Assembly (NCBI GenBank): GCA_039804165.1
Contig: JBDRZZ010000005.1
Coordinates: 27,290-91,289, forward strand
Length of the DNA stretch: 64,000 nucleotides
Source of the DNA: a candidate division WOR-3 bacterium
GTDB taxonomy: Bacteria; Hydrothermota; UBA3072
Direction: 5' to 3'
How positions within the stretch are numbered: position 1 is the first letter of the stretch; each line of letters starts with the position of its first letter. A model generated the notes under the pieces. It made no database searches, was not told the DNA's origin, and saw only the letters and a list, made by a program, of their open reading frames with translations. The position numbers were made by a program, and so were the translations under genes. This document shows positions 1 through 64,000 of the stretch, one piece after another.

Positions 1-782
1 TCGGTTAACTTTTTAATGCTTTGGATTTCCGGTCTTTTGTTTAGAGCTAAAATTGTAAGAGAATCCAAATTAAAACTGTCAATTTCAACTTCCATTTTGT
101 CTTCTATCTCTACAACGGAATCAAGAGGAAACCCCAACATTATATTTAAAGCAGAATGGGCCTGAGTAAGACCATTTTTTGCATTTAACAATTCAGTTTT
201 TTGTTTGTTGTATTCTGTTTCTGCTGAAAGTAAGTCAAGTTTTGTAATTCTCCCAACACTATACTGAATCCGAGCAGTATTTAAGTGTGCTTTTGCTCTT
301 TCTAAGGCTTCTTCTGCAATCTTTACTCCTTCTTTTGCAACCACTACTCCATAATAAACTGTAACAAGATCTTTTAATAAGCTAATCTTATCAGCTTGAT
401 ATTGGAAATCTTGAATTTCTTTGCTTCTTTCCCCAATTTCTTTCGCAATAAGCCTCTTCCCAAATGTAAAAACGGGAAAAGTAATTTGAAGGGAATTTTT
501 GAAATTGTCAGGATACCCAAGAGATATGTACTGCTTGCCAAAGGGTGTTTCCATCTCAAATTGTGGAACACTTAAGAGTCTTGTATAACTGGATTGAAAA
601 TTGACTGTAGGATAGAAAGAAGCCCAAGATTCTCTCATTACAAGCTCTGCTTTTTTAACTTCAAGTTCTGAGATTGTGAGCTCTCTATTTTTGGAAAGAG
701 CAATTTCTTTTGCTTCCTTAAAAGTTAAAGAGAATAAGCCAAAATTTAGTAATAGAAGAAAGGGAATTTTAATTCTTAGCAT
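1..782 (-). CDS. Outer-membrane efflux protein, TolC family. Partial: the N-terminal part only, and the gene runs off the window start
   Basis: Minus-strand translation starts at ATG 782-780, overlapping the tetR stop as ATGCTAA. It reads MLRIKIPFLLLLNFGLFSLTFKEAKEIALSKNRELTISELE...LALNKRPEIQSIKKLTE, a lipoprotein-like signal followed by TolC-type repeats. It is absent from the ORF track because it runs off the window edge. Confidence 0.6.
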   Translation of the reverse strand, partial: MLRIKIPFLLLLNFGLFSLTFKEAKEIALSKNRELTISELEVKKAELVMRESWASFYPTVNFQSSYTRLLSVPQFEMETPFGKQYISLGYPDNFKNSLQITFPVFTFGKRLIAKEIGERSKEIQDFQYQADKISLLKDLVTVYYGVVVAKEGVKIAEEALERAKAHLNTARIQYSVGRITKLDLLSAETEYNKQKTELLNAKNGLTQAHSALNIMLGFPLDSVVEIEDKMEVEIDSFNLDSLTILALNKRPEIQSIKKLT

Positions 783-1357
783 TTGACCTCCTCTTTCACT
801 CCATTTAAGAGAACAGAAATAGCAGTATTTTTCAATGTTTTTGAGTCAGAGTGTTCAATAGCTAAAATCATTGCAACAATTATTTCATAAAGGTCGTTAA
901 GATTTAATTTACTATTAGGCATATACTTCTGGATAGCTTTTACAGCTTCTTTTTCGAAAGACTTAATCAATTTAATCACAGATTCATTTATTTTTTGAAA
1001 ACACTCAGTAGGGATATGACTTCCTTTGAAGCCTTTTTGGACCTTACCAAATCTAATAAAAAATTCGTCCCTTCTTATAAATTTCTCAAAATAATCAAAA
1101 ACTTCAAAAATCATGTCGAAAAAAGCTTTGCCAGATTTAATAATGCTTTGCACTGTTTCTATAATTTTCCTATGAGCTTCTTCAAAAATTTCTATAAAGA
1201 GAGTAGCCTTAGAATCAAAATAAAGATAAATCGTTCCTTTCGCAACATTGCAAGCTTTAGCTACTTCTTCCATTGTGACAGCATAATACCCTTTTTTTGC
1301 GAAAAGTTCTTTCGCAACCTCCATTATTTGTTTCTTTCTAACTGACTGGTCAGTCAT
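776..1357 (-). CDS. TetR/AcrR family transcriptional regulator
   Basis: N-terminal HTH (MEVAKELFAKKGYYAVTMEEVAKACNVAKGTIYLYFDSK). The -35 TTGACA and -10 TATATT lie only about 10 nt upstream of the ATG, so the mRNA would be nearly leaderless. Confidence 0.85.
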   Translation of the reverse strand: MTDQSVRKKQIMEVAKELFAKKGYYAVTMEEVAKACNVAKGTIYLYFDSKATLFIEIFEEAHRKIIETVQSIIKSGKAFFDMIFEVFDYFEKFIRRDEFFIRFGKVQKGFKGSHIPTECFQKINESVIKLIKSFEKEAVKAIQKYMPNSKLNLNDLYEIIVAMILAIEHSDSKTLKNTAISVLLNGVKEEVKC

Positions 1358-1492
1358 AGCAAATGATAATATATGGGTATCTTTTCAGTTGTCAAGGGGT
1401 ATTTTTATAGAAAATTCTTATTATAGGGAAATTCTATTGAATGGGGAGTGGTTTATACTTTTATTGAAGCATTATGGTTTTCTGAAATAAAC

Positions 1493-1520
1493 AAAAAGAA
1501 GCGGGACCGCTTCTTTTTGT
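1493..1520 (-). terminator. Rho-independent, bidirectional terminator downstream of the surface-protein gene
   Basis: aaaaagaagcgg-gac-ccgcttcttttt stem-loop flanked by A/T runs on both strands. Confidence 0.5.
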
Positions 1521-1540
1521 TTTGTTAAAAAATTCTTGTT

Positions 1541-3784
1541 TTACCTAATTAACACCGTTTTTACTTCTTTTCTAATATCAGGGCCTTTCATTAAAACAAA
1601 GTATATATCAGTTGGGATGTTTAATACTTTTAGAGATGTCTGGTAATATCCGGGTTTCATTATTCTGTGGATGAGCGTTCCGACTTCTATTCCTGCTTTG
1701 TTGTATACTTTTATCTCAACCAGCCCTTCTTTTGCTAAAGAGAATAAGATTTCTCCACTTCCAAATTTCGCATTTATATTTGAGACAAGAGGAAGTTCTC
1801 CTATACCGGAACCTTCATCTATAACCACGATCGGGTTTGAGCTTCCAGAAATATTTGAATTTGAAGTGTCCGTAACCGTTATTATTAACTCAGAACAAGC
1901 TATCTGAGCAATAAATGAGAACGAATCGACCGGGTTGAGAAGAGTTTGTATCTCTCCGCCTGGGAATACAACCCCAGGTTTACTTGCACTTAACCTTACG
2001 TCAATCGGCAACCCAAAATTGGTGATATTACCAAAGGTATCAAGAGCTATTACCCGAATATTCGTTGTGTCATTTAAACTTATCGTATCCACTTTGGCAG
2101 AAAGAAGTTCCACGAGGAATCTATCCAAACCACTGGAAAGCCAAGTTATTTCGGAAGATGTTCCTGTATGGCTTTCTTTATCTAAGGCTTTTACACCGTT
2201 TATCTTTTCTGCTTTCTTGTTTGTAACATAAACTGTGCAGATCCCTGCAACAAAAGAGCTTTCTGGAATGTTTGCAGAAAGTTCATTTAAAGTGTCTCCT
2301 AAGATAATCCATGAAACTTGGGAGGGTTCTGCTGTAGTTCCAATAAGGGAAAGTGTAACTGGATCAGGGTTTGTGTAAAAGGTAATTGTATTATCATACC
2401 TATCTTTAGCGGTTATTTCAACCATAGCATATTCGGAGACATAAAGAGTATCAGGTTTAACTGAAAGAGAGAAATGGTGAAGGGTAAAAGGTCCTTCATT
2501 GAAGACAACCACTATATCTGCATGGCCTCCAGTGTAAGCCATTATATGAGCGGTATCAGCTTCTGTGGCACAGGAAGTATAATCTATCTTTACATTATTG
2601 CTATCTGATAAGGTTCTCGCTCCTAAGGTTCCCTTTCCATCTATTTTAATAAATAAAACATCTGTTGTATCAGCTGCATCAATATGATTCCCATACTGGT
2701 CAAGCTTTTCTGCTGTAAGTGTAATAGAACTCCCTGCAGGGATAAAAGCTGAGTCAGGTGAAAGAACTACACTAGCAAGAGGAGCAGGGATTTGAGTTAT
2801 ATGAATAGTATCGGAGGCTACTCCACTTGTTCCTGTAACTGTATAAACACCAGCCACCGTTGAGGAAAGGTAATTCACTTCTGCTATTCCATTAGGATCA
2901 ACATTTACGGTATCCGGGGCAACAATACCCGCTCCTTCGGAGCAGGTAAAAATCACCTCATACATTAAATTTTCATAGTAATTAGCATAAGCACTCGGAT
3001 TGCCATACTGGTCAAAAAGCTGAATCCTTAACGGTTCTATTTCAGTTTTATTAGAAACGACAACAGTTGAATCTTCAGCACTCAGAACTGCACTCGTTGG
3101 ACTTCCACCAATTGTAGTAATATAAGTCTCATCCGTAAAGCCACCTTCTTTTGTTGTGGCTGTTATTGTATCTACCGCAATTAAATCATCCGTGGTATAG
3201 ACCATCTGAATCTTATTCTCAGGAGTCAATGACCTTGGGCCAATAGTTCCTAAACCAGAAGTAGTAAAACTAATATCCGTTGTGTCCGTTGCATCTATGT
3301 GATTTCCATAAGCATCTACTAACTCAGCAACTACTATTACTTGATTTGTAACAGGAACCACAGTATCCACGGGTGTAATCCTCACTCCATTTAAATCACC
3401 AGCTACTACCTCGATATCAAGAGTATCCCGGACATATTGCCATCCTCCTCCCCACGTCCGATATCTATACCATCCATAAACTTTATTGATTCCAGCAGTG
3501 TGTCCTGCAGTAAATACTGTGTATGCGTGACCAGCTCCATCTGTTGTATCTACTAAAGGAGATACAGAACCATCGCCCTGGATTACCGAAAAAGTAACAA
3601 TTCTATTAGCATAAGGATTTCCATTCCATAAAGCAGTCGCAGTTAAATTTAAAGAGCTATCAACCTTAATTGATTGTCCTTCCGGTGTTATATTGAGAGT
3701 TCTTTGAGCACTTGCTTTACCAATGAAACCAAACATAAGAATTAATGAGAAGATAAGCAATCCCTTTCTTATATTAAACTTCAT
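1541..3784 (-). CDS. Secreted cell-surface protein with multiple bacterial Ig-like (Big) domains and a C-terminal sorting-domain-like beta-sandwich
   Basis: Signal peptide MKFNIRKGLLIFSLILMFGFIGKASAQ. Repeated ...DAYGNHIDATDTTDISF / ...DQYGNHIDAADTTDVLF / ALDTFGN motifs. C-terminus EGLVEIKVYNKAGIEVGTLI...GYYQ...DIYFVLMKG resembles T9SS/Por-type CTD or FlgD Ig-like sorting domains. Confidence 0.65.
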   Translation of the reverse strand: MKFNIRKGLLIFSLILMFGFIGKASAQRTLNITPEGQSIKVDSSLNLTATALWNGNPYANRIVTFSVIQGDGSVSPLVDTTDGAGHAYTVFTAGHTAGINKVYGWYRYRTWGGGWQYVRDTLDIEVVAGDLNGVRITPVDTVVPVTNQVIVVAELVDAYGNHIDATDTTDISFTTSGLGTIGPRSLTPENKIQMVYTTDDLIAVDTITATTKEGGFTDETYITTIGGSPTSAVLSAEDSTVVVSNKTEIEPLRIQLFDQYGNPSAYANYYENLMYEVIFTCSEGAGIVAPDTVNVDPNGIAEVNYLSSTVAGVYTVTGTSGVASDTIHITQIPAPLASVVLSPDSAFIPAGSSITLTAEKLDQYGNHIDAADTTDVLFIKIDGKGTLGARTLSDSNNVKIDYTSCATEADTAHIMAYTGGHADIVVVFNEGPFTLHHFSLSVKPDTLYVSEYAMVEITAKDRYDNTITFYTNPDPVTLSLIGTTAEPSQVSWIILGDTLNELSANIPESSFVAGICTVYVTNKKAEKINGVKALDKESHTGTSSEITWLSSGLDRFLVELLSAKVDTISLNDTTNIRVIALDTFGNITNFGLPIDVRLSASKPGVVFPGGEIQTLLNPVDSFSFIAQIACSELIITVTDTSNSNISGSSNPIVVIDEGSGIGELPLVSNINAKFGSGEILFSLAKEGLVEIKVYNKAGIEVGTLIHRIMKPGYYQTSLKVLNIPTDIYFVLMKGPDIRKEVKTVLIR

Positions 3785-4045
3785 AAACCTCCTCCTTAAA
3801 TTTTATTTTTATATAGTGGATTATTATAATTAATAATAATTTAGAAAAAGTCAACAGTTTAATTTTTTCTAACTTTTTTATATTTAAAATATAGGAAAAT
3901 TAGTCCAACAAAAAGATGTTTCAAGGTTTATGAATCTAATTCTGAATTCAAGATGGGATTTATATTCTATTCAAGTTAAAGGGCTAATTCCAAAATAAAA
4001 TCCGCCTTTTAATCCTAATATTTTAAGAATAAGAAGAGAGGGTTA

Positions 4046-4930
4046 TTATTCAGAGGTTTTGTGCTTTAAGAGAGCCCAATTGGCGGACCCAATAATTCCT
4101 GCTTTATCTTGTAATTTTGCAATTTTTATTTTAACTTTTTTAAAGCTAAGGGACTCCAAAGATTGATTTTTTTTGATTAATTTTAAGATCATATTTCCTG
4201 CTTTTGCTATACCTCCTCCTATTATAACTAAATCTGGGTCTAAGGCTTTAACAATGTTATTAATTCCAACTCCAAGATAGAAGCCAAAATCATTTACTAC
4301 CTTTAAGGCTATTGTTTTTCTTTTTCTTGCTTCATCAAAGATTTCTTTAACACTTTTCTCTTTTCCTGAAAGGACTTTATAACGATTAGATATGGCATAG
4401 CCTCCAACAAAAGCTTCAAGACAACCTTTGTTTCCACACCGACATTCAGGACCCTCTAAGTCAATTATCATGTGCCCAAATTCTGAGGCGAACCCTTGAG
4501 TTCCTTTATATACTTTTTTATCTATCACGATGGCTCCACCGACTCCTGTCCCAAGAGTTAAACCCACAACAATTTTGGCATTTTTTCCATTTCCAGCTAG
4601 GACTTCTCCAAAGATGTAAGCATTGGCATCATTGAACACATAAACAGGGAATTTTGTTTTCTTTCTTAGATATTCTTGTAGTTCAAACCCGTAGATAGAG
4701 GATAAACTTGTTACATTGTATACTTTTCCATCCTCAATGAATCCAGGGAATCCAACACCAATTACAGAAAAATGGAAGGAATTATAACTTTTAATTATAT
4801 CTACCAACTCTTCTAAAATTTTTTCTTGATTAGAAGGAAGAGTTTTAAATTCCTTTACTTTATTTTTTAAAACAAGCCCTGTTTTTATGTTCGTGGATCC
4901 AACATCTATTCCTAAAGCTAATTCTTTCAA
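4046..4930 (-). CDS. ROK-family sugar kinase (glucokinase/mannokinase-like)
   Basis: LALGIDVGSTNIKTGLV ATP-binding N-terminus, CRCGNKGCLE zinc motif and GGGIAKAG. The ORF-track start (TTG at 5029) adds a lysine-rich, non-HTH extension. A TTG at 4930 preceded by GGAGG is the more likely start. No wHTH is present, so this is a kinase rather than a ROK repressor. Confidence 0.7.
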   Translation of the reverse strand: MKELALGIDVGSTNIKTGLVLKNKVKEFKTLPSNQEKILEELVDIIKSYNSFHFSVIGVGFPGFIEDGKVYNVTSLSSIYGFELQEYLRKKTKFPVYVFNDANAYIFGEVLAGNGKNAKIVVGLTLGTGVGGAIVIDKKVYKGTQGFASEFGHMIIDLEGPECRCGNKGCLEAFVGGYAISNRYKVLSGKEKSVKEIFDEARKRKTIALKVVNDFGFYLGVGINNIVKALDPDLVIIGGGIAKAGNMILKLIKKNQSLESLSFKKVKIKIAKLQDKAGIIGSANWALLKHKTSE

Positions 4931-5185
4931 TTTTTGATATCCTCCTCTTTGGTTTGATTTATTTTTATGATGTTTGATTGAGTTCCTAATTCTTGTTTTT
5001 AAAAATATCTTTTTTTTGTGTTTTGTCAATATGGCGAAAAACCTAAGAGCCTATAAGTCAAATAGATATCCCAAATAAAAAATAGAAAAGTTTAACTAAT
5101 TTGTTTTCCTTTTCCTTATTATAATTTAAGGTTTTGTATTATTTCTATTATTGTAAGCTACTGAAATTTAATTGTTTATTTACTC

Positions 5186-5215
5186 TTGACAAATAGAAAA
5201 AGTTTATTATATATT
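5186..5215 (+). promoter_or_regulatory. Sigma70-type promoter of the mannan phosphorylase operon
   Basis: TTGACA (5186-5191), a 17-nt spacer, then TATATA/TATATT. RBS AAGAGGAG and a GTG start at 5236. Confidence 0.45.
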
Positions 5216-5235
5216 CTCCGAAAAGAGGAGAATTT

Positions 5236-7683
5236 GTGAAATTTGGATATTTCGATGATGAGAATAGAGAGTATGTAATTACAACTCCAAAAGTTCCTTA
5301 TCCCTGGATAAATTATCTTGGATATGATAATTTTTTCTCTTTGATTTCCAATACAGGTGGGGGATATAGTTTTTATAAAGATGCGAGACTTAGGAGGATA
5401 ACTCGGTATCGTTATAACAATATTCCTTTAGATGAGGGTGGAAAATATTTTTATATAAATGAAAATGGGGATGTTTGGTGCCCAGGGTGGAGGCCTGTTA
5501 AGGTTAGTTTGGATAAATATGAATGTCATCATGGTCTTGGTTATACAAAAATTATTGGGAGAAGAAATGGACTTGAAGCGGAAGTTTTGTATACCGTTCC
5601 ATTAGGGTTTGATGGGGAGGTTGAATGGGTTCACTTAGTAAATAAATCAAATTATAAGAAAAAATTTAAACTTTTCTCTTTTGTTGAGTTTTGTCTCTGG
5701 AACGCCTTGGATGATATGACAAATTTCCAAAGGAACTTTTCAACTGGAGAAGTGGAGATTAAAGGTTCGGTCATTTATCACAAAACTGAATATAGAGAAA
5801 GAAGAAATCATTTTGCTTTTTATTCGGTAAATTCAGAGATAGAAGGTTATGACACGCAATTAGAAGATTTTCTTGGACTTTATAATGGGCTTTCTTCTCC
5901 AGTAGCAGTTTTTGAAGGTAAGCCAAGAAATTCAGAAGCTCATGGTTGGCAACCTATTGCTTCTCATTGTATTGGAGTGGAACTTTTACCTGGAGAAGCA
6001 AAAGATTACATATTTATTCTTGGTTATGTGGAAAATTCTCCTGAGGAGAAATGGGAAAGTCCAGGAGTTATTAACAAAAAGAAAGCTGAAGAGATGATAA
6101 ATAAAATAAAGACAAAAGAGGATGTAGAAAGAGAATTATCTTCTATAAAGAAGTTTTGGGATGAGCTTCTTTCAGTTTATGAACTTGAACATCCGGATGA
6201 GAAACTTGTAAGGATGGTAAATATTTGGAATCCCTATCAGTGTATAATAACATATCATATGGCAAGAAGTGCTTCGTATTTTGAATCTGGTATTGGAAGA
6301 GGAATTGGTTTTAGAGATTCAAATCAGGATCAATTGGGTTGTATACATCAAATACCTGAGAAATCAAAACAGAGGATTCTTGATCTTGCTGCAACTCAGA
6401 AAGAGGATGGTAGTGCTTATCATCAATATCAACCTCTAACAAAGAGAGGAAACAATGAGATTGGAAGCAATTTCAACGATGATCCTCTTTGGCTCATAGC
6501 TTCTGTAGCTGCTTATATAAAAGAAACTGGAGATTATTCTATTTTAGAAGAGTCTGTTCCTTTTGATAATGACGAAAGTAAAAAAGGAAGTTTGTTTGAG
6601 CATATTAAAAGGTCCTTTTATCATGTTGTTAACAATTTGGGTCCTCATAATTTACCTTTAATAGGGAGAGCCGATTGGAATGATTGTCTCAATCTTAACT
6701 GTTTTTCAACAAATCCTGATGAAAGCTTCCAGACGACCACAAATAAAGAAGGGAAAGTAGCGGAGTCCATTTTAATTGCAGGGATGTTTGTTTATTATGG
6801 AAAAGAATTTAAAAAAATATGTGAGAATATTGGAGAAAAAGAAGAGGCTGAAAAAGCAGAAGAACATATAAATAGGATGATAGAAAATATAAAGAAGTAT
6901 GGATGGGATGGAGAATGGTTTTTACGGGCTTATGATGATAATGGAAATAAAGTTGGAAGTAAGGAAAATGAGGAGGGTCAGATATTTATAGAACCTCAAG
7001 GGTTCTGTGTAATGGCAGAGATTGGTCTTGAAGATGGAAAGGCAATAAAAGCTTTAGATTCGGTGAAAGAAAGACTTGACTGTGAATATGGGATTGTTTT
7101 ATTAAACCCTGCTTATACAAAATATTATTTGAATCTAGGTGAGGTTTCTTCTTATCCTCCTGGTTATAAAGAGAATGCCGCAGTTTTTTGTCATAATAAC
7201 CCTTGGATTATGATTGCCGAGACTGTTTTAGGAAGAGGAGATAGAGCTTTTGAGTATTACAAAAAAATTGCTCCGGCTTATCTTGAGGATATAAGTGAAA
7301 TTCATAAAACAGAGCCTTATGTTTACTCTCAGATGATTGCTGGGAAAGATGCTTATAAAAAAGGTGAAGCAAAGAATTCCTGGCTTACTGGAACTAGTGC
7401 TTGGAATTATGTAGCAATAACTCAGTATATTCTTGGGATAAGACCTGATTATGATGGTCTTATTGTTGACCCTTGTATTCCTTCTAATTGGGAAGGTTAT
7501 AAAGTTAATAGAAAATTCAGAAATGCAACTTATCAGATTGAGGTTAAAAATCCTGAGAAGGTTTCTAAGGGAGTAAAAATTTTAAGAGTGGATGGAGAAA
7601 AGATTCAGGGAAATAAAGTTCCAGTTTTTGGGGATGGAAAAGTGCATAGAGTTGAAGTAATACTTGGAAGAAAGGAGGCATAA
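5236..7683 (+). CDS. GH94 disaccharide phosphorylase (cellobiose phosphorylase-like)
   Basis: N-terminus [29 protein letters not shown]...[25 protein letters not shown] is the GH94 signature. About 815 aa. Confidence 0.85.
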
Positions 7684-9494
7684 TGAGTATTATTGATATA
7701 AGTATTATAATAGCTTATTGCGTTATTGTAGTTATTATTGGATTTGTCGTTAAGAAGTGGGCTTCGGAAGATATTAGATCTTATTTTCTTGGAGGAAATA
7801 AACTTCCATTTTATGTTTTAGGAGTTGCAAACGCTTCAGGTATGTTTGATGTAACAGGGACGATGATGTTGGTTACCTGGACTTTTATTTATGGTGTAAA
7901 AGGAGCGTTTTTGCCTTGGGTTTGGCCTGTATTTAATCAGGTTTTCTTAATGATTTATCTCTCTATGTGGTTGCGCCGGTCTAATGTTATAACAGGAGCG
8001 GAATGGATAAGGACAAGGTTTGGGCATGATCTTGGAGCAAAACTTGCTGATATAAGTGTGGTTGTTTTTGCTATTATCAGTGTTATTGGATTTCTTGCTT
8101 ATGATTTTCAAGGGATAGGAAAATTTGGACAGATAATTCTTCCCTGGAAGCTTTCTGCAAATACTTATGCAATGATATTTATGGGTGTTGCAAGTATTTA
8201 TACAATTATGGGTGGAATGCTTGCAGTCACAATAACTGACCTATTTCAGTATTTTCTTATGACAATTACCTCTATTGGAATCGCATTTATTGCGATTAAA
8301 CATTCATCCCCTCTTCTTATAAAAAATTTAGTTCCTGATGGTTGGTTAAGTTTAAGATTTGGTTGGAGAAATCTTGGATTAGATTGGGCGAATTTAATTC
8401 CAGAGATAAATAACAAAATAGCGAGTGATGGTTTTTCTCTGGCTGGGATTGCCTTAATGATGATGCTTTTTAAAGGTTTTCTTGTAAGTGCAGCAGGACC
8501 TGCACCGAATTATGACATGCAAAGAATTCTTGCAACAAGAAATCCAAAGGAAGCTTCTTTAATGAGTTGGTTTGTCTCTGTTGTTCTTTATTTCCCGAGA
8601 TATCTACTTGTCACTGGTATTTGTGTTTTGGGTCTTATTTATTTTAGCCCTCAACTAAAAGCGATGGGAAGTGGAGTGGATTTTGAGCAAATTCTTCCAT
8701 ATGTAATCCACAACTTTGTTCCTGTTGGTCTTTTAGGGCTTCTTCTTGCAGGACTTTTAGCAGCCTTTATGAGCACTTATGATGGAACGGTAAATTGTGG
8801 TGCTTCTTATATTGTTAATGATATTTATAGAAGATACATAAATCCAAAAGCTCCTGCTAAGAGATATGTTACGATAAGCTACATAAGTTCTTTTGTTATC
8901 ATTGCTCTTGGGATTATTTTTGGAATTATGGGAAAATCAATTTACCAAATTACAATGTGGCTTGTGGCTGGTCTTTGGGGAGGGTATACAGCCCCAAATG
9001 TTCTTAAGTGGCATTGGTGGAGATTTAATGGTTATGGATACTTTTGGGGGATGATTTCTGGGATAGTTGCTGCTCTATTCTTGCCAATTCTTTTTGGGAA
9101 TCCAGATGTTTTATTTGGGGTGCAATTTAATCTTGCTCTTTTCCCACTTATTCTCGTAATAAGCACGGTTGCTTCTATCTTAGGAACCCTTCTTACTGAG
9201 CCAGAGAAAGACGAGATTTTAATGGATTTCTACAAGAAGGTTCGTCCTTGGGGTCTTTGGAAACCTATTTATGAGAAAGTTAAGAAAGAAGATCCTAATT
9301 TTGAAAGGAATAAGAATTTCTTTAGAGATATGATAAATGTTATTGTGGGTATTATATGGCAGACAAATTTTGTATTAATTCCTATCTATCTTGTTTTAAG
9401 AGAATTCGTTCCTATGTATGTAAGTATTGGTTTGCTTATTGTAACCTCAATATTTTTGAAGTTCAACTGGTATGATAAACTGGAGAAAGAATAG
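7683..9494 (+). CDS. Sodium:solute symporter (SSF family) transporter
   Basis: Polytopic membrane protein, 603 aa, with SSF-like topology. The start overlaps the GH94 stop (TAATG). Confidence 0.75.
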   Translation: MSIIDISIIIAYCVIVVIIGFVVKKWASEDIRSYFLGGNKLPFYVLGVANASGMFDVTGTMMLVTWTFIYGVKGAFLPWVWPVFNQVFLMIYLSMWLRRSNVITGAEWIRTRFGHDLGAKLADISVVVFAIISVIGFLAYDFQGIGKFGQIILPWKLSANTYAMIFMGVASIYTIMGGMLAVTITDLFQYFLMTITSIGIAFIAIKHSSPLLIKNLVPDGWLSLRFGWRNLGLDWANLIPEINNKIASDGFSLAGIALMMMLFKGFLVSAAGPAPNYDMQRILATRNPKEASLMSWFVSVVLYFPRYLLVTGICVLGLIYFSPQLKAMGSGVDFEQILPYVIHNFVPVGLLGLLLAGLLAAFMSTYDGTVNCGASYIVNDIYRRYINPKAPAKRYVTISYISSFVIIALGIIFGIMGKSIYQITMWLVAGLWGGYTAPNVLKWHWWRFNGYGYFWGMISGIVAALFLPILFGNPDVLFGVQFNLALFPLILVISTVASILGTLLTEPEKDEILMDFYKKVRPWGLWKPIYEKVKKEDPNFERNKNFFRDMINVIVGIIWQTNFVLIPIYLVLREFVPMYVSIGLLIVTSIFLKFNWYDKLEKE

Positions 9495-9559
9495 AAGATA
9501 GAATTCAAGAATTGGGTTTTTGGGATGAGGGGTTTTGAAAAATTAAGAAGGAGGAATTT

Positions 9560-10969
9560 ATGAAATCAGAAAATAGTTCTTTATCCATAAGAGAAAAAAT
9601 TTGTTATGGTTTTGGAGACCTTGCCTCAGTTCTTTATTGGCAAACTTTTATGTTATATTTTACTTATTTCTACACAGACATTTTTCTTATCCCTGCTGCT
9701 TCTGCGGCTTATCTTTTTCTTTTGAGTAGAATCTGGGATGGAATAAACGATCCTATAATGGGAATGATTGCAGATCGGACAAAAACAAGATGGGGAAAAT
9801 TCAGACCTTATTTACTTTGGATTGCTTTCCCTTTTGCTGTTGTGGGCGTTCTTACTTTTACTGTCCCTAATCTTGGCACTACTGGGAAACTAATCTGGGC
9901 CTATATAACTTTCAATCTTATCATGATGCTTTATACAGCGATTAATATACCTTACACAGCCTTACTTGGTGTTATCTCTCCTGATTCAAAGGAGAGGACT
10001 ACAGTCTCTTCTGTGAAATTCATTTTTGCATTTTTGGCAGGAACAATAGTTTCTTTTACCTTGCTTCCAATGACAAAGGCTCTTGGTAAAGGTAATGACG
10101 CAAAAGGTTGGCAGTATTCTTTTATAATATATGGAATTGCAGCGATTATCTTCTTCCTCATTACTTTTGCTGGAACTAAAGAGAGAGTTCAGCCTCCTAA
10201 GACTCAAAAATCTTCTGTTAAGAAGGATATATTTGAATTAATCACGAATGGTCCATGGCTTATTCTTCTTGCAACAACAATAACTTTTATTCTTTTTGTT
10301 GCTGTTCGCAGTAGTGTTACAGTGCATTATTTTAAATATGTTATTGGGACAAGGGAAATTTTTATTCCGTTTTTAGGGAAAATAAAGTGTGATTTCAATA
10401 AGTTGGCTTCCTATTTTAATGGGGTTGGGCAAATTTCAGCACTTATTGGAGCTCTTTTGGTAAATTGGGTTGCAAAGCGAATTGGGAAAAAGAGAGCTTT
10501 TATTACACTATTCATTATCGCAATTTTTAGCACAGCAATCTTCTATTTTTTGACTCCTACACAAATTGCTTTAATTTTCCTTTTTCAGTTTACAGGTTCT
10601 ATAAGTGGTGGTCCTCTAAGTGTTCTTCTTTGGGCAATGTATGCTGATACAGCAGATTATGCTGAATGGAAAAGAGGGAGGAGAACAACGGGTCTTGTAT
10701 TTTCTGCTTCTACAATGTCTCAGAAAATTGGATGGGCTCTTGGGGCTTTTGTTGCTCTTCGCCTTATGTCTGGGGTTGGTTTCCAGCCTAATGTAGAGCA
10801 AACCCCAGAGAGTCTCAGAGGTTTACTCCTACTTTTTAGTTTAATTCCTGCTGGACTTGGGATTTTGTCTCTTCTAATTTTGTCGTTTATATACCCATTA
10901 AGTGACAAAAAAGTTGAACAAATTGGTATGGAGTTGAAAGAAAGAAGAAAGTTAACTGAGGAAGTATAA
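9560..10969 (+). CDS. MFS glycoside-pentoside-hexuronide (GPH):cation symporter
   Basis: MelB/GPH signature region GFGDLASVLYWQTFMLYFTYFYTDIFLIPAA...DGINDPIMGMIADRTKTRWGKFRPYLLW. Confidence 0.8.
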   Translation: MKSENSSLSIREKICYGFGDLASVLYWQTFMLYFTYFYTDIFLIPAASAAYLFLLSRIWDGINDPIMGMIADRTKTRWGKFRPYLLWIAFPFAVVGVLTFTVPNLGTTGKLIWAYITFNLIMMLYTAINIPYTALLGVISPDSKERTTVSSVKFIFAFLAGTIVSFTLLPMTKALGKGNDAKGWQYSFIIYGIAAIIFFLITFAGTKERVQPPKTQKSSVKKDIFELITNGPWLILLATTITFILFVAVRSSVTVHYFKYVIGTREIFIPFLGKIKCDFNKLASYFNGVGQISALIGALLVNWVAKRIGKKRAFITLFIIAIFSTAIFYFLTPTQIALIFLFQFTGSISGGPLSVLLWAMYADTADYAEWKRGRRTTGLVFSASTMSQKIGWALGAFVALRLMSGVGFQPNVEQTPESLRGLLLLFSLIPAGLGILSLLILSFIYPLSDKKVEQIGMELKERRKLTEEV

Positions 10970-10980
10970 GGAGGGAGAGA

Positions 10981-11979
10981 ATGGGTGTAAGAATAATTGG
11001 GAAATCTTTACCTAATATTCCTTGGCAAGATAAACCCAAGGGTTCTAAGGATGTTGTTTGGAGGTATGATAAAAATCCAGTTATTGGGAGAGAAGCCCTA
11101 AATGGTGCAAGAATTTTTAATAGTGCTGTAATTCCTTATAAAGAAGAATTTATTGGCGTTTTTAGGGTTGAGCATAGAAATGGTTATCCTAAATTGCATC
11201 TTGGTAAGAGTAAGGATGCGATTAAATGGAAGATCGAAGAAGAGCCAATAAAGTTCTTAAAAGAAGATGGTTCTTCGGCAAAGCCTATTCTTTATGGTTA
11301 TGATCCGCGAGTTGTAGAAATTGAAGGCATCTATTATATAACTTGGTGTAATTATTTTTATGGACCAACAATAGGTATTGCCAAGACCGAGGATTTTAAG
11401 ACTTTTATTCAGCTTGAAAACGCTTATCTTCCTTTCAATCGTAATGGGGTTTTATTTCCAAGAAGAATAAATGGGAATTTTGTAATGCTAAATCGTCCAA
11501 GTGATAATGGTCATACTCCTTTTGGAGATATTTTCTTAAGTCAAAGTCCAGATATGACATATTGGGGGAAACATAGGCTTGTAATGAGAGCTGGGCACTA
11601 TTGGTGGAAGAATTTAAAAATTGGAGCAGGTCCTATTCCCATAGAGACAACAGAAGGTTGGTTGATGATTTACCATGGAGTTTGTCAAACCTGTAGTGGT
11701 TATATTTATAGTATGGGAGCAGCTCTCTTAGACATTGATGAACCTTATAAGGTTCTTGTTGATTGTGAAAACTTTTTGTTAACCCCGGAGGAGCCTTATG
11801 AAAGAGTTGGTTTTGTTCCGAGTGTTGTTTTTCCTTGTGCTACGCTTCATGATGCAGAAACAGGTAGAATAGCGATATTCTATGGGGCTGCAGATACCAC
11901 TTGTGCGCTTGCTTTTACTAAAGTGGATGAACTTGTTGAATACATAAAAGCAAATCCTTCTAAGCCTTTGGATTGGTAA
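10981..11979 (+). CDS. GH130 beta-mannoside phosphorylase (mannosylglucose- or mannooligosaccharide-phosphorylase type)
   Basis: GH130 core (DPRVVEIEGIYYITWCNY...GVLFPRRINGNFVMLNRPSD...GAGPIP). Its genomic pairing with a cellobiose 2-epimerase is typical of the epimerase/phosphorylase mannan pathway. Confidence 0.85.
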   Translation: MGVRIIGKSLPNIPWQDKPKGSKDVVWRYDKNPVIGREALNGARIFNSAVIPYKEEFIGVFRVEHRNGYPKLHLGKSKDAIKWKIEEEPIKFLKEDGSSAKPILYGYDPRVVEIEGIYYITWCNYFYGPTIGIAKTEDFKTFIQLENAYLPFNRNGVLFPRRINGNFVMLNRPSDNGHTPFGDIFLSQSPDMTYWGKHRLVMRAGHYWWKNLKIGAGPIPIETTEGWLMIYHGVCQTCSGYIYSMGAALLDIDEPYKVLVDCENFLLTPEEPYERVGFVPSVVFPCATLHDAETGRIAIFYGAADTTCALAFTKVDELVEYIKANPSKPLDW

Positions 11980-11980
11980 A

Positions 11981-14377
11981 ATGCAGTTTGGTTATTTTGA
12001 CGATAAGAATAAAGAATATGTTATAGAGCGCCCAGATACTCCAAAATCTTGGAGCAATTATCTTGGTTCTACTGAATATGGAGCGATAATAACGAACAAT
12101 GCAGGAGGATATAGCTTTTTTAAATCCAGTGCTCAGGGTAGATTTATTAGATTGCGTTTTAATTCAATCCCAATGGATCAGCCGGGACGCTATATCTACA
12201 TTCATGATTGTGAAAGTAAGGACTATTGGTCTAGTTCTTGGCAACCTGTGGGTAAGCCCCTTGAACTTTATAAATCTATCTGTAGGCATGGAACTGCTTA
12301 TACGGTTATTTCCTCTGAATATTCAAAGATAAGAACTGAAACAACTTATTTTGTTCCTTTAGATCGTTATTTTGAATTTTGGCTTTTTAAGATTATAAAT
12401 AAGGATTCTAAGAAACGTTCCTTAAGGTTATTTACTTTTGTAGAATACGCCAATAATTGGTTTGTGTGGCAGGATCTTATTAATCTCCAATATACCTTAG
12501 GTATTTTGAGTATGGAGGTTGTGGATAATATAATTGATCATGGGATTAATGTTCTTTTACCTGACGATACAAGAGGCGATTTTGAGAGTCACGATGGGAA
12601 TAGACACACTTTTCTTGGGGTTAGTGGGGTAGAGGTAAGCGGGTATGACACTGATAGAGATATTTTTATTGGACCTTATCGTTCTTATCATAATCCTTTG
12701 GTTGTAGAAGAAGGAAGATGTAGAGGTTCTCTTGCAAAGGGAGATAATGGTTGTGGAACTTTGCAAATTGATCTTGATTTAGAACCAGAAGAAGAGAAGG
12801 AATTTGTTGTCATTATGGGAATTGGTAAGGCAAAAGTGGAAGGGAAACAGGCGATTTGTGAGTTTAAGGACATTAGGAAAGTGTATGAAGAGTTTGATAA
12901 ACTAAAAAAATATTGGCATAGCCGTTTAGAAGGGATGAGTGCTCTAACACCTGATTCTGAATTCAATAGTATGATAAATATGTGGAATCCTTTTAATTGT
13001 CTTATTACTTATACCTGGTCGAGAGCTGCGAGCCTTGTTTATAGTGGAGAACGAGATGGCCTTGGATATAGGGATACAGTTCAAGATATTTTAGGAGTCT
13101 TACATTTAATTCCTGAAGAAGCAGGAAAGAGATTAGAACTTATGATAACAGGACAAGTTTCAACAGGTGGGGCGATGCCTCTTGTGAAACCTTGGTCCCA
13201 TAGTCCAGGAAAAGAAAAACCGCCTTCTCCAAAAGAGTACCGTTCCGATGATTGTCTTTGGTTATTTAATACAATTCCTGCTTATGTTAAAGAAACAGGA
13301 GATATTTCTTTTTATGATAAAGTTCTTCCTTATGCAGATAAAGGAGAAGATACTGTTCTTGGTCATATGAAGAAAGCGATTCAATTTAACCTAAGCCATC
13401 TTGGTGTTCATGGACTACCTTGTGGTTTATATGCCGACTGGAATGATTGCTTGTCAGTTGGTTATGAAGGGGAATCGGTTTTTGTGGCATTTCAGGTTCG
13501 GTATGCTTTAAAAACATATATAGAAATTTGTGAAATGTTGAACAGAAAAGAAGAGGTAGCTTGGGCAGAATCTTACCTTAAAAAATTAGATGAAAATATT
13601 GGAAAATATGCTTGGGATGGAGAGTGGTTCATTAGGGCTTACAAAGATGATGGAATGAAAATTGGTTCAAAGGAGAATGAAGAAGGTCGGATTTGGCTAA
13701 ATCCTCAATCTTGGGCAGTAATAAGTGGATATGCAACTAAAGAACAAAGCATAAAAGTGATGAAGGTTGTGAGAGAAAATCTTGCTACAGAGTATGGAAT
13801 TATGCTTGTGGATCCGCCTTTTGAGAAGACTGACCATAGGGTTGTGAAAGCATCCCTTTTCAATAAAGGAATGAAAGAAAACTCTTCTATATTCTGTCAT
13901 ACTCAAGGCTGGGCAATAATGGCTGAAGCAATGCTTGGGAATGGAGAACAGGCTTACAAATATTATCGTGCTTATTTACCTGCGGCTTACAACGCAAAAG
14001 CTGAGATTAGGCAGATCGAACCTTATGTTTACTGTCAATATACTCACAGCAAATACAGTCCTCGTTATGGAGCTTCCCGTATACCTTGGTTGACTGGTTC
14101 GGCAGCTTGGGCTTATTATGTGGCTACTCAATACATTCTTGGGATTCAGCCGGATTACCATGGGCTTAGGATTGATCCTTGTATTCCTTCTTCTTGGAGA
14201 GAGTATAAAGTTAGAAGAAAATTTAGAAATAAGATTCTTGAAATCAAAGTGGAGAATAAAACTGGAGTCCAAAAAGGAGCAAAAAGAATCATAATTAATG
14301 GAGAGGAAATAGAAGGTAATTTCATTCCAATTGATAAGTTAAAGGAGAATAATACGGTTTTTGTAGAAATGGGATAG
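11981..14377 (+). CDS. Second GH94 phosphorylase (cellobiose/cellodextrin phosphorylase-like paralog)
   Basis: MQFGYFDDKNKEYVIERPDTPKSWSNYLG...GGYSFFKSSAQGRFIRLRFNSIPMD. 798 aa. Confidence 0.85.
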   Translation: MQFGYFDDKNKEYVIERPDTPKSWSNYLGSTEYGAIITNNAGGYSFFKSSAQGRFIRLRFNSIPMDQPGRYIYIHDCESKDYWSSSWQPVGKPLELYKSICRHGTAYTVISSEYSKIRTETTYFVPLDRYFEFWLFKIINKDSKKRSLRLFTFVEYANNWFVWQDLINLQYTLGILSMEVVDNIIDHGINVLLPDDTRGDFESHDGNRHTFLGVSGVEVSGYDTDRDIFIGPYRSYHNPLVVEEGRCRGSLAKGDNGCGTLQIDLDLEPEEEKEFVVIMGIGKAKVEGKQAICEFKDIRKVYEEFDKLKKYWHSRLEGMSALTPDSEFNSMINMWNPFNCLITYTWSRAASLVYSGERDGLGYRDTVQDILGVLHLIPEEAGKRLELMITGQVSTGGAMPLVKPWSHSPGKEKPPSPKEYRSDDCLWLFNTIPAYVKETGDISFYDKVLPYADKGEDTVLGHMKKAIQFNLSHLGVHGLPCGLYADWNDCLSVGYEGESVFVAFQVRYALKTYIEICEMLNRKEEVAWAESYLKKLDENIGKYAWDGEWFIRAYKDDGMKIGSKENEEGRIWLNPQSWAVISGYATKEQSIKVMKVVRENLATEYGIMLVDPPFEKTDHRVVKASLFNKGMKENSSIFCHTQGWAIMAEAMLGNGEQAYKYYRAYLPAAYNAKAEIRQIEPYVYCQYTHSKYSPRYGASRIPWLTGSAAWAYYVATQYILGIQPDYHGLRIDPCIPSSWREYKVRRKFRNKILEIKVENKTGVQKGAKRIIINGEEIEGNFIPIDKLKENNTVFVEMG

Positions 14378-14380
14378 TGA

Positions 14381-15592
14381 ATGGAACCTTCAACCTCTTT
14401 TGATACTTATTATAAAGAGATTGAGGGAGAATTAAGAACTAATATTCTTCCTTTTTGGGATAAGACAATTGATTTAGAAAATGGTGGATTTTTTGGAAGA
14501 ATTTTGAATAATGGAGAGGTGAAAAAGAAATCTCCAAAAGCATCTGTTCTAAACACAAGAATTCTCTGGACATACTCTGCTGTATACAGAAAATTTAGAG
14601 AAAAAAGATATATGGAATTAGCCCAAAGAGCTTATAGTTATCTAAAGGATTTTTTTTATGATAAGGAAAAAGGAGGAATTTTTTGGCTTCTTGATTGCAA
14701 AGGTAATCCTATTGATACAAAGAAACAGATCTACGCTCAAGCTTTTTGTTTATATGCTCTAAGTGAATTTTATAAAATTTATAGAGAAAAAGAAGTTTTA
14801 GATTGGACAAGTGAGATTTTTGAGTTGATAGAGAAATATAGTTTTGACCCTGAATATTTGGGTTATTTTGAGGCTATGGATAGAAATTGGAATTGGATAG
14901 AAGATGTTAGATTAAGTGAAAAGGATCAAAATGAAAGAAAAACAACTAATACTCATCTTCATCTCTTAGAAGCATACACAAATTTTCTTGAGGTAAAAAA
15001 GGACGAAAGAGTAAAAACTCGATTAAAACAGTTAGTTCAAATTTTTCTTGATAAAATTATAGATCCAGCAACTGGACATTTTAATTTATTTTTTGATGAA
15101 AAATGGAATAAAAAGTCACAGGTTTTTTCCTATGGTCATGACATTGAAGGTAGTTGGTTAATTTGGAAAGCTTCTTCTTTATTAGGAGACGAATCTCTTA
15201 AGAGGAAAGTTAAGGAAGCTTCTTTAAGGCTTGCCGAGGCAACTTTAAGGGATGGGGTAGACTCTTCTGGTGGAGTAATGAACGAAGGGAATATAATGGG
15301 TGTTTTTGACTCTGATAAACACTGGTGGGTTCAAGCTGAAGCTATGGTAGGTTTCTTTAATGCATTTGAGTTGTCAGGGGATGATAAATTTTTTAATGCA
15401 TCTTGGGATTCCTGGAATTTTATAAAAAAATATATTATAGATTATAAAAATGGAGAATGGTTCTTTAGAGTAAATAGAGAAGGGATCCCTTATTATGAAG
15501 AAGACAAAGTCGGACCTTGGAAATGTCCTTACCATAATTCAAGAGCTTGCTTAGAATTAATGGAAAGGTTGGGGCCTTTTAGAAACAATTAA
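14381..15592 (+). CDS. Cellobiose 2-epimerase / N-acylglucosamine 2-epimerase (AGE) family
   Basis: AGE-family (alpha/alpha)6 barrel. TNILPFWDKTIDLENGGFFGRI...QAFCLYALSEFY...GHDIEGSWLIW. Confidence 0.8.
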   Translation: MEPSTSFDTYYKEIEGELRTNILPFWDKTIDLENGGFFGRILNNGEVKKKSPKASVLNTRILWTYSAVYRKFREKRYMELAQRAYSYLKDFFYDKEKGGIFWLLDCKGNPIDTKKQIYAQAFCLYALSEFYKIYREKEVLDWTSEIFELIEKYSFDPEYLGYFEAMDRNWNWIEDVRLSEKDQNERKTTNTHLHLLEAYTNFLEVKKDERVKTRLKQLVQIFLDKIIDPATGHFNLFFDEKWNKKSQVFSYGHDIEGSWLIWKASSLLGDESLKRKVKEASLRLAEATLRDGVDSSGGVMNEGNIMGVFDSDKHWWVQAEAMVGFFNAFELSGDDKFFNASWDSWNFIKKYIIDYKNGEWFFRVNREGIPYYEEDKVGPWKCPYHNSRACLELMERLGPFRNN

Positions 15593-15608
15593 GGGAGGAA
15601 GAATAAAA

Positions 15609-16811
15609 ATGAAGAGATTTTTAAAAGAATTATTGTTGTTTGGAGTTTTTTTTCTTGGAGAAGGTTTAGTTGCTCTTGATGATGGGTTAGCTCGAACACC
15701 CCCTATGGGATGGAATAGCTGGAACAGTTTTCAGACAAACGTTAATGAAGAAGTAATAAAAGAGATTGTAGATGCTATGATAAGAACAGGAATGAGAGAT
15801 GCTGGGTATGAATATATAATTATAGATGATGGTTGGGAGGCTATGGAAAGAGATAAAGAGGGAAAAATAGTTCCAGATCCAAAGAAATTCCCAAAAGGGA
15901 TGAAAGCCTTGGGAGATTATATTCACTCTAAGGGATTTAAATTTGGGATTCATAATGATGCTGGAACAAGAACTTGTGCAGGTTATCCTGGTGGACGAGG
16001 GCATGAATTTTTGGATGCAAAGACTTATGCTTCTTGGGGCGTTGATTATTTAAAATATGATTGGTGTAATACAGGTTCAGCGAATGCAGAAGAAACTTAT
16101 AAAACAATGAGGGATGCATTAAAAGCGACTGGTAGACCAATTATTTTTAGCATTTGCGAATGGGGAAGCAATAAACCTTGGTTGTGGGGTAAAGATGTTG
16201 GTCATTTATGGAGGACAACAGGAGATATAATGAATTGTTATGATTGCCAAGGAGTTTATTCTTTGGGGTGGAAGGTAATTTTGGATGAGCAGGTTGGTCT
16301 TGAGAAATATGCTGGACCTGGACACTGGAATGATCCCGATATGTTAGTGGTTGGAATGGAGGGTTTGAGCTTAGCTGAATCTAGGTCTCATTTCTCTTTA
16401 TGGTGTATTTTGGCAGCTCCTCTAATAGCGAGTAATGATATAAGAAATATGTCTGAAGAGATTAGGCAAATTCTTACCAATAAAGAAGTCATTGCCATAG
16501 ACCAGGATTCATTGGGAAAACAAGGTTATAAGATAATGGATCATCCTGGAAAGGAAATTTGGGTAAAGGAGCTTTCGGGAGGGGCCTGGGCTGTTTGTTT
16601 CCATAATACAGGAGAAGAACCTCTTAAAATGAAAATTATCTGGGGTCATCTCTGGATTTTAAGGGGTAAATACAATAAGTATAAAGTTAGAGATCTTTGG
16701 GAAAAGAAAGATTTAGGAATAATAGATCTTGAGAAGAAAGGAGATGAGTTTTATATAAAAGAGATTTCTCCTCATGATGTTTTGCTTTTAAAATTTACCC
16801 CCATTAAGTGA
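15609..16811 (+). CDS. GH27 alpha-galactosidase, probably secreted
   Basis: N-terminal hydrophobic signal, then ARTPPMGWNSWNSF...YEYIIIDDGWE...YLKYDWC (GH27 catalytic region). Confidence 0.85.
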   Translation: MKRFLKELLLFGVFFLGEGLVALDDGLARTPPMGWNSWNSFQTNVNEEVIKEIVDAMIRTGMRDAGYEYIIIDDGWEAMERDKEGKIVPDPKKFPKGMKALGDYIHSKGFKFGIHNDAGTRTCAGYPGGRGHEFLDAKTYASWGVDYLKYDWCNTGSANAEETYKTMRDALKATGRPIIFSICEWGSNKPWLWGKDVGHLWRTTGDIMNCYDCQGVYSLGWKVILDEQVGLEKYAGPGHWNDPDMLVVGMEGLSLAESRSHFSLWCILAAPLIASNDIRNMSEEIRQILTNKEVIAIDQDSLGKQGYKIMDHPGKEIWVKELSGGAWAVCFHNTGEEPLKMKIIWGHLWILRGKYNKYKVRDLWEKKDLGIIDLEKKGDEFYIKEISPHDVLLLKFTPIK

Positions 16812-16859
16812 GTATTAGGAAGAGTTGACAAATTTCCTCTTTTTTGTTATTCTTAATTA

Positions 16860-17957
16860 ATGGTTGATTTTCTTACAGAAATCTTTAAAGGGCTAGGGAA
16901 AGAAGAAACTCAAAAAGTTAAAGAATTATTTGAGGAAGTTACTTTTGAAGAAGATAGTCCAATAATTAAAGAGGGAGAGTTTGGAGGGGAAGTTTACATT
17001 CTGAAAGAGGGAAGAGCTTTGGTGACGAAAAAAGGCAAATTTCTTGCGGAATTACATCCAGGGGATATTTTTGGGGAAATGTCTCTCTTAGAAGAAAAAG
17101 TTCATTCAGCCACTGTTTTTTCAAGAGAAAAAGTGACTCTTCTAAGAGCGAATAAAGATAGTTTCTATAAACTTCTAACTATAAATCCTAAGATTTCGAT
17201 TTATCTTCTTAAGATGCTTTCGAGTAGATTAAGATCCATTGACGAAGACATTGTAGAGAAAGCCCTACAGGAGGAAAGGCTTGCGGTTCTTGGTAAGCTT
17301 GGTTCTACAATAATTCATGATATAAAATCTCCTCTTGCTGCTATCAAAGCTTACGCAGAACTTTTGAAAGAGAAAGAGGATGATAGAGTTAGAAGATATG
17401 CTGAGTCAATTAATAAAGCAGCTAATTTTGCTCTTGAGATGATAGAAGATATTTTGGAGTTTGGGAGAGATAAAAGTTCTTTGGATGTAAGAAAAGTTAA
17501 CATTTACGATTTCCTCAAAGAAGTTGTTGAACTATTTGGAGAAGATTATGATGGGAAGGAAATTGAGTTTAAAATCGAAGTTCCTTCTTATTTGAGTTTT
17601 GAATTTGATCCTTTTAAGTTGAAAAGAGTGTTTATAAATCTTCTGAAGAATGCAAAAGAGGCTATTAAGAATAAAGGAACAGTTGAAATTGGAGCAAAAG
17701 AGATAGGGGATGGGGTAGAGTTATATGTAAAAGATACAGGAGTCGGAATGCCTCCAAATATAAAGGATAGAATTTTTGAGCCATTTTTTACTTATGGGAA
17801 GAGAGGGATAGGTTTGGGTATGAGTGTTGTGAAAAAGATTGTTGACGAACATAATGGGAAAATAGAGGTTGAGAGTATAGAAGGGAAGGGAACAACATTT
17901 AAGATTTTTTTGTTTAAGGAGGAAAGGAATGATCAAAGAATTGATAGAGAAGAATAG
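16860..17957 (+). CDS. Cyclic-nucleotide-binding (CAP_ED) domain fused to a histidine kinase (HisKA + HATPase_c). Soluble
   Basis: cNMP-binding fold (GEFGGEVYILKEGRALV...GDIFGEMSLL), H-box STIIHDIKSPLAAIKAY, and an ATPase domain with G-boxes (DTGVGMP, GLGMSVV). No transmembrane segments. Confidence 0.75.
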   Translation: MVDFLTEIFKGLGKEETQKVKELFEEVTFEEDSPIIKEGEFGGEVYILKEGRALVTKKGKFLAELHPGDIFGEMSLLEEKVHSATVFSREKVTLLRANKDSFYKLLTINPKISIYLLKMLSSRLRSIDEDIVEKALQEERLAVLGKLGSTIIHDIKSPLAAIKAYAELLKEKEDDRVRRYAESINKAANFALEMIEDILEFGRDKSSLDVRKVNIYDFLKEVVELFGEDYDGKEIEFKIEVPSYLSFEFDPFKLKRVFINLLKNAKEAIKNKGTVEIGAKEIGDGVELYVKDTGVGMPPNIKDRIFEPFFTYGKRGIGLGMSVVKKIVDEHNGKIEVESIEGKGTTFKIFLFKEERNDQRIDREE

Positions 17958-18498
17958 AAGTTATCGGCGTTTCGAGAAGAATTTTAAAATTTCGAAAAAA
18001 ACACTAATTGAATTAGTTGGGCTTGCAAGACTTGGGGCATCCGCTGCAAATCTTCAGCCTCTTAAGTATATTATTTCAAATACAAAAGAAAAGAATGAGA
18101 AAATCTTTTCCTGCACAAAATGGGCAACTTATTTAACGAATTGGGAAGGGCCTTCTCCAAGTGAGAGACCCTCAGCGTATATTCTAATTCTTGGTGATAC
18201 TCAAATTACTTCTTCTTTCGGTTGTGATCATGGAATCGCGGCCCAGAATATTCTTCTTGGAGCTGTTGAAAAAGGATTAGGAGGATGCATTTTAGGAGCT
18301 CTTGATAGAAAAACCTTGCATAAGAATCTTAATATTCCTTCTCGTTATCAAATCTTACTTGCAATTGCTCTTGGTAAGCCGAAAGAAAAAGTTGTAATTG
18401 AAACCGCTAAAAATGGAAATATAAGATATTGGAGAGACAAAAAAGGTATTCATCACGTTCCCAAAAGATCTCTTAAGGAGTTAATTCTTGATTTGTAA
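17929..18498 (+). CDS. Nitroreductase-family flavoprotein
   Basis: RSYRRFEKNFKISKKTLIELVGLARLGASAANLQP N-terminus typical of NfsB/NfnB-like nitroreductases. Overlaps the upstream kinase by 29 nt. Confidence 0.75.
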   Translation: MIKELIEKNRSYRRFEKNFKISKKTLIELVGLARLGASAANLQPLKYIISNTKEKNEKIFSCTKWATYLTNWEGPSPSERPSAYILILGDTQITSSFGCDHGIAAQNILLGAVEKGLGGCILGALDRKTLHKNLNIPSRYQILLAIALGKPKEKVVIETAKNGNIRYWRDKKGIHHVPKRSLKELILDL

Positions 18499-18523
18499 AG
18501 TTTTTCCTCTCTATAAAGAGCTC

Positions 18524-18552
18524 TTGACAAAGGAATTCTTTCTTTTATATTA
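18524..18552 (+). promoter_or_regulatory. Sigma70-type promoter for tRNA-Gly/tRNA-Cys/rpsT
   Basis: TTGACA (18524-18529), a 16-17-nt spacer, then TATATT. Confidence 0.4.
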
Positions 18553-18564
18553 TTTTTTAAATAA

Positions 18565-18636
18565 GCGGGAATAGCTCAGCGGTAGAGCGTCACCTTGCCA
18601 AGGTGAAAGTCGCGGGTTCAAATCCCGTTTCCCGCT
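18565..18636 (+). tRNA. tRNA-Gly (anticodon GCC)
   Basis: Cloverleaf gcgggaa/ttcccgc acceptor stem, anticodon loop ccttGCCaagg and TPsiC arm gcgggttcaaatcccgt. No encoded CCA. Confidence 0.9.
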
Positions 18637-18644
18637 TTTTATTT

Positions 18645-18716
18645 GGCGGCATAGCCAAGTGGAAAGGCAACGGTCTGCAAAACCGTTACACCCCGGTTCG
18701 AATCCGGGTGCCGCCT
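18645..18716 (+). tRNA. tRNA-Cys (anticodon GCA)
   Basis: ggcggca/tgccgcc acceptor stem, anticodon loop gtctGCAaaac and TPsiC arm ccggttcgaatccgg. Confidence 0.9.
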
Positions 18717-18755
18717 GAAAGAGAAAAGATTTTATTTAAAAATGGAGGTTTCTTA

Positions 18756-19013
18756 ATGCCGAATACGAAATCAGCTAAGAAAAGAGTAAGAATATCAGAA
18801 GAGAGAAGGAGAAGAAATAAGGGTGTTAAGACCCGAATCAAAAATATTGGAAGGAAAATAAGAGAAGAGAAAGATCCTGAAAAAGCGAAAGAGTTACTAA
18901 AATTAGCTTATTCGGTGATAGATAAAGCTGTTAAAAAGGGTGTCCTTCATAGAAATACTGCGGCACGGAAGAAGTCAAAGTTATCTAAGGTAGTCCAGCT
19001 TAAGGCGATATAG
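18756..19013 (+). CDS. rpsT: 30S ribosomal protein S20
   Basis: MPNTKSAKKRVRISEERRRRNKGVKTRIKN... with RBS GGAGG. The ORF-track entry 18603..19013 is over-extended across the tRNA genes. Confidence 0.9.
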   Translation: MPNTKSAKKRVRISEERRRRNKGVKTRIKNIGRKIREEKDPEKAKELLKLAYSVIDKAVKKGVLHRNTAARKKSKLSKVVQLKAI

Positions 19014-19725
19014 CAAGGACAAGCCCATATACCTTTTTGAAACCTACTTCTTTTAATTTCTTAGCACATTCATTTAAAGTGCTTCCTGTTGTTAAAACGT
19101 CATCTATTATGATGATGCTTTTTCCTTTTTCTAATTTTAATTTTTTTAATTCTTTTTCCTTTATTTTATAAGCTTCTTTTACATTATTTATTCTTTTTTC
19201 TTCTGGTAGTTTTGTTTGAGAGGGTATGTTAGAAGCCTTATATAATAATTCTACACATTTTAAGGAAGAAATCTTTGCAAATTCCTTTGCAAGAAGCTCA
19301 CTTTGATTGTATCCCCTTTCTCTTGTTTCTGCTCTTCTCATTGGCACCCAGGTTAGATAATCTATTTTCCCTAAGTGAGAATGAGCGAGATAAGAGGAGT
19401 ATAGTTTTCTTGCAAGTTTGGAAGAAAGGACCGGTCTATTTTTGTATTTATAAATTTTTATTATTTCCGAAAAAGGAAAAACATAATTTCCTGAGCTAAT
19501 TAAAAAATCGAAAGATGGTCTTTCTCTTCTACAAAATTTACATGTTTTTCCGTTTTTTATAGGTCTTCCACAAAATTTGCATTTCTTTGATGAAATGAAA
19601 TAAACTTTATCGAAGCATCTTTGACAAATAACCTCTCTTTTTTTTAATTCATTATTGCATATCATACATAAAGGTGGGAATATAAAATTTTCTAAATCTT
19701 TGAATATTTTAAACAACTGAATCAC
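19000..19725 (-). CDS. comF: ComF-family protein (phosphoribosyltransferase-like, competence protein F)
   Basis: N-terminal Cys4 zinc-finger-like motif (CMICN...CQRCF...CKFCGR...CKFC) and a C-terminal PRTase motif IIIDDVLTTGSTL. Confidence 0.7.
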   Translation of the reverse strand: MIQLFKIFKDLENFIFPPLCMICNNELKKREVICQRCFDKVYFISSKKCKFCGRPIKNGKTCKFCRRERPSFDFLISSGNYVFPFSEIIKIYKYKNRPVLSSKLARKLYSSYLAHSHLGKIDYLTWVPMRRAETRERGYNQSELLAKEFAKISSLKCVELLYKASNIPSQTKLPEEKRINNVKEAYKIKEKELKKLKLEKGKSIIIIDDVLTTGSTLNECAKKLKEVGFKKVYGLVLAISP

Positions 19726-20902
19726 TTTTAACCAAGGTTAAAAGAGAAATAGAAATGGTTGAAATTAAAAGAGAACTTCCACCATAGCTTAAAAAAGGAA
19801 GGGGTAAACCCACAACTGGTAAAAGTCCCACAGTCATTGCAATATTTATTATTACTTGGGATGAAAAATAGAAGAAAATTCCATAAGCAAGGTATTTGCT
19901 AAATGGCTTTTCAGCTTGTTGGGCGATGTAAAGAATACGGAGGAGAAACAAAGTAAATATTATAATTACAGCAAAAGTGCCTATAAATCCAAATTCTTCT
20001 CCTAAAACAGAAAAAATGAAGTCTGTTCTTGTTTGGGGGAGAAATCCAAGATTTTTAATTACTCCGTTTAAATATCCTTTTCCCCAAAGACCTCCAGAAC
20101 CTATGGAGATTTTTGATTGAAGTAGTTGCCACCCTGCACCGGTGGGATCCTTAGAGGGATTTAAAAAATTGAGAAGTCTTGCTTTTTGATATGGTTTTAG
20201 AAATTTTGTGATAACAGGTGCAGATGCACCTACTCCTGTATTAAAAAGAAAAATCAAAATAGAAGACTTTAAATCTAATTTTGCCAATAATATTGTTGTA
20301 ATAAGTAGGATCATAAATAGAATCCAAGAAATTAGATGGAATCCGCACAAAATGGAAATTAGAGGCGAAAGGAGTAGGATATAAAGAGGGATGGTTATAT
20401 TTATAGTCCATATTAAGCCTAAAAATGTGAAGAGAAAAATGGCTGATGTGCCGATATCTGGTTCTATAAAAACAAGAAATGTTGGGATACCAGCAACTAT
20501 AATGGGTAATCTTAGATCTTTAATATTTACTTTTTTATCTTCAAACTCTGAAAGTATTTTTGCGATAAAGATTATGAAGAAAATTTTCATCAACTCGGAA
20601 GGTTGAAATTGAAAACCTCTCATTCTTATCCACCTTCCATCACTATTTGGCAGAAAAATTACAATAATTAAGAGAAATAAGCCTATTAAATATAAGAATA
20701 AAGAAATTTCTTTTAACCTGTGTAAGGATAAAAAGAGAAGGAGTGGGCTTAACAATAAAGAGATTCCAACCCAAATTAAATGGTTTTTAAAGAAAATAGG
20801 ATTTTTTGGATAATTTGCTGTATATTGGAGTAAAATTCCAATACTTACCAGTAATAAAAAAAGAATTAGTAAATTTTTATCAAACTTTATCTCTTTAAAC
20901 AT
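19709..20902 (-). CDS. SEDS-family peptidoglycan glycosyltransferase (RodA/FtsW)
   Basis: Ten-TM protein with the SEDS motif region (QPSELMKIFFIIFIAKIL). 397 aa. Confidence 0.8.
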   Translation of the reverse strand: MFKEIKFDKNLLILFLLLVSIGILLQYTANYPKNPIFFKNHLIWVGISLLLSPLLLFLSLHRLKEISLFLYLIGLFLLIIVIFLPNSDGRWIRMRGFQFQPSELMKIFFIIFIAKILSEFEDKKVNIKDLRLPIIVAGIPTFLVFIEPDIGTSAIFLFTFLGLIWTINITIPLYILLLSPLISILCGFHLISWILFMILLITTILLAKLDLKSSILIFLFNTGVGASAPVITKFLKPYQKARLLNFLNPSKDPTGAGWQLLQSKISIGSGGLWGKGYLNGVIKNLGFLPQTRTDFIFSVLGEEFGFIGTFAVIIIFTLFLLRILYIAQQAEKPFSKYLAYGIFFYFSSQVIINIAMTVGLLPVVGLPLPFLSYGGSSLLISTISISLLTLVKSDSVV

Positions 20903-22403
20903 TTTCCCATCCTTTTAATATAATTTTCTCAGGATAAATTTCTAAATATGCGTTTATTTTCATAGAAGCTGGAGGTATTTCTCTTATTTCTGTAATAAGA
21001 ATAGAGGCTTTTTCATTGGAAAGAAAAGAAGAATTTCCCTCGTTAAAGTAGTTTACATTCCTAATTAAGAAAATTGGAAAATAATTTCCAATTCCAAAAG
21101 GCTCCATTTTTTTTATCAATTTTTGTAAATCAGGAGTTATTTCTTCAAGTTTGAGTTCTACAGTAGGTGGCTTCTCTTTTTTATATTCTTTAAGAAGGAG
21201 TTCCATTTTTTCTTTAAATTCTTCTATATTTTCTCTTTCTAAAGTGAAGCCACAAGCCGATTTATGCCCTCCATAGTCAATCAATAAATATTCTAATTTT
21301 TTGAGAAGAGAAAGTAAGTCAGAATCGCTTGGGCCTCTACATTCACCTCTAATTGATGAACCTGTAGAGTAAATTACTACAACAGGGGCTTTACAGAAAT
21401 CCTTAGCTCTATTTGCCAGTCCACTTGCTATCTTATAATTGAGGTTTTTTCTAAATACAACTCTTTTTCCATTTTCCAATTCTTCCTTTATTGCCAAGAA
21501 TTCCTCTCGCACATTTTTATCCCAAGCTTTATAGTTAGATTTTAAGATTCCATAAATTCTATCTGCTTCTTCTATTGAATCCGCAGAGAAAAACTTAAAT
21601 ATAAGATTACTTTTTCCTGAAGAGATGGGTTTTAATTCGTTCAAAATGTCATTCTTATTTGAGAATAAAGAAAAAGGGGGTTTCTTTGCTTCTTTTAATA
21701 ATTTCAATCCTTCACAATATAAAATTCTATTCTCATCCACTAAAGGAACTTTATCTACAATTGTTCCTATAAAAGCAAGAATTGGAATCTCAGGGATTTT
21801 TTTTGTCCAAGTTTTGGCTTTTTCTCCTTTATATTCATAATAAATACAATCCGCAAATTTAAAAGCCACCCCAGCTCCGGCAAGATTCTTGTAACCAAAA
21901 GGTAAAAATTTTGGATTTAGAAAAGGAACTTTTGGTATTTTTTCTTTTAATTCGTGGTGATCTGTTATTATTACTTCCATCCCTTTACTTTTTAGATACT
22001 CTACTTCTTCAAAGCTATCTGTCCCAGAATCAACTGTTATTATTAAATCTATTCCTTGCTCTTGAGCTTTGTCAATTCCCCCTTTGGATAGACCATAGCC
22101 TTCTTTTTCTCTATTCGGAATATAATAGGAAACTTCAATATCAAATAAGTCTTTAAAAAGAAATTTCATAATTAAAGTAGAAGTTATACCGTCGATATCT
22201 TCGTCTCCCCATATAAGTATTCTTTTCCCCTTTTTTATAAATTCTTTTACCATTTCTATTTCGGGTTTTAAAATTTCATAACAAGGACGGAGGTGATCAA
22301 AGGATGGATTTATAAATCTTTCTAGTGTCTCATCATCATATACTTCTCTTTTTCTCAAGAGTTCTTTAATACCCTCTGATAAATTGTCAAATTTTATATT
22401 CAT
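20895..22403 (-). CDS. recJ: Single-stranded-DNA-specific exonuclease RecJ (DHH/DHHA1). Short form
   Basis: RILIWGDEDIDGITSTLIM...EGYGL...DLIITVDSGT...VIITDHHE DHH motifs, then a DHHA1 GGGH-like region (GGHKSACG). Confidence 0.75.
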   Translation of the reverse strand: MNIKFDNLSEGIKELLRKREVYDDETLERFINPSFDHLRPCYEILKPEIEMVKEFIKKGKRILIWGDEDIDGITSTLIMKFLFKDLFDIEVSYYIPNREKEGYGLSKGGIDKAQEQGIDLIITVDSGTDSFEEVEYLKSKGMEVIITDHHELKEKIPKVPFLNPKFLPFGYKNLAGAGVAFKFADCIYYEYKGEKAKTWTKKIPEIPILAFIGTIVDKVPLVDENRILYCEGLKLLKEAKKPPFSLFSNKNDILNELKPISSGKSNLIFKFFSADSIEEADRIYGILKSNYKAWDKNVREEFLAIKEELENGKRVVFRKNLNYKIASGLANRAKDFCKAPVVVIYSTGSSIRGECRGPSDSDLLSLLKKLEYLLIDYGGHKSACGFTLERENIEEFKEKMELLLKEYKKEKPPTVELKLEEITPDLQKLIKKMEPFGIGNYFPIFLIRNVNYFNEGNSSFLSNEKASILITEIREIPPASMKINAYLEIYPEKIILKGWENV

Positions 22404-23083
22404 TTCCTTTCAATTATTATATCATCAAATGGTTCTTTTTGAAAAACTTTTGCCTTACCCCTTTTTATTACTTCAAGAAGAGCAAAAAATAGTCCAATTT
22501 TTTCTTCCTTTTTGGTATCTTCTATAAGACTTGAGAAGAGAAATCTTTTAAACCTTTTTAGGGTATTTGTTATTTTCTCAATAAGATTATCTATATGAAA
22601 TAGAATCGTTGCAGGTGGATTAAATGAGGATTTCTTTTTTATCTCTTTTAAGAGGGAATTTAACTCCTCAATTGAAATAGGAATTTCTTTCTCTACATTT
22701 ACCAAAGGTCTTCCAAACATCGTATTTGCAATTTTTAATTTTTCCCCTAAATAAATTCCTGCTTCTTTGAATTTTTTGTATTTAGAAAGTTTCTCGATCA
22801 AGGATTCCTTTGTTTCGAAATCTTCTTCAGATTCTTCTCTTTTCTCTTCATAAGAGAGTTCTTTTGCTTTTATCGAGAGAAGAGTAGCAGCATATCTTAT
22901 AAAATCTCCAGCACCATCAAAGTCTATTTTTTGAAGATCTTTTACAAAGAGTAAGTATTCCCTTGTTATACGGGAAAGAGAAATATCTCGAATGGAGACT
23001 TCTTGCTTTTTTACAAGATAAAGTAATAAGTCAAGGGGACCTTCAAATTCTTCGCAAAAAACCTGATAACTTTCAGTGATCAT
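22400..23083 (-). CDS. scpA: Segregation and condensation protein A
   Basis: FEGPLDLLLYLVKKQEVSIRDISLSRITREYL is the canonical ScpA N-terminus. No scpB is adjacent. Confidence 0.8.
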   Translation of the reverse strand: MITESYQVFCEEFEGPLDLLLYLVKKQEVSIRDISLSRITREYLLFVKDLQKIDFDGAGDFIRYAATLLSIKAKELSYEEKREESEEDFETKESLIEKLSKYKKFKEAGIYLGEKLKIANTMFGRPLVNVEKEIPISIEELNSLLKEIKKKSSFNPPATILFHIDNLIEKITNTLKRFKRFLFSSLIEDTKKEEKIGLFFALLEVIKRGKAKVFQKEPFDDIIIERK

Positions 23084-24681
23084 AATTGACCCAATATTAC
23101 TTTTGCAATATTATAAATATGATAATTTATTCTATCAAAATCATTCAATAAATCAAGATGTAGAGCACTTGTATCTATGCTTTCTTTTTTTCCTTCTTTT
23201 AGACGGTTTATGTGACTTTCTTTATAATTCTTTAAGAGTTCTTGAGTCTTTTCTTGTGAAAGAAGGAGCTTTTTTGCTATATTTTTGTCCATCTTAGAGA
23301 GTGCGTTTTCTACCTCTTTTATATTTAAAAGAGTCATTTTATAGCACTCTTTTATTTCTTTAAATCCCTCTTTTGAAAAATAGTAAGCCCATTTTATTTT
23401 CTTTTCTGCGCTTCTCATAATACTTTTACTAATTAGGTCTCCTATATGCTCAATCTCATTTTGTATTTTGAGAATTGTTACGCATTTATTACTTTCTTTA
23501 ACTGATAGTTCTTCTCCAAGGAGTTTGGAGGTGTAGGCGATTAGTTCTTCTTGATTTTTGTCAATTATGTTGTCTTTAGAAATTATAAGTCTTCTCAATG
23601 GATCGTTATTTTTTTCTAAAACTTCTAATGATTCTTCGAGCATACTTCTTGTTATCTCAATGGATTCCTTAAGAACCTCATAGGATTTTGAGATTGCCAC
23701 TGGAGAAGAGGAGAGGTAAAGAGGATCAAGTTTTAGCTTGGATTTCTCTTCCCCAAAAATCTTCTTTAAAAAAGCTCCAAGAGGGAAACATAGAGGGATT
23801 AGAAATATTCCCCAAGAATTTACAAGTGTATGGAAATTGGCAATTTCTCTTCCAGTAGGAATTAAGTTTTTGGGAAAGAAAAGCATATAGGAGGATAGAA
23901 GCACAAAGAGAAGTTTTAGAAAGAAGTAGCCTACCCCCATTGCCTTTCCGGAAGAAGAAGAAAATCTTGTAGAGCTAAGCAGGATTGAGAAAGTTGTTCC
24001 GATATTTATTCCAAGAATTATAGGTATAACTTTTGATAAGTCTAAGATTCCTGCAAAAGCAATGAGTAATCCAAGAGCTCCTGCACTTGAATATAGCAAA
24101 AAGGTGAGGAATGCAGAAAAAGAGAAAAGCAAAACAGGGTTGATTTTTACAGCAAATAAATCCTTAAGAGGTTGAATGTTTTCTCTTATTAACCAGATAG
24201 AAAAAAATATTAAACCAAAACCAAATAGAATTCTTCCAAGATAACTCCATTTTTTCTTAGATTGCCATAGAATGAAACCTAAAAGAACAATAAATGGGCT
24301 ATATTGAATTATTTCTGTTGCTATAATTTGGACTGTAAAAGTAGAACCAAGAGCTGCTCCTAAAAGTATAATAAGGGAAGTGGATAGTTCTATAAGAGAG
24401 GATTCAAGTAAGCTAAGTAACATTACACCTGTTAGGGTACTAGATTCAAATAAAATTGCAAGAATTATTCCTGAAGTATAAGCGAGAATTGGATTTTTTG
24501 TTGTTTTCCAGAGCATTTGTCTTATTTTTTCACCACTTAATCGGGAAAAACCTTTATTTGTATGATCAAGACCTGTTAAGATGAGAATTATTCCTATTAT
24601 TACAGATAACATAAATTTTATTAAATTTTCTCTTTGAACCTGAAATTGAGTATTAAAAAATATTGTAATCGAGAAACTCAT
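23080..24681 (-). CDS. Na+/phosphate cotransporter family protein (NptA-like) with a C-terminal PhoU-like domain
   Basis: N-terminal Na/Pi-cotransporter repeats (ILAYTSGIILAILFESSTLTGVMLLSLLESS...) and a C-terminal helical PhoU-like segment. Confidence 0.7.
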   Translation of the reverse strand: MSFSITIFFNTQFQVQRENLIKFMLSVIIGIILILTGLDHTNKGFSRLSGEKIRQMLWKTTKNPILAYTSGIILAILFESSTLTGVMLLSLLESSLIELSTSLIILLGAALGSTFTVQIIATEIIQYSPFIVLLGFILWQSKKKWSYLGRILFGFGLIFFSIWLIRENIQPLKDLFAVKINPVLLFSFSAFLTFLLYSSAGALGLLIAFAGILDLSKVIPIILGINIGTTFSILLSSTRFSSSSGKAMGVGYFFLKLLFVLLSSYMLFFPKNLIPTGREIANFHTLVNSWGIFLIPLCFPLGAFLKKIFGEEKSKLKLDPLYLSSSPVAISKSYEVLKESIEITRSMLEESLEVLEKNNDPLRRLIISKDNIIDKNQEELIAYTSKLLGEELSVKESNKCVTILKIQNEIEHIGDLISKSIMRSAEKKIKWAYYFSKEGFKEIKECYKMTLLNIKEVENALSKMDKNIAKKLLLSQEKTQELLKNYKESHINRLKEGKKESIDTSALHLDLLNDFDRINYHIYNIAKVILGQL

Positions 24682-25253
24682 CTTATTTCAAAGTATATTG
24701 TCACAATTCCTTTTTGATTTTCTTGGGGAAGAGTAGGAGAAAGAGGTTGAAATTCCCATTCTTGGACCGCTTCAATTGCGCTTTTATCAAATGAAAGACC
24801 TCCTGTCTTTATAACTTTAATGCTTTTGATTTTTCCTTCTGGTGTTACTTCTATTTCCAATTTTACTTCAGTATTTTCATTTTCATCTTTAGGATATTTC
24901 GGATTTTCAAAATGGATTAATTTCCTTTTCGAGAGTTCTCCAGAAATTCTATACCCACTACTTTTTCCCTTTTCTTCTATTTCTCCTTCTTTATAAGGAG
25001 GTTTTAGAAGAGGAGACAAACCTTTTTTAGGTTTATTTTCTATTATGGGGAGATCTCCAATGGAAGAAAAAACATCTTCTGCTCCACCTACTTCCCGATT
25101 TACTTCTCTTTCTTCTATTTCTTCTGTTTCAAAGCCAAGAGTTAAGATTTCTCCTCCTAAGGGTTTAAGTTTAAAAGTAATAACGGAGAGAAGAAGGATT
25201 AAAGTTGAATATGTTAAGATAGTTAATGTTAGAGAGGTTAATTTTGTTTTCAC
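24678..25253 (-). CDS. tonB: TonB-family energy transducer
   Basis: N-terminal TM anchor, a Pro/Glu/Lys-rich linker, and a C-terminal TonB domain (EVKLEIEVTPEGKIKSIKVIKTGGLSFDKSAIEAVQEWEFQP). Confidence 0.65.
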   Translation of the reverse strand: MKTKLTSLTLTILTYSTLILLLSVITFKLKPLGGEILTLGFETEEIEEREVNREVGGAEDVFSSIGDLPIIENKPKKGLSPLLKPPYKEGEIEEKGKSSGYRISGELSKRKLIHFENPKYPKDENENTEVKLEIEVTPEGKIKSIKVIKTGGLSFDKSAIEAVQEWEFQPLSPTLPQENQKGIVTIYFEIR

Positions 25254-25642
25254 TCTAATTTTGGGGTTGTGGCTATTACAAGTTTGCTTGCGCCACTTCT
25301 TCTGACCATTTCCATTACTTTTACAGCCATCTCTATAGGGAGTTCACGATCTGCTTTTATTAAGATTATCTTTTCTATATCATCTTTAAGCAAATATGGA
25401 AGGTTAGAAATTTGGACTGGGTTTTCTCCAAGATAAACGGCCCCACTTTTTGTTATCGTTATTATTACTTTTTCTTCACTTACAGCTTCCTTTGTAGTCG
25501 TTCTTGGAAGATGAACTTGAATTCCAGGTTGAATTATATAAGTGGAAGTAAGGAGGAAGAAAACAAGAAGCAATAAGACAATATCTGCTATAGAGATTAT
25601 GGGGAATACAGAGATTCTTTTAAATCTTGAGTTCATTTCCAT
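25250..25642 (-). CDS. exbD: ExbD/TolR biopolymer transport protein
   Basis: ISIADIVLLLLVFFLLTST TM segment plus an ExbD periplasmic domain. Confidence 0.8.
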   Translation of the reverse strand: MEMNSRFKRISVFPIISIADIVLLLLVFFLLTSTYIIQPGIQVHLPRTTTKEAVSEEKVIITITKSGAVYLGENPVQISNLPYLLKDDIEKIILIKADRELPIEMAVKVMEMVRRSGASKLVIATTPKLE

Positions 25643-25645
25643 TTG

Positions 25646-26233
25646 TTACTCCAAGAATATTGATATTTCGGAGATTGCTTTATTTATATCTCTTAGAATA
25701 GAATTCATTTTATCGGATAACCCATTATAGATTAGGATAAACAAAATTCCAACTGGTAACCCTGCTGCAGTGGTAACAAGAGCCTCCCAAATTCCTCCTG
25801 CAAGATTGGAAGGGTTCACACTTCCTCCTAAGATTTCAATTTGCATAAACGCCTTTATCATTCCTAAAACGGTTCCAAGAAAGCCGAGCATAGGAGCTAT
25901 GGATCCCATTGAAGCTATAACTCCGAGGCCATTTTCCAAATTCTTTAGCTCTTCAGATGCGGTTGCAAACATAGATTCTTTTTTCCCTGAGATAATTCCT
26001 TTTGCTATTACTCTTGTTACAGGAACATCATAATTTTTGGATTCTTTAACTGCCTCTTCTATGTTTTTCTCCTTTAGCCAAGCACAAATTTTTTTTAGCA
26101 AGTTATCGATTGAGATTTGACTTTTTTTATAGTAAAGGAATCTCTCAATAGAGAAGTAAATTCCTACAAAAAGGGTAATTCCTATGGGGATCATTGTCCA
26201 TCCGCCTTTTATTAGAATCTCCATTAAACTCAT
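25646..26233 (-). CDS. exbB: ExbB/TolQ/MotA proton-channel protein
   Basis: Three-TM MotA/TolQ/ExbB topology with the conserved C-terminal channel region (GLPVGILFILIYN). Confidence 0.8.
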   Translation of the reverse strand: MSLMEILIKGGWTMIPIGITLFVGIYFSIERFLYYKKSQISIDNLLKKICAWLKEKNIEEAVKESKNYDVPVTRVIAKGIISGKKESMFATASEELKNLENGLGVIASMGSIAPMLGFLGTVLGMIKAFMQIEILGGSVNPSNLAGGIWEALVTTAAGLPVGILFILIYNGLSDKMNSILRDINKAISEISIFLE

Positions 26234-26335
26234 TTCTCCTCCTTTTAATTTTTTATATTTTATTTAAAATCTCTTCCAAAGTCAAGTTTATTTCATTGGA
26301 GAAAAATTTTAAAAAGAAATAAGTTTATTTTGTGA

Positions 26336-27604
26336 TTACCGAGAGTACCTAATCTTTATTGAGTTCTTATGGGCAGATAGTCCCTCAATTTCTGCGAGTT
26401 TTTCAGCTATTGGTCCTATTTCTTTGAATCCTTCTTTTGTTACTCTTAATGTCGTTTGGAGTTTCAAAAAATCTTTAACACCAAGACCTCCTGTGTATTT
26501 GGAAGCAGTATTTGTGGGTAAAGTGTGATTAAGTCCACTTGAGTAATCTCCAAGAGCTTCAACAGAATATTTTCCAATAAATAAAGAGCCGTAGTTCCTA
26601 AGCTTATTTAAAACATTTTTTGGATTTTTTATGTGTAATTCTAAATGTTCCGGAGCCATTTTATTTGCAAAGATAATTCCTTCCTCCATATTTTCTAAGA
26701 GAACTATGAGCCCTTTATTTTCTATGGATACTCTTGCTATTTCTTTTGTTTGAAGATTTTCTATTTGTTTATTTATTTCCTTTATTACTTTGGATGCAAG
26801 TTCTTTAGAAGTTGTGGCAAGGATTGGGAATGCTTCCTTATCGTGTTCGGCTTGGGATAGTAAATCCATAGCTATTAGTTCTGGTTCTCCACTTTCATCT
26901 GCAATTATCATTATTTCTGTTGGTCCTGCTATGAAGTCTATCCCTACATCTCCGAAAACTTCCTTTTTTGCAGATGCTACATATTTGCTTCCTGGACCGA
27001 CTATTTTATCAACTTTTTTAATGCTTTCAGTTCCATAAGCTAAGGCTGCAATTGCTTGGATTCCTCCTATTTTGTAGATTTCTTTTATTTTGAGAAAATA
27101 AGCAGTTGCTAAAATTAAAGGGTGAATACTATTTTCAAATCTTGGAGGGGAGACTACGGCTATTTCAGATACTCCGGCTACTTGAGCAGGTATTGCACAC
27201 ATAATCAAGGTAGAAACCAAGGGGAAATTCCCACTCGGGACATAAATTCCTATTCTTTCAATCGGAATTACTCTTTGTCCTGTAAATACACCTTTTTGAA
27301 TTTCAAATTCGAAATCTTTAAATTGCTCTTTTTGCTTTTCTGAAAATTTTTTTATATTTTTAGCTGCTTTTTCTATTGCTTTTAAATCTTCTTTTTTTGC
27401 TTTTCTATAAGCATTTTCTATTTCTGATTGACTAACTTTTATTTCCTTTAGAGAGACTTTATCATATTTTTTTGTATATTTTATAAGAGCTTTATCTCCT
27501 TTTTCTTTTATTTCTTTAATTATCTTTTGAATAAACCTTTTATCTTCAATTTTTTTATATTCAAAAAAATCTTCTTTTATTTCCCTATATTTTATAATCT
27601 TCAT
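26336..27604 (-). CDS. hisD: Histidinol dehydrogenase
   Basis: KIVGPGSKYVASAKKEVFGDVGIDFIAGPTEIMIIADESG...LSQAEHD. Confidence 0.9.
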   Translation of the reverse strand: MKIIKYREIKEDFFEYKKIEDKRFIQKIIKEIKEKGDKALIKYTKKYDKVSLKEIKVSQSEIENAYRKAKKEDLKAIEKAAKNIKKFSEKQKEQFKDFEFEIQKGVFTGQRVIPIERIGIYVPSGNFPLVSTLIMCAIPAQVAGVSEIAVVSPPRFENSIHPLILATAYFLKIKEIYKIGGIQAIAALAYGTESIKKVDKIVGPGSKYVASAKKEVFGDVGIDFIAGPTEIMIIADESGEPELIAMDLLSQAEHDKEAFPILATTSKELASKVIKEINKQIENLQTKEIARVSIENKGLIVLLENMEEGIIFANKMAPEHLELHIKNPKNVLNKLRNYGSLFIGKYSVEALGDYSSGLNHTLPTNTASKYTGGLGVKDFLKLQTTLRVTKEGFKEIGPIAEKLAEIEGLSAHKNSIKIRYSR

Positions 27605-27605
27605 T

Positions 27606-28178
27606 TTATATTTCTCTTTCTTTAATAAAATTTTTTAATATATTCATCCCTACCTCAGTTAAGATTGACTCAGGATGGAATTGAATTCCTTCAATGTTAT
27701 ATTTTTTGTGTCTTATTCCCATAACTATGTTGTCTTCTGTCCATGCTGAAAGTTCAAAACAGCTTGGAAGGCTATCCCTTTCTACTATTAAAGAATGATA
27801 ACGAGTGGCAACAAAAGGATTTTCAATATTTTCAAAAATTGTTTTTCCATCATGATAAATTATAGAAGTTTTCCCATGGAGAATTTTCTCAGCTCTTTTA
27901 ACTTTTCCTCCAAAGACTTCTCCAATTACCTGATGCCCAAGGCAAACACCCAAAATAGGAATTTTTCCTTTAAAATGGAGAACGACTTCTGGGCTTATTC
28001 CTGAATCTTTTGGGGTTCCTGGGCCTGGTGAGATAATTATGGTTGTTGGGTTCATTTTCTCTATTTCCTCAATAGAAATTTTATCGTTTCTTTTTACTTT
28101 AATTTTTGCTCCTAATTCTCCCAAATATTGAGCGAGATTATAAACAAAGGAATCGTAATTGTCTATTAAGAGAATCAT
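27606..28178 (-). CDS. trpG: Anthranilate synthase component II / glutamine amidotransferase (TrpG/PabA)
   Basis: [23 protein letters not shown]...GVCLGHQ...QFHPES class-I GATase triad. Confidence 0.85.
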   Translation of the reverse strand: MILLIDNYDSFVYNLAQYLGELGAKIKVKRNDKISIEEIEKMNPTTIIISPGPGTPKDSGISPEVVLHFKGKIPILGVCLGHQVIGEVFGGKVKRAEKILHGKTSIIYHDGKTIFENIENPFVATRYHSLIVERDSLPSCFELSAWTEDNIVMGIRHKKYNIEGIQFHPESILTEVGMNILKNFIKEREI

Positions 28179-29626
28179 TGGGAAAAATCGATTGCTCTTT
28201 TTAAAGCGCTCATTTTGTTAATTGTCTCTTTATATTCGAGTTCAGGAATTGAATCTGCAACTACTCCACCTCCTGCTTGGATATATAACATTCCTTTGTA
28301 TATTACAATTGTCCTTATGGCAATACAAAGATCCATATTTCCTGCGAAACCAAAATACCCTAATGCTCCCGCATAAATTCCTCTTCTTACTGGTTCTAAT
28401 TCATCAATTATTTCCATTGCTCTTATCTTTGGTGCGCCAGAAACAGTTCCTGCCGGAAATGTTGCTGCCACAAGATCAAAAGCATCTTTATCAGAAAGGA
28501 GGTTCCCATTAACCACAGAAATAATGTGCATAACCTGAGCGTATTTTTCAATTCGCATGAATTCTGAAACCTTAACACTTCCAAATTCACAAACTCTTCC
28601 AATGTCATTTCTTGCAAGGTCAACAAGCATCACGTGTTCTGCTAATTCTTTCTCGTCATTTAATAATTCTTTTTCTAAGAGTTTGTCCTCCTCTTCTGTA
28701 TTACCCCTTCTCCTTGTTCCTGCAATTGGGTTGCTTGTCACAAGACCTCCTGGTTCAAGCTTTATTAAAGTTTCTGGAGAAGACCCAAGAATGAATAAAT
28801 CATTGAACCTGAGGTAATACATATAAGGCGAAGGGTTTGTAATCCTGAGAGCTTTGTATATATTCATTGGATCTTTTTTTATTGGAGCTTTAAATCTCTG
28901 AGAGGGAACAACCTGGAATATATCTCCTTTATAAATATATTCTTTTGCCTTTTTCACCATCTCGCAATATTCTTCTTTTGTAAAATTTCCAATAAGTTCT
29001 ATTGGTTCTCCTTCTTTTATTTTATATTCTTTTTCTTCTGCCCCTTTTATAATTTTTACCAGTTCTTCTATTCTTTTGTTTTCTTCTTCCTCATCATTTG
29101 TGCTGTAGAGTATTATGTCCACAGTATCATTTTTATGACTAAAGAGGATTATTTCCGAAGGGAACATAAAATAAGTTTCAGGAGCTTTTATCTCGTCAGG
29201 ATTTTTATCCGGTATTTCTTCAAAAAATCTAACTGTGTCATAGGAAAGATAACCCACTGCTCCTCCTGAGAAACCAGGAATGTATGGATAGTTGGTTACT
29301 ATAGAGATAAGTTCTCTAATTTTATTAAGAGGGTTTCCCTTTTCTTTATATTTTTTTCCATAAACTTCAATTTCTATGTCTTCTTTATAACTTTTTAATA
29401 TAATAAAAGGTCTTCCACCTAAAAGAGAATATTCCCCTCTTTTTTTGAGGTGAACAATTGACTCATAAATAAAACTATAAGGATCTTCTTTATAAATTCT
29501 TTCAAACACTGCCTCAGGAGAAGATTTTGCTTTTATTTTCTTATGTATAAACTTAATTTTTTTCGACAATATTGTTTTTACCACTAATCCTCCTGAGTGT
29601 CCGGATAAACTCAGGGAAGGAAACAT
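28175..29626 (-). CDS. trpE: Anthranilate synthase component I. The start codon is uncertain
   Basis: Chorismate-binding C-terminal domain ([11 protein letters not shown]...GYFGF..). The first ATG overlaps aroA by 74 nt, so the true start is probably downstream. Confidence 0.85.
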
Positions 29627-30860
29627 TGATACACTCTGCTTCCAAGATTGTTGTTTCTCCTTCTGCTAAAAGACCGCCAATTGCTAATGTCATTCCAATT
29701 CTATGATCTCCAAAGCTTTCACAAATATTTCCTTTTAGTTTTACTGGTCCTTCTACTATAAAACCATCTTCTTTTTCTTCAATTTTTGCTCCTAATTTTC
29801 TTAATCCCTCTGTTATTGTATGAATTCTATCGCTCTCTTTTACTCTAAGTTCCTTAGCGTCCCTTACAATTGTTTTCCCCTTCGCCTGGGTTCCTGCAAG
29901 AGCAAGGATAGGAAGTTCATCTATTAGTTTTGGTATAATATCTCCTCCAATTTCTATTCCTTTTAAACTGCTGCCTTTTATAAGTATATCAGCTACTGGC
30001 TCATTACAAATCTCTTTTTTGTTTAAGATAGAAATCTGGGCGCCCATTTTTTTTAGAATTTCAATGATTCCTGTTCTCGTTGGATTTATTCCAACTTGTT
30101 CAATTAAGAGTTCTGAATCTTCTTGGCAAGATGCAAGAACAATGAAAAAAGCCGCTGAGGAAATATCTCCTGGGATAAAAACCTCTTGAGCGTTTAGCTT
30201 ATTTTTTTCTTTTAAGATTATCTTATTGCCCTTAAATTCTACTTTTGCCCCAAATAAATTTAACATTCTTTCTGTATGATCTCTACTTTGAGTAGGCTCT
30301 TCTATTATTGTATTTCCCCTAGCATAAAGGGAAGCGATCAATAAAGAAGATTTCACTTGTGCGCTTGGAATAGGTAACTTATAGTCTATTCCTTTTAACT
30401 TCGTCCCTTTTATTGCAAGAGGTGCATATTCATCGTTATTTCTCCCATATATTATAGCTCCCATCCTTCTAAGAGGCTCAACAATTCTTTTCATAGGACG
30501 GCTGAGGAGGGATTTATCTCCTGTAAGAATAGAGAAGAAATCTTGTCCTGCTAAAAGACCTGCGATTAATCTCATAGATGTTCCTGAATTTCTGCAGTCT
30601 AAAATATTAGATGGTTCAGCTAATCCGGTAAGCCCTTTTCCTTCTATTTCTAATACTTTATTATCTTCTTTAATCTGAACTCCAAGCTCTTTCATAATTT
30701 CTAAGGTGGAGTAACAATCTTCGCATGTTGAATAATTTCTTAGAATTGTTTTCCCTTCAGCGATTGATCCAATTATTAAACCACGATGAGTTATTGACTT
30801 ATCTCCACTTACTCTTATTTTGCCTTTTATCTTGGGAGATTTTGATAAAATGAGTTTCAC
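29553..30860 (-). CDS. aroA: 3-phosphoshikimate 1-carboxyvinyltransferase (EPSP synthase)
   Basis: GKIRVSGDKSITHRGLIIGSIAEGKT...LDCRNSGTSMRLIAGLLAG. Confidence 0.9.
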   Translation of the reverse strand: MKLILSKSPKIKGKIRVSGDKSITHRGLIIGSIAEGKTILRNYSTCEDCYSTLEIMKELGVQIKEDNKVLEIEGKGLTGLAEPSNILDCRNSGTSMRLIAGLLAGQDFFSILTGDKSLLSRPMKRIVEPLRRMGAIIYGRNNDEYAPLAIKGTKLKGIDYKLPIPSAQVKSSLLIASLYARGNTIIEEPTQSRDHTERMLNLFGAKVEFKGNKIILKEKNKLNAQEVFIPGDISSAAFFIVLASCQEDSELLIEQVGINPTRTGIIEILKKMGAQISILNKKEICNEPVADILIKGSSLKGIEIGGDIIPKLIDELPILALAGTQAKGKTIVRDAKELRVKESDRIHTITEGLRKLGAKIEEKEDGFIVEGPVKLKGNICESFGDHRIGMTLAIGGLLAEGETTILEAECINVSFPEFIRTLRRISGKNNIVEKN

Positions 30861-30862
30861 TT

Positions 30863-31684
30863 TTAGTCCTTTACAAGATAACTTCCTAAAATTTTCATAT
30901 AAGTTACGACTTCTTTTAAAGTCTCTACAGCATGGCTACAATTTTCATTTTCAAGACTTCCCCTAAAATCTATATAGAAGAGATAATCGTATGGTTTTCC
31001 AAAGGTAGCTCTAGATTCTAATTTGGTCAGGTCTATATTTCTCAAGGCAAAAATGCTTAGGCAGCGAAACAAGATTCCGGGTTCGTTTTTTACTCCAAAT
31101 ACAAGCATTGTTCTTGCATTTTCTCCTGAGTAGACTTCTTTTTTCTTTGATATTATAAGAAATCTTGTAAAATTATGAGGATGATTTTCAATTCCACTTT
31201 TTAATTTTTTAAAGCCGTAAAGTTTTGCCACTTGAGGTCCTGCTATAATCGCTACATCTTTTCTCTTTTCCTCTTTTACAATTTTTGCTGCGCCTGCGGT
31301 ATCGTAAACTGAGACCACTTTATATTCAGGATGTGAAGAAAGAAATTCTCTGCATTGAGCCAAAGCTTCAGGATGAGACCAAACTTCTTTTATATTTTCT
31401 AACTTTATTCCTTTAGGAGCCAATAGATTATGGACTATTTTTTGCTTCACTTCCCCAATCACCCAAACATCAAACTCAAGAAGTAAATCATAGTTTTGGT
31501 GAAGACTCCCTGTAAGGGAATTTTCCACAGGAACAATTCCATATGTATCTTTTTCTTTTTGAACTCTTTCAAAAATTTCTCTGAATGTTTTAACCCCAAT
31601 TCTTTTCACCTCCTTAGGGAAGAATTTATAGGAGGCAACTTCGCTATTACAACCTGGTTCTCCTTGATATATTACCTTTTTCAT
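30863..31684 (-). CDS. pheA: Prephenate dehydratase (monofunctional, with a C-terminal ACT domain)
   Basis: [15 protein letters not shown]...[14 protein letters not shown]... PDT fold and an ACT domain. No chorismate mutase domain. Confidence 0.85.
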
Positions 31685-32697
31685 AGTTCTCTCCCTACAA
31701 CTTTCGCTATTTTTCTTAAATCTTCCATTAATTCCTGAAAGGTAAGAGGAGTGATTGATTGTTTACCATCTGAAAGTGCGTGGGAAGGATCTGGGTGAAC
31801 CTCTATAATTAATCCGTCAGCCCCAGCTGCAATTGCAGCTCTTGCTAAGGAGGGAACATATCTACTATCTCCAGCAGGATGGCTTGGATCTACAACAATT
31901 GGTAAGTGAGAAAGATTTTTTATTACTGGGATTGTACTTATGTCAAGAGTATAACGAGTATAGGTTTCAAAAGTTCTTATCCCTCTTTCGCATAAAATTA
32001 CGTTTGGATTTCCTTCCGCTTGAATATATTCAGCTGACATAAGCCATTCTTCAATTGTAGCAGATATACCTCTTTTTAAAAGAACAGGTTTGTTAAACCT
32101 TCCAACTGTTTTTAGCAGCTGGAAATTTTGCATATTTCTAGCTCCAATTTGAAGGATATCTGCGTATTTTGCAACAAGTGGGACGTCAACTTCTGAAAGA
32201 ACTTCAGTTATTATGAGAAGACCCGTTTTTTCCCGTGCTTTCCCCAATATTTTTAGTCCCTTTTCTCCTAGCCCCTGAAAACTGTAAGGGGAGGTTCTTG
32301 GTTTAAAAGCACCTCCTCTTAAGATCTTTCCTCCTGCTTTTTTAACTTCTTGTGCTACTTTCAAAACAATTTCTTCTGATTCCACAGCGCAAGGACCAGC
32401 CATAACAACGATTTCTTTCCCTCCAATTGAAACCCCATCTATTTTTACAATTGTATCTTCAGGATGAAATTCTCTACTTCCAAGTTTAAAAGGACTTAAA
32501 ATTGGAGTAATCTTTTCTACGCCTGGAAGAGGTTCAATTGCAAGAATAATCCTTTCTCTATCGGTTGCTCCAATTACATGAATTACAGTTTTTTTTACCC
32601 CTTTAAAAACTTTTGTATCATAACCAAGCTCTTTTATTTTTGCCCTTACTTGGTTTATATCTTCTTTTGTTGCAGTTGAGCTCATCGTTATTACCAT
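31681..32697 (-). CDS. 3-deoxy-7-phosphoheptulonate (DAHP) synthase, type I-beta with an N-terminal ferredoxin-like regulatory domain
   Basis: N-terminal roughly 70-aa regulatory domain, then a KDO8PS-like core ([12 protein letters not shown]...[26 protein letters not shown]...VDPSHPAGD). Confidence 0.85.
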
Positions 32698-32727
32698 ATT
32701 ATTTCCTCCCTAATATATTTAACCTTT

Positions 32728-33507
32728 TCATAGTTTTGTTGCCTCTTTAAGTTGTCGGGTTAAATCTATCAAATTTTCTTTATTTATTATTGCTTCTATT
32801 ATTCTACTTCCTAAAATTACACCATCGGCTTTTCCGTGAAGCATTTTTATTTGCTCTGGGGTTGAGATTCCAAATCCCACAGCTATTGGTAGGTCTGTTA
32901 ATTTTTTTACTTCTTTTAGGAATTTATCAAGATAGCTTGGGAGTCTTTCTCTAATTCCTGTGGTTCCTGTTACTGTAACGCAATACACAAAACCCCTTGA
33001 TACGCTTACAATTTTTTTCCTTCTATTTAATGGAGAGGTAGGGGTTAAAAGAAAGATAAGTTCTGTTTCGTATTCTTTAGATAAAGAAATCCATTCTGAT
33101 GCTTCTTCAACAGGTAAGTCTGGAATTATAAGACCACTTACCCCACTGTCTTTCATATCTTTTATGAATTTTTCCTGTCCGTAGGCAAGTAGGGGATTCA
33201 AATAGCTCATGAAAACAAGAGGGACATTCACTTTTAATTTTTTTACAGCAGAAAGTATTTTCTTTAATGTAGTCCCTTTTGTTAAAGATATTTGTGAGGA
33301 GTGTTGTATTGTGGGGCCATCCGCAATGGGATCTGAAAAAGGTATTCCTATCTCAATTATATCTGCACCACTTTTTGATAGAGTTTTTATAATCTTCATT
33401 GATTCTCCAAGATTTGGAAATCCTCCTGTTACATAAAGAATTAAAGCCATCTCATTTTTTTCTTTTAATTCTTTGAATTTTTCTTGGATTTTTGAAGATC
33501 CCATCAT
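32728..33507 (-). CDS. trpA: Tryptophan synthase alpha chain
   Basis: [48 protein letters not shown]. Confidence 0.9.
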
Positions 33508-34685
33508 AATAGTCCTTCAACAATTTCTAAGTCTTTATCCCCTCTTCCGGAAAGATTAACAATAATTATTTTATCTTTTGGTATATTCTTTCCAATTTTT
33601 ATTGCATAGGCAAGGGCATGAGAACTTTCTAGAGCTGGAATTATTCCTTCGGTTTTTGATAGAATATCAAAAGCTTCTAAGGCTTCTTTATCTTTTACTG
33701 CTGTAAACTCTACAATCCCTTCTTCTTTTAGATAAGCATGTTCTGGCCCTACCCCAGGATAATCCAAACCAGGAGCAATTGAGTGAGTTTCCATTATTTG
33801 TCCGTCTTTATTTTGTAGGAGATAACTCATAGCTCCGTGAAGGGTTCCAATTCCTCCTTTGCATAGACTTGCCGCGTGTTTTTTTGTATCAAGCCCAAGC
33901 CCAGCTGCTTCGACTCCAATCATTTTAATTTTTTCTCCTATAAAGGGATAAAAAATTCCTATGGCATTACTCCCTCCACCTACGCAAGCTATGATTAAAT
34001 CTGGGAGTCTATTTTCTTTTTCTAAAATTTGTGACTTTGTTTCTTTTCCTATCACAGATTGAAAATCTCTTACCATCATTGGATAAGGATGAGGCCCTAC
34101 CACAGAACCAATACAATAGTGAGTTGTTTCTACATTAGTAACCCAATCTCTTATAGCTTCATTTATTGCATCTTTAAGAGTTTTCGAACCTGAGTCCACT
34201 GGAATTACTTCTGCTCCAAGAAGTTTCATTCTAAAAACATTCATTTTTTGTCTTTTTATATCCTTTGTTCCCATATAAACGTGGCACTCTAAACCCAAAA
34301 GGGCGCAAGCTGTTGCAGTTGCTACTCCATGTTGACCTGCCCCAGTTTCAGCAATTACCCTTTCTTTTCCCATTTTTTTTGCTAAGAGAGCCTGACCCAA
34401 GGTATTATTTATTTTATGAGCCCCTGTGTGCATCATATCTTCTCTTTTTAGATATATTTTTGCTCCGCCTACTTTTTGGGTAAGCCTTTCTGCGAAGTAT
34501 AAAGGAGATGGCCTCCCAGCGTATTCCTTTAAATAGTAATTTAACTCATCATTAAAATTTTTGTCTTCTTTAAGAGATTTATATGCTTTTTCTAATTCAG
34601 AGACTGCATTCATTAAAACTTCAGGGATAAACTTCCCTCCAAATCTTCCAAAATATCCTCTTTCATCGGGTAAATTATAATTCAT
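33504..34685 (-). CDS. trpB: Tryptophan synthase beta chain
   Basis: [10 protein letters not shown]...HTGAHKINN...GVGPEH. PLP enzyme. Confidence 0.9.
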
Positions 34686-35115
34686 TTTTACTTTCCTTTA
34701 ATAGATAATTAAGAGCAAGGATATATCCATACCAACCAAGGCCACTGATTTGTCCTTTACATACAGGAGCAATCATACTTGTGTGTCTAAATTCTTCTCT
34801 ACCGTATATATTACTTAAATGGACCTCTACTGTTGGGATTTCCATAGCTTCAATTGCATCTCTAATCGCAATTGAGGTGTGAGTATAACCACCCGGATTT
34901 ATAACTATTCCTGAATATCCTTTTGCCTTATGGATAAATTCCACAATTTCTCCTTCGCTATTTGACTGCTTTATTTCTACCTCAATTTTATTTTCTTTAG
35001 CAAATTTTTTTATCTCTTCATTTATTTTTTCGAGATTCATTTTTCCATAAATTTCCGGTTTTCTTTTGCCTAAAAGATTAAGGTTTGGTCCATGAATTAC
35101 AAGAAATTTTTGCAT
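34675..35115 (-). CDS. aroQ: 3-dehydroquinate dehydratase, type II
   Basis: [24 protein letters not shown]...[16 protein letters not shown]. Confidence 0.9.
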
Positions 35116-36677
35116 TCTACCTCCTTAAAAATTATTTTACCTATTCCTTTTGGAACTGGTAATCTTATTTTTCCATTTCTCACTTTTTTGTCTTGTGCTA
35201 CAAATTTTCTCATCTCTTTATAATTTATATTATCTGGAAGTGATGTTGGCAACTGGTATTTTGAGACTAATTCTTGGATTCTCAAAAAATCTCTTTCTCG
35301 GAGTATTTTTTCTTTTAGGGCTAATTTTGCCTCTTCCACCATTCCAATTGCAATCGCTTCTCCATGAGTATATTTAGAATAATTTGTTAAAGTTTCTATA
35401 ATATGACCTATTGTATGACCATAATTTAGAATTTCTCTTTTCCCTTTTTCTTCCTTTTCGTCTTTTTCTACAACTTCTTTTTTAATCTTGATGCATCTTG
35501 TTACGATTTCTAATAGGGTTGGGATGTCTCTATTTAAGATTTCTTTTTGTTTCTCCTCCAAGAGATAGAAAAGCTTTGCGTCTTTTATTATTCCGTATTT
35601 TATCACTTCCGCCAGGCCGTTTCTGAATTCTTTCTCAGGAAGAGATAAGAGTTTTTTAATATCAACAATAACTTTCTCAGGCTGATAAAATGTTCCAATC
35701 ATATTCTTCCCAAGAGGATGGTCCACGCCGGTTTTCCCACCAATTGAAGAATCTACTTGGGCAATTAAGGTAGTCGGAATGTGAAAAATAGGGATTCCTC
35801 TTTTAAATGTAGAAGCCACAAAAGCTCCCAAGTCACCAATTACCCCTCCTCCGAGAGCCAAGATGGTTCCGGATCTATCCATTTTTTCTTTAAGAAGAAA
35901 ATCATAAACATCTTTTACAGTGTCAAGAGTTTTGTATTTTTCGCCACTGGGAATTGTGAATATTAAAGAATTTAATCCTTTTTTTCTCAATATATTTTCT
36001 ATTTCATAGTAATATAATGAACTAATTAATGGGTTTGATATTACCACTACTTTATTAGTAGGACTTATGTTTAAATAATCTTTTTCAAAAAGATCATATC
36101 CAATGATAATCGGATAAGTTTTAGAACTTGTTTTTATTTTGATTATTTTAAAGAGATTTTTCCCCCACTTTTTTTCAATTTTTAGTTCTTCTATTATTTT
36201 TCTTGCTACTTCTTCTTTTGTAATTGAAGAGGTATCAATTTTTTTATCTGCGAATTCATATATTCCTTTTTTCATCCTTTCGTTATAGATTTTTTCAATG
36301 TTATCTTTATTTTTTATTAAGGGTCTTGTTTCATCATTCTTTAATCTTTCTTTAATAGCGGGAAGAGTAGCATAAAGATAAACCACCTTTCCAATCTTAG
36401 AAAGGAGTTCCCTATTTTCTTTGTCTTTTACTACACCCCCTCCTGTAGCAATCACTGTATTTTTTATATTTTTTATTTCCTGGAGTGTCTGTTTCTCAAT
36501 CTTTCTAAAGTATTTTTCTCCAGACTCTTCAAATATTCTATTTATAGATCTTTTTTCTTTAAAAGTTATATAATCATCCATTGAAAAAAAACAGAGATTA
36601 GTCCTCTTTGAGAGCTCTTTGCCTACAGAATCTTTACCTGAGCCCATAAACCCAATTAGAATTATATTGTTAGACAC
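35097..36677 (-). CDS. Bifunctional shikimate kinase / 3-dehydroquinate synthase (AroK-AroB fusion)
   Basis: N-terminal IILIGFMGSGKDSVGKELSKR (shikimate kinase P-loop) and a C-terminal DHQ synthase (GGGVIGDLGAFVASTFKRGIPIFHIPTTLIAQVDSSIGGKTGVD). GTG start. Confidence 0.85.
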   Translation of the reverse strand: MSNNIILIGFMGSGKDSVGKELSKRTNLCFFSMDDYITFKEKRSINRIFEESGEKYFRKIEKQTLQEIKNIKNTVIATGGGVVKDKENRELLSKIGKVVYLYATLPAIKERLKNDETRPLIKNKDNIEKIYNERMKKGIYEFADKKIDTSSITKEEVARKIIEELKIEKKWGKNLFKIIKIKTSSKTYPIIIGYDLFEKDYLNISPTNKVVVISNPLISSLYYYEIENILRKKGLNSLIFTIPSGEKYKTLDTVKDVYDFLLKEKMDRSGTILALGGGVIGDLGAFVASTFKRGIPIFHIPTTLIAQVDSSIGGKTGVDHPLGKNMIGTFYQPEKVIVDIKKLLSLPEKEFRNGLAEVIKYGIIKDAKLFYLLEEKQKEILNRDIPTLLEIVTRCIKIKKEVVEKDEKEEKGKREILNYGHTIGHIIETLTNYSKYTHGEAIAIGMVEEAKLALKEKILRERDFLRIQELVSKYQLPTSLPDNINYKEMRKFVAQDKKVRNGKIRLPVPKGIGKIIFKEVECKNFL

Positions 36678-37812
36678 TTTTAATCCTCTTTATATAGAAA
36701 TTGTAATTTGCTTTAATGTCTTCCATGCAATCTCCGCCAAATTTTTCCAGAAAGGCGTCGGTTAGGATATATGCAAGAACGCTCTCTCCAATAACTCCAG
36801 CTGCAGGAACAATGCAAGTATCAGCTCTTTCTTTTTGGGCAAAGGTTTGTTTTTTTGTAATGAGGTCTACAGAGCGGAGGGGTTGAGATAGAGTTGGAAT
36901 TGGTTTCATAAATATTCTCACTATGATGTCTTCTCCATTACTCATTCCCCCTTCAATACCTCCAGCTCTATTTGTAAGTCTATAGAATCCCTTTTTCTTA
37001 TCATAAAATATTTCATCATGGACTTCAGAACCAAACATTTCTGTATTTTGAATTCCTTCTCCAATTTCAACAGCTTTTACAGAAGGTATTGACATCATTC
37101 CTCCTGCAATTTTTGTATCAAGCCTTCGATCAAAATGAGTATAACTTCCTATTCCAGGGCAAACTCCTTTTGCGATTATTTCACTTACCCCACCAAGAGA
37201 GTTTCCATTTTTTCTTGCTTCATCAATTAGTTCCATCATCTCTTTCTCTCTTTCGGGATCTCTACATCTTAGAGGAGTATTTTCTATTTCTTCAAAACTC
37301 CTTTTGTTTTCCTTTATTTTTATTTTTCCAATTGAAATGGTATGGGAATAAATTTTTACTCCAAATTCTCTTAAAAAGGTTTTAAATATTGCTCCTGCAG
37401 CTACTCTTCCAGAAGTTTCTCTTGCAGAGGCTCTTTCTAAGATGTCTCTTATATCCTCTCTATTATATTTTAAAGTTCCTGATAAGTCGGCATGTCCTGG
37501 ACGAGGAGAAGTTACTTTCTCTACATTCTTTTCTCCTTCTATTCTCATTATATCTTTCCAGTTTTCAAAATCTCTATTTTGAATTAAAAAAGTTATTGGA
37601 GAACCTATTGTTTCTCCGAATCTTATTCCAGATAAAATTTCGATTTCATCTTTTTCAATTTTCATTCTATTCCCACGTCCATATCCTTTTTGTCGCCTTG
37701 AGAGTTCTTCATTCAAAAAGTCAAGATCTATTTTTAATCCTGCCGGTAGCCCTTCTATTATTACAGTCAGACTTTTACCGTGTGATTCACCAGAGGTTAA
37801 TAATCTAATCAT
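36670..37812 (-). CDS. aroC: Chorismate synthase
   Basis: MIRLLTSGESHGKSLTVIIEGLPAGL...RPGHADL... Confidence 0.9.
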   Translation of the reverse strand: MIRLLTSGESHGKSLTVIIEGLPAGLKIDLDFLNEELSRRQKGYGRGNRMKIEKDEIEILSGIRFGETIGSPITFLIQNRDFENWKDIMRIEGEKNVEKVTSPRPGHADLSGTLKYNREDIRDILERASARETSGRVAAGAIFKTFLREFGVKIYSHTISIGKIKIKENKRSFEEIENTPLRCRDPEREKEMMELIDEARKNGNSLGGVSEIIAKGVCPGIGSYTHFDRRLDTKIAGGMMSIPSVKAVEIGEGIQNTEMFGSEVHDEIFYDKKKGFYRLTNRAGGIEGGMSNGEDIIVRIFMKPIPTLSQPLRSVDLITKKQTFAQKERADTCIVPAAGVIGESVLAYILTDAFLEKFGGDCMEDIKANYNFYIKRIKSV

Positions 37813-38582
37813 TTTTTGAATCCTGCAGCCTTTTTCATTACTTCTATGGGTGCTTTTTTACCTGTCCATATTGTAAAAGCACGAGCACCTTGTAAGACAA
37901 GCATTAAAGAACCATCCACTACTTTGATCCCCTTTTTTTGCTTCATTTTAAATTTATAGTTTATGTCGTAGTAAGTAGAACCTTCTTTAAGTAAATTTAA
38001 AATTTTATCCTGTAAATCTATTGGGGTTGCGTTAAAAATTATATCCATTTCCGGAATTAGTTTTCTAACATTCTTAAGGAGAATGAACTCGGCGTTATAA
38101 ATCTTGGCAAGTTTTTTAGCTTTTTCTGAAATTTTATCAGTAATAAAAAATTGGGAAGGCTCTTTTTTGTTTATTATATAAGAACAAGCATATCCTACTC
38201 CACCTGCTCCAATTAGCATAACTTTTTTATTCTTAAGATTAATTTTATAATGAGAAAGAGACTGGTTAAATCCGTAGACATCTGTATTGAATCCTTTCAG
38301 TTTCCCTTCTTTTATAAGGACAGTGTTTACAGCATCTATTGTTTTTGCTTCTTGAGAGATTTCATCAAGATATTGAATTATTTCTTTTTTATAAGGAATT
38401 GTAACATTGAAACCTCTAAAGCCAAGAGCGCGAAATCCATAAATGGCTTCTTTTAACTTTTCTTTTTTAATTGGAAAACTAAGATAAATTCCCTCAATAT
38501 TAAGGGCTTTAAATGCGGCGTTATGCATATGGGGTGATAATGTTATTTTTAGAGGATAGCCTATTATTCCTGTAATTAACAA
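37809..38582 (-). CDS. aroE: Shikimate 5-dehydrogenase
   Basis: GIIGYPLKITLSPHMHNAAFKALNIEGIYL...GAGGVGYA. TTG start preceded by GGAGG. Confidence 0.85.
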   Translation of the reverse strand: MLITGIIGYPLKITLSPHMHNAAFKALNIEGIYLSFPIKKEKLKEAIYGFRALGFRGFNVTIPYKKEIIQYLDEISQEAKTIDAVNTVLIKEGKLKGFNTDVYGFNQSLSHYKINLKNKKVMLIGAGGVGYACSYIINKKEPSQFFITDKISEKAKKLAKIYNAEFILLKNVRKLIPEMDIIFNATPIDLQDKILNLLKEGSTYYDINYKFKMKQKKGIKVVDGSLMLVLQGARAFTIWTGKKAPIEVMKKAAGFKK

Positions 38583-39187
38583 GTTCTCACCTCCTCAATG
38601 AATTTTTTAACTTTTTCTTTATCTTTTTTACCCTCTATTTTTTCAACTCCTGTAGATACATCAACACCATAAGGAGAAAGCATTTTTATTACAATTTTGA
38701 CATTTTCAGGGGAAAGACCTCCGGCAATTATTAGAGTTTTTTTAATTCCTCTTGCAATTTCCCAATTGAATGTTTTTCCGCTTCCTTTTCCTGGATCGAG
38801 AATATATGCTGAGACAGAATATGGTTCCATTTTTTTTATGAGATTTTCTTTTGAATCAAAAGGAGAGATAGAGATTCGCTTTATAACTTTTCTATTCACT
38901 TTATTACAATACTCTGGAGATTCATCACCATGTAATTGAACCACATCTAAAGGGACAAATTCCGCTATTTCGTTAACTTCTGAAAGAGGAGCATCCATAA
39001 AAACTCCAACTACTGTAATAAATGGGGGAAGTTTTTTTACTATCTCTTTGGCCTTTTGTGGTGTGATTCTTCTTTTCGATTCTGCGAAGACAAAACCTAT
39101 TGCGTCTGCTCCAAGTTCTGAAACCATTAGGGCGTCTTCCTCGTTTGTAATTCCGCAAATTTTTAGTTTTGTTCTTCTTGTAGCCAT
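38576..39187 (-). CDS. trpF: N-(5'-phosphoribosyl)anthranilate isomerase
   Basis: KLKICGITNEEDALMVSELGADAIGFVF...VQLHGDE. Confidence 0.85.
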   Translation of the reverse strand: MATRRTKLKICGITNEEDALMVSELGADAIGFVFAESKRRITPQKAKEIVKKLPPFITVVGVFMDAPLSEVNEIAEFVPLDVVQLHGDESPEYCNKVNRKVIKRISISPFDSKENLIKKMEPYSVSAYILDPGKGSGKTFNWEIARGIKKTLIIAGGLSPENVKIVIKMLSPYGVDVSTGVEKIEGKKDKEKVKKFIEEVRTC

Positions 39188-40254
39188 TTTTTTCCTTCTT
39201 CCATTACATTAATAAAATTTTTCTTTTTACCATCTTTCACTGATTTTATTACATATCTAAGAGCACTCTCTAAGTTTTTATATAATTTATTCTTAAAAGG
39301 ATTGAATTTCTGGATCGCATAATATAAATAAGGATTTTCTGTGATAACGTCTTTTGTTGTCTTTAATTGAGAATTAAAAGTTGTGCTTGCCATTTCCTTT
39401 AATTCTTCATACTTATACTCTCCATTCATTAAAGCTTTCATAAATATTATGTTAATTACATGGGATAAACCAAGGATATAGGAAATTTTTTTGTCGTGTT
39501 CTTCAAGGGAAGTTTCTATAATTGATACGCTTGTATCTTTAAAGAATTTTTTTACTTTTTCATCTGCAAAATTATTTCCACAATTACAGATGCAGATTAT
39601 TCTATCAGAAAGGGTGCTTACTTTTGGTCCAAACATAGGATGAATGCTTGTGTAGGCTATTTTGTGTTTAATGGCTTTTTTGATTGCAGATTTTAAAGGG
39701 CTTTTTAAACTTGCTATATCAAAGACGATCCCTTTGAAATTCAATTTGATTATCTTCTCGATAATTTCTGGCATAACTTCAAAAGGAGTGGCTATTAAAA
39801 TACAGGTTGCTTTATTAATTGCATCTTCCAAATTGTCAAAGCATTTAAAATCTTTTGATTTCCCTTTTGTATCATAAATTAGCACATGATGCCCTTGATT
39901 CGTGAAAAAGTTTGCGAACCATCTTCCCATTTCTCCAAGTCCACCAATGATTAGAATGTCTTCTTTATCTCCTGTGTATGAAGGGGATTGTAGTTTTTCC
40001 TGCTGGAGCTTAGATTCCGTTATTATATGTTGCATAATAGCCTTTACCAAATCCTTTGAAAGTTTCTCTTTTGAAGCTGCCTGAAGAGCGTTTTTTATAA
40101 CCTCTTTTTCTACCTTCCAGTCCCTTAAAGGGATTCCCTTTTCTTTTTTCCTTTTTCCTATTTCTTTTGTTATTGAAAGTCTTTTTCCTATAAGTTTAAT
40201 TATTTCTCTATCGACCTTTTTTACTTCTTTTCTAAGTTTTTCAATTTCTTCCAT
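39163..40254 (-). CDS. tyrA: Bifunctional chorismate mutase (AroQ class) / prephenate dehydrogenase (T-protein)
   Basis: N-terminal CM_2 helix bundle (LRKEVKKVDREIIKLIGKRLSITKEIGKRKKEKGIPLRD) and a Rossmann-fold PDH (ILIIGGLGEMGRWFANFF). Confidence 0.8.
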   Translation of the reverse strand: MEEIEKLRKEVKKVDREIIKLIGKRLSITKEIGKRKKEKGIPLRDWKVEKEVIKNALQAASKEKLSKDLVKAIMQHIITESKLQQEKLQSPSYTGDKEDILIIGGLGEMGRWFANFFTNQGHHVLIYDTKGKSKDFKCFDNLEDAINKATCILIATPFEVMPEIIEKIIKLNFKGIVFDIASLKSPLKSAIKKAIKHKIAYTSIHPMFGPKVSTLSDRIICICNCGNNFADEKVKKFFKDTSVSIIETSLEEHDKKISYILGLSHVINIIFMKALMNGEYKYEELKEMASTTFNSQLKTTKDVITENPYLYYAIQKFNPFKNKLYKNLESALRYVIKSVKDGKKKNFINVMEEGKKWLQEEQN

Positions 40255-40256
40255 TT

Positions 40257-41036
40257 TTACCTTCCAAGAAGTTCTTTTATTTTTTCTCCAGGTTCTCTTT
40301 CCCTTAATAGTGTTTCTCCAACTAAAATTGCGTTAAATCCTGCTTCTTCTAAGATTTGGACGTCCTCTCTTTTTTTAATACCACTTTCACTCACTGTTAT
40401 ATATTTCTCAGGGATAAATTTCTTTAAATTTATTGAGTTGTCAATAGATGTTTTGAATGTTTCGAGATCTCTATTGTTTATCCCTATTATCTCTGCTTCG
40501 GTAGAGAAGACTTTCTGTAGTTCTTCTTTTTTGTGGATCTCTACAAGGGGATAAAGTCCAAGGTCTTTTGCAAGTTGGATAAATTTTTTTAATTGTTCTA
40601 ATTCAAGGATTCTTGCTATTAAAAGGATTGCATCAGCTCCAAGATAGGCGGATTCATATATTTGATATTCGTCTATGATGAAATCTTTTCTTAATATAGG
40701 GAGCCCAACTCCTCCTTTTACAAGAGGTATGTCACTATCTTTGCCCCAGAAGAATTTTGCATCAGTTATAATAGATATTGCACTCGCCCCAGAACTTTCA
40801 TATTCCCTTGCTATAGCAATAGGATCAAGATTTTCCATTATTATTCCAGAAGAAGGAGACATTCTTTTTATTTCAGCAATTAGAGAAATTTTGTTTCCCT
40901 CTAAAGCTTTCTTAAAATCTCTTGTTTCTTTTGGTATTTTTTGGATAAAAGTTCTAAGAGGAATGAAACTCCTTCTTTTCTCAATTTCTACTTTTTTAAA
41001 ATCGAGGATCTTTTTTAGAATATTTTTTTCTATCAT
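40257..41036 (-). CDS. trpC: Indole-3-glycerol phosphate synthase
   Basis: SLIAEIKRMSPSSGII...ILLIARIL...IGINNRDLETF. Confidence 0.9.
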   Translation of the reverse strand: MIEKNILKKILDFKKVEIEKRRSFIPLRTFIQKIPKETRDFKKALEGNKISLIAEIKRMSPSSGIIMENLDPIAIAREYESSGASAISIITDAKFFWGKDSDIPLVKGGVGLPILRKDFIIDEYQIYESAYLGADAILLIARILELEQLKKFIQLAKDLGLYPLVEIHKKEELQKVFSTEAEIIGINNRDLETFKTSIDNSINLKKFIPEKYITVSESGIKKREDVQILEEAGFNAILVGETLLREREPGEKIKELLGR

Positions 41037-42043
41037 AGAGCTATCTTCTTTAATAGGTCTAATTTTCTTAATGCTTCTCCTGAATCGATGGATTCCTTTG
41101 CTTTTTCGATACCTTCCTCTAAGGAGTTTGCTTTCCCTGCAATATATATAGCTGCTCCTGCATTTAGCAAAGTAACATCTCTTTTAGGACCTTTTTCTCC
41201 TTTGAGAATACTAACTGTTATTTTTGCATTTTCTTCTGGGGTTCCTCCTTTAAGTTCTTCTAAATTTGCCCTTTTTATTCCAAAGTCTTCCGGTGTTATT
41301 GTATATTCTATTATTTCCCCCATTTTTAATTCACTTACAAAAGTTTTTCCTGTTGTTGTTATTTCATCTAAGCCATCTTCTCCATGCACAACCATACAGT
41401 GAATTGATCCAAGATTAAGAAGAACGTTAGCAATTGTGGAGGTTAATTCTTTAGAATAAACACCCAATAGTTGTCTTTTTGCTCCTGCAGGATTTGTTAA
41501 AGGACCAAGGATATTAAATATTGTTCTAATTCCCATCTCTCTTCTTGGCCCAATTGCGTATTTCATAGCGGGATGTAAAAGAGGTGCAAATAGGAATCCA
41601 AATCCTGCTTCTTGTATACACTTTTCTACTTTTTCTGGTGGATTTTCAATATTGATTCCGAGCTCTTTTAACAAATCTGCACTTCCGCATCTACTTGATA
41701 CAGAACGATTTCCATGTTTTGCGACTTTACAATTTGCTCCTGCAGCAACAAATGCGCTTATTGTGGAGATATTGAATGTTCCTACTCCATCACCACCTGT
41801 TCCACAGGTATCTATGAGGCATTCAATAGGAACATTTATCTTTGTTACTTTTTCTCTCATAGCTCTTACAAATCCAGTTATTTCATCAACGGTTTCTCCC
41901 TTCATCCTCATTCCGGTTATGAGCGAGGCTATTTGAGCATCTGTTGTTTCTCCGTTCATAATTGAAAGAGCCACTTTATATGCCTCTTCCTGAGTTAGAT
42001 TTTCTTCTTCTACAACTTTTTTAATTGCATCTTTAATGTTCAT
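41033..42043 (-). CDS. trpD: Anthranilate phosphoribosyltransferase
   Basis: DTCGTGGDGVGTFNISTISAFVAAGAN...KHGNRSVSS. Confidence 0.9.
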   Translation of the reverse strand: MNIKDAIKKVVEEENLTQEEAYKVALSIMNGETTDAQIASLITGMRMKGETVDEITGFVRAMREKVTKINVPIECLIDTCGTGGDGVGTFNISTISAFVAAGANCKVAKHGNRSVSSRCGSADLLKELGINIENPPEKVEKCIQEAGFGFLFAPLLHPAMKYAIGPRREMGIRTIFNILGPLTNPAGAKRQLLGVYSKELTSTIANVLLNLGSIHCMVVHGEDGLDEITTTGKTFVSELKMGEIIEYTITPEDFGIKRANLEELKGGTPEENAKITVSILKGEKGPKRDVTLLNAGAAIYIAGKANSLEEGIEKAKESIDSGEALRKLDLLKKIAL

Positions 42044-43245
42044 TTTCTATACCTCCTTAATTCGCTTAAAACTTCGTCAAAAGAAATATTACTCTTTGCC
42101 AAAGCAAAGGTCGCGAGGTATAATAAATTTGCAGCCTTTAATTTAATCTCTTCTTTATCTTTTCCTTCTAAAAGTTCCTTATTTAAGTCTTCATAGGAGA
42201 CTCGGTTTTTAGGATCTCTTATCTTGTCTTTAATTATTTTATACAATTCTTTCAAATTAAAGTTCTTCTCTCCAAAACAAGTGTAAGTTTCGAGGTGACA
42301 AGCAACTCCTTTTTGTTGAACTGTGGCAAGTAGGGTATCTCTATCACAATCAGCTCTTATTTTTAGAAGCTTTTGGATGTTTCCAGAAGTTTCTCCTTTC
42401 ATCCAAAGTTTTCCCCTCGAGCGAGAAAAATAGCACATATTACCTGTTTCAAAAGTTTTTCTTAAAGAATCTTTATTTGAATATGCAAGCATTAAAACTT
42501 GACCTTCATCATCTTGAGTAATTGTTGGTAAGAGGTCTGTTTTCCAATTAAGAGATTCTATAAACCCATCTTTTAAAGAAATTTTTCCTGTATATAGAGC
42601 CATTCCAAGTTGGACATCACATCCCAAGTTAGCTAATTCTTTTATTTCTTCAATTGTGCTTACACCTCCTGCTACTGTAACTTTATTTTTTGTCTCTTTT
42701 AACAATTTCTTTACAATCTCAAGGTTTATACCTTTTAAGGTTCCTTCTTTTTCTACACAGGTAAATAAAAATTCGGAGGCAAATTCTTCTAAATCTTTTA
42801 TCGCTTTATAAAGAGAAATTCCTGTAGAGTGCTTCCAACCTCTTGTTACAATTATTTCATTTAAAGCATCTATGGCTATTATTATTTTCCCCTTACCTAC
42901 TTTTTTTTTGAGCTCTTTTAAGAAGGTCTTGTTTATCTTATCATTTTCAAAAGCCTTAGACCCAATTATAACCTTTTTTGCCCCAAGAGAAATCATCTCT
43001 TTGGCTTTTTCTACACTTCTAATTCCACCTCCAACCCTGCATTCAGCTATTTTTAGGATATTTTTGATAATTTCTTTATTTTCTCCTTTTTCCATCGCGG
43101 CATCAAGGTCAATCACTGCGATTTCTCCATATTTATCGAATTCTTCTGCCAATTTTAGAGGTTGGCTATGTTCCAACATTTTTTCTTTTCCTCTTCTCAG
43201 TTGGACAGCTTTTCCTTCCATTAAATCAATAGAAGCCACAATCAT
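42040..43245 (-). CDS. Trifunctional fusion: ProFAR isomerase (HisA) + phosphoribosyl-AMP cyclohydrolase (HisI) + a short phosphoribosyl-ATP pyrophosphatase-like tail (HisE)
   Basis: Residues 1 to about 228 form the HisA barrel (MIVASIDLMEGKAVQLRRGK...VGGGIRS...). Residues about 235-327 are HisI (VLMLAYSNKDSLRKTFETGNMCYFSRSRGKLWMKGETSGN...CDRDTLLATV). Residues about 328-401 are HisE-like (LKELYKIIKDKIRD...SYEDL...AANLLYLATFALAKSNISFDEVLSELRRYRK). It is a single ORF in one frame. Confidence 0.8.
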   Translation of the reverse strand: MIVASIDLMEGKAVQLRRGKEKMLEHSQPLKLAEEFDKYGEIAVIDLDAAMEKGENKEIIKNILKIAECRVGGGIRSVEKAKEMISLGAKKVIIGSKAFENDKINKTFLKELKKKVGKGKIIIAIDALNEIIVTRGWKHSTGISLYKAIKDLEEFASEFLFTCVEKEGTLKGINLEIVKKLLKETKNKVTVAGGVSTIEEIKELANLGCDVQLGMALYTGKISLKDGFIESLNWKTDLLPTITQDDEGQVLMLAYSNKDSLRKTFETGNMCYFSRSRGKLWMKGETSGNIQKLLKIRADCDRDTLLATVQQKGVACHLETYTCFGEKNFNLKELYKIIKDKIRDPKNRVSYEDLNKELLEGKDKEEIKLKAANLLYLATFALAKSNISFDEVLSELRRYRK

Positions 43246-43994
43246 CTAACGGTAATCCCCCTTTCTTTTAGATATTTCTTTATATCTTTTATTTTATATT
43301 CACCATAATGAAGTAGAGATGCAAGTAAAACACTGGAAGCTTTTCCTTTTAGAATGGCAAGGGCTACTTGTTCGAGATTCCCTGCTCCTCCTGAGGCGAT
43401 TACGGGAATATTCACTGCTTCTGAGACCATTTTAGTGAGTTCAAGATCATAACCTTCTTTGGTTCCATCCTTATCTATTGAATTAAGAAGAATTTCTCCT
43501 GCTCCTAATTCTTCACCTTTTTTTGCCCATTCTATTACAGATAATCCTGAGTTAAATCTACCTCCGTGAGTATATGCTATCCATTTGTTCCCTTTTCTTT
43601 TAGCGTCTATTGAAAGCACGATACATTGAGAACCAAAAATTTTAGCTCCTTCACTTATTAAGGAGGGATTTTTTATGGCACTTGTGCAGATTGAGACTTT
43701 ATCTGCCCCAGCATTTAAGACTTTTCTTATATCTGAAACAGAACGGATCCCCCCTCCCACAGTTAGAGGGATAAAGACTTCTTCAGAGACCTTTTTTACA
43801 ACTTCTATCAAGATTTCTCTACTTTTGTAAGATGCCCCTACATCTAAAAACATAAGTTCATCTGCTCCATCTTTGTAATAAGTTCTTGCAAGTTCAACAG
43901 GGTCTCCAACGCTATTTAGATTTTTAAATTTCACTCCTTTTACAACCTTCCCATTTTCTACATCAAGACAAGGGATGATTCTTATCGCTAACAT
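43242..43994 (-). CDS. hisF: Imidazole glycerol phosphate synthase, cyclase subunit
   Basis: MLAIRIIPCLDVENGKVVKGVKF. Start taken at the internal ATG 43994, because the track start is a TTG four codons upstream. Confidence 0.9.
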   Translation of the reverse strand: MLAIRIIPCLDVENGKVVKGVKFKNLNSVGDPVELARTYYKDGADELMFLDVGASYKSREILIEVVKKVSEEVFIPLTVGGGIRSVSDIRKVLNAGADKVSICTSAIKNPSLISEGAKIFGSQCIVLSIDAKRKGNKWIAYTHGGRFNSGLSVIEWAKKGEELGAGEILLNSIDKDGTKEGYDLELTKMVSEAVNIPVIASGGAGNLEQVALAILKGKASSVLLASLLHYGEYKIKDIKKYLKERGITVR

Positions 43995-44587
43995 TTTTCT
44001 ACCCAATTTCTTAGGAGTTTTAGACCCATTTCTCCACTTTTTTCAGGATGAAATTGAACTCCTATTATATTACCTTTTTCTATTATTGAAGGATAATTCT
44101 TATAGTAATTGGTAGTAGCTACAATTATTTCAGAATCGATAGGTTCTACAAAATAACTGTGCAAAAAATAAAAATAAGTTTTATTTTTGATTCCTGTAAG
44201 GAGAGGAGAATTCTTTTTAATTTCTATTTCGTTCCATCCTATTTGAGGAACTTTACCTTTTTCAAATTTAAGACATTTCCCCTTAAAGATTCCAAAGCCT
44301 TTTGATTCTTTAGATTCCATACTTTCTTCGAAGAGAAGTTGCATACCAAGGCAGATGCCCAAAAAAGGTCTATTATTAATTAGCCAATTCTTTATTATTT
44401 CATAAAAACCATTTTCTTTTAATTTATTTATTGCTGCTTCAAAAGCCCCAACTCCTGGAAGAACAATTTTATTAATTTCTTTTAAATCTTTTGGCTCCGT
44501 TGCTACTATAGTCTCTTTTTTTAGAAAATTAAAAGCTTTCTTTACCGAGTGGAGATTCCCTGCACCATAATCAATTATTGCTATCAT
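43988..44587 (-). CDS. hisH: Imidazole glycerol phosphate synthase, glutamine amidotransferase subunit
   Basis: MIAIIDYGAGNLHSVKKAF...GICLGMQ...QFHPEKS. Confidence 0.9.
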   Translation of the reverse strand: MIAIIDYGAGNLHSVKKAFNFLKKETIVATEPKDLKEINKIVLPGVGAFEAAINKLKENGFYEIIKNWLINNRPFLGICLGMQLLFEESMESKESKGFGIFKGKCLKFEKGKVPQIGWNEIEIKKNSPLLTGIKNKTYFYFLHSYFVEPIDSEIIVATTNYYKNYPSIIEKGNIIGVQFHPEKSGEMGLKLLRNWVEKC

Positions 44588-45176
44588 TTTCTATTACTCC
44601 TTTTGTGCTCGGTATGTCTTCAATTGCTCTTTTATCCAATGAGCAAGCCATTTTCATTGCCTTTCCAAAAGCCTTAAAAATGGCTTCAATTTTGTGGTGG
44701 TCGTTTCTGCCATAAGGCATCCTTACTACAAGATTTGCCCCAAGATTTGTAGCGAATCCATAGAAGAAATCTTCGATAAGGTCTGTGTCTAAGTCTCCGC
44801 AAAATCTCCTTTTAAATTTTGCTTCAAATTGGAGATATGGTCTTCCGCTTATGTCCACAGCTACAACAGCAAGGGCCTCATCCATTGGATAAACAAAATA
44901 TCCTGCCCTATTAATTCCCCTTTTGTCTCCAAGAGCTTTTTTGAAGCTAAGACCAAGGGTAATCCCACAATCTTCTACAAGGTGATGTTGATCTACGTTT
45001 AAATCGCCAATTGCTTTTATTTGTAAATCAAAAAGACCGTGTTTAGCGAAATTCTCCAGGGAGTGATTTAAAAATCCAATTGGAGTTTCAATCTTGTAAG
45101 TTCCGCTCCCATCAATATTTAATTCAACTTTTATCTCTGTTTCTTTTGTTTTTCTTTCAACAGATGTTTTTCTCAT
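44571..45176 (-). CDS. hisB: Imidazoleglycerol-phosphate dehydratase (monofunctional)
   Basis: KTKETEIKVELNIDGSG...DQHHLVEDCGITLG...RNDHHKIEAIFKAFG. Confidence 0.9.
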   Translation of the reverse strand: MRKTSVERKTKETEIKVELNIDGSGTYKIETPIGFLNHSLENFAKHGLFDLQIKAIGDLNVDQHHLVEDCGITLGLSFKKALGDKRGINRAGYFVYPMDEALAVVAVDISGRPYLQFEAKFKRRFCGDLDTDLIEDFFYGFATNLGANLVVRMPYGRNDHHKIEAIFKAFGKAMKMACSLDKRAIEDIPSTKGVIENDSNN

Positions 45177-46221
45177 TTATAACCTCTCTCAATCTTTCAA
45201 TAAAAATTTTATTTTCTTTGGTTTTTCCAATTGTTACCCTCAATGTGTTTTTCAATCTTGGGTTGTCGAAGTATCTTAAAAGGACTCCCTTTTTATAAAG
45301 TTCTTCAAATAGTTCTTTTCCAGAAAGAAATTTTGTTTTAAAAAGGATAAAATTAGTGTAAGAAGGAATGGGTTCAATTCCTGGAAGATCTTGTAATTTG
45401 GAGAAAATATTCTCTCTTTCTTTTATGATTTTTTTTACAACCTCTTCTTTATATTCCTTATTTTTTAATAAAACCTCTCCCGCCACCTGGCTGAATATTC
45501 CCAAGGAGAAGGGAAGCTTTGCCTTTTGAATTTGGCTTGCTAAAGTTTCATTACTTAAAAGATAGCCGATTCTAAGGCCTGCCAGTCCAAAAGCTTTAGA
45601 TAGAGTTCTAATTATAACGAGATTTTCATATTTATTTAATAGGGGAACTGCGGTTTCCTTTGAGAATTCGAAATAAGCTTCGTCTAAAACTAAAACTCCA
45701 TTTATATTTTTTGCAATTTCTTCTATTTCTGGAAGAAAAATTGTTGTTCCTGTAGGATTGTTTGGGACTGCTAAAACGACCATTTTTGAATTTTTTCCTT
45801 TTTTGATTATTGATCTTATATCAAAACTGAAATCTTCTAAAAGGGGAACCTCTATTATTGTTAGATTCATAATTTTAGCAAGATAAGTGTATATTGGAAA
45901 ACTTGGAGAAACGAAAGTAACTTTATCTTTTTTTTCACAGAATGTTTGGAAGACTGCTTGAATTATTTCATTTGAGGCATTCCCTGCCACTATTCCATTT
46001 TTGGGAAAATTATTATATTTAGCAATTGCTTCAACTAAAGGATTGGCAGTTCGTGGCGGATATCTATTCCAGTTTATTTTAAGCATTCTTTTTAATATTT
46101 CTTTTTTTAAATTTAAAGGAACATCATAAGGAGACTCATTTTGATTTAGCTTTACTTCATATTTCTCTTGTGGAACTTTGTATTCTTTCAATTCCTGAAT
46201 TTCTTTTCTTACATATTTCAT
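45157..46221 (-). CDS. hisC: Histidinol-phosphate aminotransferase
   Basis: Class-II aminotransferase (NESPY...YPP...LSKAFGLAGLRIGY PLP lysine). First gene of the supraoperon, with RBS AGGTGGT. Confidence 0.85.
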   Translation of the reverse strand: MKYVRKEIQELKEYKVPQEKYEVKLNQNESPYDVPLNLKKEILKRMLKINWNRYPPRTANPLVEAIAKYNNFPKNGIVAGNASNEIIQAVFQTFCEKKDKVTFVSPSFPIYTYLAKIMNLTIIEVPLLEDFSFDIRSIIKKGKNSKMVVLAVPNNPTGTTIFLPEIEEIAKNINGVLVLDEAYFEFSKETAVPLLNKYENLVIIRTLSKAFGLAGLRIGYLLSNETLASQIQKAKLPFSLGIFSQVAGEVLLKNKEYKEEVVKKIIKERENIFSKLQDLPGIEPIPSYTNFILFKTKFLSGKELFEELYKKGVLLRYFDNPRLKNTLRVTIGKTKENKIFIERLREVINEKNIC

Positions 46222-46483
46222 AAAACCACCTTAACTTTGCATAATGATTTTCTCTAATTTATACAAAACACAATTCTTTTCAAGGGAGTTTCTAAAAAAA
46301 AGAGGTTTATTAAAAATATTTTTTTGAGATTTAAGAATTAAATTAAAGGGAAATTTTTCTTTTAAGTAAAAGAGTAATTTGGAAGTGAAGATAAAAAAAT
46401 TCCCTTTTTGGAGGGATGAAAAGAGACCTCCTTTCGAGATTTTTTGATTTTAAAAGGAAGATTGAATTAATCATAATAAAATA

Positions 46484-46511
46484 ATTATAAAAAGAAGTAA
46501 AGTTATGTCAA
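46484..46511 (-). promoter_or_regulatory. Near-consensus sigma70-type promoter at the head of the aro/trp/his supraoperon (distal candidate, about 255-nt leader)
   Basis: Minus strand TTGACA-N16-TATAAT (plus 46506-46511 and 46484-46489). An alternative proximal TGnTATAAA-like -10 lies near 46240. Confidence 0.4.
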
Positions 46512-46607
46512 GTGCTAAGAGAAATCTTTGTTTTTAAGGAAATAATCTAAAAAATTCTCTTGACGAAAATTAAAAATATATTAGTGTTATAGAAAGGAGA
46601 GGTTTAT

Positions 46608-47351
46608 ATGCTTAAATTAATAATTACCTCTGATTACGAAGAAATGAGTAAACTTGCCGCAAAATTAATAGCCGAAGAAATAAAGAAAAGAGAGCAAATT
46701 GTGTTAGGGCTCGCCACAGGAAATACGCCGCTTGGAACTTATAAAGAACTTATCAGATTACACAAAGAGGAGGGCCTTGATTTTTCAGATGTGATTACCT
46801 TTAACTTAGATGAATATCTTGGGCTTTCTCCAACAGATAGAAGAAGTTATAATTTTTATATGTGGGAAAATTTGTTTTATGAAATAAATATAAGACGAGA
46901 GAATGTTCATATTCCAAGAGGTGACACTTCAAATCCTGAAGAATTTTGTAAGTGGTATGAAGAGGAGATCAAGAGAGTGGGGGGGATTGATTTACAACTT
47001 CTTGGAATAGGTCGGGATGGTCATATTGGTTTTAATGAGCCAGGTTCGTCTTTTTCTGGGAGAACGCGGGTTAAAAAGCTTGCAGAAGTAACAATTAGAG
47101 ATAATGCGAGATTTTTTGATAATAAGATAGAAGATGTTCCTCATTATGCGATTTCAATGGGGATTGGCACAATTTTGGAAGCTGAAAAGATAATTCTTAT
47201 TGCAAATGGGGAACATAAAGCAGAAATTTGTGCCCGGTTTATAGAAGGTCCTGTTACAAAGCAGGTTCCTGCTTCTTCTTTACAATTGCATTCTGATGTT
47301 ACTGTGATTCTTGATAAAGCTGCGGCTTCCCGGCTTGAAAGAACAAGATGA
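46608..47351 (+). CDS. nagB: Glucosamine-6-phosphate deaminase
   Basis: VLGLATGNTPLGTYKELIRLHKEEGLDFSDVITFNLDEYLGL...GIGRDGHIGFNEPGS. Confidence 0.85.
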   Translation: MLKLIITSDYEEMSKLAAKLIAEEIKKREQIVLGLATGNTPLGTYKELIRLHKEEGLDFSDVITFNLDEYLGLSPTDRRSYNFYMWENLFYEINIRRENVHIPRGDTSNPEEFCKWYEEEIKRVGGIDLQLLGIGRDGHIGFNEPGSSFSGRTRVKKLAEVTIRDNARFFDNKIEDVPHYAISMGIGTILEAEKIILIANGEHKAEICARFIEGPVTKQVPASSLQLHSDVTVILDKAAASRLERTR

Positions 47352-48184
47352 AGGAAAGAAAAGTAAAAATTGCCTGGTATGGGAAACATTTTGGGGAAGA
47401 ACCACCTTTAGTGGGAGAGCTTTCTTTTGGGAATGGAAAAAATGGAGCTGGCACAATTTTCTTTTCCGGATGCAATCTTCATTGTGTTTTTTGTCAGAAT
47501 TATCAGATTTCTCAAGAAAATCTTGGGAGGGAATATTCCATTTTAGACTTAGCTGAGATTATGCTTGGGCTTGAGAGAGATGGTGCGCTTAATATTGATC
47601 TTGTTACTCCTACAATTTGGTGGAAAGAGATAAAAGAAGCTATTGTTATTGCTCGGAGAAAAGGGCTTTCTATTCCAATTGTTTGGAATTCGAATGCTTA
47701 TGAAAGTGTAAATATGCTTAGAGAAATGAAAGGTTTTGTTGATATTTATCTACCTGATTTTAAATATATGGATGATAAATTGGCAATGAAATATTCAAGA
47801 GCTTTTGGTTATTCTAAAATAGCTGAGAAAGCAATTAGGGAAATGTATAATCAGGTCGGTAATTTATATTTGAAGGACCAAATTGCAAAAAGAGGTTTAA
47901 TCATTCGGCATTTAATTCTCCCTGGGTATTTAGATAATAGTTTTTGTGTTCTAAAGAAAATTGCAGAGATTGATAAAGAGATTTATGTAAGCTTAATGAC
48001 TCAATATTACCCTCTGTATCTTGCAAAAAATTTTCCTGAAATAAATCGTTCTCTTACTGAAGATGAAATTATCTACTCAGAGAATAAGAGACTGGAACTA
48101 GGGCTTTTAAATGGTTGGAACCAAGAAAGAGGTTCTGGAGAGGTATTTTTGCCAGACTTTAGGAAACAAAATCCCTTTTCCTAA
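47348..48184 (+). CDS. Radical SAM protein (PflA/PflX-like activating-enzyme family)
   Basis: CNLHCVFCQN is a CxxxCxxC motif. The start overlaps the nagB stop (ATGA). Confidence 0.7.
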   Translation: MKERKVKIAWYGKHFGEEPPLVGELSFGNGKNGAGTIFFSGCNLHCVFCQNYQISQENLGREYSILDLAEIMLGLERDGALNIDLVTPTIWWKEIKEAIVIARRKGLSIPIVWNSNAYESVNMLREMKGFVDIYLPDFKYMDDKLAMKYSRAFGYSKIAEKAIREMYNQVGNLYLKDQIAKRGLIIRHLILPGYLDNSFCVLKKIAEIDKEIYVSLMTQYYPLYLAKNFPEINRSLTEDEIIYSENKRLELGLLNGWNQERGSGEVFLPDFRKQNPFS

Positions 48185-48188
48185 CTTA

Positions 48189-48367
48189 GGGTCAGGTCTT
48201 GATTTTTGAATTTACTCCAAATTTTAATAACTTTAGGGTTTCGATACCAACTTACAAAAATCTTAAGAGGATTCTCTATCAACATAAGTTATAGAAAGGA
48301 AGACAATCCTTCGGCAATCTAAAAATTATCTAGAAATCATAGGAATTCAAAAATCAAGACCTGACCC
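48189..48367. repeat. 179-bp element bounded by 24-bp perfect inverted repeats. It may be a long hairpin/bidirectional terminator, a structured RNA or a MITE-like element
   Basis: gggtcaggtcttgatttttgaatt (48189-48212) is exactly complementary to aattcaaaaatcaagacctgaccc (48344-48367). It fills the convergent intergenic space between the radical-SAM gene and the PAS kinase gene. Confidence 0.6.
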
Positions 48368-48375
48368 CAAAGGTA

Positions 48376-49470
48376 TTAACTTTTGGGGATAAAGAGGGTG
48401 AATTTAGAACCTTTATCCTTTTCGCTTTCTACTTCGATCCAACCACCCATTCCTCTTATTACGCTGTTGACAAAGAAAAGTCCTATTCCTGAGCCTCCTT
48501 CGTCTCCATTTTCTTCTGTTTTTGTTGTAAAGAAAAGTTCAAAGATTTTTTCTTTTACCGCAGGTTCCATACCGCATCCATTATCAGAAACTGATATAGC
48601 GACATATTCTTTTTCCTTTTCGTCTTTCTCAAGGCGGAAGATATTTCTGACTTCAAAGTGAATTTTACCCTCGTTTGATTCTCCAATTGCATCTTTTGCG
48701 TTCATTAGTAGGTTTATAAGCACTTGATGAAGTTGGTCTGGGTCTCCTATTACTAAGGGTTCTGGATCAAAATAAGAAGCTGTAATTGTTAATTTTTTGG
48801 ATAATGCTTGTTGACCTAAATGAACTACTTCTTTTACCACATCAATTACATTAAAGAGTTTCTTCTCTCCTCTAATTTTTCTTGTGTTAGAGAGAAGAGC
48901 TTTTAAGAGATTTTTTATTCTCCTTACCCCATCCGCACCTAATTGGACGTCCTCAAGGACTTCAGGGTCCTTTATGTATTCTAAGGCAGCATTAATTCCA
49001 TATGAAACTTCCATTAATAAATTGTTTGCTTCATGGGCTATTCCCCCAATAAGTTGTCCAATTGTTGCAAGCCTTCTTGAAGAAAGCATCCTTTTTTGGA
49101 GTATTTCTAATTTTGAGACATCTTTTGCCATTGATAAACCCCTAATTTGTGAACTCAAATTAAGGAAAATAGAACTCCATTCGTAAATTCTTTTACTTCC
49201 AAATTCAGGCTTTATTTCTATATTTTGGATGATTATAAAAGGCTCTTTTTCATCAAAGGCTTCTCCTTCAATATTTCCCTCTTTTTGAGCTTTAATTGAT
49301 TCCTGTAACTCACGCATAAGTGTTGGTTCTAAGATTTCCTTTATTGGTTTTCCAAATTCTTGTTCTGCCCTTCCATTCCAGAAAAGAATTTTGTAATCTT
49401 TGTCCCAAGCGATAAGAGGAACAGGAATAAAATCAAGTAAAAATCCCAATTCTTTTTCTATCTCTATCAT
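48376..49470 (-). CDS. Cytoplasmic PAS-domain sensor histidine kinase (orphan, no adjacent response regulator)
   Basis: PAS-like N-terminus, H-box LIGGIAHEANNLL, then N/G1/G2 boxes (DNGCGM, GSGIGL). No TM segments. Confidence 0.8.
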   Translation of the reverse strand: MIEIEKELGFLLDFIPVPLIAWDKDYKILFWNGRAEQEFGKPIKEILEPTLMRELQESIKAQKEGNIEGEAFDEKEPFIIIQNIEIKPEFGSKRIYEWSSIFLNLSSQIRGLSMAKDVSKLEILQKRMLSSRRLATIGQLIGGIAHEANNLLMEVSYGINAALEYIKDPEVLEDVQLGADGVRRIKNLLKALLSNTRKIRGEKKLFNVIDVVKEVVHLGQQALSKKLTITASYFDPEPLVIGDPDQLHQVLINLLMNAKDAIGESNEGKIHFEVRNIFRLEKDEKEKEYVAISVSDNGCGMEPAVKEKIFELFFTTKTEENGDEGGSGIGLFFVNSVIRGMGGWIEVESEKDKGSKFTLFIPKS

Positions 49471-49487
49471 AAAAGGTTTCTAAAAAT

Positions 49488-49540
49488 AAAGGGAAGAGAG
49501 TAGGACTTTCTACTCTCTAAACCCTTTATTTTTGTTTTAT
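49488..49540 (-). terminator. Rho-independent terminator after the Hfq-like gene
   Basis: aaaggg-aag-agagagtag-gacttt-ctactctct-aaa-cccttt, followed by T-runs on both strands. Confidence 0.55.
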
Positions 49541-49542
49541 TT

Positions 49543-49740
49543 TTATTCCTCCCAGTCTTTCACTTCAAGATGAGAAATCGCACGATGGGAGACGAAAACA
49601 GATCGGTTGTTCGCCATTGGGGTTTCCACTTTTAGAAATAAACCTCTATCATTTCTTCCAGTTACAGTCCCTTCAAACTTTGATCCATCTATCGTTATTA
49701 TCTTTACATGTCTTCTTAACCCCCTTTTCCAGTCCACCAT
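49543..49740 (-). CDS. Divergent Hfq-like / Sm-fold small protein (65 aa)
   Basis: VKIITIDGSKFEGTVTGRNDRGLFLKVE aligns with the Sm1 motif, and VFVSHRAISHLEV matches the Hfq Sm2 motif YKHAIS. RBS AAAGGAGGAG. Confidence 0.5.
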   Translation of the reverse strand: MVDWKRGLRRHVKIITIDGSKFEGTVTGRNDRGLFLKVETPMANNRSVFVSHRAISHLEVKDWEE

Positions 49741-49764
49741 TTCTCCTCCTTTATTTTTTACTTT

Positions 49765-49902
49765 TTAACAATAACCTACAGTTCCATCACCGCTTAAGAC
49801 AATCATTCCAATTTCTGGATTACTTAAATTTTCTAATTTTGTTCCCTTTTTCAAAGACCCAACAAAACTTAATAAGATTAATAATACATTTAAAGTAACC
49901 AT
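49765..49902 (-). CDS. Unannotated 45-aa peptide with a hydrophobic N-terminus (MVTLNVLLILLSFVGSLKKGTKLENLSNPEIGMIVLSGDGTVGYC)
   Basis: ATG preceded by AAAGGAGGT at 7-nt spacing and TAA stop. Lies between a sigma54 promoter and the Hfq-like gene. Too short for the ORF track. Confidence 0.45.
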   Translation of the reverse strand: MVTLNVLLILLSFVGSLKKGTKLENLSNPEIGMIVLSGDGTVGYC

Positions 49903-49938
49903 ACGTACACCTCCTTTTATTCTTTTGTAATTTTTATA

Positions 49939-49955
49939 CGCAATACTCGTTCCAA
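49939..49955 (-). promoter_or_regulatory. Sigma54 (-24/-12) promoter
   Basis: Minus strand TTGGAACGAGTATTGCG matches TGGCAC-N5-TTGC with one mismatch and exact GG/GC spacing. An IHF-like site AATCAAATACTTA lies at 49974-49986. Confidence 0.5.
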
Positions 49956-50007
49956 AAAGATTAAGTTATTGAAAATCAAATACTTATATTGTTAAAAAGA
50001 GAAAATT

Positions 50008-50025
50008 TGTGACATTTATGTCATA
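50008..50025. promoter_or_regulatory. Palindromic upstream activator site 1 (TTGTGACA-N4-TGTCATAAAA)
   Basis: tgtgacatttatgtcata is near-dyad-symmetric (GTGACA/TGTCAT), about 55 bp upstream of the -24 element. Confidence 0.45.
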
Positions 50026-50072
50026 AAAAATTGCTTAATCTTTAGAAAGTATTGAAATTGCTGAATTTTTAT

Positions 50073-50090
50073 TGTGACAAAAATGTCATA
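50073..50090. promoter_or_regulatory. Palindromic upstream activator site 2 (second copy)
   Basis: tgtgacaaaaatgtcata, with the same flanks (ttGTGACA...TGTCATAAAA), 65 bp from copy 1 and immediately after the activator-gene stop. Confidence 0.45.
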
Positions 50091-50114
50091 AAAGGGACAG
50101 AAGAGGCGTAAAAT

Positions 50115-53100
50115 TTACTTTTTTATTTCAAATTCTTTAATTAGTCTATATAGATGTCTTTTTGAAATTTTTAAGTTTTCTGCGGTTTTTTTTATATCCC
50201 AATTTGTTTCTTCAAGAGCTAAAAGGATTGTTTCTCTTTCCCATTTTTTCTTTATCTCTGGCCATGAGACCTTTTTCTCTTCTATTTTTTCTCTTTTTAC
50301 TTCTTCTGGTAGGTCTTCTTCTTTTATATATTCTCCTTTACATTTAATTATAGAAATTTCTACAATATTTCTTAATTCTCTAATATTTCCGGGGAAGGGA
50401 TAATTTTTCAAAATCTCAATTGCTTCTTCTGTAAAGCCCTTTATCTTCTTTTCTCTTTTTTCTCTAAATATTTTTAAATAATGTTCAAGTAAAATGGGGA
50501 TATCAATTTTTCTTTCCCTTAGGGGAGGGATTGATATGTTTATTTGGTTTAAACGATAAAGGAGGTCTTCTCTAAATTCTCTTAAGAAAGCCATTTGTTC
50601 GATATCCTTATTTGTTGCAGAAATAATTCTAACATCGACCTTTCTTATTTCTGTTTCTCCCACCCTTCTAATTTCTCCAAGGTCTGTAACTCGCAAGAGT
50701 CCTGCTTGGATTGAAGGAGGAGCATCTCCAATCTCATCCAAGAAGAGAGTTCCTCCGTTTGCCTCTTCGCACATTCCCTTTTTGTCTTTTATTGCTCCGG
50801 TGAATGAACCCTTTTTGTGACCAAATAATTCACTCTGAAGCAAGGTTTCTGTTAGGGAACTACAATCCACAGTTACAAAGGGCCTATTTTTTCTTTTGCT
50901 TAAAGAGTGGATCGTTCTTGCAATAAGTTCTTTTCCAGTTCCTGTTTCTCCTGTGATTAAAACATTTACATCTGTTGGAGCAATTTCTTCTATTGTTTTA
51001 TATATCTTTTGCATTGGTTCTGAAATCCCAATTATTGAATGGAAAGAATGTGGAGGGGAAGTCATTTTTCTTAACCGAGCTAACTCCTCTTTTATTTGGT
51101 AAAGGAGATCTCCTTTTGCAAAAAGAATGCCGAGAATCCTTCCAATTGACTGTAAGAACTCTTTATCAGAAGGAAGGAAAATGTCTTTTTTTATTGTTGA
51201 ATCAAGATAAAGAACTCCATAAATTTTGTTTTTATAAGTTATTGGAACACATAAAATTGAACGGATTTTATTTCTCTGAATGGAATCCATTTTGTAAAAT
51301 CTTTCATCTATTGTTGCATCTCCTGTGATTATGACTTCTCCTTTTATAACTTTTTCAGTTATTGTTTTTGAGATCTTCCTTGCGTCCTGGAGAGTTATTT
51401 CATCTATGTTGTAAGAAGAAACAATAATATTTTTATCATTCTCTTTTAAAATTAGAGCTCCTCTTTCTGCATTTAGAAATTCTGTAATTGTGGATAAAGC
51501 TTCATCAAACCTTTTTTCCGAGTCAATTGAAGAAAGGAGTTTACTTATTTCGTCATAGGTGTAGATATATCCTTTTCTTAATGAAGTTTTTCTAGCGCAT
51601 TCTGCAAGAAGTTTGGTTGTTTCATTTAAGAAAAGTTCTGATTTTAGCTCCTTAAAAACTTCCTCTGCTTTTTTTAATTCTTCAATTGCTTCTTCTATTC
51701 TATTTTTTTGAAGTAAAATGGTTCCTTTTTTCAATTGTGTTTGAGCAATGTGGAAAGGTAGGCTAATCTTAGAGAAAAGCTTAATTGCTTTATCGCAAAA
51801 CCTTGGTTCCTCGTTTATAAAACCCCAAGAAGAAAGAAGCTTCCCTTTTTCAAAATTTGATTTTAAGGAAGAGATTTTCTCAAAATAAGGTTTTAGAGTT
51901 TCTACTGCCTCTTCTTTTTTTCCTTCTAAGAATAAAACTTCCGAAAGTTGTCGAGCAATATCTCTTTCATCTCTTGGGTCTCCTTTTGTTCTTTTTAAAA
52001 CCTCTCTAAAAATCTTCTCAGCTTCTTTTAGTTCTCCTTTCCATCTAAGAATTGTTCCTTCTAAGTCTCTTAAGTCATATTTTTCTTCTTTTAATTCATT
52101 TCTTAATCTTTCAACCTCAAGCCAATTTCCTTTATATAGCTCTCCTTCAAGTAATTTTGCCTTTAAGAAAGGTTGAAGCTTTCCATGCCTATTTTTAAAA
52201 TCTTCTATTTTCTCTTTTAATTTTTCCCAAAAACCAGTATTAAGATAAAGAATAGATAAACTTGTTAGACAAGGAGATTCAAGTTCTCCAATTTTTAATT
52301 TTTTGAAAATTGAAAGGGCCTCTTCAAGTTGTTTTAAAGCTTCCTTATAGTTATCAAGGCGTAAAAGGGAAATTCCTTTATATGTTATAAATATTGCTTC
52401 ATTTACAAAATCTCGTTCTTTTTTAGATATCTCAAGACATTTCTCAAAATATTCAATTGCCTCTTCATGTTCTTCTTTCTGTTGATTCGCAATCCCTCCA
52501 AGGGTTAAGAAATGTCTTTTTAAGGTAGGGGAGAGGTCTTTTTTTAGTTCCTCTTCAACAATTTTTAATGTTTTCTCAAAATCTCCTTTTGCGCAGAGAA
52601 ACCTTCCTTCAACAAATTTTAATTTTGGTGGTAATTCTTTTGCTTCATTTTTGTATTCCAAAATGAGTTTTTCTGCCTCTTCTATTCTTTCCTGTCTTAC
52701 AAGAAAATAACCTAACCAATAAATCCCTTCTTCTTTTAATTTTCCCTTTGCAAATTTAATTCCTTCTCTAAAATATTTTTCAGCTTCTTCTTTATTCTCA
52801 AGCCTATCAAAAATAGCTCCAATTTTTAATAAATAAAAAGGATTCTCTTTTTTCTTTTCTAAAAGTTCTTTGTAAATGGATAGGGCTTCATTTATCTTTC
52901 CTCCTAATTCAAAAACTCTTCCAAGAACCATCCGAAGAATTGGCTCATCTTTTAAAAGAAGAGCTTCTTGTAAAAATTTTCCAGCTTCCTGATAATCTTT
53001 CTCTTTTATTTTCTTTTTTGCTATTTTTATTAAAGATTCTCTATATTCTTTTTCTTTACCTAAGTCTTTTTCAAGAAGATGTAAAGACTCAGGAGTGGAG

Positions 53101-54740
53101 ATTCTTTTTTTTATTCTTTTATAAAGTTCTTCCTTTTCTTTTTGGGTCAGTTTTTTATAGAAGAAATCTCTTGTCCAATTAGAAAGAAATTGAATTCCTT
53201 TCTTATCTTTTTTTAATATGTTCTTTGAGGAAAGAGAATTAACCAAAGTGTAAGGATTTTTTATTTCAAAAATTGAAATTGAATTTAAAGGGAAGCTTTC
53301 CTGGAAAATGGATAGTTTTTTTAATAGTTCCTTTTCTTCTAAGGGAAGCTTTTCGAGTTTTGCTTTTAAATTTTCTTCAATACCTTTTGGTAAGGAAATA
53401 GATAAGGGAAGTTTCTCATTAAAGAAAATTTCATCTCCTTTTCTTTCAATTGCTCCTTCTAAAATGAGATTCTCGATTAGCTGATTTAAAATAAGAGGAT
53501 TCCCTTCGCTTTGTTTAAGGAGAAAAGAAGTTAGCTCTTTTTTATTTATAATCTTATTAGGAAAATTTTTGTTAATAATGAATTCAATTTCTTCTTTGTT
53601 TAAGGGAGAAAGGGTAAAAGAAGTTGTAATATCTTCTAATTCTTCTAATTCGTTTTCTTTATCAGGGCTGCTTATCACAATTAAAATAGGGCTTAACCTT
53701 ATTGTTGTTTTATTTTCTTTTAAGATAACTTTTATTTCCTGAAGAGAAGCATTATCAATAAATATAACAATGGGTTCTGTTATTCTTTCTTCTTTAAAGA
53801 AAAGATGGATTTCTCCGGAACTCATTTCTTTTATGTTTATTCCCTTTATAAGAGCTCTTATTTTGAATTCCCTTAAAAGAGCTGTTTTGCCAATTCCTTT
53901 TTCTCCTTTTATTAATAAAATGTGAGGCTCAGGCAGGTTGGAAAGATAAAACTCGAAATCCTTTATTTCTTTTTCTCTTCCAGAAAAAATTGTAATAAAT
54001 GAGAGCTTTCTTTCTTCTATTGTGGTTCCAAGAAGAATTTCTCTTTTTACATCTTCTATATTCTTAATCCTATTTTCAATTTGGGGTTCAATCATCCTCT
54101 GAATTAGAAAGTTTAATTCCTCTGGAATTAAAGGATTATATCTTTCTGGTGGGGGAAGACGGTTTTTTAGTTTTTCCTCTATTATTTTTGACAGGTTTCC
54201 TTTAAATGCTTTTTCTCCTGTTAAAATCTCGTAAAGAATTATGCCAATAGAGTAAATGTCAGAAGAAAAAGAAGGGACTTCTGTAAAGGCTTCTGGAGAT
54301 GTATATGTAGGAGTAATTATTTCCGGATTATATCCTGGATCGATCAACTTGACGTTATTTCTTTCATCCACAAATATGTGATTTGGTTTAAGATCGCCAC
54401 AGACAATTCCACGAGAATGTAGAACTGAAAGAGCATCAAGAATGGAGTTAAGAATATTTTTGATTTTGTCGAAATCTTCTTTTTGAGACGGTTTTACTTT
54501 GAAGACTTTGTCGATTGTTGGAGAAGAGATTTTTTCCATTGAAAAGCCACATTTTTCACCATCTTCAAACCACTCGTAAACAGTTACAAAATGAGGGTCT
54601 CTAATTTCAGAGAGAAGTTTAAATTGTTCGTAAAGTAAATCCTTCTTTAGAAGTTCTCCAACTTTGTATACAATTTCTCCTTTTTCGTAAATCTTTGCAA
54701 AATTTCCTTTTTTAATAAGATTAAATTTAGTTAAATCCAT
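50115..54740 (-). CDS. Giant multidomain sigma54-dependent transcriptional activator: Ser/Thr-kinase-like domain, AAA_16/STAND-type P-loop NTPase, TPR array, GAF, sigma54-interaction AAA+ domain and Fis-type HTH
   Basis: Kinase-like motifs (CGDLKPNH, DPG, SPE, DIYSIG). Walker A GEKGIGKT. About 500 aa of TPR-like repeats. GAF (ILCVPITYKNKIYGVLYLD). EBP core (VLITGETGTGKE, GSFTGA, LFLDEIGD). C-terminal HTH (ISKRHLYRLIKEF). No receiver domain. Confidence 0.85.
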   Translation of the reverse strand: MDLTKFNLIKKGNFAKIYEKGEIVYKVGELLKKDLLYEQFKLLSEIRDPHFVTVYEWFEDGEKCGFSMEKISSPTIDKVFKVKPSQKEDFDKIKNILNSILDALSVLHSRGIVCGDLKPNHIFVDERNNVKLIDPGYNPEIITPTYTSPEAFTEVPSFSSDIYSIGIILYEILTGEKAFKGNLSKIIEEKLKNRLPPPERYNPLIPEELNFLIQRMIEPQIENRIKNIEDVKREILLGTTIEERKLSFITIFSGREKEIKDFEFYLSNLPEPHILLIKGEKGIGKTALLREFKIRALIKGINIKEMSSGEIHLFFKEERITEPIVIFIDNASLQEIKVILKENKTTIRLSPILIVISSPDKENELEELEDITTSFTLSPLNKEEIEFIINKNFPNKIINKKELTSFLLKQSEGNPLILNQLIENLILEGAIERKGDEIFFNEKLPLSISLPKGIEENLKAKLEKLPLEEKELLKKLSIFQESFPLNSISIFEIKNPYTLVNSLSSKNILKKDKKGIQFLSNWTRDFFYKKLTQKEKEELYKRIKKRISTPESLHLLEKDLGKEKEYRESLIKIAKKKIKEKDYQEAGKFLQEALLLKDEPILRMVLGRVFELGGKINEALSIYKELLEKKKENPFYLLKIGAIFDRLENKEEAEKYFREGIKFAKGKLKEEGIYWLGYFLVRQERIEEAEKLILEYKNEAKELPPKLKFVEGRFLCAKGDFEKTLKIVEEELKKDLSPTLKRHFLTLGGIANQQKEEHEEAIEYFEKCLEISKKERDFVNEAIFITYKGISLLRLDNYKEALKQLEEALSIFKKLKIGELESPCLTSLSILYLNTGFWEKLKEKIEDFKNRHGKLQPFLKAKLLEGELYKGNWLEVERLRNELKEEKYDLRDLEGTILRWKGELKEAEKIFREVLKRTKGDPRDERDIARQLSEVLFLEGKKEEAVETLKPYFEKISSLKSNFEKGKLLSSWGFINEEPRFCDKAIKLFSKISLPFHIAQTQLKKGTILLQKNRIEEAIEELKKAEEVFKELKSELFLNETTKLLAECARKTSLRKGYIYTYDEISKLLSSIDSEKRFDEALSTITEFLNAERGALILKENDKNIIVSSYNIDEITLQDARKISKTITEKVIKGEVIITGDATIDERFYKMDSIQRNKIRSILCVPITYKNKIYGVLYLDSTIKKDIFLPSDKEFLQSIGRILGILFAKGDLLYQIKEELARLRKMTSPPHSFHSIIGISEPMQKIYKTIEEIAPTDVNVLITGETGTGKELIARTIHSLSKRKNRPFVTVDCSSLTETLLQSELFGHKKGSFTGAIKDKKGMCEEANGGTLFLDEIGDAPPSIQAGLLRVTDLGEIRRVGETEIRKVDVRIISATNKDIEQMAFLREFREDLLYRLNQINISIPPLRERKIDIPILLEHYLKIFREKREKKIKGFTEEAIEILKNYPFPGNIRELRNIVEISIIKCKGEYIKEEDLPEEVKREKIEEKKVSWPEIKKKWERETILLALEETNWDIKKTAENLKISKRHLYRLIKEFEIKK

Positions 54741-54790
54741 AAATTATTTTTATAATTTAATCAAAATATGTGAAATACACAAGAGGGGAG

Positions 54791-54836
54791 GAGAAGATAA
54801 TAAAACCTCTTTACTTTTATCTTCTTTTTTGTAAAA
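54791..54836 (+). other. Terminator-like hairpin plus T-run immediately upstream of phoB
   Basis: gagaagataa-N16-ttatcttctt stem, followed by ttttttgtaaaat. Confidence 0.35.
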
Positions 54837-54846
54837 TATAAAAAAT

Positions 54847-55527
54847 ATGGGTAAAATAATTGTGGTTGTAGATGATGAGGTTGATATTGTAGAGCTTATT
54901 TCTGTTAACCTGGGAAAAGTAGGCTTTAAAGTTGAAGGTTTTTATAATGCAGGTGACTTTTTAAATTTTCTTAAAAAGAGAACCCCTGACCTTATTATTC
55001 TTGATTTAATGTTGCCTGACGCGGATGGTTTTGAGGTTTGTAAATATTTAAAATCTGAGGAGAAATATGGAAATATTCCAATTATAATGGTAACAGCAAA
55101 AGGTGAAGAGGTGGATAAGATTTTAGGTCTTGAGATTGGAGCTGATGATTATATCACAAAGCCTTTTTCTACAAGGGAATTAATTGCAAGGGTTAAGGCG
55201 GTTTTAAGAAGGTTTGAGAAAGAGGATAAATTTGAGGTTATTAAGATAGGGGGAAACGTGGAAATTCTTCCTAATAAGTATAAGGTTATTGTTTCTGGCA
55301 AAGAAATTGAGCTTACTTCAACCGAGTTTAAAATTTTGGTTTTGCTTGCTAAGAGGAAAGGGTGGGTTTTTTCCCGAGACCAGATTCTAAATTATCTATA
55401 TGAAGGGGAGAGACTCGTATTTGACAGAACTATTGATGTTCACATAGCACATCTTAGGGAAAAACTTGGCAAATATGGAGGTTTTATTAAAAGTGTGAGG
55501 GGTATAGGATATAAAATAGAAGAATGA
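54847..55527 (+). CDS. phoB: OmpR/PhoB-family response regulator
   Basis: REC domain (VVVDDE...DLIILDLMLPDADG...ITKPF) plus a winged-helix output domain. Followed by phoR and pst genes. Confidence 0.85.
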   Translation: MGKIIVVVDDEVDIVELISVNLGKVGFKVEGFYNAGDFLNFLKKRTPDLIILDLMLPDADGFEVCKYLKSEEKYGNIPIIMVTAKGEEVDKILGLEIGADDYITKPFSTRELIARVKAVLRRFEKEDKFEVIKIGGNVEILPNKYKVIVSGKEIELTSTEFKILVLLAKRKGWVFSRDQILNYLYEGERLVFDRTIDVHIAHLREKLGKYGGFIKSVRGIGYKIEE

Positions 55528-57260
55528 AGAATATATTTTTTAGAATCTTTTTTGGGCAGTTAATTTTGATTAGTTGTGTTTCTTTATTTTTTGTTTTGTT
55601 TTCTTTTGGTTTAGTAAAAAGGTATTATGTTAATACTCTTACCGAAAACCTTGAAAAAATTGCTCTTTCTCTTAGAAGGACCTTAACTCCTTATCTTGTT
55701 TGTGAAAAATTCTCTTCTTTAGATTCTCTTGCAAAGTATATTGGAAAAGAGATAAAGGTGAGAATTACTGTAGTTGACTTAAAAGGGGTTGTTCTTGCTG
55801 ATTCCGAAGAGAATCCTGAGAAAATGGAAAACCACGGAACAAGGCCAGAAATATTACAAGCTTTTTATGGAAAAACCGGGATTTCTCTTCGTTTTAGCAA
55901 AACTTTTGGTAAAGATATGTTATATGTTGCTATTCCTATTAAAGATGAAAAAGGTGAGGTGTTTGGAGTTATAAGGTTGAGTTTATTTTTCACTCAGATA
56001 GATGAGCTAATAGGTGCTTTTGTTAGAAATTTACTTATTGTTGTTTTTTCGCTTTTATTTTTTTCTATTTTTGTATCTTTTTTTTATTCTAAATCTCTTG
56101 CAAAACCCATTGGTGAGCTTGTAAGTATAGCCGATGAAGTAGCTAAAGGTAATTTTGAACTTGAGGTTTTTGTAGAAGGTAAGGGAGAATTAAAGAGGCT
56201 TGCCGAAAGCTTTAATAGTATGCTCACTCGTATTAGAGAATTGGTTTCTAAATTATCAGAACAAAGAGATTCTCTTGATATTGTTATTTCTTCTATTGGA
56301 GAAGCTCTTCTTGTGATTAACTCGGATGAAAAGATAGTGATTGTTAATGATAGTTTTAAAGAGATTTTTAATGTAAGTGAAGTAAAAAATAAATATTATT
56401 GGGAGGTTTTTAGAGAACCTCAGTTTGGAGAAATTATAGAAGAAGTAAAAAAGAAAAGAGATAGCGTAGTAAAGGAAATAAAAATTGGAGAGAGATATTT
56501 TATATGCACTGCTAACTTTTTAAAAAAATATAATGAAGTTGTAATTACTCTTCACGAAATAACCGAGAAAAAGAAAACCGAATTAATGAAAAAAGATTTT
56601 ATTTCAAATGTCTCTCATGAACTCCGGACACCTTTAACTGCTATTAAGGGTTTTGTTGAAACTCTTTTAGAAACTCAAAAGGGTGATGGTAAGAGATATC
56701 TTGAAATAATAAGAAAGCAAACAGATCGTCTCATTAATATTGTTAAAGATTTACTTAGACTTTCTGAACTTGAAGAAATTGAAGAAGGGAAGATTAAAAT
56801 TGATTTTTCACAGGTGGATTTAAAGAAATTGATAAAGGATGTTTTAAGTATTTACGAAAAAGAAATGAAAGATAAGGGCTTGCGCTTGGTTGTTTCTATA
56901 GATAGAAGCGTTTCTAAGATTAAAGGTGATCCATTTAAACTCGAGCAGCTTTTTATGAATTTAATTGAGAATGCTATTAGGTATACAGATAAAGGAGAAA
57001 TAAAAATAAATGCAAGAAGAGAAAAGAGAGCGATTGTTATTGAAGTTTCTGATACAGGAATTGGAATATCCGAGGAACATTTACCAAGAATTTTTGAAAG
57101 ATTCTACGTTGTGGATAAGTCTCGTTCCCGTGAATATGGAGGGACAGGTCTTGGGCTATCCATTGTGAAGCATATTGTCCAATTACATCAAGGAGAGATA
57201 AGGGTTGAGAGTAAAAAAAATAAAGGAACAAAATTTACCATTATTTTGCCGGAGAATTAG
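55524..57260 (+). CDS. phoR: Phosphate-regulon sensor histidine kinase (PhoR-like: TM, HAMP, PAS, HisKA, HATPase)
   Basis: H-box SHELRTPLTAIKGF and ATPase boxes (DTGIGI, GGTGLGLSIVK). Overlaps phoB with ATGA. Confidence 0.8.
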   Translation: MKNIFFRIFFGQLILISCVSLFFVLFSFGLVKRYYVNTLTENLEKIALSLRRTLTPYLVCEKFSSLDSLAKYIGKEIKVRITVVDLKGVVLADSEENPEKMENHGTRPEILQAFYGKTGISLRFSKTFGKDMLYVAIPIKDEKGEVFGVIRLSLFFTQIDELIGAFVRNLLIVVFSLLFFSIFVSFFYSKSLAKPIGELVSIADEVAKGNFELEVFVEGKGELKRLAESFNSMLTRIRELVSKLSEQRDSLDIVISSIGEALLVINSDEKIVIVNDSFKEIFNVSEVKNKYYWEVFREPQFGEIIEEVKKKRDSVVKEIKIGERYFICTANFLKKYNEVVITLHEITEKKKTELMKKDFISNVSHELRTPLTAIKGFVETLLETQKGDGKRYLEIIRKQTDRLINIVKDLLRLSELEEIEEGKIKIDFSQVDLKKLIKDVLSIYEKEMKDKGLRLVVSIDRSVSKIKGDPFKLEQLFMNLIENAIRYTDKGEIKINARREKRAIVIEVSDTGIGISEEHLPRIFERFYVVDKSRSREYGGTGLGLSIVKHIVQLHQGEIRVESKKNKGTKFTIILPEN

Positions 57261-57310
57261 GTTTGTAAGTTTTGTTTTTATAGGGTCGATTAATAAGTCA
57301 ATTTTTAATC

Positions 57311-57349
57311 TTAACAAATACTTAATACTGAATTAATAAGAAATTAACC
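57311..57349 (+). promoter_or_regulatory. Pho-box-like array upstream of the porin gene: four 6-bp direct repeats at 11-bp periodicity
   Basis: TTAACA-aatac-TTAATA-ctgaa-TTAATA-agaaa-TTAACC. This matches the Bacillus-type PhoP box TT(A/T/C)ACA with 5-nt spacers. Confidence 0.5.
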
Positions 57350-57441
57350 ACTCTATTTATGGTAGATTGTGAAGACTAAGTTGTATGTTTGACTTCATTA
57401 AATGGTGTATTATAAACCTTTAACTCAAAAAGGAGGTTTTT

Positions 57442-58446
57442 ATGAAGAAGTTTAGTTTAGTAGTCGGTTGGAGTTGCCTGATTTTATTGATTGTTGCTCC
57501 TATAGGTCTAAAGGGAGGAGAAACGAAAATCTCTATGACGTTGTGGAATAGATATACTGCTGAAAGAAGCGAAGGGAAATTTACCAAAAGTGCATTTACC
57601 TTAGAGAGAGGTTATTTTGGTGTTGAACCCACTTTTACAGATAGGATAAAAGGTAGATTCACAATTGATGTTTTCTCTTCTGATAAATTTGCAGATGGAG
57701 CTGGACTTAAGTTGAAATACGCTTATCTTAATTTTACGCAAGTTTTGCCAATACCAGAGAGCGATATCCAGGTTGGGTTACTAAAGCATTATTTTGGAAC
57801 TGTCTATGACTGGGAGTATATTTCTATTCGGAAAGCCCTGGAGGACGAGAGAAAAGTAGCTTCATCCGCAGATTATGGACTTGCTCTTTTTGGTTATATT
57901 CCGCATGGTTTTGGAGAATATGCAATTTCAATTTTAAATGGAGAAGGATATAATAAGACAGGGAGTGCCCTTGACAAAGAACCTGAAATTGCAGGTAACT
58001 TGAGAGTTATTCCTTTACCAGGATTAACTATTGGAGGCTCTATTCTTTATGAAAATAAGGAAAGTGATCGATTTGCCTATGTAGGTGTAGGACGTATTGC
58101 AAGAGGTCCATTTGAAATCTGGGGAGAGTATCTTATTCAAGATAAAAGCGATATTAAGAGTAATGGTTGGATGATTATGCCAATCTTAAAGCTTCAGAAT
58201 TTAGCAAAATTGGATGTGGACATTATTGGAAGATTTGATAAATGGGACGGCAATACCGAATTAGAAAATGATGGAGATATGACTATTACCTGTGGGATAA
58301 ACTGGAATCTCGTTAGAGACGAAAAGAATAAATCTTGTGTTTTCCTTCAAATTCAGGGAGAGAAGACTATTTTCGAAAATGAAGCTATAAGTGATATTAA
58401 TCAGCTTTTGATTCAACTCCAATGGAAATTCAGCAATACCATATAA
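57442..58446 (+). CDS. Outer-membrane beta-barrel porin, possibly phosphate-selective
   Basis: Signal peptide, alternating amphipathic beta-strands and a C-terminal aromatic residue region (LQWKFSNTI). Pho-box upstream and pstS downstream. Confidence 0.45.
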   Translation: MKKFSLVVGWSCLILLIVAPIGLKGGETKISMTLWNRYTAERSEGKFTKSAFTLERGYFGVEPTFTDRIKGRFTIDVFSSDKFADGAGLKLKYAYLNFTQVLPIPESDIQVGLLKHYFGTVYDWEYISIRKALEDERKVASSADYGLALFGYIPHGFGEYAISILNGEGYNKTGSALDKEPEIAGNLRVIPLPGLTIGGSILYENKESDRFAYVGVGRIARGPFEIWGEYLIQDKSDIKSNGWMIMPILKLQNLAKLDVDIIGRFDKWDGNTELENDGDMTITCGINWNLVRDEKNKSCVFLQIQGEKTIFENEAISDINQLLIQLQWKFSNTI

Positions 58447-58453
58447 AAGACTC

Positions 58454-58492
58454 TTAACAAAAACTTAACATTTAATTAATGGTTTTTTAATG
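58454..58492 (+). promoter_or_regulatory. Second Pho-box-like array upstream of pstS
   Basis: TTAACA-aaaac-TTAACA-tttaa-TTAATG-gtttt-TTAATG with exact 11-bp periodicity, about 30 nt upstream of the pstS RBS. Confidence 0.5.
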
Positions 58493-58522
58493 ATTGGATA
58501 GAATAATAAAAGGAGGTTTAAA

Positions 58523-59341
58523 ATGAAAAAGAGTGGAATTTTTAATCTTGTAAAAGTGTGGATGGTTCTTTTAGGTTTCTCCGGTTTTGCTGCTTCAAAG
58601 AGGATAAATATCACGGGTTCCACCACTGTTTTACCAATTGCCCAAAGAGAGGCAGAAGCTTTTATGGATCTTTATCCAGATATTTCAGTCTCTGTCCGAG
58701 GCGGTGGTTCTGGAGTAGGAATTACAGCACTTATTGATGGAAGAACAGATATAGCAAATTCTTCAAGGGCTATTCAAACGAAAGAACTTAAAATTGCTCG
58801 AGAGAAAGGTGTAAATGTTTATGCGAATGTGATAGCTCGGGATGGAATTGCAATTGTTGTTAACCCTAAAAACCCTATAGATTCTATTACATTGGAAGAT
58901 TTAAAGAAGATTTATACTGGAGAGATTAGTAATTGGGAAGCTCTTGGAGGACCATCTAAACCTATAGTTGTTATTTCTCGGGATTTCTCTTCAGGAACTT
59001 TTGAAGTTTTTAAAGACCTTGTTCTTAAAGGAGGAAAGGTAAAAGATGATGCTTTGATGCTTGCTTCAAATAAAGCCGTTGCTACAACTGTAGCAGAAAC
59101 TCCAGATGCGATTGGTTATATTGGTCTTGGGTATATTTCTGAGGAAGTAAAAGTTTTGAAGATTGATGGAGTTTTTCCTAATAAAGAAACAGTTCAAAGT
59201 GGGAAATATAAACTATCGCGTGCTCTTTTTATGTATACGAATGGTGAACCTAAAGGCATCATAAAAACTTTTATAAATTTTGTATTATCCAGAGAGGGGC
59301 AGAGAATTGTTGAAGAAGAAGGATTTGTGCCAGTTAAATGA
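58523..59341 (+). CDS. pstS: Phosphate ABC transporter substrate-binding protein
   Basis: Signal peptide, then TVLPIAQREAEAFMDLYPDISVSVRGGGSGVGITALIDGRTDIANSSRAI. Confidence 0.9.
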   Translation: MKKSGIFNLVKVWMVLLGFSGFAASKRINITGSTTVLPIAQREAEAFMDLYPDISVSVRGGGSGVGITALIDGRTDIANSSRAIQTKELKIAREKGVNVYANVIARDGIAIVVNPKNPIDSITLEDLKKIYTGEISNWEALGGPSKPIVVISRDFSSGTFEVFKDLVLKGGKVKDDALMLASNKAVATTVAETPDAIGYIGLGYISEEVKVLKIDGVFPNKETVQSGKYKLSRALFMYTNGEPKGIIKTFINFVLSREGQRIVEEEGFVPVK

Positions 59342-59394
59342 AGTCAAATACCTCCTTATTTATGGGTTTGTTGTTGACACAGCTGAAAAAAACC

Positions 59395-59422
59395 AAGAGG
59401 TGGGGGGTAGGCCCCACCTCTT
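59395..59422 (+). other. GC-rich 11-bp perfect stem-loop between pstS and pstC. Likely an mRNA-stabilising or partial-terminator hairpin
   Basis: aagaggtgggg-ggtagg-ccccacctctt. It stands out in an AT-rich genome. pstC downstream lacks an obvious SD. Confidence 0.5.
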
Positions 59423-59433
59423 AAATAATAAAA

Positions 59434-60300
59434 ATGTTGAAAGAAAAGATTTTTAAATATTTGACTGAGGCAGCAGCTTTATGTTCTATTATTTTTCTTT
59501 TTGGAATAATATTCAGTGTATTTAAGGAAGGATATGTTATATTTTCTGAAGTGGGTTTTCTTAAATTTATTTTTGGTAAATCCTGGCACCCCGTTTATTC
59601 TCCTCCAGAATTTGGAATCTTGGGACTTATTGTTGGTTCGGTGATTGTCACTTTTGGAGCCTTGATTATTTCCGTTCCACTTGGTTTGGGCTCCGCCATT
59701 TATATTTCAGAGCTTTCTTATCCAAAAGCTAAGGAAGTTTTAAAACCAATTATAGAGCTTCTTGCAGGTATTCCTTCAGTAATTTACGGTTTATTTGGTA
59801 TGGCTTTTTTGGGACCTTTCCTTGCAAGGATTTTTGGTTTGGAAGTGGGTTTAAATGCTTTTACCGCTTCAATAATTCTTGGGATAATGGTGATTCCCAT
59901 AATTTCAAGTATTTCGGAGGATGCGATAAATGCGGTTCCAAAGGATTTAAGGGAAGCATCTTTTGCTCTTGGAGCAAATAAATGGGAGACAATAATTCAT
60001 ATAATACTTCCCGCAGCAAAGTCAGGAATCATTGCTTCAATAGTTCTTGGGTTTGGAAGAGCAATTGGAGAAACAATGGTTGTTTTGATGGTAGCAGGGG
60101 GATCAGCAAAGATACCCCATTCAATATTTCAACCAGTTCGTCCTATGACTTCTACGATCGCGGCGGAAATGGGAGAAGCAACCGTTGGTAGTTTACACTT
60201 CCATGCTTTATTTGGAATAGCGATTGTCCTTTTTTTAATAACGTTTTTTTCTAACCTTTTAACTGAATGGGTGATTAGAAAGGCAAAGGGTAAAAAATGA
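59434..60300 (+). CDS. pstC: Phosphate ABC transporter permease PstC
   Basis: Six-TM permease with an EAA-like loop (ISEDAINAVPKDLREASFALGANKWETI). Confidence 0.9.
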   Translation: MLKEKIFKYLTEAAALCSIIFLFGIIFSVFKEGYVIFSEVGFLKFIFGKSWHPVYSPPEFGILGLIVGSVIVTFGALIISVPLGLGSAIYISELSYPKAKEVLKPIIELLAGIPSVIYGLFGMAFLGPFLARIFGLEVGLNAFTASIILGIMVIPIISSISEDAINAVPKDLREASFALGANKWETIIHIILPAAKSGIIASIVLGFGRAIGETMVVLMVAGGSAKIPHSIFQPVRPMTSTIAAEMGEATVGSLHFHALFGIAIVLFLITFFSNLLTEWVIRKAKGKK

Positions 60301-61151
60301 AGATTAGAAAACTGAAAGAATTTTTAGGAATAAATGCTTTAAGAATAGCAATACTTATAAGCATATTGTTTTTATTTTTGTTTATTGGTATTGTTTTTTC
60401 TAAAGGAGTTAAAATGATTTCCTTTTCTTTTCTTCTTGAGCCACCACGGGATGGAATGACAAAAGGTGGAATATTTCCGGCTATAATTGGGACTTTATAT
60501 TTGACAGTTCTTGCTGTTTTATTTGCTTTTCCTTTAGGGGTTCTATCAGCCATTTATCTTGTTGAGTATTCAAAAGAAAATTTTCTTGTTACTATTATAA
60601 GAACAGCTATAGGAACCTTGGCAGGTATTCCCTCTATAATTTTTGGACTATTTGGTCTTGCAATCTTTGTAATAACTTTTGGATTTGGAGTTTCTATTCT
60701 TTCTGGTTCTCTAACTTTAGGAATAATGATTTTGCCAATGGTTATTAAAGCTTCGGAAGAAGCTTTAAAGGCAGTTCCTCATAGTTTTAGGGAAGCTGCT
60801 TATGCTCTTGGAGCGACTAAAAGACAAACTATTCTTAAAGTTATTGTTCCCACAGCACTACCAAGTATAATGACAGGTGTGATTATTAGCATTGGGAGAG
60901 CCGCAGGTGAAACAGCTCCTATTCTTTTTACTGCAGCAACTTTCTATACTAGAAGATTACCCAGATCCGTTTTTGATGAGGTTATGGCTCTCCCATATCA
61001 TATTTACGCCTTAATGACAGAAGGGACAAGGCCAGAATCTCAAGTTCCTATTGCTTATGGAACTTCAGTTATTCTTTTAACACTTGTTTTAGCGATTAGT
61101 TCTCTTTCTATTATTATTAGATACAGAATTAGGAGGCAAAGGAAATGGTGA
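60297..61151 (+). CDS. pstA: Phosphate ABC transporter permease PstA
   Basis: Permease with an EAA loop ([28 protein letters not shown]). Confidence 0.9.
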
Positions 61152-61900
61152 AGAATAGACTAAAAGTTGAGAGATTAAATCTTTGGTTTGGAGAGAAGCA
61201 AATCCTAAAAGATATTTCTTTTTCTATACCTGATAAAAAGGTAACAGCGATTATCGGTCCCTCAGGTTGTGGAAAAACAACTCTTTTAAGATGTTTTAAT
61301 AGGATGAACGATCTTGTAGAAAACGTAAAGATTAAAGGCAAGATTTTCTTGGATGGTTACAATATATATGAAGAAACAGATTTATCATCTTTAAGAATGA
61401 AAGTAGGGATGGTTTTTCAAAAGCCAAATCCTTTTCCTAAGTCAATTTTTGAGAATGTTGCTTTTGGGCTTCATATTAAAGGAATAAGAGATAAAAATAG
61501 AATAATGGAGATTGTAGAGAATAGTTTAAAAAGAGCTTGGCTTTGGGAAGAAGTTAAGGACCGCTTAAGCTCTTCCGCAATGGAACTTTCGGGTGGACAA
61601 CAACAGAGACTCTGCATTGCAAGAGCTCTTGCAACGGATCCAGAGGTTATTCTATTTGATGAACCAACCTCTGCTCTTGATCCAAAAGCTACAGCAAAAA
61701 TAGAAGAGTTAATTGTAGAACTTAAAAATTCTGTGACTGTTATCCAAGTAACCCATAACATAGGTCAAGCCGCGAGAATTTCTGATTTTACTGCTTTTCT
61801 TTATCTTGGTGAGTTAGTTGAGTTTGGCCCTACAGAAAAATTATTTACAGTTCCTCAAGATAAAAGAACGGAAGAATATCTTGAGGGTAAATTTGGATAA
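61145..61900 (+). CDS. pstB: Phosphate ABC transporter ATP-binding protein
   Basis: Walker [10 protein letters not shown], signature LSGGQQQRL and Walker [12 protein letters not shown]. Confidence 0.9.
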
Positions 61901-61911
61901 GAGGTGTTAAA

Positions 61912-62577
61912 ATGTTGGAAGAAAGAATAAAATCTTTAAAAAAAGAGATAATAAATTATGCTTCTTTGGTTGAGGTAATGATTGAAAAAAGTATTCAAGG
62001 CTTAGTAAAGAGACAAAAAGAACTGCTTAAGGAAGTTATTGAGAAAGACGAGGAAAAAGCAAATGAGATGGAGATGAAGATTGAAGAGCACTGTATTGAA
62101 ACCTTGGCTCAGTTTGAACCGAGGGCTAAGGACCTAAGGTTAATTGTTGCAGCTTTAAAGATGAACAACGATTTGGAGAGAATGGCTGATCATGCTGTAA
62201 ATATAGCTGGTAACGCTTCTTTTTTGATTGAACTTCCAAGAGAGGCTTTTATAGAAGAAATTCTAACTATGGCAGAAAAGACTAAGAAAATGTTAAAGGA
62301 TAGTGTGGACTCTTTTATTGAGGGAGATACCCAAAAAGCTGAGGATGTTTGTAAAAGAGATGATGAGGTGGATGAACTTCAGGATAAGATAATCAAAGCC
62401 CTTGTTTCGAATATGTGCGTTGAGCCAGATTCGCTTGCCTCGATAGACCAGAGAGTGCATCTTCTTATAATAGCTAAAAATTTGGAGAGAATAGCGGATC
62501 TTTCCACTAACATATGTGAAGATACGATTTATTTAGAGAAAGGAAAGGACATAAAACACCACAGAGGATTTAAATAA
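61912..62577 (+). CDS. phoU: Phosphate-transport system regulatory protein PhoU
   Basis: Two PhoU repeats with conserved D/E-x-x-x-D motifs (NNDLERMADHAVNIA / AKNLERIADLSTNI). Confidence 0.85.
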   Translation: MLEERIKSLKKEIINYASLVEVMIEKSIQGLVKRQKELLKEVIEKDEEKANEMEMKIEEHCIETLAQFEPRAKDLRLIVAALKMNNDLERMADHAVNIAGNASFLIELPREAFIEEILTMAEKTKKMLKDSVDSFIEGDTQKAEDVCKRDDEVDELQDKIIKALVSNMCVEPDSLASIDQRVHLLIIAKNLERIADLSTNICEDTIYLEKGKDIKHHRGFK

Positions 62578-62661
62578 AGGTTTTTTGGTTGAAATTAACC
62601 TTGACTTTTTTTATTTTTATTCTAAAATAGGTTAATGAAATCTTTAAAGAGAGGTGTTTAA

Positions 62662-62916
62662 ATGGAAGAAAAGAAAATAGGTGTTATAACTCATTATTTT
62701 GGAAAGATCTCCGTTGGAATAATTGAATTATCAGGCCCTTTAAGGGTTGGGGATACTATTCACATAAAAGGGGCTCATGATGATTTCGTGCAGAAGGTAG
62801 AGACAATGGAGATAGAACATAAAGCAGTGGCTTCTGCAGATAAAGGAGATCTGGTAGGGATAAAGGTTACAAATAAAGTGCATCCTAAGGATGAAGTATA
62901 TTTGGTTGTGGAATGA
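62662..62916 (+). CDS. Small (84 aa) beta-barrel-like protein of unknown function
   Basis: MEEKKIGVITHYFGKISVGIIELSGPLRVGDTIHIKGAHDDF... Reminiscent of EF-Tu domain-2-like small barrels. The family was not recognised with confidence. Confidence 0.35.
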   Translation: MEEKKIGVITHYFGKISVGIIELSGPLRVGDTIHIKGAHDDFVQKVETMEIEHKAVASADKGDLVGIKVTNKVHPKDEVYLVVE

Positions 62917-63002
62917 AATTAGGATAGCTTCTTCTTAAAAAGCTAATTTTTCCTGTTTTCCCCTCAAGATTGTATTATTTCAGTTTAAGAGAAGGAGGCG
63001 AA

Positions 63003-63317
63003 ATGCCTGAAGCTTTTATAAAAGAAATAAAAGAAGCAGAAAAAAAGGCAGAAGAGGTGGTTCAAAAAGCAAAAGATGAAACTGTAAAGATGATTGAGAA
63101 AGCTAGGGAAGAGGCGGAAATAATTATAGAAAAGAGCAAAGAGAAAGTGAAGGAATTACTCAAAGAGAAAAGAATGGAAGGGAAAAAAGAAGCAGAAGAG
63201 GAAAAGAAGAAATTGGATATAGAAATCGATAAGGAGATTGCAGAAATTAAAGATAGGGCTTATAAGAAAATGGAAGAAGCAAAGAAAATGATAATAGAAA
63301 GGATTTTAAAGGGCTAA
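63003..63317 (+). CDS. A/V-type ATPase peripheral-stalk subunit (H/G-like coiled-coil)
   Basis: Start MPEAFIKEIKEAEKKAEE preceded by GAAGGAGG. Charged coiled-coil of about 100 aa, typical of V-ATPase subunit H/G. The track start at 62970 is over-extended. Confidence 0.5.
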   Translation: MPEAFIKEIKEAEKKAEEVVQKAKDETVKMIEKAREEAEIIIEKSKEKVKELLKEKRMEGKKEAEEEKKKLDIEIDKEIAEIKDRAYKKMEEAKKMIIERILKG

Positions 63318-64000
63318 ATGCCTCAGAAGGAACTTAAAAAGGTTAGTTTTGTTATATACGAAGAAGATAAAGAGGCCTTCTTAAGAGAACTCCAAGAAAA
63401 GGAAATTTTTCATATAAGTGATTTGCGATCTTCTTCTCTGGCGGAAAAATTTCCCGATTTAATTCCTGAGGAGAGATTTAAGGATGGAGAAGCTGAAGAA
63501 CTTATTAAAAAACTTGAAAAAATTTTAGATTTGCTTAAGCCTTATGTAAATGAGGAAAAAGGCCTACTTGGACAATTTATAGATTTGAAAATTTCTGTTT
63601 CAACTGAAGAGTATAAAAGAGTAGTTGAGAGCTTTAATCTCAAAGAAATTGATGAAATTTATAATTGGGGAGAGGAGTTGTATCATCTTAAAAATAAATT
63701 AGTAGAACTTACTGATAAGTTAAATTTTTATGAAGAGTGGAAAGCATTAAAGATAAAATTGTCTGATTTAGAAGTTCTAAAAAATGTTACTTTGAAGATA
63801 TATAAGTTATCTGTGGAAGAAGAAGAATTAAAGGAAAAAATTAAAGAATTACCGGTGGATTTCTATACTATTTTCGAGAAAGAAAAGAAAAAGGGAATGA
63901 TTTTTTTGATTTATAAAGGGTTTGAAGAGGATTTTAGAAGGATTTTGGCTGATTATCAAGTTGAAGAAGTGAATTTTAAGGGAGAAAAGGAAGAACCAGA
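63318..64000 (+). CDS. V-type ATPase subunit I (a-subunit). N-terminal cytoplasmic domain only; partial, runs off the window end
   Basis: ATG at 63318 immediately after the TAA of the preceding gene. MPQKELKKVSFVIYEEDKEAFLRELQEKEIFHISDL... matches the hydrophilic N-terminal domain of subunit I. Confidence 0.6.
   Translation, partial: MPQKELKKVSFVIYEEDKEAFLRELQEKEIFHISDLRSSSLAEKFPDLIPEERFKDGEAEELIKKLEKILDLLKPYVNEEKGLLGQFIDLKISVSTEEYKRVVESFNLKEIDEIYNWGEELYHLKNKLVELTDKLNFYEEWKALKIKLSDLEVLKNVTLKIYKLSVEEEELKEKIKELPVDFYTIFEKEKKKGMIFLIYKGFEEDFRRILADYQVEEVNFKGEKEEP

Follow-up and report, generated by a model that had tools for sequence, protein, structure and literature searches.

The 64-kb window analysed here (the whole stretch of DNA under consideration, from a candidate division WOR-3 bacterium) contains in its ORF list 21 consecutive minus-strand open reading frames running from position 46221 to 26336, which we identified using NCBIfam and Pfam profiles; most of the 21 genes reach the curated NCBIfam equivalog cut-offs. 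Read along the minus strand, the first are hisC (histidinol-phosphate aminotransferase, 45157–46221; TIGR01141, 318.8 bits against a cut-off of 276.6), hisB (44571–45176; NF002111, 266.7 bits), coding for an imidazoleglycerol-phosphate dehydratase (IGPD) only, without a phosphatase domain, hisH (43988–44587; TIGR01855, 244.4 bits), and hisF (43242–44006; TIGR00735, 365.1 bits), which likely starts at the ATG at codon 5. These are followed by a hisA-hisI fusion (42040–43245; PF00977 at residues 1–222, PF01502 at 252–324) with a HisE relic at about residues 325–401, by trpD (41033–42043; TIGR01245, 444.3 bits) and trpC (40257–41036; NF001377, 321.2 bits), and by a tyrA (39163–40254; PF01817, PF02153 and PF20463; NF008400, 181 bits) that joins a CM_2 chorismate mutase, the only such domain in the block, to prephenate dehydrogenase; trpF (38576–39187; NF002298, 214.9 bits), aroE (37809–38582; TIGR00507, 222.6 bits), and aroC (36670–37812; NF003793, 434 bits) come next.

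The second part of the block begins with an aroK-aroB fusion (35097–36677; PF01202, PF01761 and PF24621; TIGR01357, 386 bits), the type II dehydroquinase gene aroQ (34675–35115; TIGR01088, 207.1 bits), trpB (33504–34685; TIGR00263, 650.9 bits), and trpA (32728–33507; TIGR00262, 261.9 bits), and continues with a I-beta DAHP synthase gene (31681–32697; NF006421, 510 bits; PF18152 and PF00793) whose N-terminal ferredoxin-like FXD domain is presumably regulatory, by analogy with characterised DAHP synthases. The remaining genes are pheA, encoding prephenate dehydratase (PDT) with an ACT domain (30863–31684; NF008865, 226.8 bits; PF00800 and PF01842), aroA (29553–30860; TIGR01356, 421.8 bits), trpE (28175–29626; TIGR00564, 556.1 bits), trpG (27606–28178; TIGR00566, 261 bits), and, as the last gene of the unit, hisD (26336–27604; TIGR00069, 526.5 bits). 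Beyond hisD come 102 nt of spacer, in which a separate promoter-like site lies, and then exbB-exbD-tonB; among relatives, too, hisD is the final shared gene and the flanks vary.

The profile assignments thus bear out the co-directional 21-gene order proposed in the initial annotation, and its description of the junctions also stands: none has a gap larger than 30 nt, and many are overlaps of the ATGA type. Overlaps account for 16 of the 20 junctions, eight of them being 4-nt ATGA-type overlaps, and the remaining four are gaps of 1, 2, 2, and 30 nt. The overlap of aroA and trpE is 74 nt as called, although trpE likely starts at the GTG at codon 15 (position 29584), behind AGGAGG, for a true overlap of probably 32 nt. 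The block is therefore confirmed as a gap-free, unidirectional set of 21 genes for the synthesis of histidine, tryptophan, phenylalanine, and tyrosine. HisC is the sole aminotransferase that it encodes and so likely serves as the Phe/Tyr aminotransferase as well, by analogy with hisH(b) of B. subtilis (PMC1173090); a HisC shared between histidine synthesis and the last step to Phe and Tyr would offer a metabolic reason for the merger.

Synteny in related genomes, the comparison that the initial annotation had recommended, reveals the merged his/trp/aro block as a conserved, tightly overlapping unit. The 21-gene order recurs in 10 species-level genomes retrieved with AroKB alone as the query, as well as in further contigs, and more than 15 independent assemblies, drawn from three WOR-3 clades, share the merged order, even where protein identity falls to about 50%. 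It is identical in L001, L003–L007, and L021 (66–86% identity) and in L009/L028 (46–68% identity), and is also found in WOR-3 bacterium 4484_100; with this recurrence, the arrangement is far beyond chance. The best explanation, which we regard as likely when taken as a whole, is a conserved amino-acid 'mega-operon' of a WOR-3 lineage, whose genes cover the complete path from erythrose-4-P and PEP through chorismate to Phe, Tyr, and Trp, plus most of histidine synthesis.

In the relatives, hisC is preceded, and overlapped at its start, by a long-form hisG; the ancestral unit has 22 genes, hisG being the first. Two further contigs, L083 and L105, carry hisG-C-B-H-F-AIE (423 aa)-hisD as overlapping genes without the trp/aro block, and L067 and L049 have partial aro clusters that keep the same relative order. 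These gene orders provide clear evidence that the cluster grew out of an earlier, compact his operon (hisG-hisC-hisB-hisH-hisF-hisA·I·E-hisD), into which 15 trp/aro genes were inserted as a block at the precise boundary of hisA·I·E and hisD. The position of hisD at the far end, 15 aro/trp genes away from the other his genes, had been correctly recorded in the initial annotation, and the insertion accounts for it. The inserted block itself resembles an aro operon (tyrA-aroE-aroC-aroK·B-aroQ-DAHPS-aroA) with interleaved trp genes.

Upstream of hisC in the window lies a sigma-70 promoter (46484–46511, minus strand; TTGACA, 16-nt spacer, TATAAT) with 12 of 12 consensus matches, and alignments A1 and A3 show its homology to the promoter at the head of the relatives' cluster. 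In the relatives, three clades share one leader geometry, in which TTGACA, a 16-nt spacer, and a −10 box are followed 6 nt on by the start codon of an ORF of 45–56 codons; a start so close to the −10 box implies a leaderless mRNA, such that the message would open directly with the small ORF and have no 5′ UTR. Phe, Tyr, Trp, and His codons crowd the last third of this ORF; the run reads YYFTPYFHYYWW in clade A, FHFNHYWYWHF in clade B, and FVYFFNYFWH in clade C. Hairpins follow the codon run, with folding energies of −38.4 (z −8.1), −20.3 (z −4.5), and −15 to −18 kcal/mol (z −2.8 to −4.1), and in clade A (6 of 6 contigs) a second small ORF remains open over about 50–75 codons, its end lying no more than about 16 nt from the start of the first gene. 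The leader of the relatives looks like an attenuator sensing four amino acids, the four products of the operon; the most likely form of attenuation would be stalling of the ribosome at the codon run, reporting a shortage of any of the four, and the feedback-sensing domains (HisG_C, the ACT domain of PheA, and FXD of DAHP synthase) would add control at the level of the enzymes.

It is also conceivable, if somewhat unlikely, that the small ORF does not sense amino acids, having arisen by chance in AT-rich DNA or acting as a small protein or RNA element in some other role, and that the operon is under a protein repressor or uncontrolled. AT-rich sequence readily yields Phe and Tyr codons, and 8 of 12 F/Y/W/H residues are attained by 2% of background pieces; however, of 1308 background six-frame pieces only 5 contain a 12-residue stretch with at least eight of these residues and all four kinds, and the runs of all three clades hold all four, the rare Trp and His included, at the same relative place. 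The terminator/antiterminator logic could not be derived: we found no canonical terminator (a hairpin followed directly by a U-run) or clear antiterminator in any of the leaders, 'parked ribosome' folding of the leaders gave no consistent switch, and the clade A hairpin begins about 5 codons past the codon run, too far for masking by a stalled ribosome. Covariation gives the hairpin no support, its arms being invariant within each clade, and the leader of the relatives matches no Rfam family, including the His, Trp, Phe, Leu, and Thr leaders and the T-box. Change around the leader region has also been tolerated in the window and in the L005 lineage. Nevertheless, the geometry of promoter, start at +6, and 45–56 codons is kept in three clades despite unrecognisably different leader sequences, a significant hairpin follows the codon run in each of them, the clade A leaders vary by synonymous changes and one 3-nt indel with the frame kept, and the four amino acids are exactly those that the operon makes.

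In the 'mega-operon' that we favor, the unit would be read as one polycistronic message from the single strong sigma-70 promoter, with translation coupled at nearly every junction; we infer co-transcription of the 20-kb block from its packing and synteny. An unlikely alternative is that this is a gene cluster rather than one operon, with several units (for example hisC-aroQ, trpBA, and DAHPS-hisD) expressed from internal promoters and tight packing reflecting genome streamlining rather than co-regulation. Known supraoperons such as that of B. subtilis do have nested transcription units (PMC1173090), and there is an 11/12 promoter-like match at 28165–28137, although within the block both promoter-like and terminator-like matches are only as frequent as in shuffled sequence and so speak neither for nor against internal signals. 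Relatives have spacers of 39–347 nt at aroQ|trpB, at trpA|DAHPS, and once at pheA|aroA, which could hold internal promoters or terminators; the first two junctions are repeatedly opened by palindrome-bearing spacers (39–275 and 85–177 nt, respectively), but these are variable repeat insertions and not conserved regulatory sequence, and in the window aroQ and trpB overlap by 11 nt while trpA and the DAHP synthase gene are 30 nt apart. The order and overlaps have moreover been kept over about 50% protein divergence.

The window copy is best described as a derived form, the comparison with relatives giving clear evidence that hisG is deleted, the HisE motifs are lost, and the leader has decayed in its ORF, hairpin, and second small ORF but retains the promoter. 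The initial annotation had the histidine pathway essentially complete except for hisG and hisZ, and hisA, hisI, and hisE fused. There is indeed no hisG within all 64 kb of the window, but the block lacks a histidinol-phosphate phosphatase too, and the absence of hisG is not an original feature, since relatives carry the gene; their genomes point firmly to a lineage-specific deletion from the 22-gene ancestor. The fusion is upheld for hisA and hisI only. In the HisE part the PRA-PH domain (PF01503) scores 18.1 bits, below the cut-off of 21.3, and alignment A2 reveals a 12-residue deletion of the EEAGE helix, a change of WEAAD to LKAAN, and loss of the acidic motifs; a relative's HisE tail matches the solved HisE 1YVW at 6.9e-10 and the window tail only with E 0.2–0.4. 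By its loss of catalytic motifs this domain is clearly a dead relic, and histidine steps 1–2 would have to come from genes elsewhere in the genome.

The decayed leader ORF (46343–46474, minus strand; 43 codons, MINSIFLLKSKNLERRSLFIPPKREFFYLHFQITLLLKRKISL*) corresponds by homology to the leader peptide, rich in Phe/Tyr/Trp/His, that relatives encode. It starts at an ATG 9 nt past the −10 box, and of the codon run it retains only FFY-L-HF, without Trp; no 12 consecutive residues contain more than 5 of F/Y/W/H, which is not above background. The rest of the leader (46222–46342, minus strand) consists of mutated remains of the relatives' hairpin arms and second small ORF, the latter with its ATG changed to TTG and an early stop (alignment A3); it also holds AAGGTGG, the ribosome-binding site of hisC, which derives from the 3′ end of the deleted hisG. 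This segment has no fold (−1.8 kcal/mol, z +1.1), the whole window leader has a z of +0.49, and an Rfam search with it gave no match. Because these leader elements have decayed behind a perfect consensus promoter, the window block would probably be expressed with little or no attenuation.

The absence of hisG, the HisE relic, and the decayed leader might together signal a histidine branch heading for loss in an organism that is, or is becoming, a histidine auxotroph, with the other his genes persisting only through the essential aromatic operon or the need for HisC in Phe/Tyr synthesis. We think this quite improbable. Relative to the sister clade, divergence has been somewhat faster for hisC, hisB, and hisF than for the trp/aro genes (ratios of 1.8–2.05 versus about 1.4), but the independent hisG-less L005 lineage is without any acceleration. 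Furthermore, hisB, hisH, hisF, hisA-hisI, and hisD are intact, reach equivalog scores, and keep their invariant catalytic and zinc-binding residues; HisE decayed over the same period, which shows that the rest are still under selection. Clades B and C lack a fused HisE and yet have hisG, and a separate hisE is thus evidently present in the phylum.

That the block is an assembly or binning chimera of separate his, trp, and aro operons, a concern in that the source is a metagenome-assembled genome, is exceedingly improbable and effectively refuted by the comparative data, because the overlapping unit is conserved across three WOR-3 clades, the same junctions, often of equal overlap length, recurring in more than 15 contigs that independent projects produced with independent assemblers (NCBI MAGs, JGI, ENA, Logan), and composition is even throughout.

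Among known systems, the parallel offered by the initial annotation, the B. subtilis aro-trp supraoperon (aroF-aroB-aroH-trpEDCFBA-hisC-tyrA-aroE), is apt as an analogy, being one operon inserted into another (PMC1173090), although the arrangement is not the same. In both, genes of the shikimate, trp, and tyr branches stand beside a HisC-type aminotransferase that serves (in WOR-3, probably) histidine as well as aromatic synthesis, and both have numerous overlapping genes. However, the B. subtilis supraoperon has 12 genes rather than 21–22, hisC is its only his gene whereas the WOR-3 block has most of the pathway, its trp operon is intact rather than split into four pieces, and its regulation relies on the TRAP protein and internal promoters instead of a leader peptide; in B. 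subtilis a trp operon was inserted into an aro host, while in WOR-3 the host is his and the insert aro/trp. The linked loci of the pheA/HisC-like aminotransferase/tyrA/aroA-aroF type (PMC1173090) show the same gene linkage as the WOR-3 block but are much smaller, without the histidine pathway proper, trp genes, or a complete shikimate pathway; many pheA-hisC-DAHPS/aroA loci are seen among distant HisC matches. The actinobacterial priA neighbourhood (PMC13055916) likewise places histidine and tryptophan genes in one context, but what connects the two pathways in that case is one bifunctional HisA/TrpF enzyme, following the loss of trpF, whereas the WOR-3 block has both hisA and trpF, and the neighbourhood lacks shikimate, Phe, and Tyr genes and is not a gap-free unit.

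The HisA-HisI-HisE protein (about 414 aa) is like HisIE in having the PRA-CH and PRA-PH domains in the same order, and the tails of relatives match solved HisE and HisIE structures; it differs in the HisA barrel fused at the N-terminus and, in the window, in an inactive HisE part. Although all 120 of the best database matches have this fusion, PMC1963479 does not include it in its five catalogued his fusions, and PMC10138114 does not name hisA as a fused gene.

The leader of the relatives recalls the classical attenuators (E. coli trpL, pheL, and hisL) in its short upstream ORF with clustered end-product codons followed by RNA structure, but departs from them in the length of the ORF, its leaderless start at the transcript 5′ end, the lack of a canonical terminator U-run, and, in clade A, a second coupled small ORF leading into the first gene. 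Leader-peptide attenuators responding to more than one amino acid include the ilvGMEDA and thr leaders. A precedent is also provided by C. glutamicum aroR, whose Phe-Tyr-Phe leader peptide already mixes two aromatic amino acids (PMC11802643), while the peptide of the WOR-3 relatives has four, from two unrelated pathways.

The 21 minus-strand genes between 46221 and 26336 were assigned with NCBIfam and Pfam, and their identities and order agree with the initial annotation: hisC, hisB (dehydratase only), hisH, hisF and a 401-aa HisA-HisI fusion (genes 1–5); trpD, trpC, tyrA (chorismate mutase plus prephenate dehydrogenase), trpF, aroE, aroC, an AroK-AroB fusion and a type II aroQ (genes 6–13); and trpB, trpA, a DAHP synthase (DAHPS) with an N-terminal FXD domain, pheA (PDT plus ACT), aroA, trpE, trpG and hisD (genes 14–21). 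All are co-directional and, as had been claimed, no gap exceeds 30 nt and ATGA junctions are common: overlaps account for 16 of the 20 junctions, the 4-nt ATGA type for eight of these, and the remaining four gaps of 1, 2, 2 and 30 nt leave no room between genes for promoters or terminators. GC content is even along the block, and the trp genes are scrambled as described, being split into D-C, F, B-A and E-G.

The claim that the whole shikimate pathway has been merged holds, as all seven steps are encoded here, and together with CM, PDT, PDH and the seven Trp functions they complete the set for Phe, Tyr and Trp; we infer that the Phe/Tyr aminotransferase role belongs to HisC. Histidine biosynthesis is represented by steps 3–7 and 9–10. 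It had been described as essentially whole apart from hisG/hisZ, and hisG is indeed absent, but so too are an active hisE and a histidinol-phosphate phosphatase, leaving the ten-step pathway incomplete within the block.

A genome scan with AroK-AroB as the query, taking one genome per species, recovered ten loci with the same gene order. Relatives L001–L007 and L021 share 66–86% protein identity with the window, and the WOR-3 loci L009 and L028 share 46–68%; most junction overlap lengths are equal between relatives and window. L028 carries tandem DAHP synthase paralogues inside the operon (14046-16085; one extra copy), 53% and 68% identical to the window enzyme. The order is repeated in further NCBI, JGI, ENA and Logan contigs and in WOR-3 bacterium 4484_100, and is thus identical in three WOR-3 clades, which we refer to as A, B and C. 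This recurrence excludes an assembly chimera, and the concern raised initially, that assembly errors might lie at the junctions, is not borne out by comparative synteny. The genes flanking the block vary among relatives, and the conserved unit therefore runs from the leader through hisD.

A metagenome scan with HisC gave no close relatives (best match 47% identity), and is the source of two contigs, L083 and L105, with HisC proteins 42–47% identical to that of the window. Both carry a compact his operon of overlapping genes in the order hisG-hisC-hisB-hisH-hisF-hisA·I·E(423 aa)-hisD. Judged by gene order, the WOR-3 block corresponds to a his operon of this type into which 15 trp/aro genes have been placed precisely at the junction of hisA·I·E and hisD, which accounts for the position of hisD, noted initially as standing alone at the far end away from the other his genes. 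Partial aro clusters with the same relative order are present in two MAGs, tyrA-aroE-aroC-aroK-aroB-aroQ-DAHPS-aroA in L067 and aroK-aroB-aroQ-trpB-trpA-DAHPS-aroA in L049, and for this reason the insert looks like an aro operon in which trp genes had previously been interleaved.

Eight of the ten relatives from the genome scan have coding sequence ahead of hisC; it encodes the C-terminal portion of an ATP phosphoribosyltransferase of the long form (PF01634 plus PF08029), and the hisG stop codon overlaps the hisC start. Of the other two, L005 has no hisG, and L002, truncated immediately ahead of hisC, gives no information. Full-length hisG genes of 282–290 aa were called at this position in relatives L172–L174, L176, L178 and L179/L180. 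Because hisG lies ahead of hisC in relatives, the ancestral unit is one of 22 genes, from hisG to hisD. In the window, a 386-nt non-coding region between hisC and the divergent nagB occupies the place of hisG, and neither tblastn with a relative's HisG (E<=10) nor domain scans of 20 further ORFs, all outside 58.5–62.6 kb, found hisG in the 64 kb.

A single hisG loss common to the window and L005 is rejected by a concatenated 18-protein tree, in which the window is the sister of the entire L001–L007/L021 group and L005 is nested within that group, beside the hisG-bearing L021 (87% identity). Since L005 thus sits inside a hisG-bearing clade and the window outside it, hisG was lost twice independently, with the HisE function going each time as well. 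The his genes that remain are intact. Those of L005 evolve no faster than its trp and aro genes; the window copy shows a modest acceleration of hisC, hisB and hisF. We infer that histidine steps 1 and 2 are supplied from elsewhere in genomes of the window lineage and of the L005 type, for example MAG GCA_964509965.1.

The loss of HisE can be followed in the fusion protein of gene 5. The L001 and L083 proteins contain three domains, PF00977, PF01502 and PF01503 (the last at 64–76 bits), with the PRA-PH motif present, and the tail of the relatives' fusion matches HisE proteins of known structure (1YVW, for instance, at E 6.9e-10). This HisA-HisI-HisE arrangement of about 414 aa is found in all 120 of the best database hits listed (P0122–P0240), which belong to WOR-3 and to MAGs bearing the labels candidate division KSB1 and Planctomycetota, and whose source names are only 'HisI' or 'HisIE'. 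The catalogue of five his fusions in PMC1963479 does not include it, nor does hisA appear among the fused his genes of PMC10138114; a widespread fusion thus goes under 'HisI' or 'HisIE' alone in current annotation.

The window protein (42040-43245, minus strand) agrees at 100% identity with NCBI MEO0293273.1, encoded on a contig of 99,083 nt in a MAG of a 'candidate division WOR-3 bacterium'. It has its PRA-CH domain (PF01502, 113 bits) with zinc-site residues C300, C316, H317 and C323 invariant; its PRA-PH match lies below threshold (18.1 versus a cut-off of 21.3 bits). Alignment of the HisE part (alignment A2) reveals a 12-residue deletion removing the EEAGE helix and a change of WEAAD to LKAAN, and the tail has no significant match to solved HisE structures (best E 0.2–0.4). 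The PRA-PH domain thus lacks its acidic metal-binding motifs, and PR-ATP pyrophosphatase activity is predicted to be absent. Of the hisG-less lineages, HisE is decayed in the window whereas it has been cleanly deleted in the L005/L161–L168 type, whose proteins of 340 aa lack the domain altogether; it is also wholly missing from the 329–331-aa proteins of clades B and C, which have kept hisG. With HisE lost alongside each hisG loss, and the fused domain gone from hisG-bearing clades too, it looks like an easily replaced module.

Promoter-like and terminator-like matches inside the window block occur at the shuffle expectation and are uninformative, and nothing in the window sequence argues for internal transcription units. 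The relatives have recurrent spacers between aroQ and trpB and between trpA and DAHPS, and once between pheA and aroA, which are variable palindromic repeat insertions of a REP/MITE-like kind, such as ACCACAGAGAGCACAGAG...CTCTGTGTACTCTGTGGTT and GCCACTAAG..CTTCGTGGC. Within the operons they lie at 12001-12234 in L001, 12001-12168 and 14127-14303 in L004, and 12001-12241 in L003; the same kind of repeat follows hisD in L001, L003, L004, L005 and L007, and there are none in the window block. Their variability, their differing junctions and their occurrence after hisD lead us to reject them as conserved regulatory RNAs; they could act as partial terminators or processing sites. The 102-nt spacer after the window hisD contains no terminator-like structure and holds a promoter-like site for exbB-exbD-tonB, which lie with a Na/Pi symporter-PhoU fusion on the same strand as hisD (23080-26233, minus strand). 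Read-through from the amino-acid operon into the exbB-exbD-tonB side is possible on this arrangement.

Elsewhere in the window, a glycan-utilisation cluster (5236-16811, plus strand) encodes two GH94 phosphorylases, a GH130 phosphorylase, SSF and MFS_2 transporters, an N-acylglucosamine 2-epimerase-like protein and an alpha-galactosidase, with a ROK protein and a TetR regulator upstream (4046-5029 and 776-1357, both minus strand). An unusual kinase-STAND-enhancer-binding-protein fusion of 1541 aa (50115-54740, minus strand) has Ser/Thr protein kinase and GAF domains, an AAA_16/STAND NTPase, TPR repeats and a sigma-54 activator AAA+ module with lid. Two ORFs have no Pfam match at E<=1e-6, one of 747 aa (1541-3784, minus strand) and one of 334 aa (57442-58446, plus strand), the latter placed between a PhoR-like kinase and five ORFs at 58.5–62.6 kb, which we would guess to encode a phosphate transporter.

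The clade A leader is homologous to that of the window but much better preserved, and lies before hisG in L172–L174 (in L172 at 2215-2676) and before hisC in the hisG-less L005, L161–L163 and L168. Its promoter (TTGACA, a 16-nt spacer, TATATT) is followed 6 nt downstream by the ATG of a leader ORF of 55–56 codons, MNNNDT...RRSFF...R.VRYY[FV][YT]P[YH].[FH]YY(S)WW[HN]K.EN.SEF.A, in which synonymous substitutions and an in-frame 3-nt indel between clade A sequences point to translation. A hairpin, TCCGAGTT-N40-AACTCGGAG (-15 to -18 kcal/mol, z -2.8 to -4.1), overlaps with its 3' arm the ribosome-binding site of a second small ORF, M[FS]FSV[FI][NK]YY...ETKN.VKKT... (L172 2254-2676, L174 2266-2675, L005 272-639, L168 971-1336). 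This second ORF stays open for about 50–75 codons despite its variable sequence, and in six of six contigs ends within about 16 nt of the start of the first structural gene (hisG or hisC), an arrangement suggestive of a translational relay between leader and operon.

The leaders of clade B (L178 and L176, in the latter at about 3660-4003) and of clade C (L179 and L180, in the latter at about 2715-2955) are unrelated in sequence yet have a design in common with clade A: TTGACA, a 16-nt spacer and a -10 box, a start codon 6 nt on (GTG in B, ATG in C), and a leader ORF of 45 codons ending ...NHNHTRFHFNHYWYWHFRAQ in clade B and ...PFVYFFNYFWHPGHCLGCH in clade C. Here the hairpin, at -33 to -38 kcal/mol in clade B (z -5.9 to -8.1) and -20 kcal/mol in clade C (z -4.5), overlaps the final regulatory codons with its 5' arm. 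Taking a 12-residue stretch with at least eight F, Y, W or H residues and all four present as the criterion for enrichment, we note that the leaders of all three clades qualify, at the same place, compared with 5 of 1308 six-frame background pieces of the AT-rich window, and that these four amino acids coincide exactly with what the operon makes. The three clades are also alike in that the extreme 5' end of the leader mRNA is complementary to the start of this codon run, with pairings GTGGTTAAG/CTTAACCAC (L176 3700-3780), ACTGCGC/GCGCAGT (L180 2754-2830) and TAATAACGA/TCGTTATTA (L172 2259-2354); as the shuffle p values are 0.02, 0.03 and 0.17, this helix is only suggestive.

In the window, a sigma-70 promoter with a 12/12 match lies upstream of hisC (46511-46484), and an ATG 9 nt past the -10 box opens a 43-codon ORF. 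Its Trp codons have been deleted and its F/Y/W/H content reaches a maximum of 5/12, which is background level; both hairpin arms are mutated (-1.8 kcal/mol and z +1.1 for the homologous stretch), the ATG of the second ORF is now TTG and is joined by an early stop, and the leader folds no better than shuffled sequence (z +0.49). All these changes identify the window leader as a decayed one, and since the perfect promoter is kept, this copy is probably expressed largely constitutively. Its control would then fall to two protein domains, ACT in PheA and FXD in DAHPS.

Our best reading of the relatives' leaders is a ribosome-stalling attenuator on a leaderless mRNA, in which a ribosome would stall at the Phe/Tyr/Trp/His codon run of the first ORF. 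There is precedent for mixed aromatic leader peptides in C. glutamicum aroR (Phe-Tyr-Phe; PMC11802643). As for how stalling might be transmitted, a simple 'masking' model, with the stalled ribosome physically covering the 5' arm of the hairpin, would serve for clades B and C, but in clade A the hairpin is about five codons too far downstream. We reject a classical attenuator or an SD-masking switch: a stable hairpin does follow the codon run, yet in no case does a conserved U-run come directly after it, there is neither a clear mutually exclusive antiterminator nor a consistent alternative pairing, and MFE folding, with and without a ribosome parked at the codon run or stop codon, does not consistently alter how accessible the next ribosome-binding site is. 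A known element is not indicated by Rfam, which at gathering score reports no leader RNA, riboswitch or T-box in the block or the ten relatives' loci and only two tRNAs elsewhere in the window, while its leader families (His, Trp, Phe, Leu, Thr; T-box) have no match to the window leader at E<=10 or, at E<=1, to three loci containing relatives' leaders.

Extending the stalling attenuator further, we raise, tentatively and as rather less than probable, the idea that WOR-3 bacteria have a new attenuator type for a 22-gene, four-product operon, distinct from the classical 1:2 / 2:3 / 3:4 terminator-antiterminator scheme. The first ORF (45–56 codons) of a leaderless mRNA would use one codon run to gauge how far tRNA-Phe, -Tyr, -Trp and -His are charged, with the 5' end pairing with the start of the run. 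The attenuator would act through a hairpin without a canonical U-tract and, in clade A, through two small ORFs that are coupled and lead on to hisG as a relay; under the same tentative proposal, repeated co-loss of hisG and hisE would imply a replaceable two-step histidine 'entry module'.

Amino-acid supraoperons are textbook cases of how and why operons get built, and to our knowledge the histidine and aromatic pathways have been regarded only as loosely 'interlocked', by way of PRPP and an aminotransferase common to both. The block is unusually large (20 kb, 21–22 genes) and unites these pathways, and we found no description of a merged his-trp-aro operon or its leader in the open-access literature. 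The comparative series keeps both the steps of assembly (from a his-only operon and partial aro clusters to the merged block) and those of erosion (two independent hisG losses, both accompanied by that of HisE, and the decay of a leader), making rival models of operon evolution directly testable in an uncultured phylum. The block is of interest to attenuation biology as well, the window copy being an eroded version, as the conserved Phe/Tyr/Trp/His leader ORF suggests that a single sensor, on a leaderless mRNA and possibly non-canonical in mechanism, can integrate four end products across pathways; it is a concrete, clonable element of about 200 nt.

The block behaves as a supraoperon in Jensen's sense, and resembles the aro-trp-hisC unit of B. 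subtilis in its origin and its shared aminotransferase. The B. subtilis supraoperon arose by insertion of a trp operon into a six-gene aro operon beside hisH(b) (PMC1173090); in the WOR-3 block the roles of host and insert are reversed and the product is about twice as large. Unlike the Bacillus-type order aroFBH-trp-hisC-tyrA-aroE, it has no intact trpEDCFBA between aroH and hisC, but starts with hisC and has his genes flanking both sides. It is probably not TRAP-like either, and Rfam finds no element within the block. It also exceeds the mixed-function supraoperon of Pseudomonas and the actinobacterial his/trp neighbourhood (PMC1173090, PMC13055916).

Follow-up and report, generated by a model that had tools for sequence, protein, structure and literature searches.

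A probable bifunctional HisA–HisI enzyme with a degenerate HisE-like tail, encoded in a hisG-less histidine operon of a candidate division WOR-3 bacterium

A 64,000-nucleotide stretch of DNA from a candidate division WOR-3 bacterium (hereafter, the window) carries a fused histidine biosynthesis gene, whose product is probably a bifunctional HisA–HisI enzyme with a vestigial HisE module that relies on steps 1 and 2 of the pathway being supplied in trans. The gene would descend from a widespread three-module HisA–HisI–HisE fusion. Its product would perform step 4 (HisA, ProFAR isomerase) and step 3 (HisI, PR-AMP cyclohydrolase), and the module for step 2 (HisE, PR-ATP pyrophosphatase) would be a vestige, with its EExxE helix deleted and its ExxD motif now bearing K and N. 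In the window operon, hisG (step 1) is absent, and hisC, hisB, hisH, hisF, hisA, hisI, and hisD are intact. With hisG lost, HisE vestigial, and the rest intact, PR-AMP would therefore have to come from genes elsewhere in the genome. The coordinates of the features are listed in Table 1.

Table 1. Features of the fused gene and its operon in the window
Feature	Position	Strand	Basis or remark
hisA-hisI-hisE* ORF	42040..43245	minus	401 aa, ATG start, stop codon 42040-42042 included
HisA (ProFAR isomerase) TIM-barrel module, residues 1-222	42580..43245	minus	PF00977, TIGR00007
HisI (PR-AMP cyclohydrolase) module, residues 252-324	42274..42492	minus	PF01502, NF000768
Degenerate HisE-like tail, residues 328-401 (74 aa)	42043..42264	minus	PF01503 sub-threshold, no significant PDB HisE match
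13-residue deletion site, residues ~355-361 (N-KELLEG), replacing helix alpha6 and EExxE ligands	42163..42183	minus	Alignments, AF2
K370-A-A-N373, mutated ExxD metal-ligand motif, helix alpha7	42127..42138	minus	Alignments
AGGAGG (42052-42057) in last codons and ATGA stop/start overlap with trpD (42040-43)	42040..42057	minus	Sequence
hisF	43242-44006	minus	Upstream operon gene; synteny with Pfam-annotated loci
hisH	43988-44587	minus	Upstream operon gene; synteny with Pfam-annotated loci
hisB	44571-45176	minus	Upstream operon gene; synteny with Pfam-annotated loci
hisC	45157-46221	minus	Upstream operon gene; synteny; no hisG upstream
hisD	26336..27604	minus	PF00815, E=5e-161; distal end of same ~20-kb His/aromatic super-operon

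The initial annotation of this DNA had described one ORF with HisA, HisI, and HisE-like modules in that order, and both the ORF call and the Pfam and NCBIfam profiles agreed with it. The frame is continuous from ATG to stop, which disposes of a possible break into two genes, and the plus-strand frame at the same position contains many stops. The protein is 100% identical to P0001 (NCBI MEO0293273.1, from a candidate division WOR-3 metagenome-assembled genome), and the same sequence is present in a Logan assembly. The PGAP name of MEO0293273.1 is simply 'phosphoribosyl-AMP cyclohydrolase', in contrast to its relatives, which are called HisIE. The protein is orthologous over its full length to fusions of ~414 aa (100% query coverage and 70–72% identity to P0002–P0021), which occupy a syntenic operon position.

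Judging from their sequences, the HisA and HisI modules are likely active as enzymes for steps 4 and 3, respectively. PF00977 (His_biosynth) matched the HisA module with E=3.5e-50 and 171 bits (gathering score, 23.6) over profile positions 1–227 of 228. TIGR00007 (HisA) gave E=1.3e-53 and a score of 182, which does not reach the stricter NCBIfam equivalog cutoff of 228.95, as would be expected of a divergent, fused member. The catalytic aspartates of Thermotoga maritima HisA are Asp8 and Asp127. D7 and D126 of the window protein are invariant across 120 homologs; in the alignment, D7 falls on residue 8 of 1QO2 (offset +1), and D126 is presumably equivalent to the second catalytic aspartate, Asp127. 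The HisA module was modeled by AF2 with a pLDDT of ~95. As for HisI, PF01502 (PRA-CH) matched with E=4.4e-33 and 113.4 bits (threshold, 27), and NF000768 (HisI) scored 131.3, above the NCBIfam cutoff of 126. C300, C316, H317, and C323 do not vary across the 120 homologs, and D299/D301/D303, which form the acidic Mg cluster, are present. The Cys spacing of 16 and 7 is the same as that of Cys126/142/149 in MtHISN2, which, together with His143, are the Zn ligands of that enzyme (PMC8102479).

The HisE-like tail is incomplete. The flanking segments reported in the initial annotation (LKELY, SYEDL, AANLLYLATFALA, and DEVLSELRR) are all present, and the reported lack of the central metal-binding helix was confirmed by alignment: relative to the ~414-aa homologs, 13 residues are gone between the SY motif and helix alpha7, precisely at K-ILEEAxE. 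When the last residues were aligned to HisE profiles, as had been proposed, the acidic motifs were gone and the scores were sub-threshold. PF01503 (PRA-PH) matched residues 358–398 only (profile 41–84 of 86) with 18.1 bits, below the gathering score of 21.3, and TIGR03188 (HisE) scored 17.4 against an NCBIfam cutoff of 42.7. The metal ligands of the HisE domain in MtHISN2 are Glu214/217/220 and Glu234/Asp237 (PMC8102479). Mapping of the tail onto MtHISN2 through the 7bgm alignment placed K370 and N373 at Glu234 and Asp237. This lesion of the ExxD motif (E to K and D to N) had been overlooked, and the damage to HisE thus exceeds the earlier account. The EE-E/W-E-D ligand set is kept in 110 of 120 close homologs and, among 98 fused proteins ranging from Treponema to WOR-3, in 96; the window protein has none of these ligands in register. 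We also translated the other two frames of the tail in search of a hidden or frameshifted EExxE, and found neither the motif nor any sign of a frameshift. The label 'trifunctional' given in the initial annotation is thus wrong for the window copy, with its HisE metal ligands gone and its profile scores below threshold.

Structure predictions agree with the alignments. Helix alpha6 contributes half of the active site, a four-helix bundle in the dimer (PMC8102479). In the AF2 model of the intact homolog P0002, alpha6 is a 17-residue helix with a pLDDT of 93–97, whereas in that of the window protein it is a 7-residue helix or turn with a pLDDT of 57–67. A search of the PDB with the P0002 tail returned a HisE match at 4e-9, whereas the window tail gave no significant HisE match (E>=0.2). 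The doubt raised earlier as to the pyrophosphatase step was well placed: with the ligands lost from both sequence and model, it is very unlikely that the window protein has PR-ATP pyrophosphatase activity. One could argue that the shortened tail still catalyzes this reaction through rearranged acidic residues, for example in the segment EGKDKEE, given that the tail has stayed free of stops over 74 codons in a genome rich in AT, that several Glu/Asp residues occur within residues 352–366, that alpha4/5, alpha7, and alpha8 are confidently predicted by AF2, and that Y376, the equivalent of Tyr240 of MtHISN2, is retained. This is highly improbable, however, in view of the loss of all five canonical ligand positions, the reduction of alpha6 to a low-confidence turn, the sub-threshold HMM scores, and the whole deletion of the module in sister lineages, where the conservation of other genes is unaffected. 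The tail may retain some residual function and may still pack against or dimerize with a partner.

Divergence of the tail has far outpaced that of the other modules. Its identity to the closest intact relatives is 41–48%, whereas that of the HisA–HisI body is 78–80%; in intact pairs with the same body divergence, the tail identity is 78±5% with a minimum of 60%. That the odd tail reflects an assembly or sequencing error or a chimeric contig is scarcely credible: although the exact protein is carried by one contig only, the same sequence occurs in both the NCBI and Logan assemblies, the flanking genes are syntenic with those of relatives, the difference is made up of dozens of substitutions and a 39-nt deletion that keeps the frame, with no frameshift, and analogous HisE lesions are replicated across many independent samples. 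The tail probably persists as an open frame because its last codons hold a ribosome-binding site and the overlapping start of trpD. From its sequence, this AGGAGG/ATGA element is a predicted translational-coupling signal for trpD, and it is retained in the 340-aa deletion allele described below.

The fused arrangement itself is common. It had been considered non-standard, which was an overstatement: HisA–HisIE proteins of ~414 aa (413–415) with a complete HisE are present across WOR-3, KSB1, Calditrichota, and Aminicenantales as well as in many Treponema, among them the cultured T. parvum (ATCC 700773). Database matches amount to hundreds of 90%-identity clusters, and a scan of genome collections confirmed 356 relatives, with a full three-module ORF in 79 of the 80 retained loci. 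Seemingly odd fusions in the loci L031, L023, and L017 proved artefactual, caused by masked N's or by extending ORFs from stop to stop. The window protein shares its domain order with the intact HisA–HisI–HisE fusions (PGAP 'bifunctional HisIE') and, in WOR-3, also the operon slot between hisF and trpD, with identities of 70–72% overall and ~80% over HisA–HisI, but it is 12–13 residues shorter, has no HisE metal ligand, and resides in an operon without hisG. Its HisI module is homologous to those of the canonical HisIE proteins (E. coli/Shigella 6J2L and plant HISN2 7BGM) and has all the Zn and Mg ligands, and its tail has its origin in the all-alpha PRA-PH fold that canonical HisIE and stand-alone HisE (1YVW, 2A7W, and 1Y6X) also have. 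Unlike canonical HisIE, it has an additional N-terminal HisA barrel, a deletion of the PRA-PH active-site helix, and a mutated ExxD.

Loss of HisE is recurrent among the WOR-3 relatives, with at least five different lesions in this clade. P0010 reads EKATG at its lesion. A 340-aa allele, seen on eight independent contigs, originated from a deletion mediated by 12-bp direct repeats; the junction in a 331-aa allele is a different one, and L034 bears a separate deletion. HisE loss alone is tolerated, because L034 lost HisE yet kept hisG. These 340-aa and 331-aa HisA–HisI sisters (P0022, P0024, P0026, P0036, and L034) have the same body as the window protein, with 76–79% identity, and the P0022 and P0036 loci lack hisG, as does the window. 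The sisters removed HisE cleanly, by repeat-mediated in-frame deletion or truncation, whereas the window protein keeps a degenerate 74-aa remnant; the shared outcome would be the absence of HisE activity, as far as the sequences indicate.

In all the intact close relatives with enough flank, hisG heads the operon. A tblastn search with the L007 HisG detected no hisG remnant in the window, L001–L006, or L009. In L001, L005, and L009, hisG was cleanly excised with the leader retained, and the promoter/leader and the hisC ribosome-binding site are preserved across the excision. No Rfam family matched upstream of hisC in a search for a riboswitch or leader RNA. Two lineages, including that of the window, have lost hisG from the operon as well as HisE; the other, the P0022/P0010 group, has one shared hisG-excision junction followed by differing HisE lesions.

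Neither hisG nor a functional hisE was found in the window or its operon, and this would also be expected if the lineage were becoming, or already were, a histidine auxotroph whose remaining his genes have not yet decayed. The numbers of clusters in the close clade are compatible with this, as HisG clusters (21) are about as many as those of intact HisAIE (19) and fewer than those of intact plus defective proteins (26), which fits defective lineages without a vertically inherited hisG. Nevertheless, decay of the pathway is unlikely. The window's seven other his genes all have their full length and keep their catalytic residues, drift is confined to the tail and has spared the HisA–HisI body, and the promoter/leader and hisC ribosome-binding site survived the excision of hisG. 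Between two hisG-less lineages, dN/dS is 0.05–0.10 for hisC/B/H/F/AI over a dS of ~0.7–1.5, values equal to those of trpD and of intact pairs, and the downstream his genes of these relatives are therefore under purifying selection. For the window's own his genes, dS had reached saturation in every comparison with the relatives at hand, none of which is close to this exact lineage.

On our preferred reading, in which steps 1 and 2 are supplied in trans, the PR-AMP would most likely come from an ATP-PRT encoded elsewhere, together with a HisE that stands alone or a pyrophosphatase of the MazG family; that such substitutes exist, and which they are, is an inference. A precedent is Desulfovibrio, in which the MazG-family protein DVU1186 replaces HisE (Price et al. 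2018, PMC5764234). This case, a histidine pathway working without canonical HisE, may serve as a model for supply in trans in the WOR-3 lineage, although no MazG-like gene was found in the window. Pfam scans of ~46 window ORFs contained no HisG, HisZ, HisE, MazG, or Nudix match, the mid-operon ORFs at 32728–42043 being assigned by synteny instead, and a clade HisE HMM searched against the six-frame translation of the window matched the tail itself solely. In a metagenome scan for a relocated hisG, which missed known positives, one close HisG (L090) was among the matches listed, and it lies inside an intact operon. For a relocated stand-alone hisE, a database was queried with the HisE module of P0014, and just 10 candidates were scored. 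P0128 is a gene call starting inside HisI on a contig with 2x coverage, and P0130, from an unrelated assembly, is an incomplete piece of a gene next to hisD.

Alternatively, an unrecognized entry into the pathway might bypass both HisG and HisE, for example by producing PR-AMP directly from PRPP and AMP. The joint loss of hisG and HisE function in two independent lineages (that of the window and the P0022/P0010 group), the continued selection on HisI and all downstream steps, and the order of events in the P0022/P0010 group, which fits HisE losing its substrate after HisG, are in keeping with this idea. However, L034 lost HisE with hisG kept, and it would be simpler if the genome carried ordinary copies of hisG and hisE/MazG at another site, as in Treponema, where hisG lies away from the fusion gene. 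We know of no enzyme that makes PR-AMP directly from PRPP and AMP, and we consider such a bypass improbable. If complete genomes were to contain no HisG or HisE/MazG homolog at all, these bacteria would have to make PR-AMP with an undescribed enzyme, a case to which we likewise give only a slim chance; the candidates would be a non-homologous ATP-PRT paired with a novel pyrophosphatase, or a phosphoribosyltransferase acting directly on PRPP + AMP. Either of these, if true, would open a new way into histidine biosynthesis.

Classical reviews of his genes do not list hisA among the fused ones (PMC1963479, PMC10138114), and the widespread HisA–HisIE fusion is thus a gap in the standard lists of his gene fusions. 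The clade presents a natural series of redundant-module decay in one multifunctional enzyme within the same operon frame, with stages of ligand loss, partial deletion, clean repeat-mediated excision, and truncation. If pipelines passed the name 'HisIE' on to this family from its homologs, step 2 would be assigned to this genome in error, while a check of the ligands exposes gaps at steps 1 and 2. That hisG and HisE were lost as a pair while the later steps were kept could lead to alternative enzymes for steps 1 and 2 of histidine biosynthesis.

The gene at 42040..43245 encodes a 401-residue protein (MEO0293273.1), and the plus strand over this interval is closed by stops. NCBIfam gave strong matches to the HisA and HisI models, with the HisI equivalog NF000768 above its cutoff; the HisE model TIGR03188 reached 17.4 versus a cutoff of 42.7. 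The initial annotation had described a single ORF with HisA, HisI and a shortened HisE-like tail without stating its strand, and this description was borne out by the ORF, Pfam and NCBIfam data. In the homolog alignment, HisA residues D7 and D126 and HisI residues C300/C316/H317/C323 with D299/D301/D303 are invariant or nearly so across the family, and these two modules look intact.

Coordinates of features in the window and in the loci of relatives
Feature	Location	Strand	Details
Apparent super-operon, ~20 kb, 21 tightly packed genes	window 26336-46221	-	ORF calls, Pfam, synteny
Gene for the 401-aa protein	window 42040..43245	-	one unbroken ORF, ATG start
His_biosynth barrel, full	residues 1-222		Pfam E=3.5e-50
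PRA-CH domain, full	residues 252-324		Pfam E=4.4e-33
PRA-PH match, incomplete and below threshold	residues 358-398		profile positions 41-84 of 86; 18.1 bits vs gathering score 21.3 (Pfam)
Codons TTA-AGG-AGG...A-TGA	window 42040-42057		Shine-Dalgarno sequence and overlapping trpD ATG
Glycan-utilisation cluster	window 4046-16811		
tRNA-Gly(GCC) and tRNA-Cys(GCA) overlapping 5' part of called S20 ORF	window 18564-18716 and 18603-19013		
Multidomain regulator, 1541 aa	window 50115-54740	-	
Conserved leader	L001 3232-3387; L007 5858-6013		also in L009, L010, L011, L013, L015, L017, L090, L173
Loci compared for the 340-aa deletion	L001 6490-7512; L170 3999-5243; L007 10001-11245		
HisE-only fragment, 86 aa	L171 10001-10261		
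Type I CRISPR-Cas set	L007 1-5252		Cas3, Cas5d, Cas7, Cas8-like TM1802

A database search returned hundreds of 413-415-aa homologs with all three Pfam domains. Aligned to these, the tail of the 401-aa protein is 13 residues shorter in the stretch that links the SY motif to helix alpha7; the missing residues are the K-ILEEAxE segment, and the next conserved motif, W-E-A-A-D, has become L-K-A-A-N; the missing motif is absent from the other reading frames of the tail. All six HisE motif residues are kept in 110 of the 120 best homologs, and 96 of 98 fused proteins, drawn from genomes and metagenomes and ranging from Treponema to WOR-3, keep every acidic ligand. In the crystal structure of plant HISN2, the metal ligands are Glu214/217/220 on alpha6 and Glu234/Asp237 on alpha7, and the two helices build the dimeric four-helix-bundle active site (PMC8102479); alignment to this structure (7BGM) places K370 at the Glu234 position and N373 at the Asp237 position. 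The tail of an intact relative matches solved HisE structures (1YVW at 4e-9), whereas that of the 401-aa protein has no significant match among them (E>=0.2). AlphaFold2 was run on the protein and on its intact homolog P0002 with the same 120-sequence alignment: alpha6 of P0002 is a confident 17-residue helix (pLDDT 93-97), and the corresponding site in the 401-aa protein is a 7-residue turn (pLDDT 57-67) with the neighbouring helices otherwise preserved. Over HisA-HisI the protein is 78-80% identical to its closest intact relatives, but over the tail the figure is 41-48%; among intact pairs of equal body divergence, tail identity is 78+-5% and in no case under 60%. From the structure-defined ligands, we infer that the HisE module is catalytically dead.

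The tri-domain architecture is widespread. A scan of a genome collection in which each GTDB species is represented once yielded 356 confirmed relatives, the best match to the 401-aa protein being 71% identical and its own source genome lying outside the collection. The full HisA-HisI-HisE ORF occurs in 79 of 80 retained loci, which derive from WOR-3, KSB1, Calditrichota, Aminicenantales, Anaerolineales and a large group of Treponema genomes, among them the complete one of T. parvum ATCC 700773. PGAP labels the three-module proteins 'bifunctional HisIE', reviews from the Fani group list hisD, N, B, H, F, I and E, and not hisA, as his genes known to fuse (PMC1963479, PMC10138114), and no PDB chain covering HisA plus HisI was found. 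Being common in genomes and missing from these lists and from the PDB, the architecture is under-described yet not new, and the 401-aa protein is a genuine, clearly defined degenerate form of this common, little-discussed fusion.

Several HisE-defective forms are found among the closest relatives by HisA-HisI identity. In the 340-aa proteins P0022, P0024 and P0026, FSLEEL runs straight into RRRRR, through the loss of 222 bp between a pair of 12-bp direct repeats, TTAGAAGAATTA, which encode LEEL and bracket the HisE module; this allele was found on 8 independent contigs (NCBI, Logan and JGI samples). P0036, at 331 aa, has an earlier end, with trpD beginning 24 nt on, and in P0010 (408 aa) EEAxE has become EKATG and the GSY segment is missing. 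On a neighbour-joining tree, the 401-aa protein branches alone, as the sister of the entire close clade, and the other defective forms are scattered among intact ones. Wherever the upstream sequence of an intact close relative reaches far enough, its operon starts with a long-form hisG (L007/L014, L010, L011, L013, L015, L017, L090, L170 and the bracketing L173); hisG is absent in the window, in loci L001-L003, L005 and L009 and on the P0036 contig. In L001, L005 and L009, the leader conserved ahead of hisG in intact operons abuts the hisC ribosome-binding site, showing that hisG was cleanly excised at one shared junction. The close-clade clusters in the database (HisG, 21; HisAI(E), 19 intact and 7 defective) fit defective lineages lacking a vertically inherited hisG. 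HisE has thus been lost recurrently, in two cases together with hisG; it can also be lost without hisG, since L034, a GC-rich locus from a more remote WOR-3, has yet another HisE-less end and keeps hisG. The opposite remnant, in which HisA-HisI has gone, is a fragment of a fusion-type tail directly upstream of hisD in an unrelated assembly (GCA_024449895.1).

In close WOR-3 relatives, the leader ahead of the His/aromatic super-operon is strongly conserved over ~150 nt; it contains an invariant stem CCGAGTT...AACTCGG followed by a AGAAAAATGTTTTTTTCT hairpin and a U-run, and is retained after hisG excision. It matched no Rfam family, its covariation is almost nil, and its motif was not found upstream of hisC in the window. 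In L007, the relative that carries P0003, the CRISPR-Cas set immediately precedes the intact his operon; a V-ATPase operon occupies this position in hisG-less relatives.

In the window, the gene order is hisC-hisB-hisH-hisF-hisAI(E*)-trpD-trpC-tyrA-trpF-aroE-aroC-aroKB-aroQ-trpB-trpA-DAHPS-pheA-aroA-trpE-trpG-hisD. Histidine (hisC, B, H, F, AI and D), tryptophan and shikimate/Phe/Tyr biosynthesis are joined here, with hisD at the far end beyond trpG, and fused aroK-aroB and chorismate mutase-prephenate dehydrogenase genes are included. No hisG, hisZ, second hisE, MazG or Nudix gene was found within the 64 kb. Elsewhere in the window, the glycan cluster comprises a ROK regulator/kinase, two GH94 phosphorylases, a GH130 mannoside phosphorylase, SSF and MFS_2 transporters, a GlcNAc 2-epimerase-like protein and a GH27-type alpha-galactosidase. 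The 1541-aa regulator combines a Ser/Thr protein kinase, a STAND-type AAA_16 NTPase, TPR repeats, a GAF domain and a sigma-54 activator AAA+ with lid. As the Pfam match begins only at residue 53 of the mechanically called S20 ORF, the true rpsT start must be further downstream.

Selection on the remaining pathway was estimated by the Nei-Gojobori method between two hisG-less lineages, L001 and L009 (dS 0.7-1.5). The dN/dS values of hisC (0.098), hisB (0.072), hisH (0.064), hisF (0.048) and the HisA-HisI body (0.057) are indistinguishable from that of the comparison gene trpD (0.075) and from those of the intact pair L170/L007 (0.04-0.10); the histidine pathway is not dying in these sister lineages. 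For the window lineage, dS is saturated, and the argument therefore rests on intact ORFs, kept catalytic residues and the body-tail contrast.

The 401-aa protein would most likely perform pathway steps 3 and 4, with its tail a putative pseudo-domain. Because the last codons carry the Shine-Dalgarno sequence and overlapping ATG of trpD, a nucleotide-level constraint acts on the extreme C-terminus, and the 340-aa deletion allele keeps exactly this AGGAGG...ATGA element. An open frame through the tail may maintain translational coupling to trpD, which could explain how a dead module lasts until a chance clean in-frame deletion; the tail may also keep a residual role in packing or dimerisation. 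PR-AMP would have to come from another source, and its supply in trans is the reading we infer, ordinarily from hisG located elsewhere, alone or paired with hisE, or from a MazG-family pyrophosphatase. The P0022/P0010 group shares a single hisG junction, to which differing HisE lesions were then added, an order suggesting that HisE became dispensable after hisG loss, as expected if one replacement covers both steps 1 and 2. To a truly new entry into the histidine pathway we assign a small probability.

These findings correct a likely annotation error and document stepwise module decay with unusual clarity. They also flag a paired gap at steps 1-2 of histidine biosynthesis, which complete WOR-3 genomes would allow to be tested directly.

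Follow-up and report, generated by a model that had tools for sequence, protein, structure and literature searches.

How did a short DNA element bounded by two long inverted arms come to lie between a radical-SAM gene and a convergent histidine kinase gene in a candidate division WOR-3 genome, and what is it? The initial annotation of the 64-kb stretch analysed here (64,000 nucleotides, the window) offered a MITE-like mobile remnant, a structured non-coding RNA and an unusually long bidirectional terminator or insulator. The comparisons presented here point to the first of these. The element is very probably a non-autonomous dimer of terminal inverted repeats (TIRs) of the TIRYT/TIRtron family, a remnant of mobile DNA that carries no gene. 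RAYT-like genes with long TIRs were named TIRtrons, and their enzymes TIRYTs, by Di Nocera, De Gregorio & Rocco 2013 (PMC3733652).

The inverted repeat was re-read exactly as annotated. A perfect 24-mer, GGGTCAGGTCTTGATTTTTGAATT, occupies 48189-48212 and its exact reverse complement 48344-48367. A repeat search gave an inverted pair of 27 nt with 96% complementarity (48186-48212 / 48344-48370) and 131 nt between the arms. By the consensus of the repeat family described below, the element spans 48188-48368, which is 181 bp. The features of the locus are as follows.

47348..48184, plus strand: radical-SAM gene (pyruvate-formate-lyase-activating-enzyme-like; Pfam Radical_SAM and Fer4_12), outside the element.
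48188..48212, plus strand: left TIR, AGGGTCAGGTCTTGATTTTTGAATT, which departs from the consensus GGGGTCAGGTCTTGATTTTTGAATT at its outermost base alone.
48213..48343, no strand: core of 131 nt, 29.8% GC, with no recognisable relative, meaningful ORF or structure of its own.
48344..48368, minus strand: right TIR, which on that strand reads GGGGTCAGGTCTTGATTTTTGAATT and equals the family consensus at 25 of 25 nt.
48376..49470, minus strand: PAS/HATPase_c histidine kinase gene (from domain matches), convergent with the radical-SAM gene and outside the element.

The left end of the element reads AGGG, not GGGG. The distances given earlier to the neighboring genes hold: the left arm of the 24-mer begins at the fifth base past the radical-SAM stop codon, and between the right arm and the kinase stop codon lie 8 nt. 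The repeat far exceeds chance: the 24-mer was matched in none of 100 shuffled sequences and only about 1e-6 perfect 24-nt inverted pairs no more than 400 nt apart are expected per 64 kb at the composition of the window. The arms form the sole near-perfect long inverted repeat of the 64-kb window, in which the arm occurs as a single pair even with 8 mismatches in 25 allowed. A GC content of about 30 percent had been quoted for the genome, a fair figure for a window at 33.3%. It was also fair to call the core AT-rich, although at 29.8% it falls just slightly under the window average; the arms are at 37.5%. No target-site duplication is present at the element (left flank ...CCTAACTT(A), right flank AAAGGTATT...), in line with the original observation. 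Core ORFs reach only 31-38 aa, and the element as a whole is small, TIR-bounded and without coding capacity.

The radical-SAM protein is MEO0293279.1, from a candidate division WOR-3 MAG, at 100% identity. Its C-terminus is intact, and the homolog at locus L097 ends likewise. The nearest relatives of the gene in the databases searched show about 70-73% protein identity. The same convergent radical-SAM/PAS-kinase pair is kept in two related loci (L102 and L103), while one extra gene lies between the two in L101 and the gene order differs downstream in L097 and L100. Arms were found at none of these loci (L097, L100-L103), including those that keep the convergent pair, and their intergenic regions are longer, of different sequence and filled with other repeats. 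Because no related locus examined carries an arm, the element is not a conserved feature of the locus. Without the element, the two stop codons would stand about 10 bp apart. An empty-site comparison with the ~70-73% identical relatives displayed this non-conservation and gave no clean empty site.

Folding of the whole element as RNA was far better than that of shuffled sequences (z -6.6 and -7.4; ΔG -57 to -66 kcal/mol), and as single-stranded DNA it gave a z of -6.3 against shuffles. Such stability favors a structured non-coding RNA gene closed by a long terminal helix, and a sigma-70-like match inside the core on the minus strand, weak at 9 of 12 positions, could be read in the same sense. 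Nevertheless, the core alone folds no better than shuffles (z -0.10 and -0.63), so that the unusual stability of the element is due entirely to its arms. Promoter-like matches in the region are as frequent as expected from shuffles (9 versus 8.2). No Rfam family was found at the element at gathering threshold; at E ≤ 1, just plant MIR hairpin models (miRNA precursors) appeared, with 19-24 bits against gathering scores of 117-230, at least 95 bits short. Moreover, the core has no homolog in the fetched loci or in a metagenome scan with one of its 20-mers, and hence no conservation or covariation stands behind an RNA. With core structure at chance and arms absent at the related loci, the structured RNA proposed earlier is exceedingly improbable. 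Considered singly, an arm is not self-complementary (ΔG -0.3 and -0.2 kcal/mol, z +0.98).

The searches with the core can be stated briefly. Among the 96 loci of the arm family, the best blastn-short match to the core scored 30.2 bits, compared with a shuffle mean of 28.2 and a shuffle maximum of 32.2. A 15-nt core match in L007 was set aside as falling within an unrelated 81-aa ORF. The two contigs returned by the metagenome scan with a core 20-mer are chance matches that share just those 21 nt. By eye, the core might pass for the decayed 5' end of a TIRYT gene (CTTAAGAGGATTC...CTATCAACAT like CTTAAGGATAGAG...TTTATCACAT), a resemblance to which alignment and translated search gave no support. 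Three further candidates, namely a CRISPR array, a tandem repeat and a feature related to tRNA or tmRNA, were dismissed as well: the architecture is one inverted pair, and the Rfam scan of the window returned just two tRNAs, at 18565-18716.

A second alternative is a bidirectional terminator or mRNA 3'-end stabiliser evolved by the host and unrelated to mobile DNA. The element does sit exactly between two convergent stop codons, and as RNA its stem of 24-27 bp would be very stable, with the ΔG values given above. In addition, REP-type repeats are reported to favor positions downstream of genes and gaps between convergent ORFs (PMC3733652). Nevertheless, when 47000-49800 was scanned with a terminator consensus, no site came up at 48186-48370. 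The bases past the stem, CAAAGGTATTAAC on the plus strand and CTAAGTTAGGAAAAG on the minus strand, contain no T-run on either strand. A stem of 37.5% GC with a 131-nt loop also differs from an intrinsic terminator, which is a short G+C-rich stem-loop followed by a U-tract. Relatives with the same convergent gene pair have wholly different intergenic sequence. Furthermore, as described below, transposase-bearing elements in about 20 phyla have ends identical to these arms, which independent evolution in situ cannot explain. As an account of origin, the long terminator or insulator was given up as very improbable, the scan having called nothing terminator-like there and the stem having no U-tract behind it. 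An exapted terminator role as a side effect of the hairpin is possible.

The identity of the arms emerged from their occurrence in other genomes. With the inner arm 20-mer GGTCAGGTCTTGATTTTTGA as the query, one genome per species (GTDB) was scanned, and the 20-mer was found in 96 genome stretches from about 20 phylum-level lineages. By our own estimate, chance would give about one match in this collection. The MAGs with matches are labelled Elusimicrobia, Aerophobetes, Desulfofervidaceae, Desulfovermiculus, Clostridia, Thermotogae, WOR-3, TA06, Stahlbacteria, Dehalococcoidia, Atribacter, Sumerlaeota, Actinomycetota, Acidobacteriota, Nitrospiraceae and others, and one is binned as Aenigmatarchaeota. 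A MAG often has many arm matches, and these often lie close to contig ends; at least 10 arm-bearing stretches come from one Desulfovermiculus MAG. Three matches in Streptococcus lie in a common coding context of another kind and probably have nothing to do with the family. The plasmid and phage collections gave chance-level matches only (E ≥ 0.2), and the arm sequence itself was not found in a literature search. One solo arm was noticed on a predicted viral contig that has no TIRYT gene.

The consensus over 105 unique contexts in other genomes is GGGGTCAGGTCTTGATTTTTGA[A/C]TT. In some 20-30 of 109 occurrences, an ATG lies 23-25 nt past the arm 20-mer and opens a reading frame with the N-terminus M-x-RPLRIE[FY]PGAVYH. 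The left-arm variant of the element, AGGGTCAGG, recurs in L105, L110 and L115 as the arm on the 5' side of TIRYT genes. Both arms of the element are of the type that serves as 5' TIR in exact-match gene-bearing elements, many of which have a slightly different 3' TIR, GGGGTCAGGTCTTGAATTGTGA. Tandem reiterations of 'flank + GGGGTC(A)' recur at element junctions.

In other genomes, the arms are inverted TIRs around a gene of about 285-320 aa for a Y1/HUH transposase with a C-terminal HTH. Full-length units (TIR-gene-TIR) measure about 920-1075 bp and were recovered at L014, L067 and L092. The L014 unit has 921 bp, its arms at 6022 (plus strand) and ending at 6942 (minus strand) bracketing an ORF of 291/300 aa. 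The encoded protein matches Pfam Y1_Tnp ('Transposase IS200 like') at 6.7e-14, has HTH_23 and HTH_38 at its C-terminus, and scores 83.8 bits against the NCBIfam equivalog NF047646, 'REP-associated tyrosine transposase', for which the cut-off is 80. Alignment of six such proteins displayed an invariant NHYHL (HUH) motif and RY..LNP.RA. A profile of the six had its best PDB match in 4ER8 (E. coli TnpA_REP; E 0.004), with the HUH and the Tyr-x-x-x-NP motifs aligned; the profile was needed, as a PDB search with the single L014 sequence gave no match. The ORF ends in ...NS[KQ][IF]KT-stop, this end and its TGA falling inside the 3' arm. In full-length units, the stop codon lies in or adjoins the 3' TIR.

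Because these first loci had been picked by a DNA motif, they were checked independently by way of protein homology. The alignment, used as a protein query, brought up at least 7,999 relatives at E ≤ 1e-30, mostly of 281-300 aa, with the source labels 'REP element-mobilizing transposase RayT', 'REP-associated tyrosine transposase' and 'transposase'. Many of them sit on contigs of about 1 kb. Four TIRYT genes were picked from the relatives regardless of their surrounding DNA: P0232 (Smithellaceae), P0159 (Thermodesulfovibrionia), P0235 (Bacillota) and P0202. Around each of the four, for which protein homology was the sole criterion of choice, lie inverted GGGGTCAGGTCTTG arms, with the 5' arm 30-60 nt ahead of the ATG and the 3' arm at or just past the stop codon. 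The outer 14 nt of the TIR, GGGGTCAGGTCTTG, are invariant across the four genes and the inner half varies by lineage, while 20-25 nt of the TIR are identical in many phyla. The exact P0232 protein is listed under 63 collection blocks, in which its flanks come in several combinations. Judged from sequence comparison, the arms of the element are TIRs of a widespread TIRYT/TIRtron family.

Gene-less relatives of the element are common elsewhere. The fetched loci contain 29 head-to-head TIR pairs, of which three are full length and most of the others measure 45-480 bp, a range into which the 181-bp element falls. In some of these derivatives, L079 (130 bp) among them, nothing of the gene is left beyond its first 19-91 codons, and others have no gene remnant (L001, 83 bp; L051, 57 bp; L082, 117 bp; L004, 230 bp). 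Lineages related to the host have TIR dimers or TIRYT remnants as well, namely WOR-3 bin77 (L020), with a TIR dimer of 121 bp, TA06 (L079) and Stahlbacteria (L072). Solo, dimeric and clustered TIR copies were also found away from the gene in other genomes. No ORF of at least 150 aa contains any of the 25 short dimers. Calling gene orientation around the dimers from ORFs gave no assignment in 19 of 26 cases, a set that includes the element of the window. No target-site duplication was seen in the 29 TIR pairs, as in the window. Its lack is no objection to a mobile origin, since it fits the Y1/HUH enzyme class.

Three derivatives of about 320 bp in one Desulfovermiculus MAG have a mean column identity of 91% over the alignment; inspected by eye, the stretch between the TIRs is about 95% identical. 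Their left flanks have nothing in common, and their right flanks share about 10 nt past the TIR. The occurrence of near-identical derivatives at unrelated sites shows that short, arm-bounded units multiply.

A different history with the same starting material is that a full-length TIRtron inserted at this site and lost its gene by deletion and decay, the 179-bp unit itself never having transposed. Deletion derivatives with gene fragments are common elsewhere (L079, L040, L075, L044, L090 and L091), and the element is single-copy in the window, both of which agree with such a wreck in situ. Nevertheless, the core has no nucleotide similarity to TIRYT loci, and a translated search of the window (tblastn with the TIRYT protein) was empty. 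The arms are identical over 24 nt, yet decay that erased a gene should have struck the arms too. Moreover, both arms are of the 5' type, whereas many gene-bearing elements have the distinct 3' TIR given above, so that a simple internal deletion of a gene-bearing element in situ provides no explanation. This history is unlikely.

The TIR-dimer reading is thus preferred, and the MITE-like mobile remnant of the initial annotation was upheld in that form: the arms correspond to TIRYT/TIRtron TIRs, and gene-less TIR-TIR derivatives are common elsewhere. The multicopy check proposed with it was answered in part, as the arm is multicopy in other genomes and single-copy within the 64-kb window. The single copy and the lack of a TIRYT gene in that window count against a TIR dimer, and a core that matches no other family member weighs against the 179-bp unit having moved as one.

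A dimer of this kind would have arrived or formed at the site through a TIRYT whose gene lies elsewhere in the genome or has since been lost. If it behaves like IS608 TnpA and TnpA_REP, the enzyme would act on single-stranded DNA in which the arms are paired as a 24-27-bp hairpin. The predicted chemistry, modeled on that of IS200/IS605 TnpA and TnpA_REP, is cutting and rejoining that leaves no target duplication. As one arm by itself forms no hairpin, recognition must differ from that of classical REPs, and may depend on the extra HTH domain or on pairing of the two arms. That TIRs bound these units and that their junctions are reiterated suggests that these HUH enzymes recognise their ends otherwise than IS608 and TnpA_REP do. 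No biochemical work on TIRYT enzymes was found in the literature search. Once in place, the element would give readthrough transcripts from either convergent gene a 24-27-bp stem without a U-tract at their end. Such a stem may plausibly impede 3' exonucleases or the polymerase, or be a substrate of RNase III. Any influence on termination or RNA stability would be incidental and not the reason for the sequence.

A bolder proposal can be advanced tentatively. Perhaps a single TIRtron lineage, active now, spreads horizontally between very distant hosts, produces HUH-mobilised MITEs in the form of gene-less TIR dimers and cuts at GGGGTC^A, with the element as one visible tip. The ends, of 14-25 nt, are near-invariant in uncultured anaerobes of about 20 phyla and in one MAG binned as archaeal. 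The cleavage position is proposed on the basis of the tandem reiteration of 'flank + GGGGTC(A)' at junctions. If this doubtful but possible scheme were true, it would describe a TIR-bounded Y1 transposon family with TIRs in place of the subterminal hairpins of IS200/IS605.

For annotation, the hairpin is best treated as transposon debris and masked as a repeat, not entered as an RNA gene or regulatory site. The element itself is not remarkable, and the family-level pattern is more interesting. With at least 7,999 proteins at E ≤ 1e-30, the TIRYT/TIRtron class is very large though little described. Its near-invariant GGGGTCAGGTCTTG ends are a simple DNA signature by which elements and their miniature derivatives can be found in MAGs, the assemblies of which are probably broken by TIRtron elements.

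Among known systems, the classical MITEs (Neisseria Correia elements, ERIC and RUP) are non-coding and intergenic elements of 100-300 bp with TIRs of about 25 nt, which form long hairpins when transcribed. Correia hairpins are reported to affect mRNA processing. Classical MITEs derive from insertion sequences with DDE transposases and are flanked by target-site duplications (TA for Correia). The present element resembles them in its TIRs, small size and lack of coding capacity. It differs in having no target-site duplication and in the HUH tyrosine enzyme that its autonomous relatives encode. With neither a target-site duplication nor a DDE parent, it is not a classical MITE.

The IS200/IS605 family (e.g. 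IS608) shares with the arm-associated genes the Y1_Tnp domain, the HUH motif, the catalytic Tyr and the absence of target-site duplication. IS200/IS605 ends are subterminal hairpins, not mutual inverted repeats (PMC6006769). In contrast, the family described here has 25-nt TIRs without internal hairpins, and its protein carries an extra HTH domain.

REPINs (Bertels & Rainey 2011, PMC3116915) are closer in form, consisting like the element of two inverted repeats and a spacer that make a long hairpin, extragenic, non-coding and without target-site duplication. The enzymes are also alike, as the arm-associated protein passes NF047646 and its profile finds 4ER8. However, a single arm of the element is not palindromic, as its folding energy indicates, and has neither GTAG nor CGTC. 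The 131-nt spacer also seems long for a REPIN. Although it would function much as a REPIN or MITE does, the element is not a REPIN, because its units are non-palindromic and bear no GTAG tag. The arm-associated genes in other genomes further differ from RAYTs, being multicopy with an IS-like decay and not single-copy and vertically inherited. The multi-arm Desulfovermiculus MAG, the truncated ORFs of 19-91 aa and the mixed flanks of P0232 are the grounds for setting RAYT-type inheritance aside.

The closest match is to the TIRtrons. A full-text literature search for 'TIRYT' returned only PMC3733652 and PMC6006769. Many TIRtron TIRs share the motif GGGGWSAS (PMC3733652, PMC6006769), and TIRs form moderately abundant repeat families, arranged REP-like as dimers or clusters (PMC3733652). 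Quentin et al. 2018 placed 20 of 26 TIRYTs in TnpA_REP subclass 2.1, the hallmark of which is a C-terminal Bac_DnaA_C, HTH_23 or HTH_28, and their searches found no REP-like sequences near subclass 2.1 genes (PMC6006769). The right arm of the element starts, on the minus strand, with GGGGTCAG and fits GGGGWSAS at 8 of 8 positions; the left arm, starting with AGGGTCAG, fits at 7 of 8. The architecture of the proteins flanked by such arms matches as well, and the same inverted arms flank Y1/HUH plus HTH genes in other genomes. Differences are that the window has the dimer alone, with no TIRYT gene and no second copy in 64 kb, and that candidate division WOR-3 is not among the hosts named in the portions of the two papers used. 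Where those portions give an 8-nt motif, 14 nt (GGGGTCAGGTCTTG) are invariant here in four genes and 20-25 nt across phyla. The TIRtron class is already described, and the element adds to it an instance of a known, obscure kind.

The two terminal inverted repeats (TIRs) of many gene-bearing or gene-fragment elements are unlike in their inner halves, as seen in L014, L024, L028, L067, L076 and L091, all loci fetched by arm 20-mer match. In these elements the 5' TIR reads GGGGTCAGGTCTTGATTTTTGAATT and the 3' TIR, as its reverse complement, GGGGTCAGGTCTTGAATTGTGAATTT, with the stop codon of the transposase ORF lying inside the 3' TIR. The dimer of the window (48188-48368) carries the 5'-type TIR at both ends, as do several others (L001, L051, L079 and L082).

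The 283-aa TIRYT protein P0232, a tyrosine transposase flanked by inverted TIRs, is identical in L104-L111, which come from different assemblies. Its surroundings occur in four combinations, with DUF7079 or peptide deformylase upstream and GGDEF or TPR downstream. Because an identical TIRYT is found in four flank combinations, at least two genomic copies of the gene are implied, as are either recombination events across the repeat or chimeric assemblies spanning it. Other arm arrangements were also observed. In an Aerophobetes MAG (L007 5320-7556), inverted arms lie 2.2 kb apart around three ORFs (171, 402 and 81 aa), none of them for a transposase, and the left arm supplies the final codons (GVRS-stop) of a 297-aa ORF upstream. 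Either this pair bounds a unit that carries cargo, or the arms are solo and independent of each other. In the viral collection the 22-mer had a single exact match, a solo arm on a 9,094-bp IMG/VR contig (L117 1624-1645), and no TIRYT gene was found on that contig.

A TIR dimer of about 230 bp with a similar interior is present in MAGs labelled Aerophobetes, Clostridia and Aenigmatarchaeota, the last an archaeon:

L004 1617-1846: about 230-bp TIR dimer
L033: about 230-bp TIR dimer
L060: about 230-bp TIR dimer
L043 6153-6387: about 230-bp TIR dimer

Its occurrence in these MAGs could be due to horizontal transfer or to binning contamination; several of them share one cold-seep data set.

Different short repeats were found in relatives that carry a homolog of the radical-SAM gene flanking the window dimer. 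The intergenic DNA downstream of this gene is 370-590 bp long in the relatives and is dense with AGGACGCAGATnAACGCAGAT, CCCAAATCCTAATCCCTAAAA, CGGCTAACCGCTTnCCGCT and CACAAAGAACACAGAG, some of them arranged as inverted pairs:

L102 3886-4316: repeat-packed intergenic region
L101 3850-4441 and 5330-5450: repeat-packed intergenic regions
L097 5847-6219: repeat-packed intergenic region

None of the four occurs in the 64-kb window, and they may belong to a further family of miniature repeats carried by WOR-3-like genomes. Separately, two features of the window were recorded:

50115-54740 (-): 1541-aa multidomain protein with Ser/Thr protein kinase, AAA_16/STAND-like region, TPR repeats, GAF and sigma-54 activator AAA+ module; synteny is kept in the relatives L102 and L103, where it has 1561 aa
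18565-18636 and 18645-18716 (+): two neighbouring tRNA genes; nothing else in the window matched Rfam at gathering level

Short tandem reiterations are frequent at the element junctions of the fetched loci and take two forms. The first is [7-13 nt of local flank + GGGGTC(A)] x 1-3, with a period of 14-17 nt, while in the second entire arms are repeated with a period of 20-51 nt. They affect 11 of the 162 arms in the first, motif-selected set of loci and are present in several independently fetched loci as well:

L012 2440-2530: 5' junction reiterations
L024, L032, L042, L047, L059, L072 and L091: 5' junction reiterations
L020 2280-2340: junction reiterations
L104 1855-1975: junction reiterations
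L112 920-970: junction reiterations
L115 610-700: junction reiterations

These reiterations look like the product of GGGGTC^A being cut and rejoined repeatedly, and may point to the cleavage or target site of the enzyme.

Follow-up and report, generated by a model that had tools for sequence, protein, structure and literature searches.

A predicted sigma-54-type operon for an Sm-like protein and a hypervariable peptide in a WOR-3 bacterium, with features resembling a peptide signal and receptor pair

In an uncultivated candidate division WOR-3 bacterium, we found a giant sigma-54 activator next to a two-gene operon encoding a near-invariant protein of predicted Sm/Hfq-like fold and a 45-residue peptide with a hypervariable tail. 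The tail differs between near-identical strains and, in a few pairs of loci taken from metagenome contigs, the region around it diverges together with the TPR domain of the activator, which looks like a peptide signal and receptor pair. We tentatively propose, as the best of several readings though less likely than not, a peptide and TPR-receptor autoinduction circuit with the Sm-like protein as its conserved output. The stretch analysed, referred to here as the window, is 64 kb of a WOR-3 MAG, and it was compared with about 50 related WOR-3 loci fetched from genomes and metagenomes.

Organization and conservation of the module

All features of the module lie on the minus strand. The first gene, at 50115–54740, encodes a 1541-aa activator with the domain order Ser/Thr kinase, STAND NTPase (Walker A at aa 279), TPR, GAF, sigma-54 AAA+ (GSFTGA at aa 1311) and HTH, supported by Pfam hits to Sigma54_activat (6e-67), Pkinase (1.5e-23), TPR_12 (9e-26), GAF (7e-14) and AAA_16. 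The 212-nt intergenic region that follows holds two palindromes of the form TATGACAT-N3-TGTCACA, which are putative activator binding sites (UAS), the distal one at 50073–50090 (TATGACATTTTTGTCACA; core 50074–50087) and the proximal one at 50008–50025 (TATGACATAAATGTCACA; core 50009–50022). Their GACAT-N4-GTCAC cores are the only ones in the window. A sigma-54-type −24/−12 element, TGGAAC-N5-TTGC (TGGAACGAGTATTGC), lies at 49940–49954 and is the only intergenic match of this type in the window, with an inferred transcription start near 49928. It has the −24 GG and −12 GC elements with the spacing of TGGCAC-N5-TTGC. Next comes the 45-aa ORF at 49765–49902 (ATG; MVTLNVLLILLSFVGSLKKGTKLENLSNPEIGMIVLSGDGTVGYC), with AAAAGGAGGT 6 nt before its start codon, then a 24-nt gap with AAAGGAGGAG just before the second ATG, and the 65-aa ORF at 49543–49740. 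A terminator scan gave a stem at 49495–49518 plus a T-run, and the extended hairpin, with flanking A and T tracts, spans 49482–49533 at −27.8 kcal/mol. The ATG of a cytoplasmic PAS histidine kinase (48376–49470; Pfam PAS and HATPase_c, no membrane segment) comes directly after the T-run, without a Shine–Dalgarno site.

The initial annotation, which described a sigma-54 promoter driving two small ORFs with their Shine–Dalgarno sites and a terminator, was therefore correct in its observations, in both coordinates and motifs. Its one error was to call the peptide unannotated, as GenBank lists it as hypothetical protein ABIN61_03550 and the 65-aa protein as ABIN61_03545. A search of Rfam returned no credible RNA family in 49300–50200.

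To determine whether these features are more than chance, we examined their conservation in the related loci. Every locus with sequence upstream of the small protein has the peptide ORF, a 1539–1565-aa activator ORF is present in the window and in the 17 related loci with enough upstream flank, and loci with enough downstream sequence have the kinase, so that the order activator, peptide, small protein, kinase is conserved in every related locus with enough flank. In 30 distinct upstream regions, TGGAA(C/T)-N5-TTG(C/T), two or three GACAT-N4-GTC(A/C)C palindromes and GGAGGT are conserved while the intergenic bases between them diverge. TGGAA and TTG are invariant, 40–53 nt before the ATG, although most of these regions have TTGT at −12; the distal palindrome is conserved at about −178 from the ATG, and the proximal one at about −112 in nearly all of the 30. 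The terminator retains its hairpin with different stem sequences. Both ORFs show purifying selection, with a pN/pS of 0.20 for peptide codons 1–19 and 0.05 for the small protein, at pS 0.62. No RpoN box is present in the 64-kb window or the loci, which is uninformative for the whole genome, and the sigma-54 dependence of the promoter remains inferred from sequence. The claim that the peptide and the 65-aa protein are the sole outputs of the activator is uncertain, because the kinase always follows directly after the terminator.

The 65-aa protein has a predicted Sm-like fold but no demonstrated relationship to Hfq

The initial annotation proposed that the 65-aa protein is an Hfq paralog with motifs resembling Sm1 and the Sm2 motif YKHAI, and named the absence of a predicted Sm fold as grounds for rejection. 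AlphaFold2, using a shallow alignment of six sequences, gave a model with a pLDDT of 76.9 that contains five strands in a strongly bent antiparallel barrel of about 60 residues. The top 50 Foldseek matches among solved structures are almost all Hfq (TM 0.62–0.70, E 2e-3 to 1e-2), with superposition at 0.9–1.5 Å over about 50 residues. The protein also has a G-x4-G Sm1-like pattern, an AIS in the last strand, and a basic patch before strand 1, where Hfq has its arginine rim. However, the model contains no helix, and residues 1–8, where Hfq has its N-terminal α-helix, are coil with low pLDDT. The family signature is (V/I)F(V/I)SHxAISH(L/I), so that SH(K/R)AIS replaces YKHAIS, and the Sm2 signature [YF]KHAI with the K56/H57 proximal pocket of Hfq is absent; the window protein has VSHRAISH, and no [YF]KHA[IV] occurs anywhere in the window or the loci. 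The aromatic residue of the proximal uridine pocket is not conserved, as inferred from a manual alignment. At the sequence level, there was no Hfq hit in Pfam or NCBIfam, phmmer and hmmsearch against the PDB found nothing relevant, and hhalign against five approximate Hfq sequences gave a probability of 2%, although the Sm1 region aligns in register. No canonical hfq was found in the window, which again does not inform on the whole genome. Thus, the Sm-like fold is supported, but membership in the Hfq family is not.

The 65-aa protein has very few relatives, with six clusters among 5.8 billion proteins. An exhaustive profile search of 1.84 billion representatives added six small proteins, and its large hits are FG-GAP-like repeat proteins that we treat as spurious. 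Three family members match the C-terminal 55 positions of Pfam DUF6982, a family of 134 positions and unknown function, at E 3e-4 to 4e-2, but the scores of 21.5, 19.5 and 14.5 bits are all below the gathering threshold of 24.5 bits. DUF6982 is not mentioned in any paper of the library searched.

The interpretation in the initial annotation, a conditionally induced RNA-binding or post-transcriptional response module, was only partly supported. In this view, the activator would sense a non-peptide cue through its kinase, STAND, TPR or GAF domains and induce an Hfq-like RNA chaperone together with a small membrane peptide that has no signalling role. The predicted fold, the basic N-terminal patch and the extreme conservation of the small protein are consistent with it. 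Besides the lack of sequence homology, of the N-terminal helix and of the YKHAI motif, it does not explain the strain-level hypervariability of the peptide tail, its terminal Cys, or the joint divergence with the TPR block described below, and we consider it unlikely.

The peptide carries a conserved helix and a hypervariable tail

The property missed by the initial annotation is the variability of the peptide. A profile search retrieved 70 peptide clusters at 90% identity, compared to six for the adjacent small protein, and neither Pfam, NCBIfam nor PADLOC has a family for either of them; the PADLOC hits of the activator are generic domain hits. The peptide begins with a hydrophobic segment, MVTLNILL(I/V)LLGFINSLNK, for which AlphaFold2 predicts a helix at residues 2–21 (pLDDT 93 and 74) and disorder for the rest. 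The mean hydrophobicity of 0.5 and the low hydrophobic moment of 0.22–0.28 suggest that the helix is TM- or signal-like rather than amphipathic. A moderately conserved middle region ends in (I/V)VL(S/C) and is followed by a tail of 4–15 residues, which in the window is GDGTVGYC (codons at 49768–49791). The tails are composed of 36% Gly, 14% Asp and 12% Pro. Among 65 parsed peptides, there are 60 distinct tails, and 62 of the 65 peptides end in Cys and three in Tyr. As the Cys codon alternates between TGT and TGC, the residue itself is selected.

The tail evolves faster than synonymous sites of the neighbouring gene. Twenty locus pairs whose small-protein genes are 97–100% identical in DNA carry different tails, for example GGGGSTYC versus IDGTHC and GGGGGPGLC versus GGGGGWWC. 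Between two of the fetched loci, L006 and L009, 17 of 44 mismatches fall in 36 nt covering the tail and the start of the 3′ UTR. One explanation would be an unconstrained, low-complexity spacer, or the target of a mutator such as a diversity-generating retroelement, in which case the variability would have no specificity function. The pN/pS of 0.92 in the six codons before the Cys, the tail composition, the predicted disorder, and an Avd-like gene next to the peptide in some loci, including L006, are compatible with this reading. However, tails differ where the flanking genes are 100% identical, the divergent patch continues into the 3′ UTR and the promoter, and the window has no Avd gene. No template-like second copy longer than 16 nt was found in the window or within 8 kb in 10 loci, and none of the gene tables of the fetched loci lists a reverse-transcriptase domain. 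We therefore rejected the retroelement, and regard this explanation as a whole as very unlikely.

A conserved leader-like N-terminus followed by a hypervariable core could also indicate an antagonistic peptide, such as a bacteriocin, a RiPP or a toxin, whose tail evolves in an arms race, with the small barrel protein as immunity factor or chaperone. A C-terminal Cys occurs in some modified peptides such as AviCys-containing lanthipeptides, the G/S/C-rich tails resemble heterocyclisable cores, and a radical SAM gene lies nearby in some loci. However, this gene is convergent and is absent from loci L007 and L008, and only the activator, the small barrel protein and the kinase are conserved, with no modifying enzyme, transporter or immunity gene consistently linked. 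The small protein is predicted to be all-β, not a PqqD-like RRE, and is near-invariant, whereas an immunity protein would be expected to co-vary with the toxin. As the TPR co-variation is also left unexplained, this possibility appears improbable.

Divergence of the peptide and TPR regions between near-identical loci

To look for a partner of the tail, we compared closely related loci. The cleanest pair, L043 and L044, are 16-kb loci that differ at 0–2 positions per 200 nt over most of their length. Inside the module, only two blocks diverge strongly. One is nt 4401–5800 of the locus, corresponding to activator aa ∼600–1020, i.e. the TPR region (51681–52940 in the window, aa ∼601–1020), at 26–44 differences per 200 nt with one internal 200-nt window at 6, and the other is the promoter plus peptide gene, at 57 and 19 differences per 200 nt. 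The N-terminal half of the activator is mildly raised (5–11 per 200 nt), while the GAF–AAA–HTH segment between the two blocks, the small protein and the kinase are essentially identical. Another strongly divergent patch lies outside the module, at about 12.2–12.8 kb of the locus. In the TPR block pS is 0.33–0.57 and pN is 0.09–0.15, apart from one 60-aa bin (aa 841–900) at pS 0.19 and pN 0.013, compared to a pS of 0–0.08 in aa 1021–1541, so these are old alleles that have been exchanged rather than new mutations. A second pair, L021 and L036, shows 38% nucleotide divergence in aa ∼911–1020 against 2–6% in GAF/AAA/HTH, again with different tails, and three further pairs show the trend more weakly; all are from metagenome assemblies that may be strain mosaics, and TPR blocks could diversify for an unrelated reason. 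Two loci that share a tail (DELYC) in different backgrounds lie on contigs that end just upstream of the peptide and lack the activator. As the kinase is nearly identical in L043 and L044 although their tails differ, it was rejected as the co-evolving receptor.

A hypervariable signal region and a hypervariable sensor region inside an otherwise conserved module is the pattern known from pherotype systems. In PlcR–PapR of the Bacillus cereus group, the C-terminal heptapeptide and the TPR regulatory domain determine group specificity (PMC2441798).

A tentative model for the module

In the model that we tentatively favour, the activator would bind the upstream palindromes and, when active, drive sigma-54 transcription of a bicistronic mRNA for the peptide and the Sm-like protein. 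The peptide would be a precursor or anchor whose tail carries the specificity and is recognised by the TPR block of the same activator, feeding back on its own promoter, and different strains would carry matched tail and TPR alleles as pherotypes. The Sm-like protein, probably an oligomeric ring that binds nucleic acid or a conserved partner, would carry out the downstream response. Our analysis establishes that the genes are real, that the promoter and UAS are conserved, that the small protein has a predicted Sm fold, that the tail is hypervariable, and that the peptide and TPR blocks diverge jointly in the few pairs above. In contrast, sigma-54 dependence, binding of the tail to the TPR domain, processing, export and re-sensing between cells, the sign of the feedback, ring formation and RNA or other binding by the Sm-like protein, and any role of the nearly invariant terminal Cys, which the model does not explain, are inferences.

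The module differs in several respects from RRNPP-type systems such as PlcR–PapR. In both, a small ORF lies next to a regulator with TPR repeats, and, if the model holds, both would share specificity at the C-terminal end of the precursor, joint diversification of peptide and TPR alleles, and autoinduction. However, the putative receptor here is a 1541-aa kinase–STAND–TPR–GAF enhancer-binding protein rather than a 30-kDa HTH–TPR protein, the phylum is WOR-3 rather than Firmicutes, the tail ends in Cys, and a co-transcribed Sm-like protein is predicted. No canonical Sec signal was found, as the hydrophobic segment has no positively charged n-region and is followed by lysines, which fits a cytoplasmic tail better. 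No exporter, processing protease, or oligopeptide importer such as Opp is linked to the module, and no transporter is in conserved synteny.

This topology is also compatible with a private membrane tether or anti-activator, inserted with its N-terminus out and its tail in the cytoplasm, where the tail would dock on the TPR domain and hold or release the activator, much as PspA, PspB and PspC control PspF, without cell-to-cell signalling. The terminal Cys would act as a redox or metal switch, and the conserved thiol does suggest chemistry rather than recognition. The TM-like helix, the absence of linked export or import genes and the TPR–tail co-variation would fit direct binding of this kind. 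However, a private intracellular pair has no obvious reason to diversify between near-identical strains, the helix is only about 17–20 residues long, and the tandem tail units of a distant relative (see below) fit a released product better; we therefore consider this alternative unlikely as well.

Among other systems, AgrD of the agr autoinducing-peptide systems is likewise a precursor of about 45 aa with an N-terminal membrane-associating helix, a Ser/Cys alternation at a conserved position followed by a variable segment, and strain-level specificity groups. The peptide has no Pfam AgrD match, its helix is TM-like rather than amphipathic, its variable part is the extreme C-terminus and ends in Cys rather than being followed by an acidic tail, no AgrB-like or AgrC gene is present, and the neighbouring kinase is cytoplasmic. 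Sigma-54 activator operons encoding their own modulator, such as PspF–PspA and HrpS–HrpV, share an enhancer-binding protein controlling a small adjacent operon whose products could feed back on the activator, but there is no homology to PspA or HrpV, and the candidate partners here are a hypervariable peptide and a predicted Sm-fold protein.

Peptide pheromone systems with cytoplasmic TPR receptors are so far essentially confined to Firmicutes, and enhancer-binding proteins sense small molecules, phosphorylation or protein partners but are not known to sense strain-specific peptides. If the tail–TPR pairing holds, the module would extend peptide pherotype signalling to a deep, uncultivated lineage and add a new receptor class, a STAND-type sigma-54 activator. 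The inferred logic of a peptide read by a TPR receptor with pherotypes is known; the receptor class, the phylum, the Cys-terminated tail and the Sm-fold output are not. Our literature searches on DUF6982, on WOR-3 with sigma-54 and on RRNPP with sigma-54 found no description of this module. In its boldest form, which is not excluded but which we regard as unlikely, this would be a previously undescribed kind of peptide-based kin or quorum signalling, in which the variable tail of a 41–51-aa precursor is read directly by the TPR sensor, matched alleles are exchanged among strains, and a new Sm-fold protein family is the dedicated effector. The module also defines two unnamed protein families, the Cys-terminated hypervariable peptide and the strongly constrained Sm-fold protein, which could be a new bacterial branch of Sm-like regulators.

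Related and paralogous modules

A more distant WOR-3 clade (loci L047, L056 and L057) keeps the same four genes, but its tail is GGGPNDGGGG(F/V)D(E/K)IPG(R/G)SS, without Cys. In another distant relative, L052, the ORF upstream of the small protein and the PAS kinase consists of at least four tandem 14-aa units, GGPNDGGG(V/I)VDELR, which has the look of a multi-copy signal precursor.

We also found a paralogous module, type B, with a 1518-aa activator that is 60% identical to that of the window and is transcribed divergently from a TGGAA(T/C)-N5-TTG(T/C) promoter with different palindromes (TGCGAA-N7-TTCGCA). In type B the small protein comes first and there is no peptide, and the small protein is followed by a signal-peptide-bearing 549-aa repeat protein and then a lipase-like protein with a type IX secretion sorting domain. 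The Sm-like protein is thus the constant output of this activator family, which is in line with the RNA-chaperone reading, and the peptide is an addition specific to type A, the module of the window. A peptide is therefore not required for this activator family, which weighs against the peptide–receptor model. One MAG carries both module types.

Genomic context of the module and its variants in related loci

To explore the surroundings of the four-gene module (activator, peptide, small protein and kinase), we first compared its neighbours in the window with those in the related loci (designated L001 onwards). In the window, with flanks at 54847–62577 (+) and 43242–46221 (-), the module sits between a PhoB/PhoR-like two-component pair, followed by a run of same-strand ORFs that we took for a pst-phoU phosphate-uptake cluster, and a histidine biosynthesis cluster; these identities are inferred from ORF translations and gene order only. 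The upstream neighbours differ in other loci, where TonB-ExbBD or radical SAM/SPASM genes are found; therefore, the four-gene module is the conserved unit. A 278-aa radical SAM protein (47348–48184, +; CX3CX2C, without a SPASM domain) lies convergent with the kinase in the window and is present in the same place in L001, L003, and L058–L060, but is absent in L007 and L008. This is probably just synteny, although the protein remains a candidate peptide modifier. At the downstream end of the operon (window 49470–49482, and the equivalent position in all loci), the kinase ATG follows the terminator T-run within about 10–25 nt and has no Shine–Dalgarno sequence; for the transcription and translation of the kinase, read-through, a promoter overlapping the terminator, or a leaderless mRNA are all possible.

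The region between the activator and the peptide promoter is not the same in all relatives. In some of them (L006, at 6759–7130, and L009–L011) it contains a gene for a 123-aa Avd-like/23S rRNA intervening-sequence protein, while in L005 (474–782) a PDDEXK_3 gene sits there instead, and the window has neither. No reverse transcriptase domain is listed in the gene tables, and no template repeat was found nearby. Furthermore, many metagenome contigs (L007, L008, L016, L034, and L058–L060) stop just upstream of the peptide gene or inside the activator, which fits strain-level heterogeneity of the promoter, peptide, and TPR regions breaking the assemblies. In the related locus L052 (1–178), the ORF upstream of the small protein and the PAS kinase is made of at least four tandem 14-aa units, GGPNDGGG(V/I)VDELR, and runs off the contig start; it may be a multi-copy precursor variant of the distant-clade tail GGGPNDGGGGVDKIPG.

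Profile matches of the small protein and a paralogous module

In the profile search with the small protein, large FG-GAP/VCBS-like repeat proteins (hits P0083–P0089) matched profile positions 25–66 several times each (E 7e-10 to 2e-4), with the match running through a motif like RNDAGTF..VQEPMG. We provisionally treated these hits as compositional or spurious. A paralogous module, here called type B, was found in L049 (1440–10761) and also in L050, L051, and L053–L055. In this module a 1518-aa activator of the same family is transcribed divergently, followed by a sigma-54-like promoter with TGCGAA-N7-TTCGCA palindromes, and the small Sm-like protein is the first gene, with no peptide. Next come a secreted 549-aa protein with GNVGIGT..KLDV repeats and a 795-aa lipase-like protein with a type IX secretion sorting domain. 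The same MAG (GCA_964461395.1) also carries a type A module, i.e. the peptide-containing form, at locus L017.
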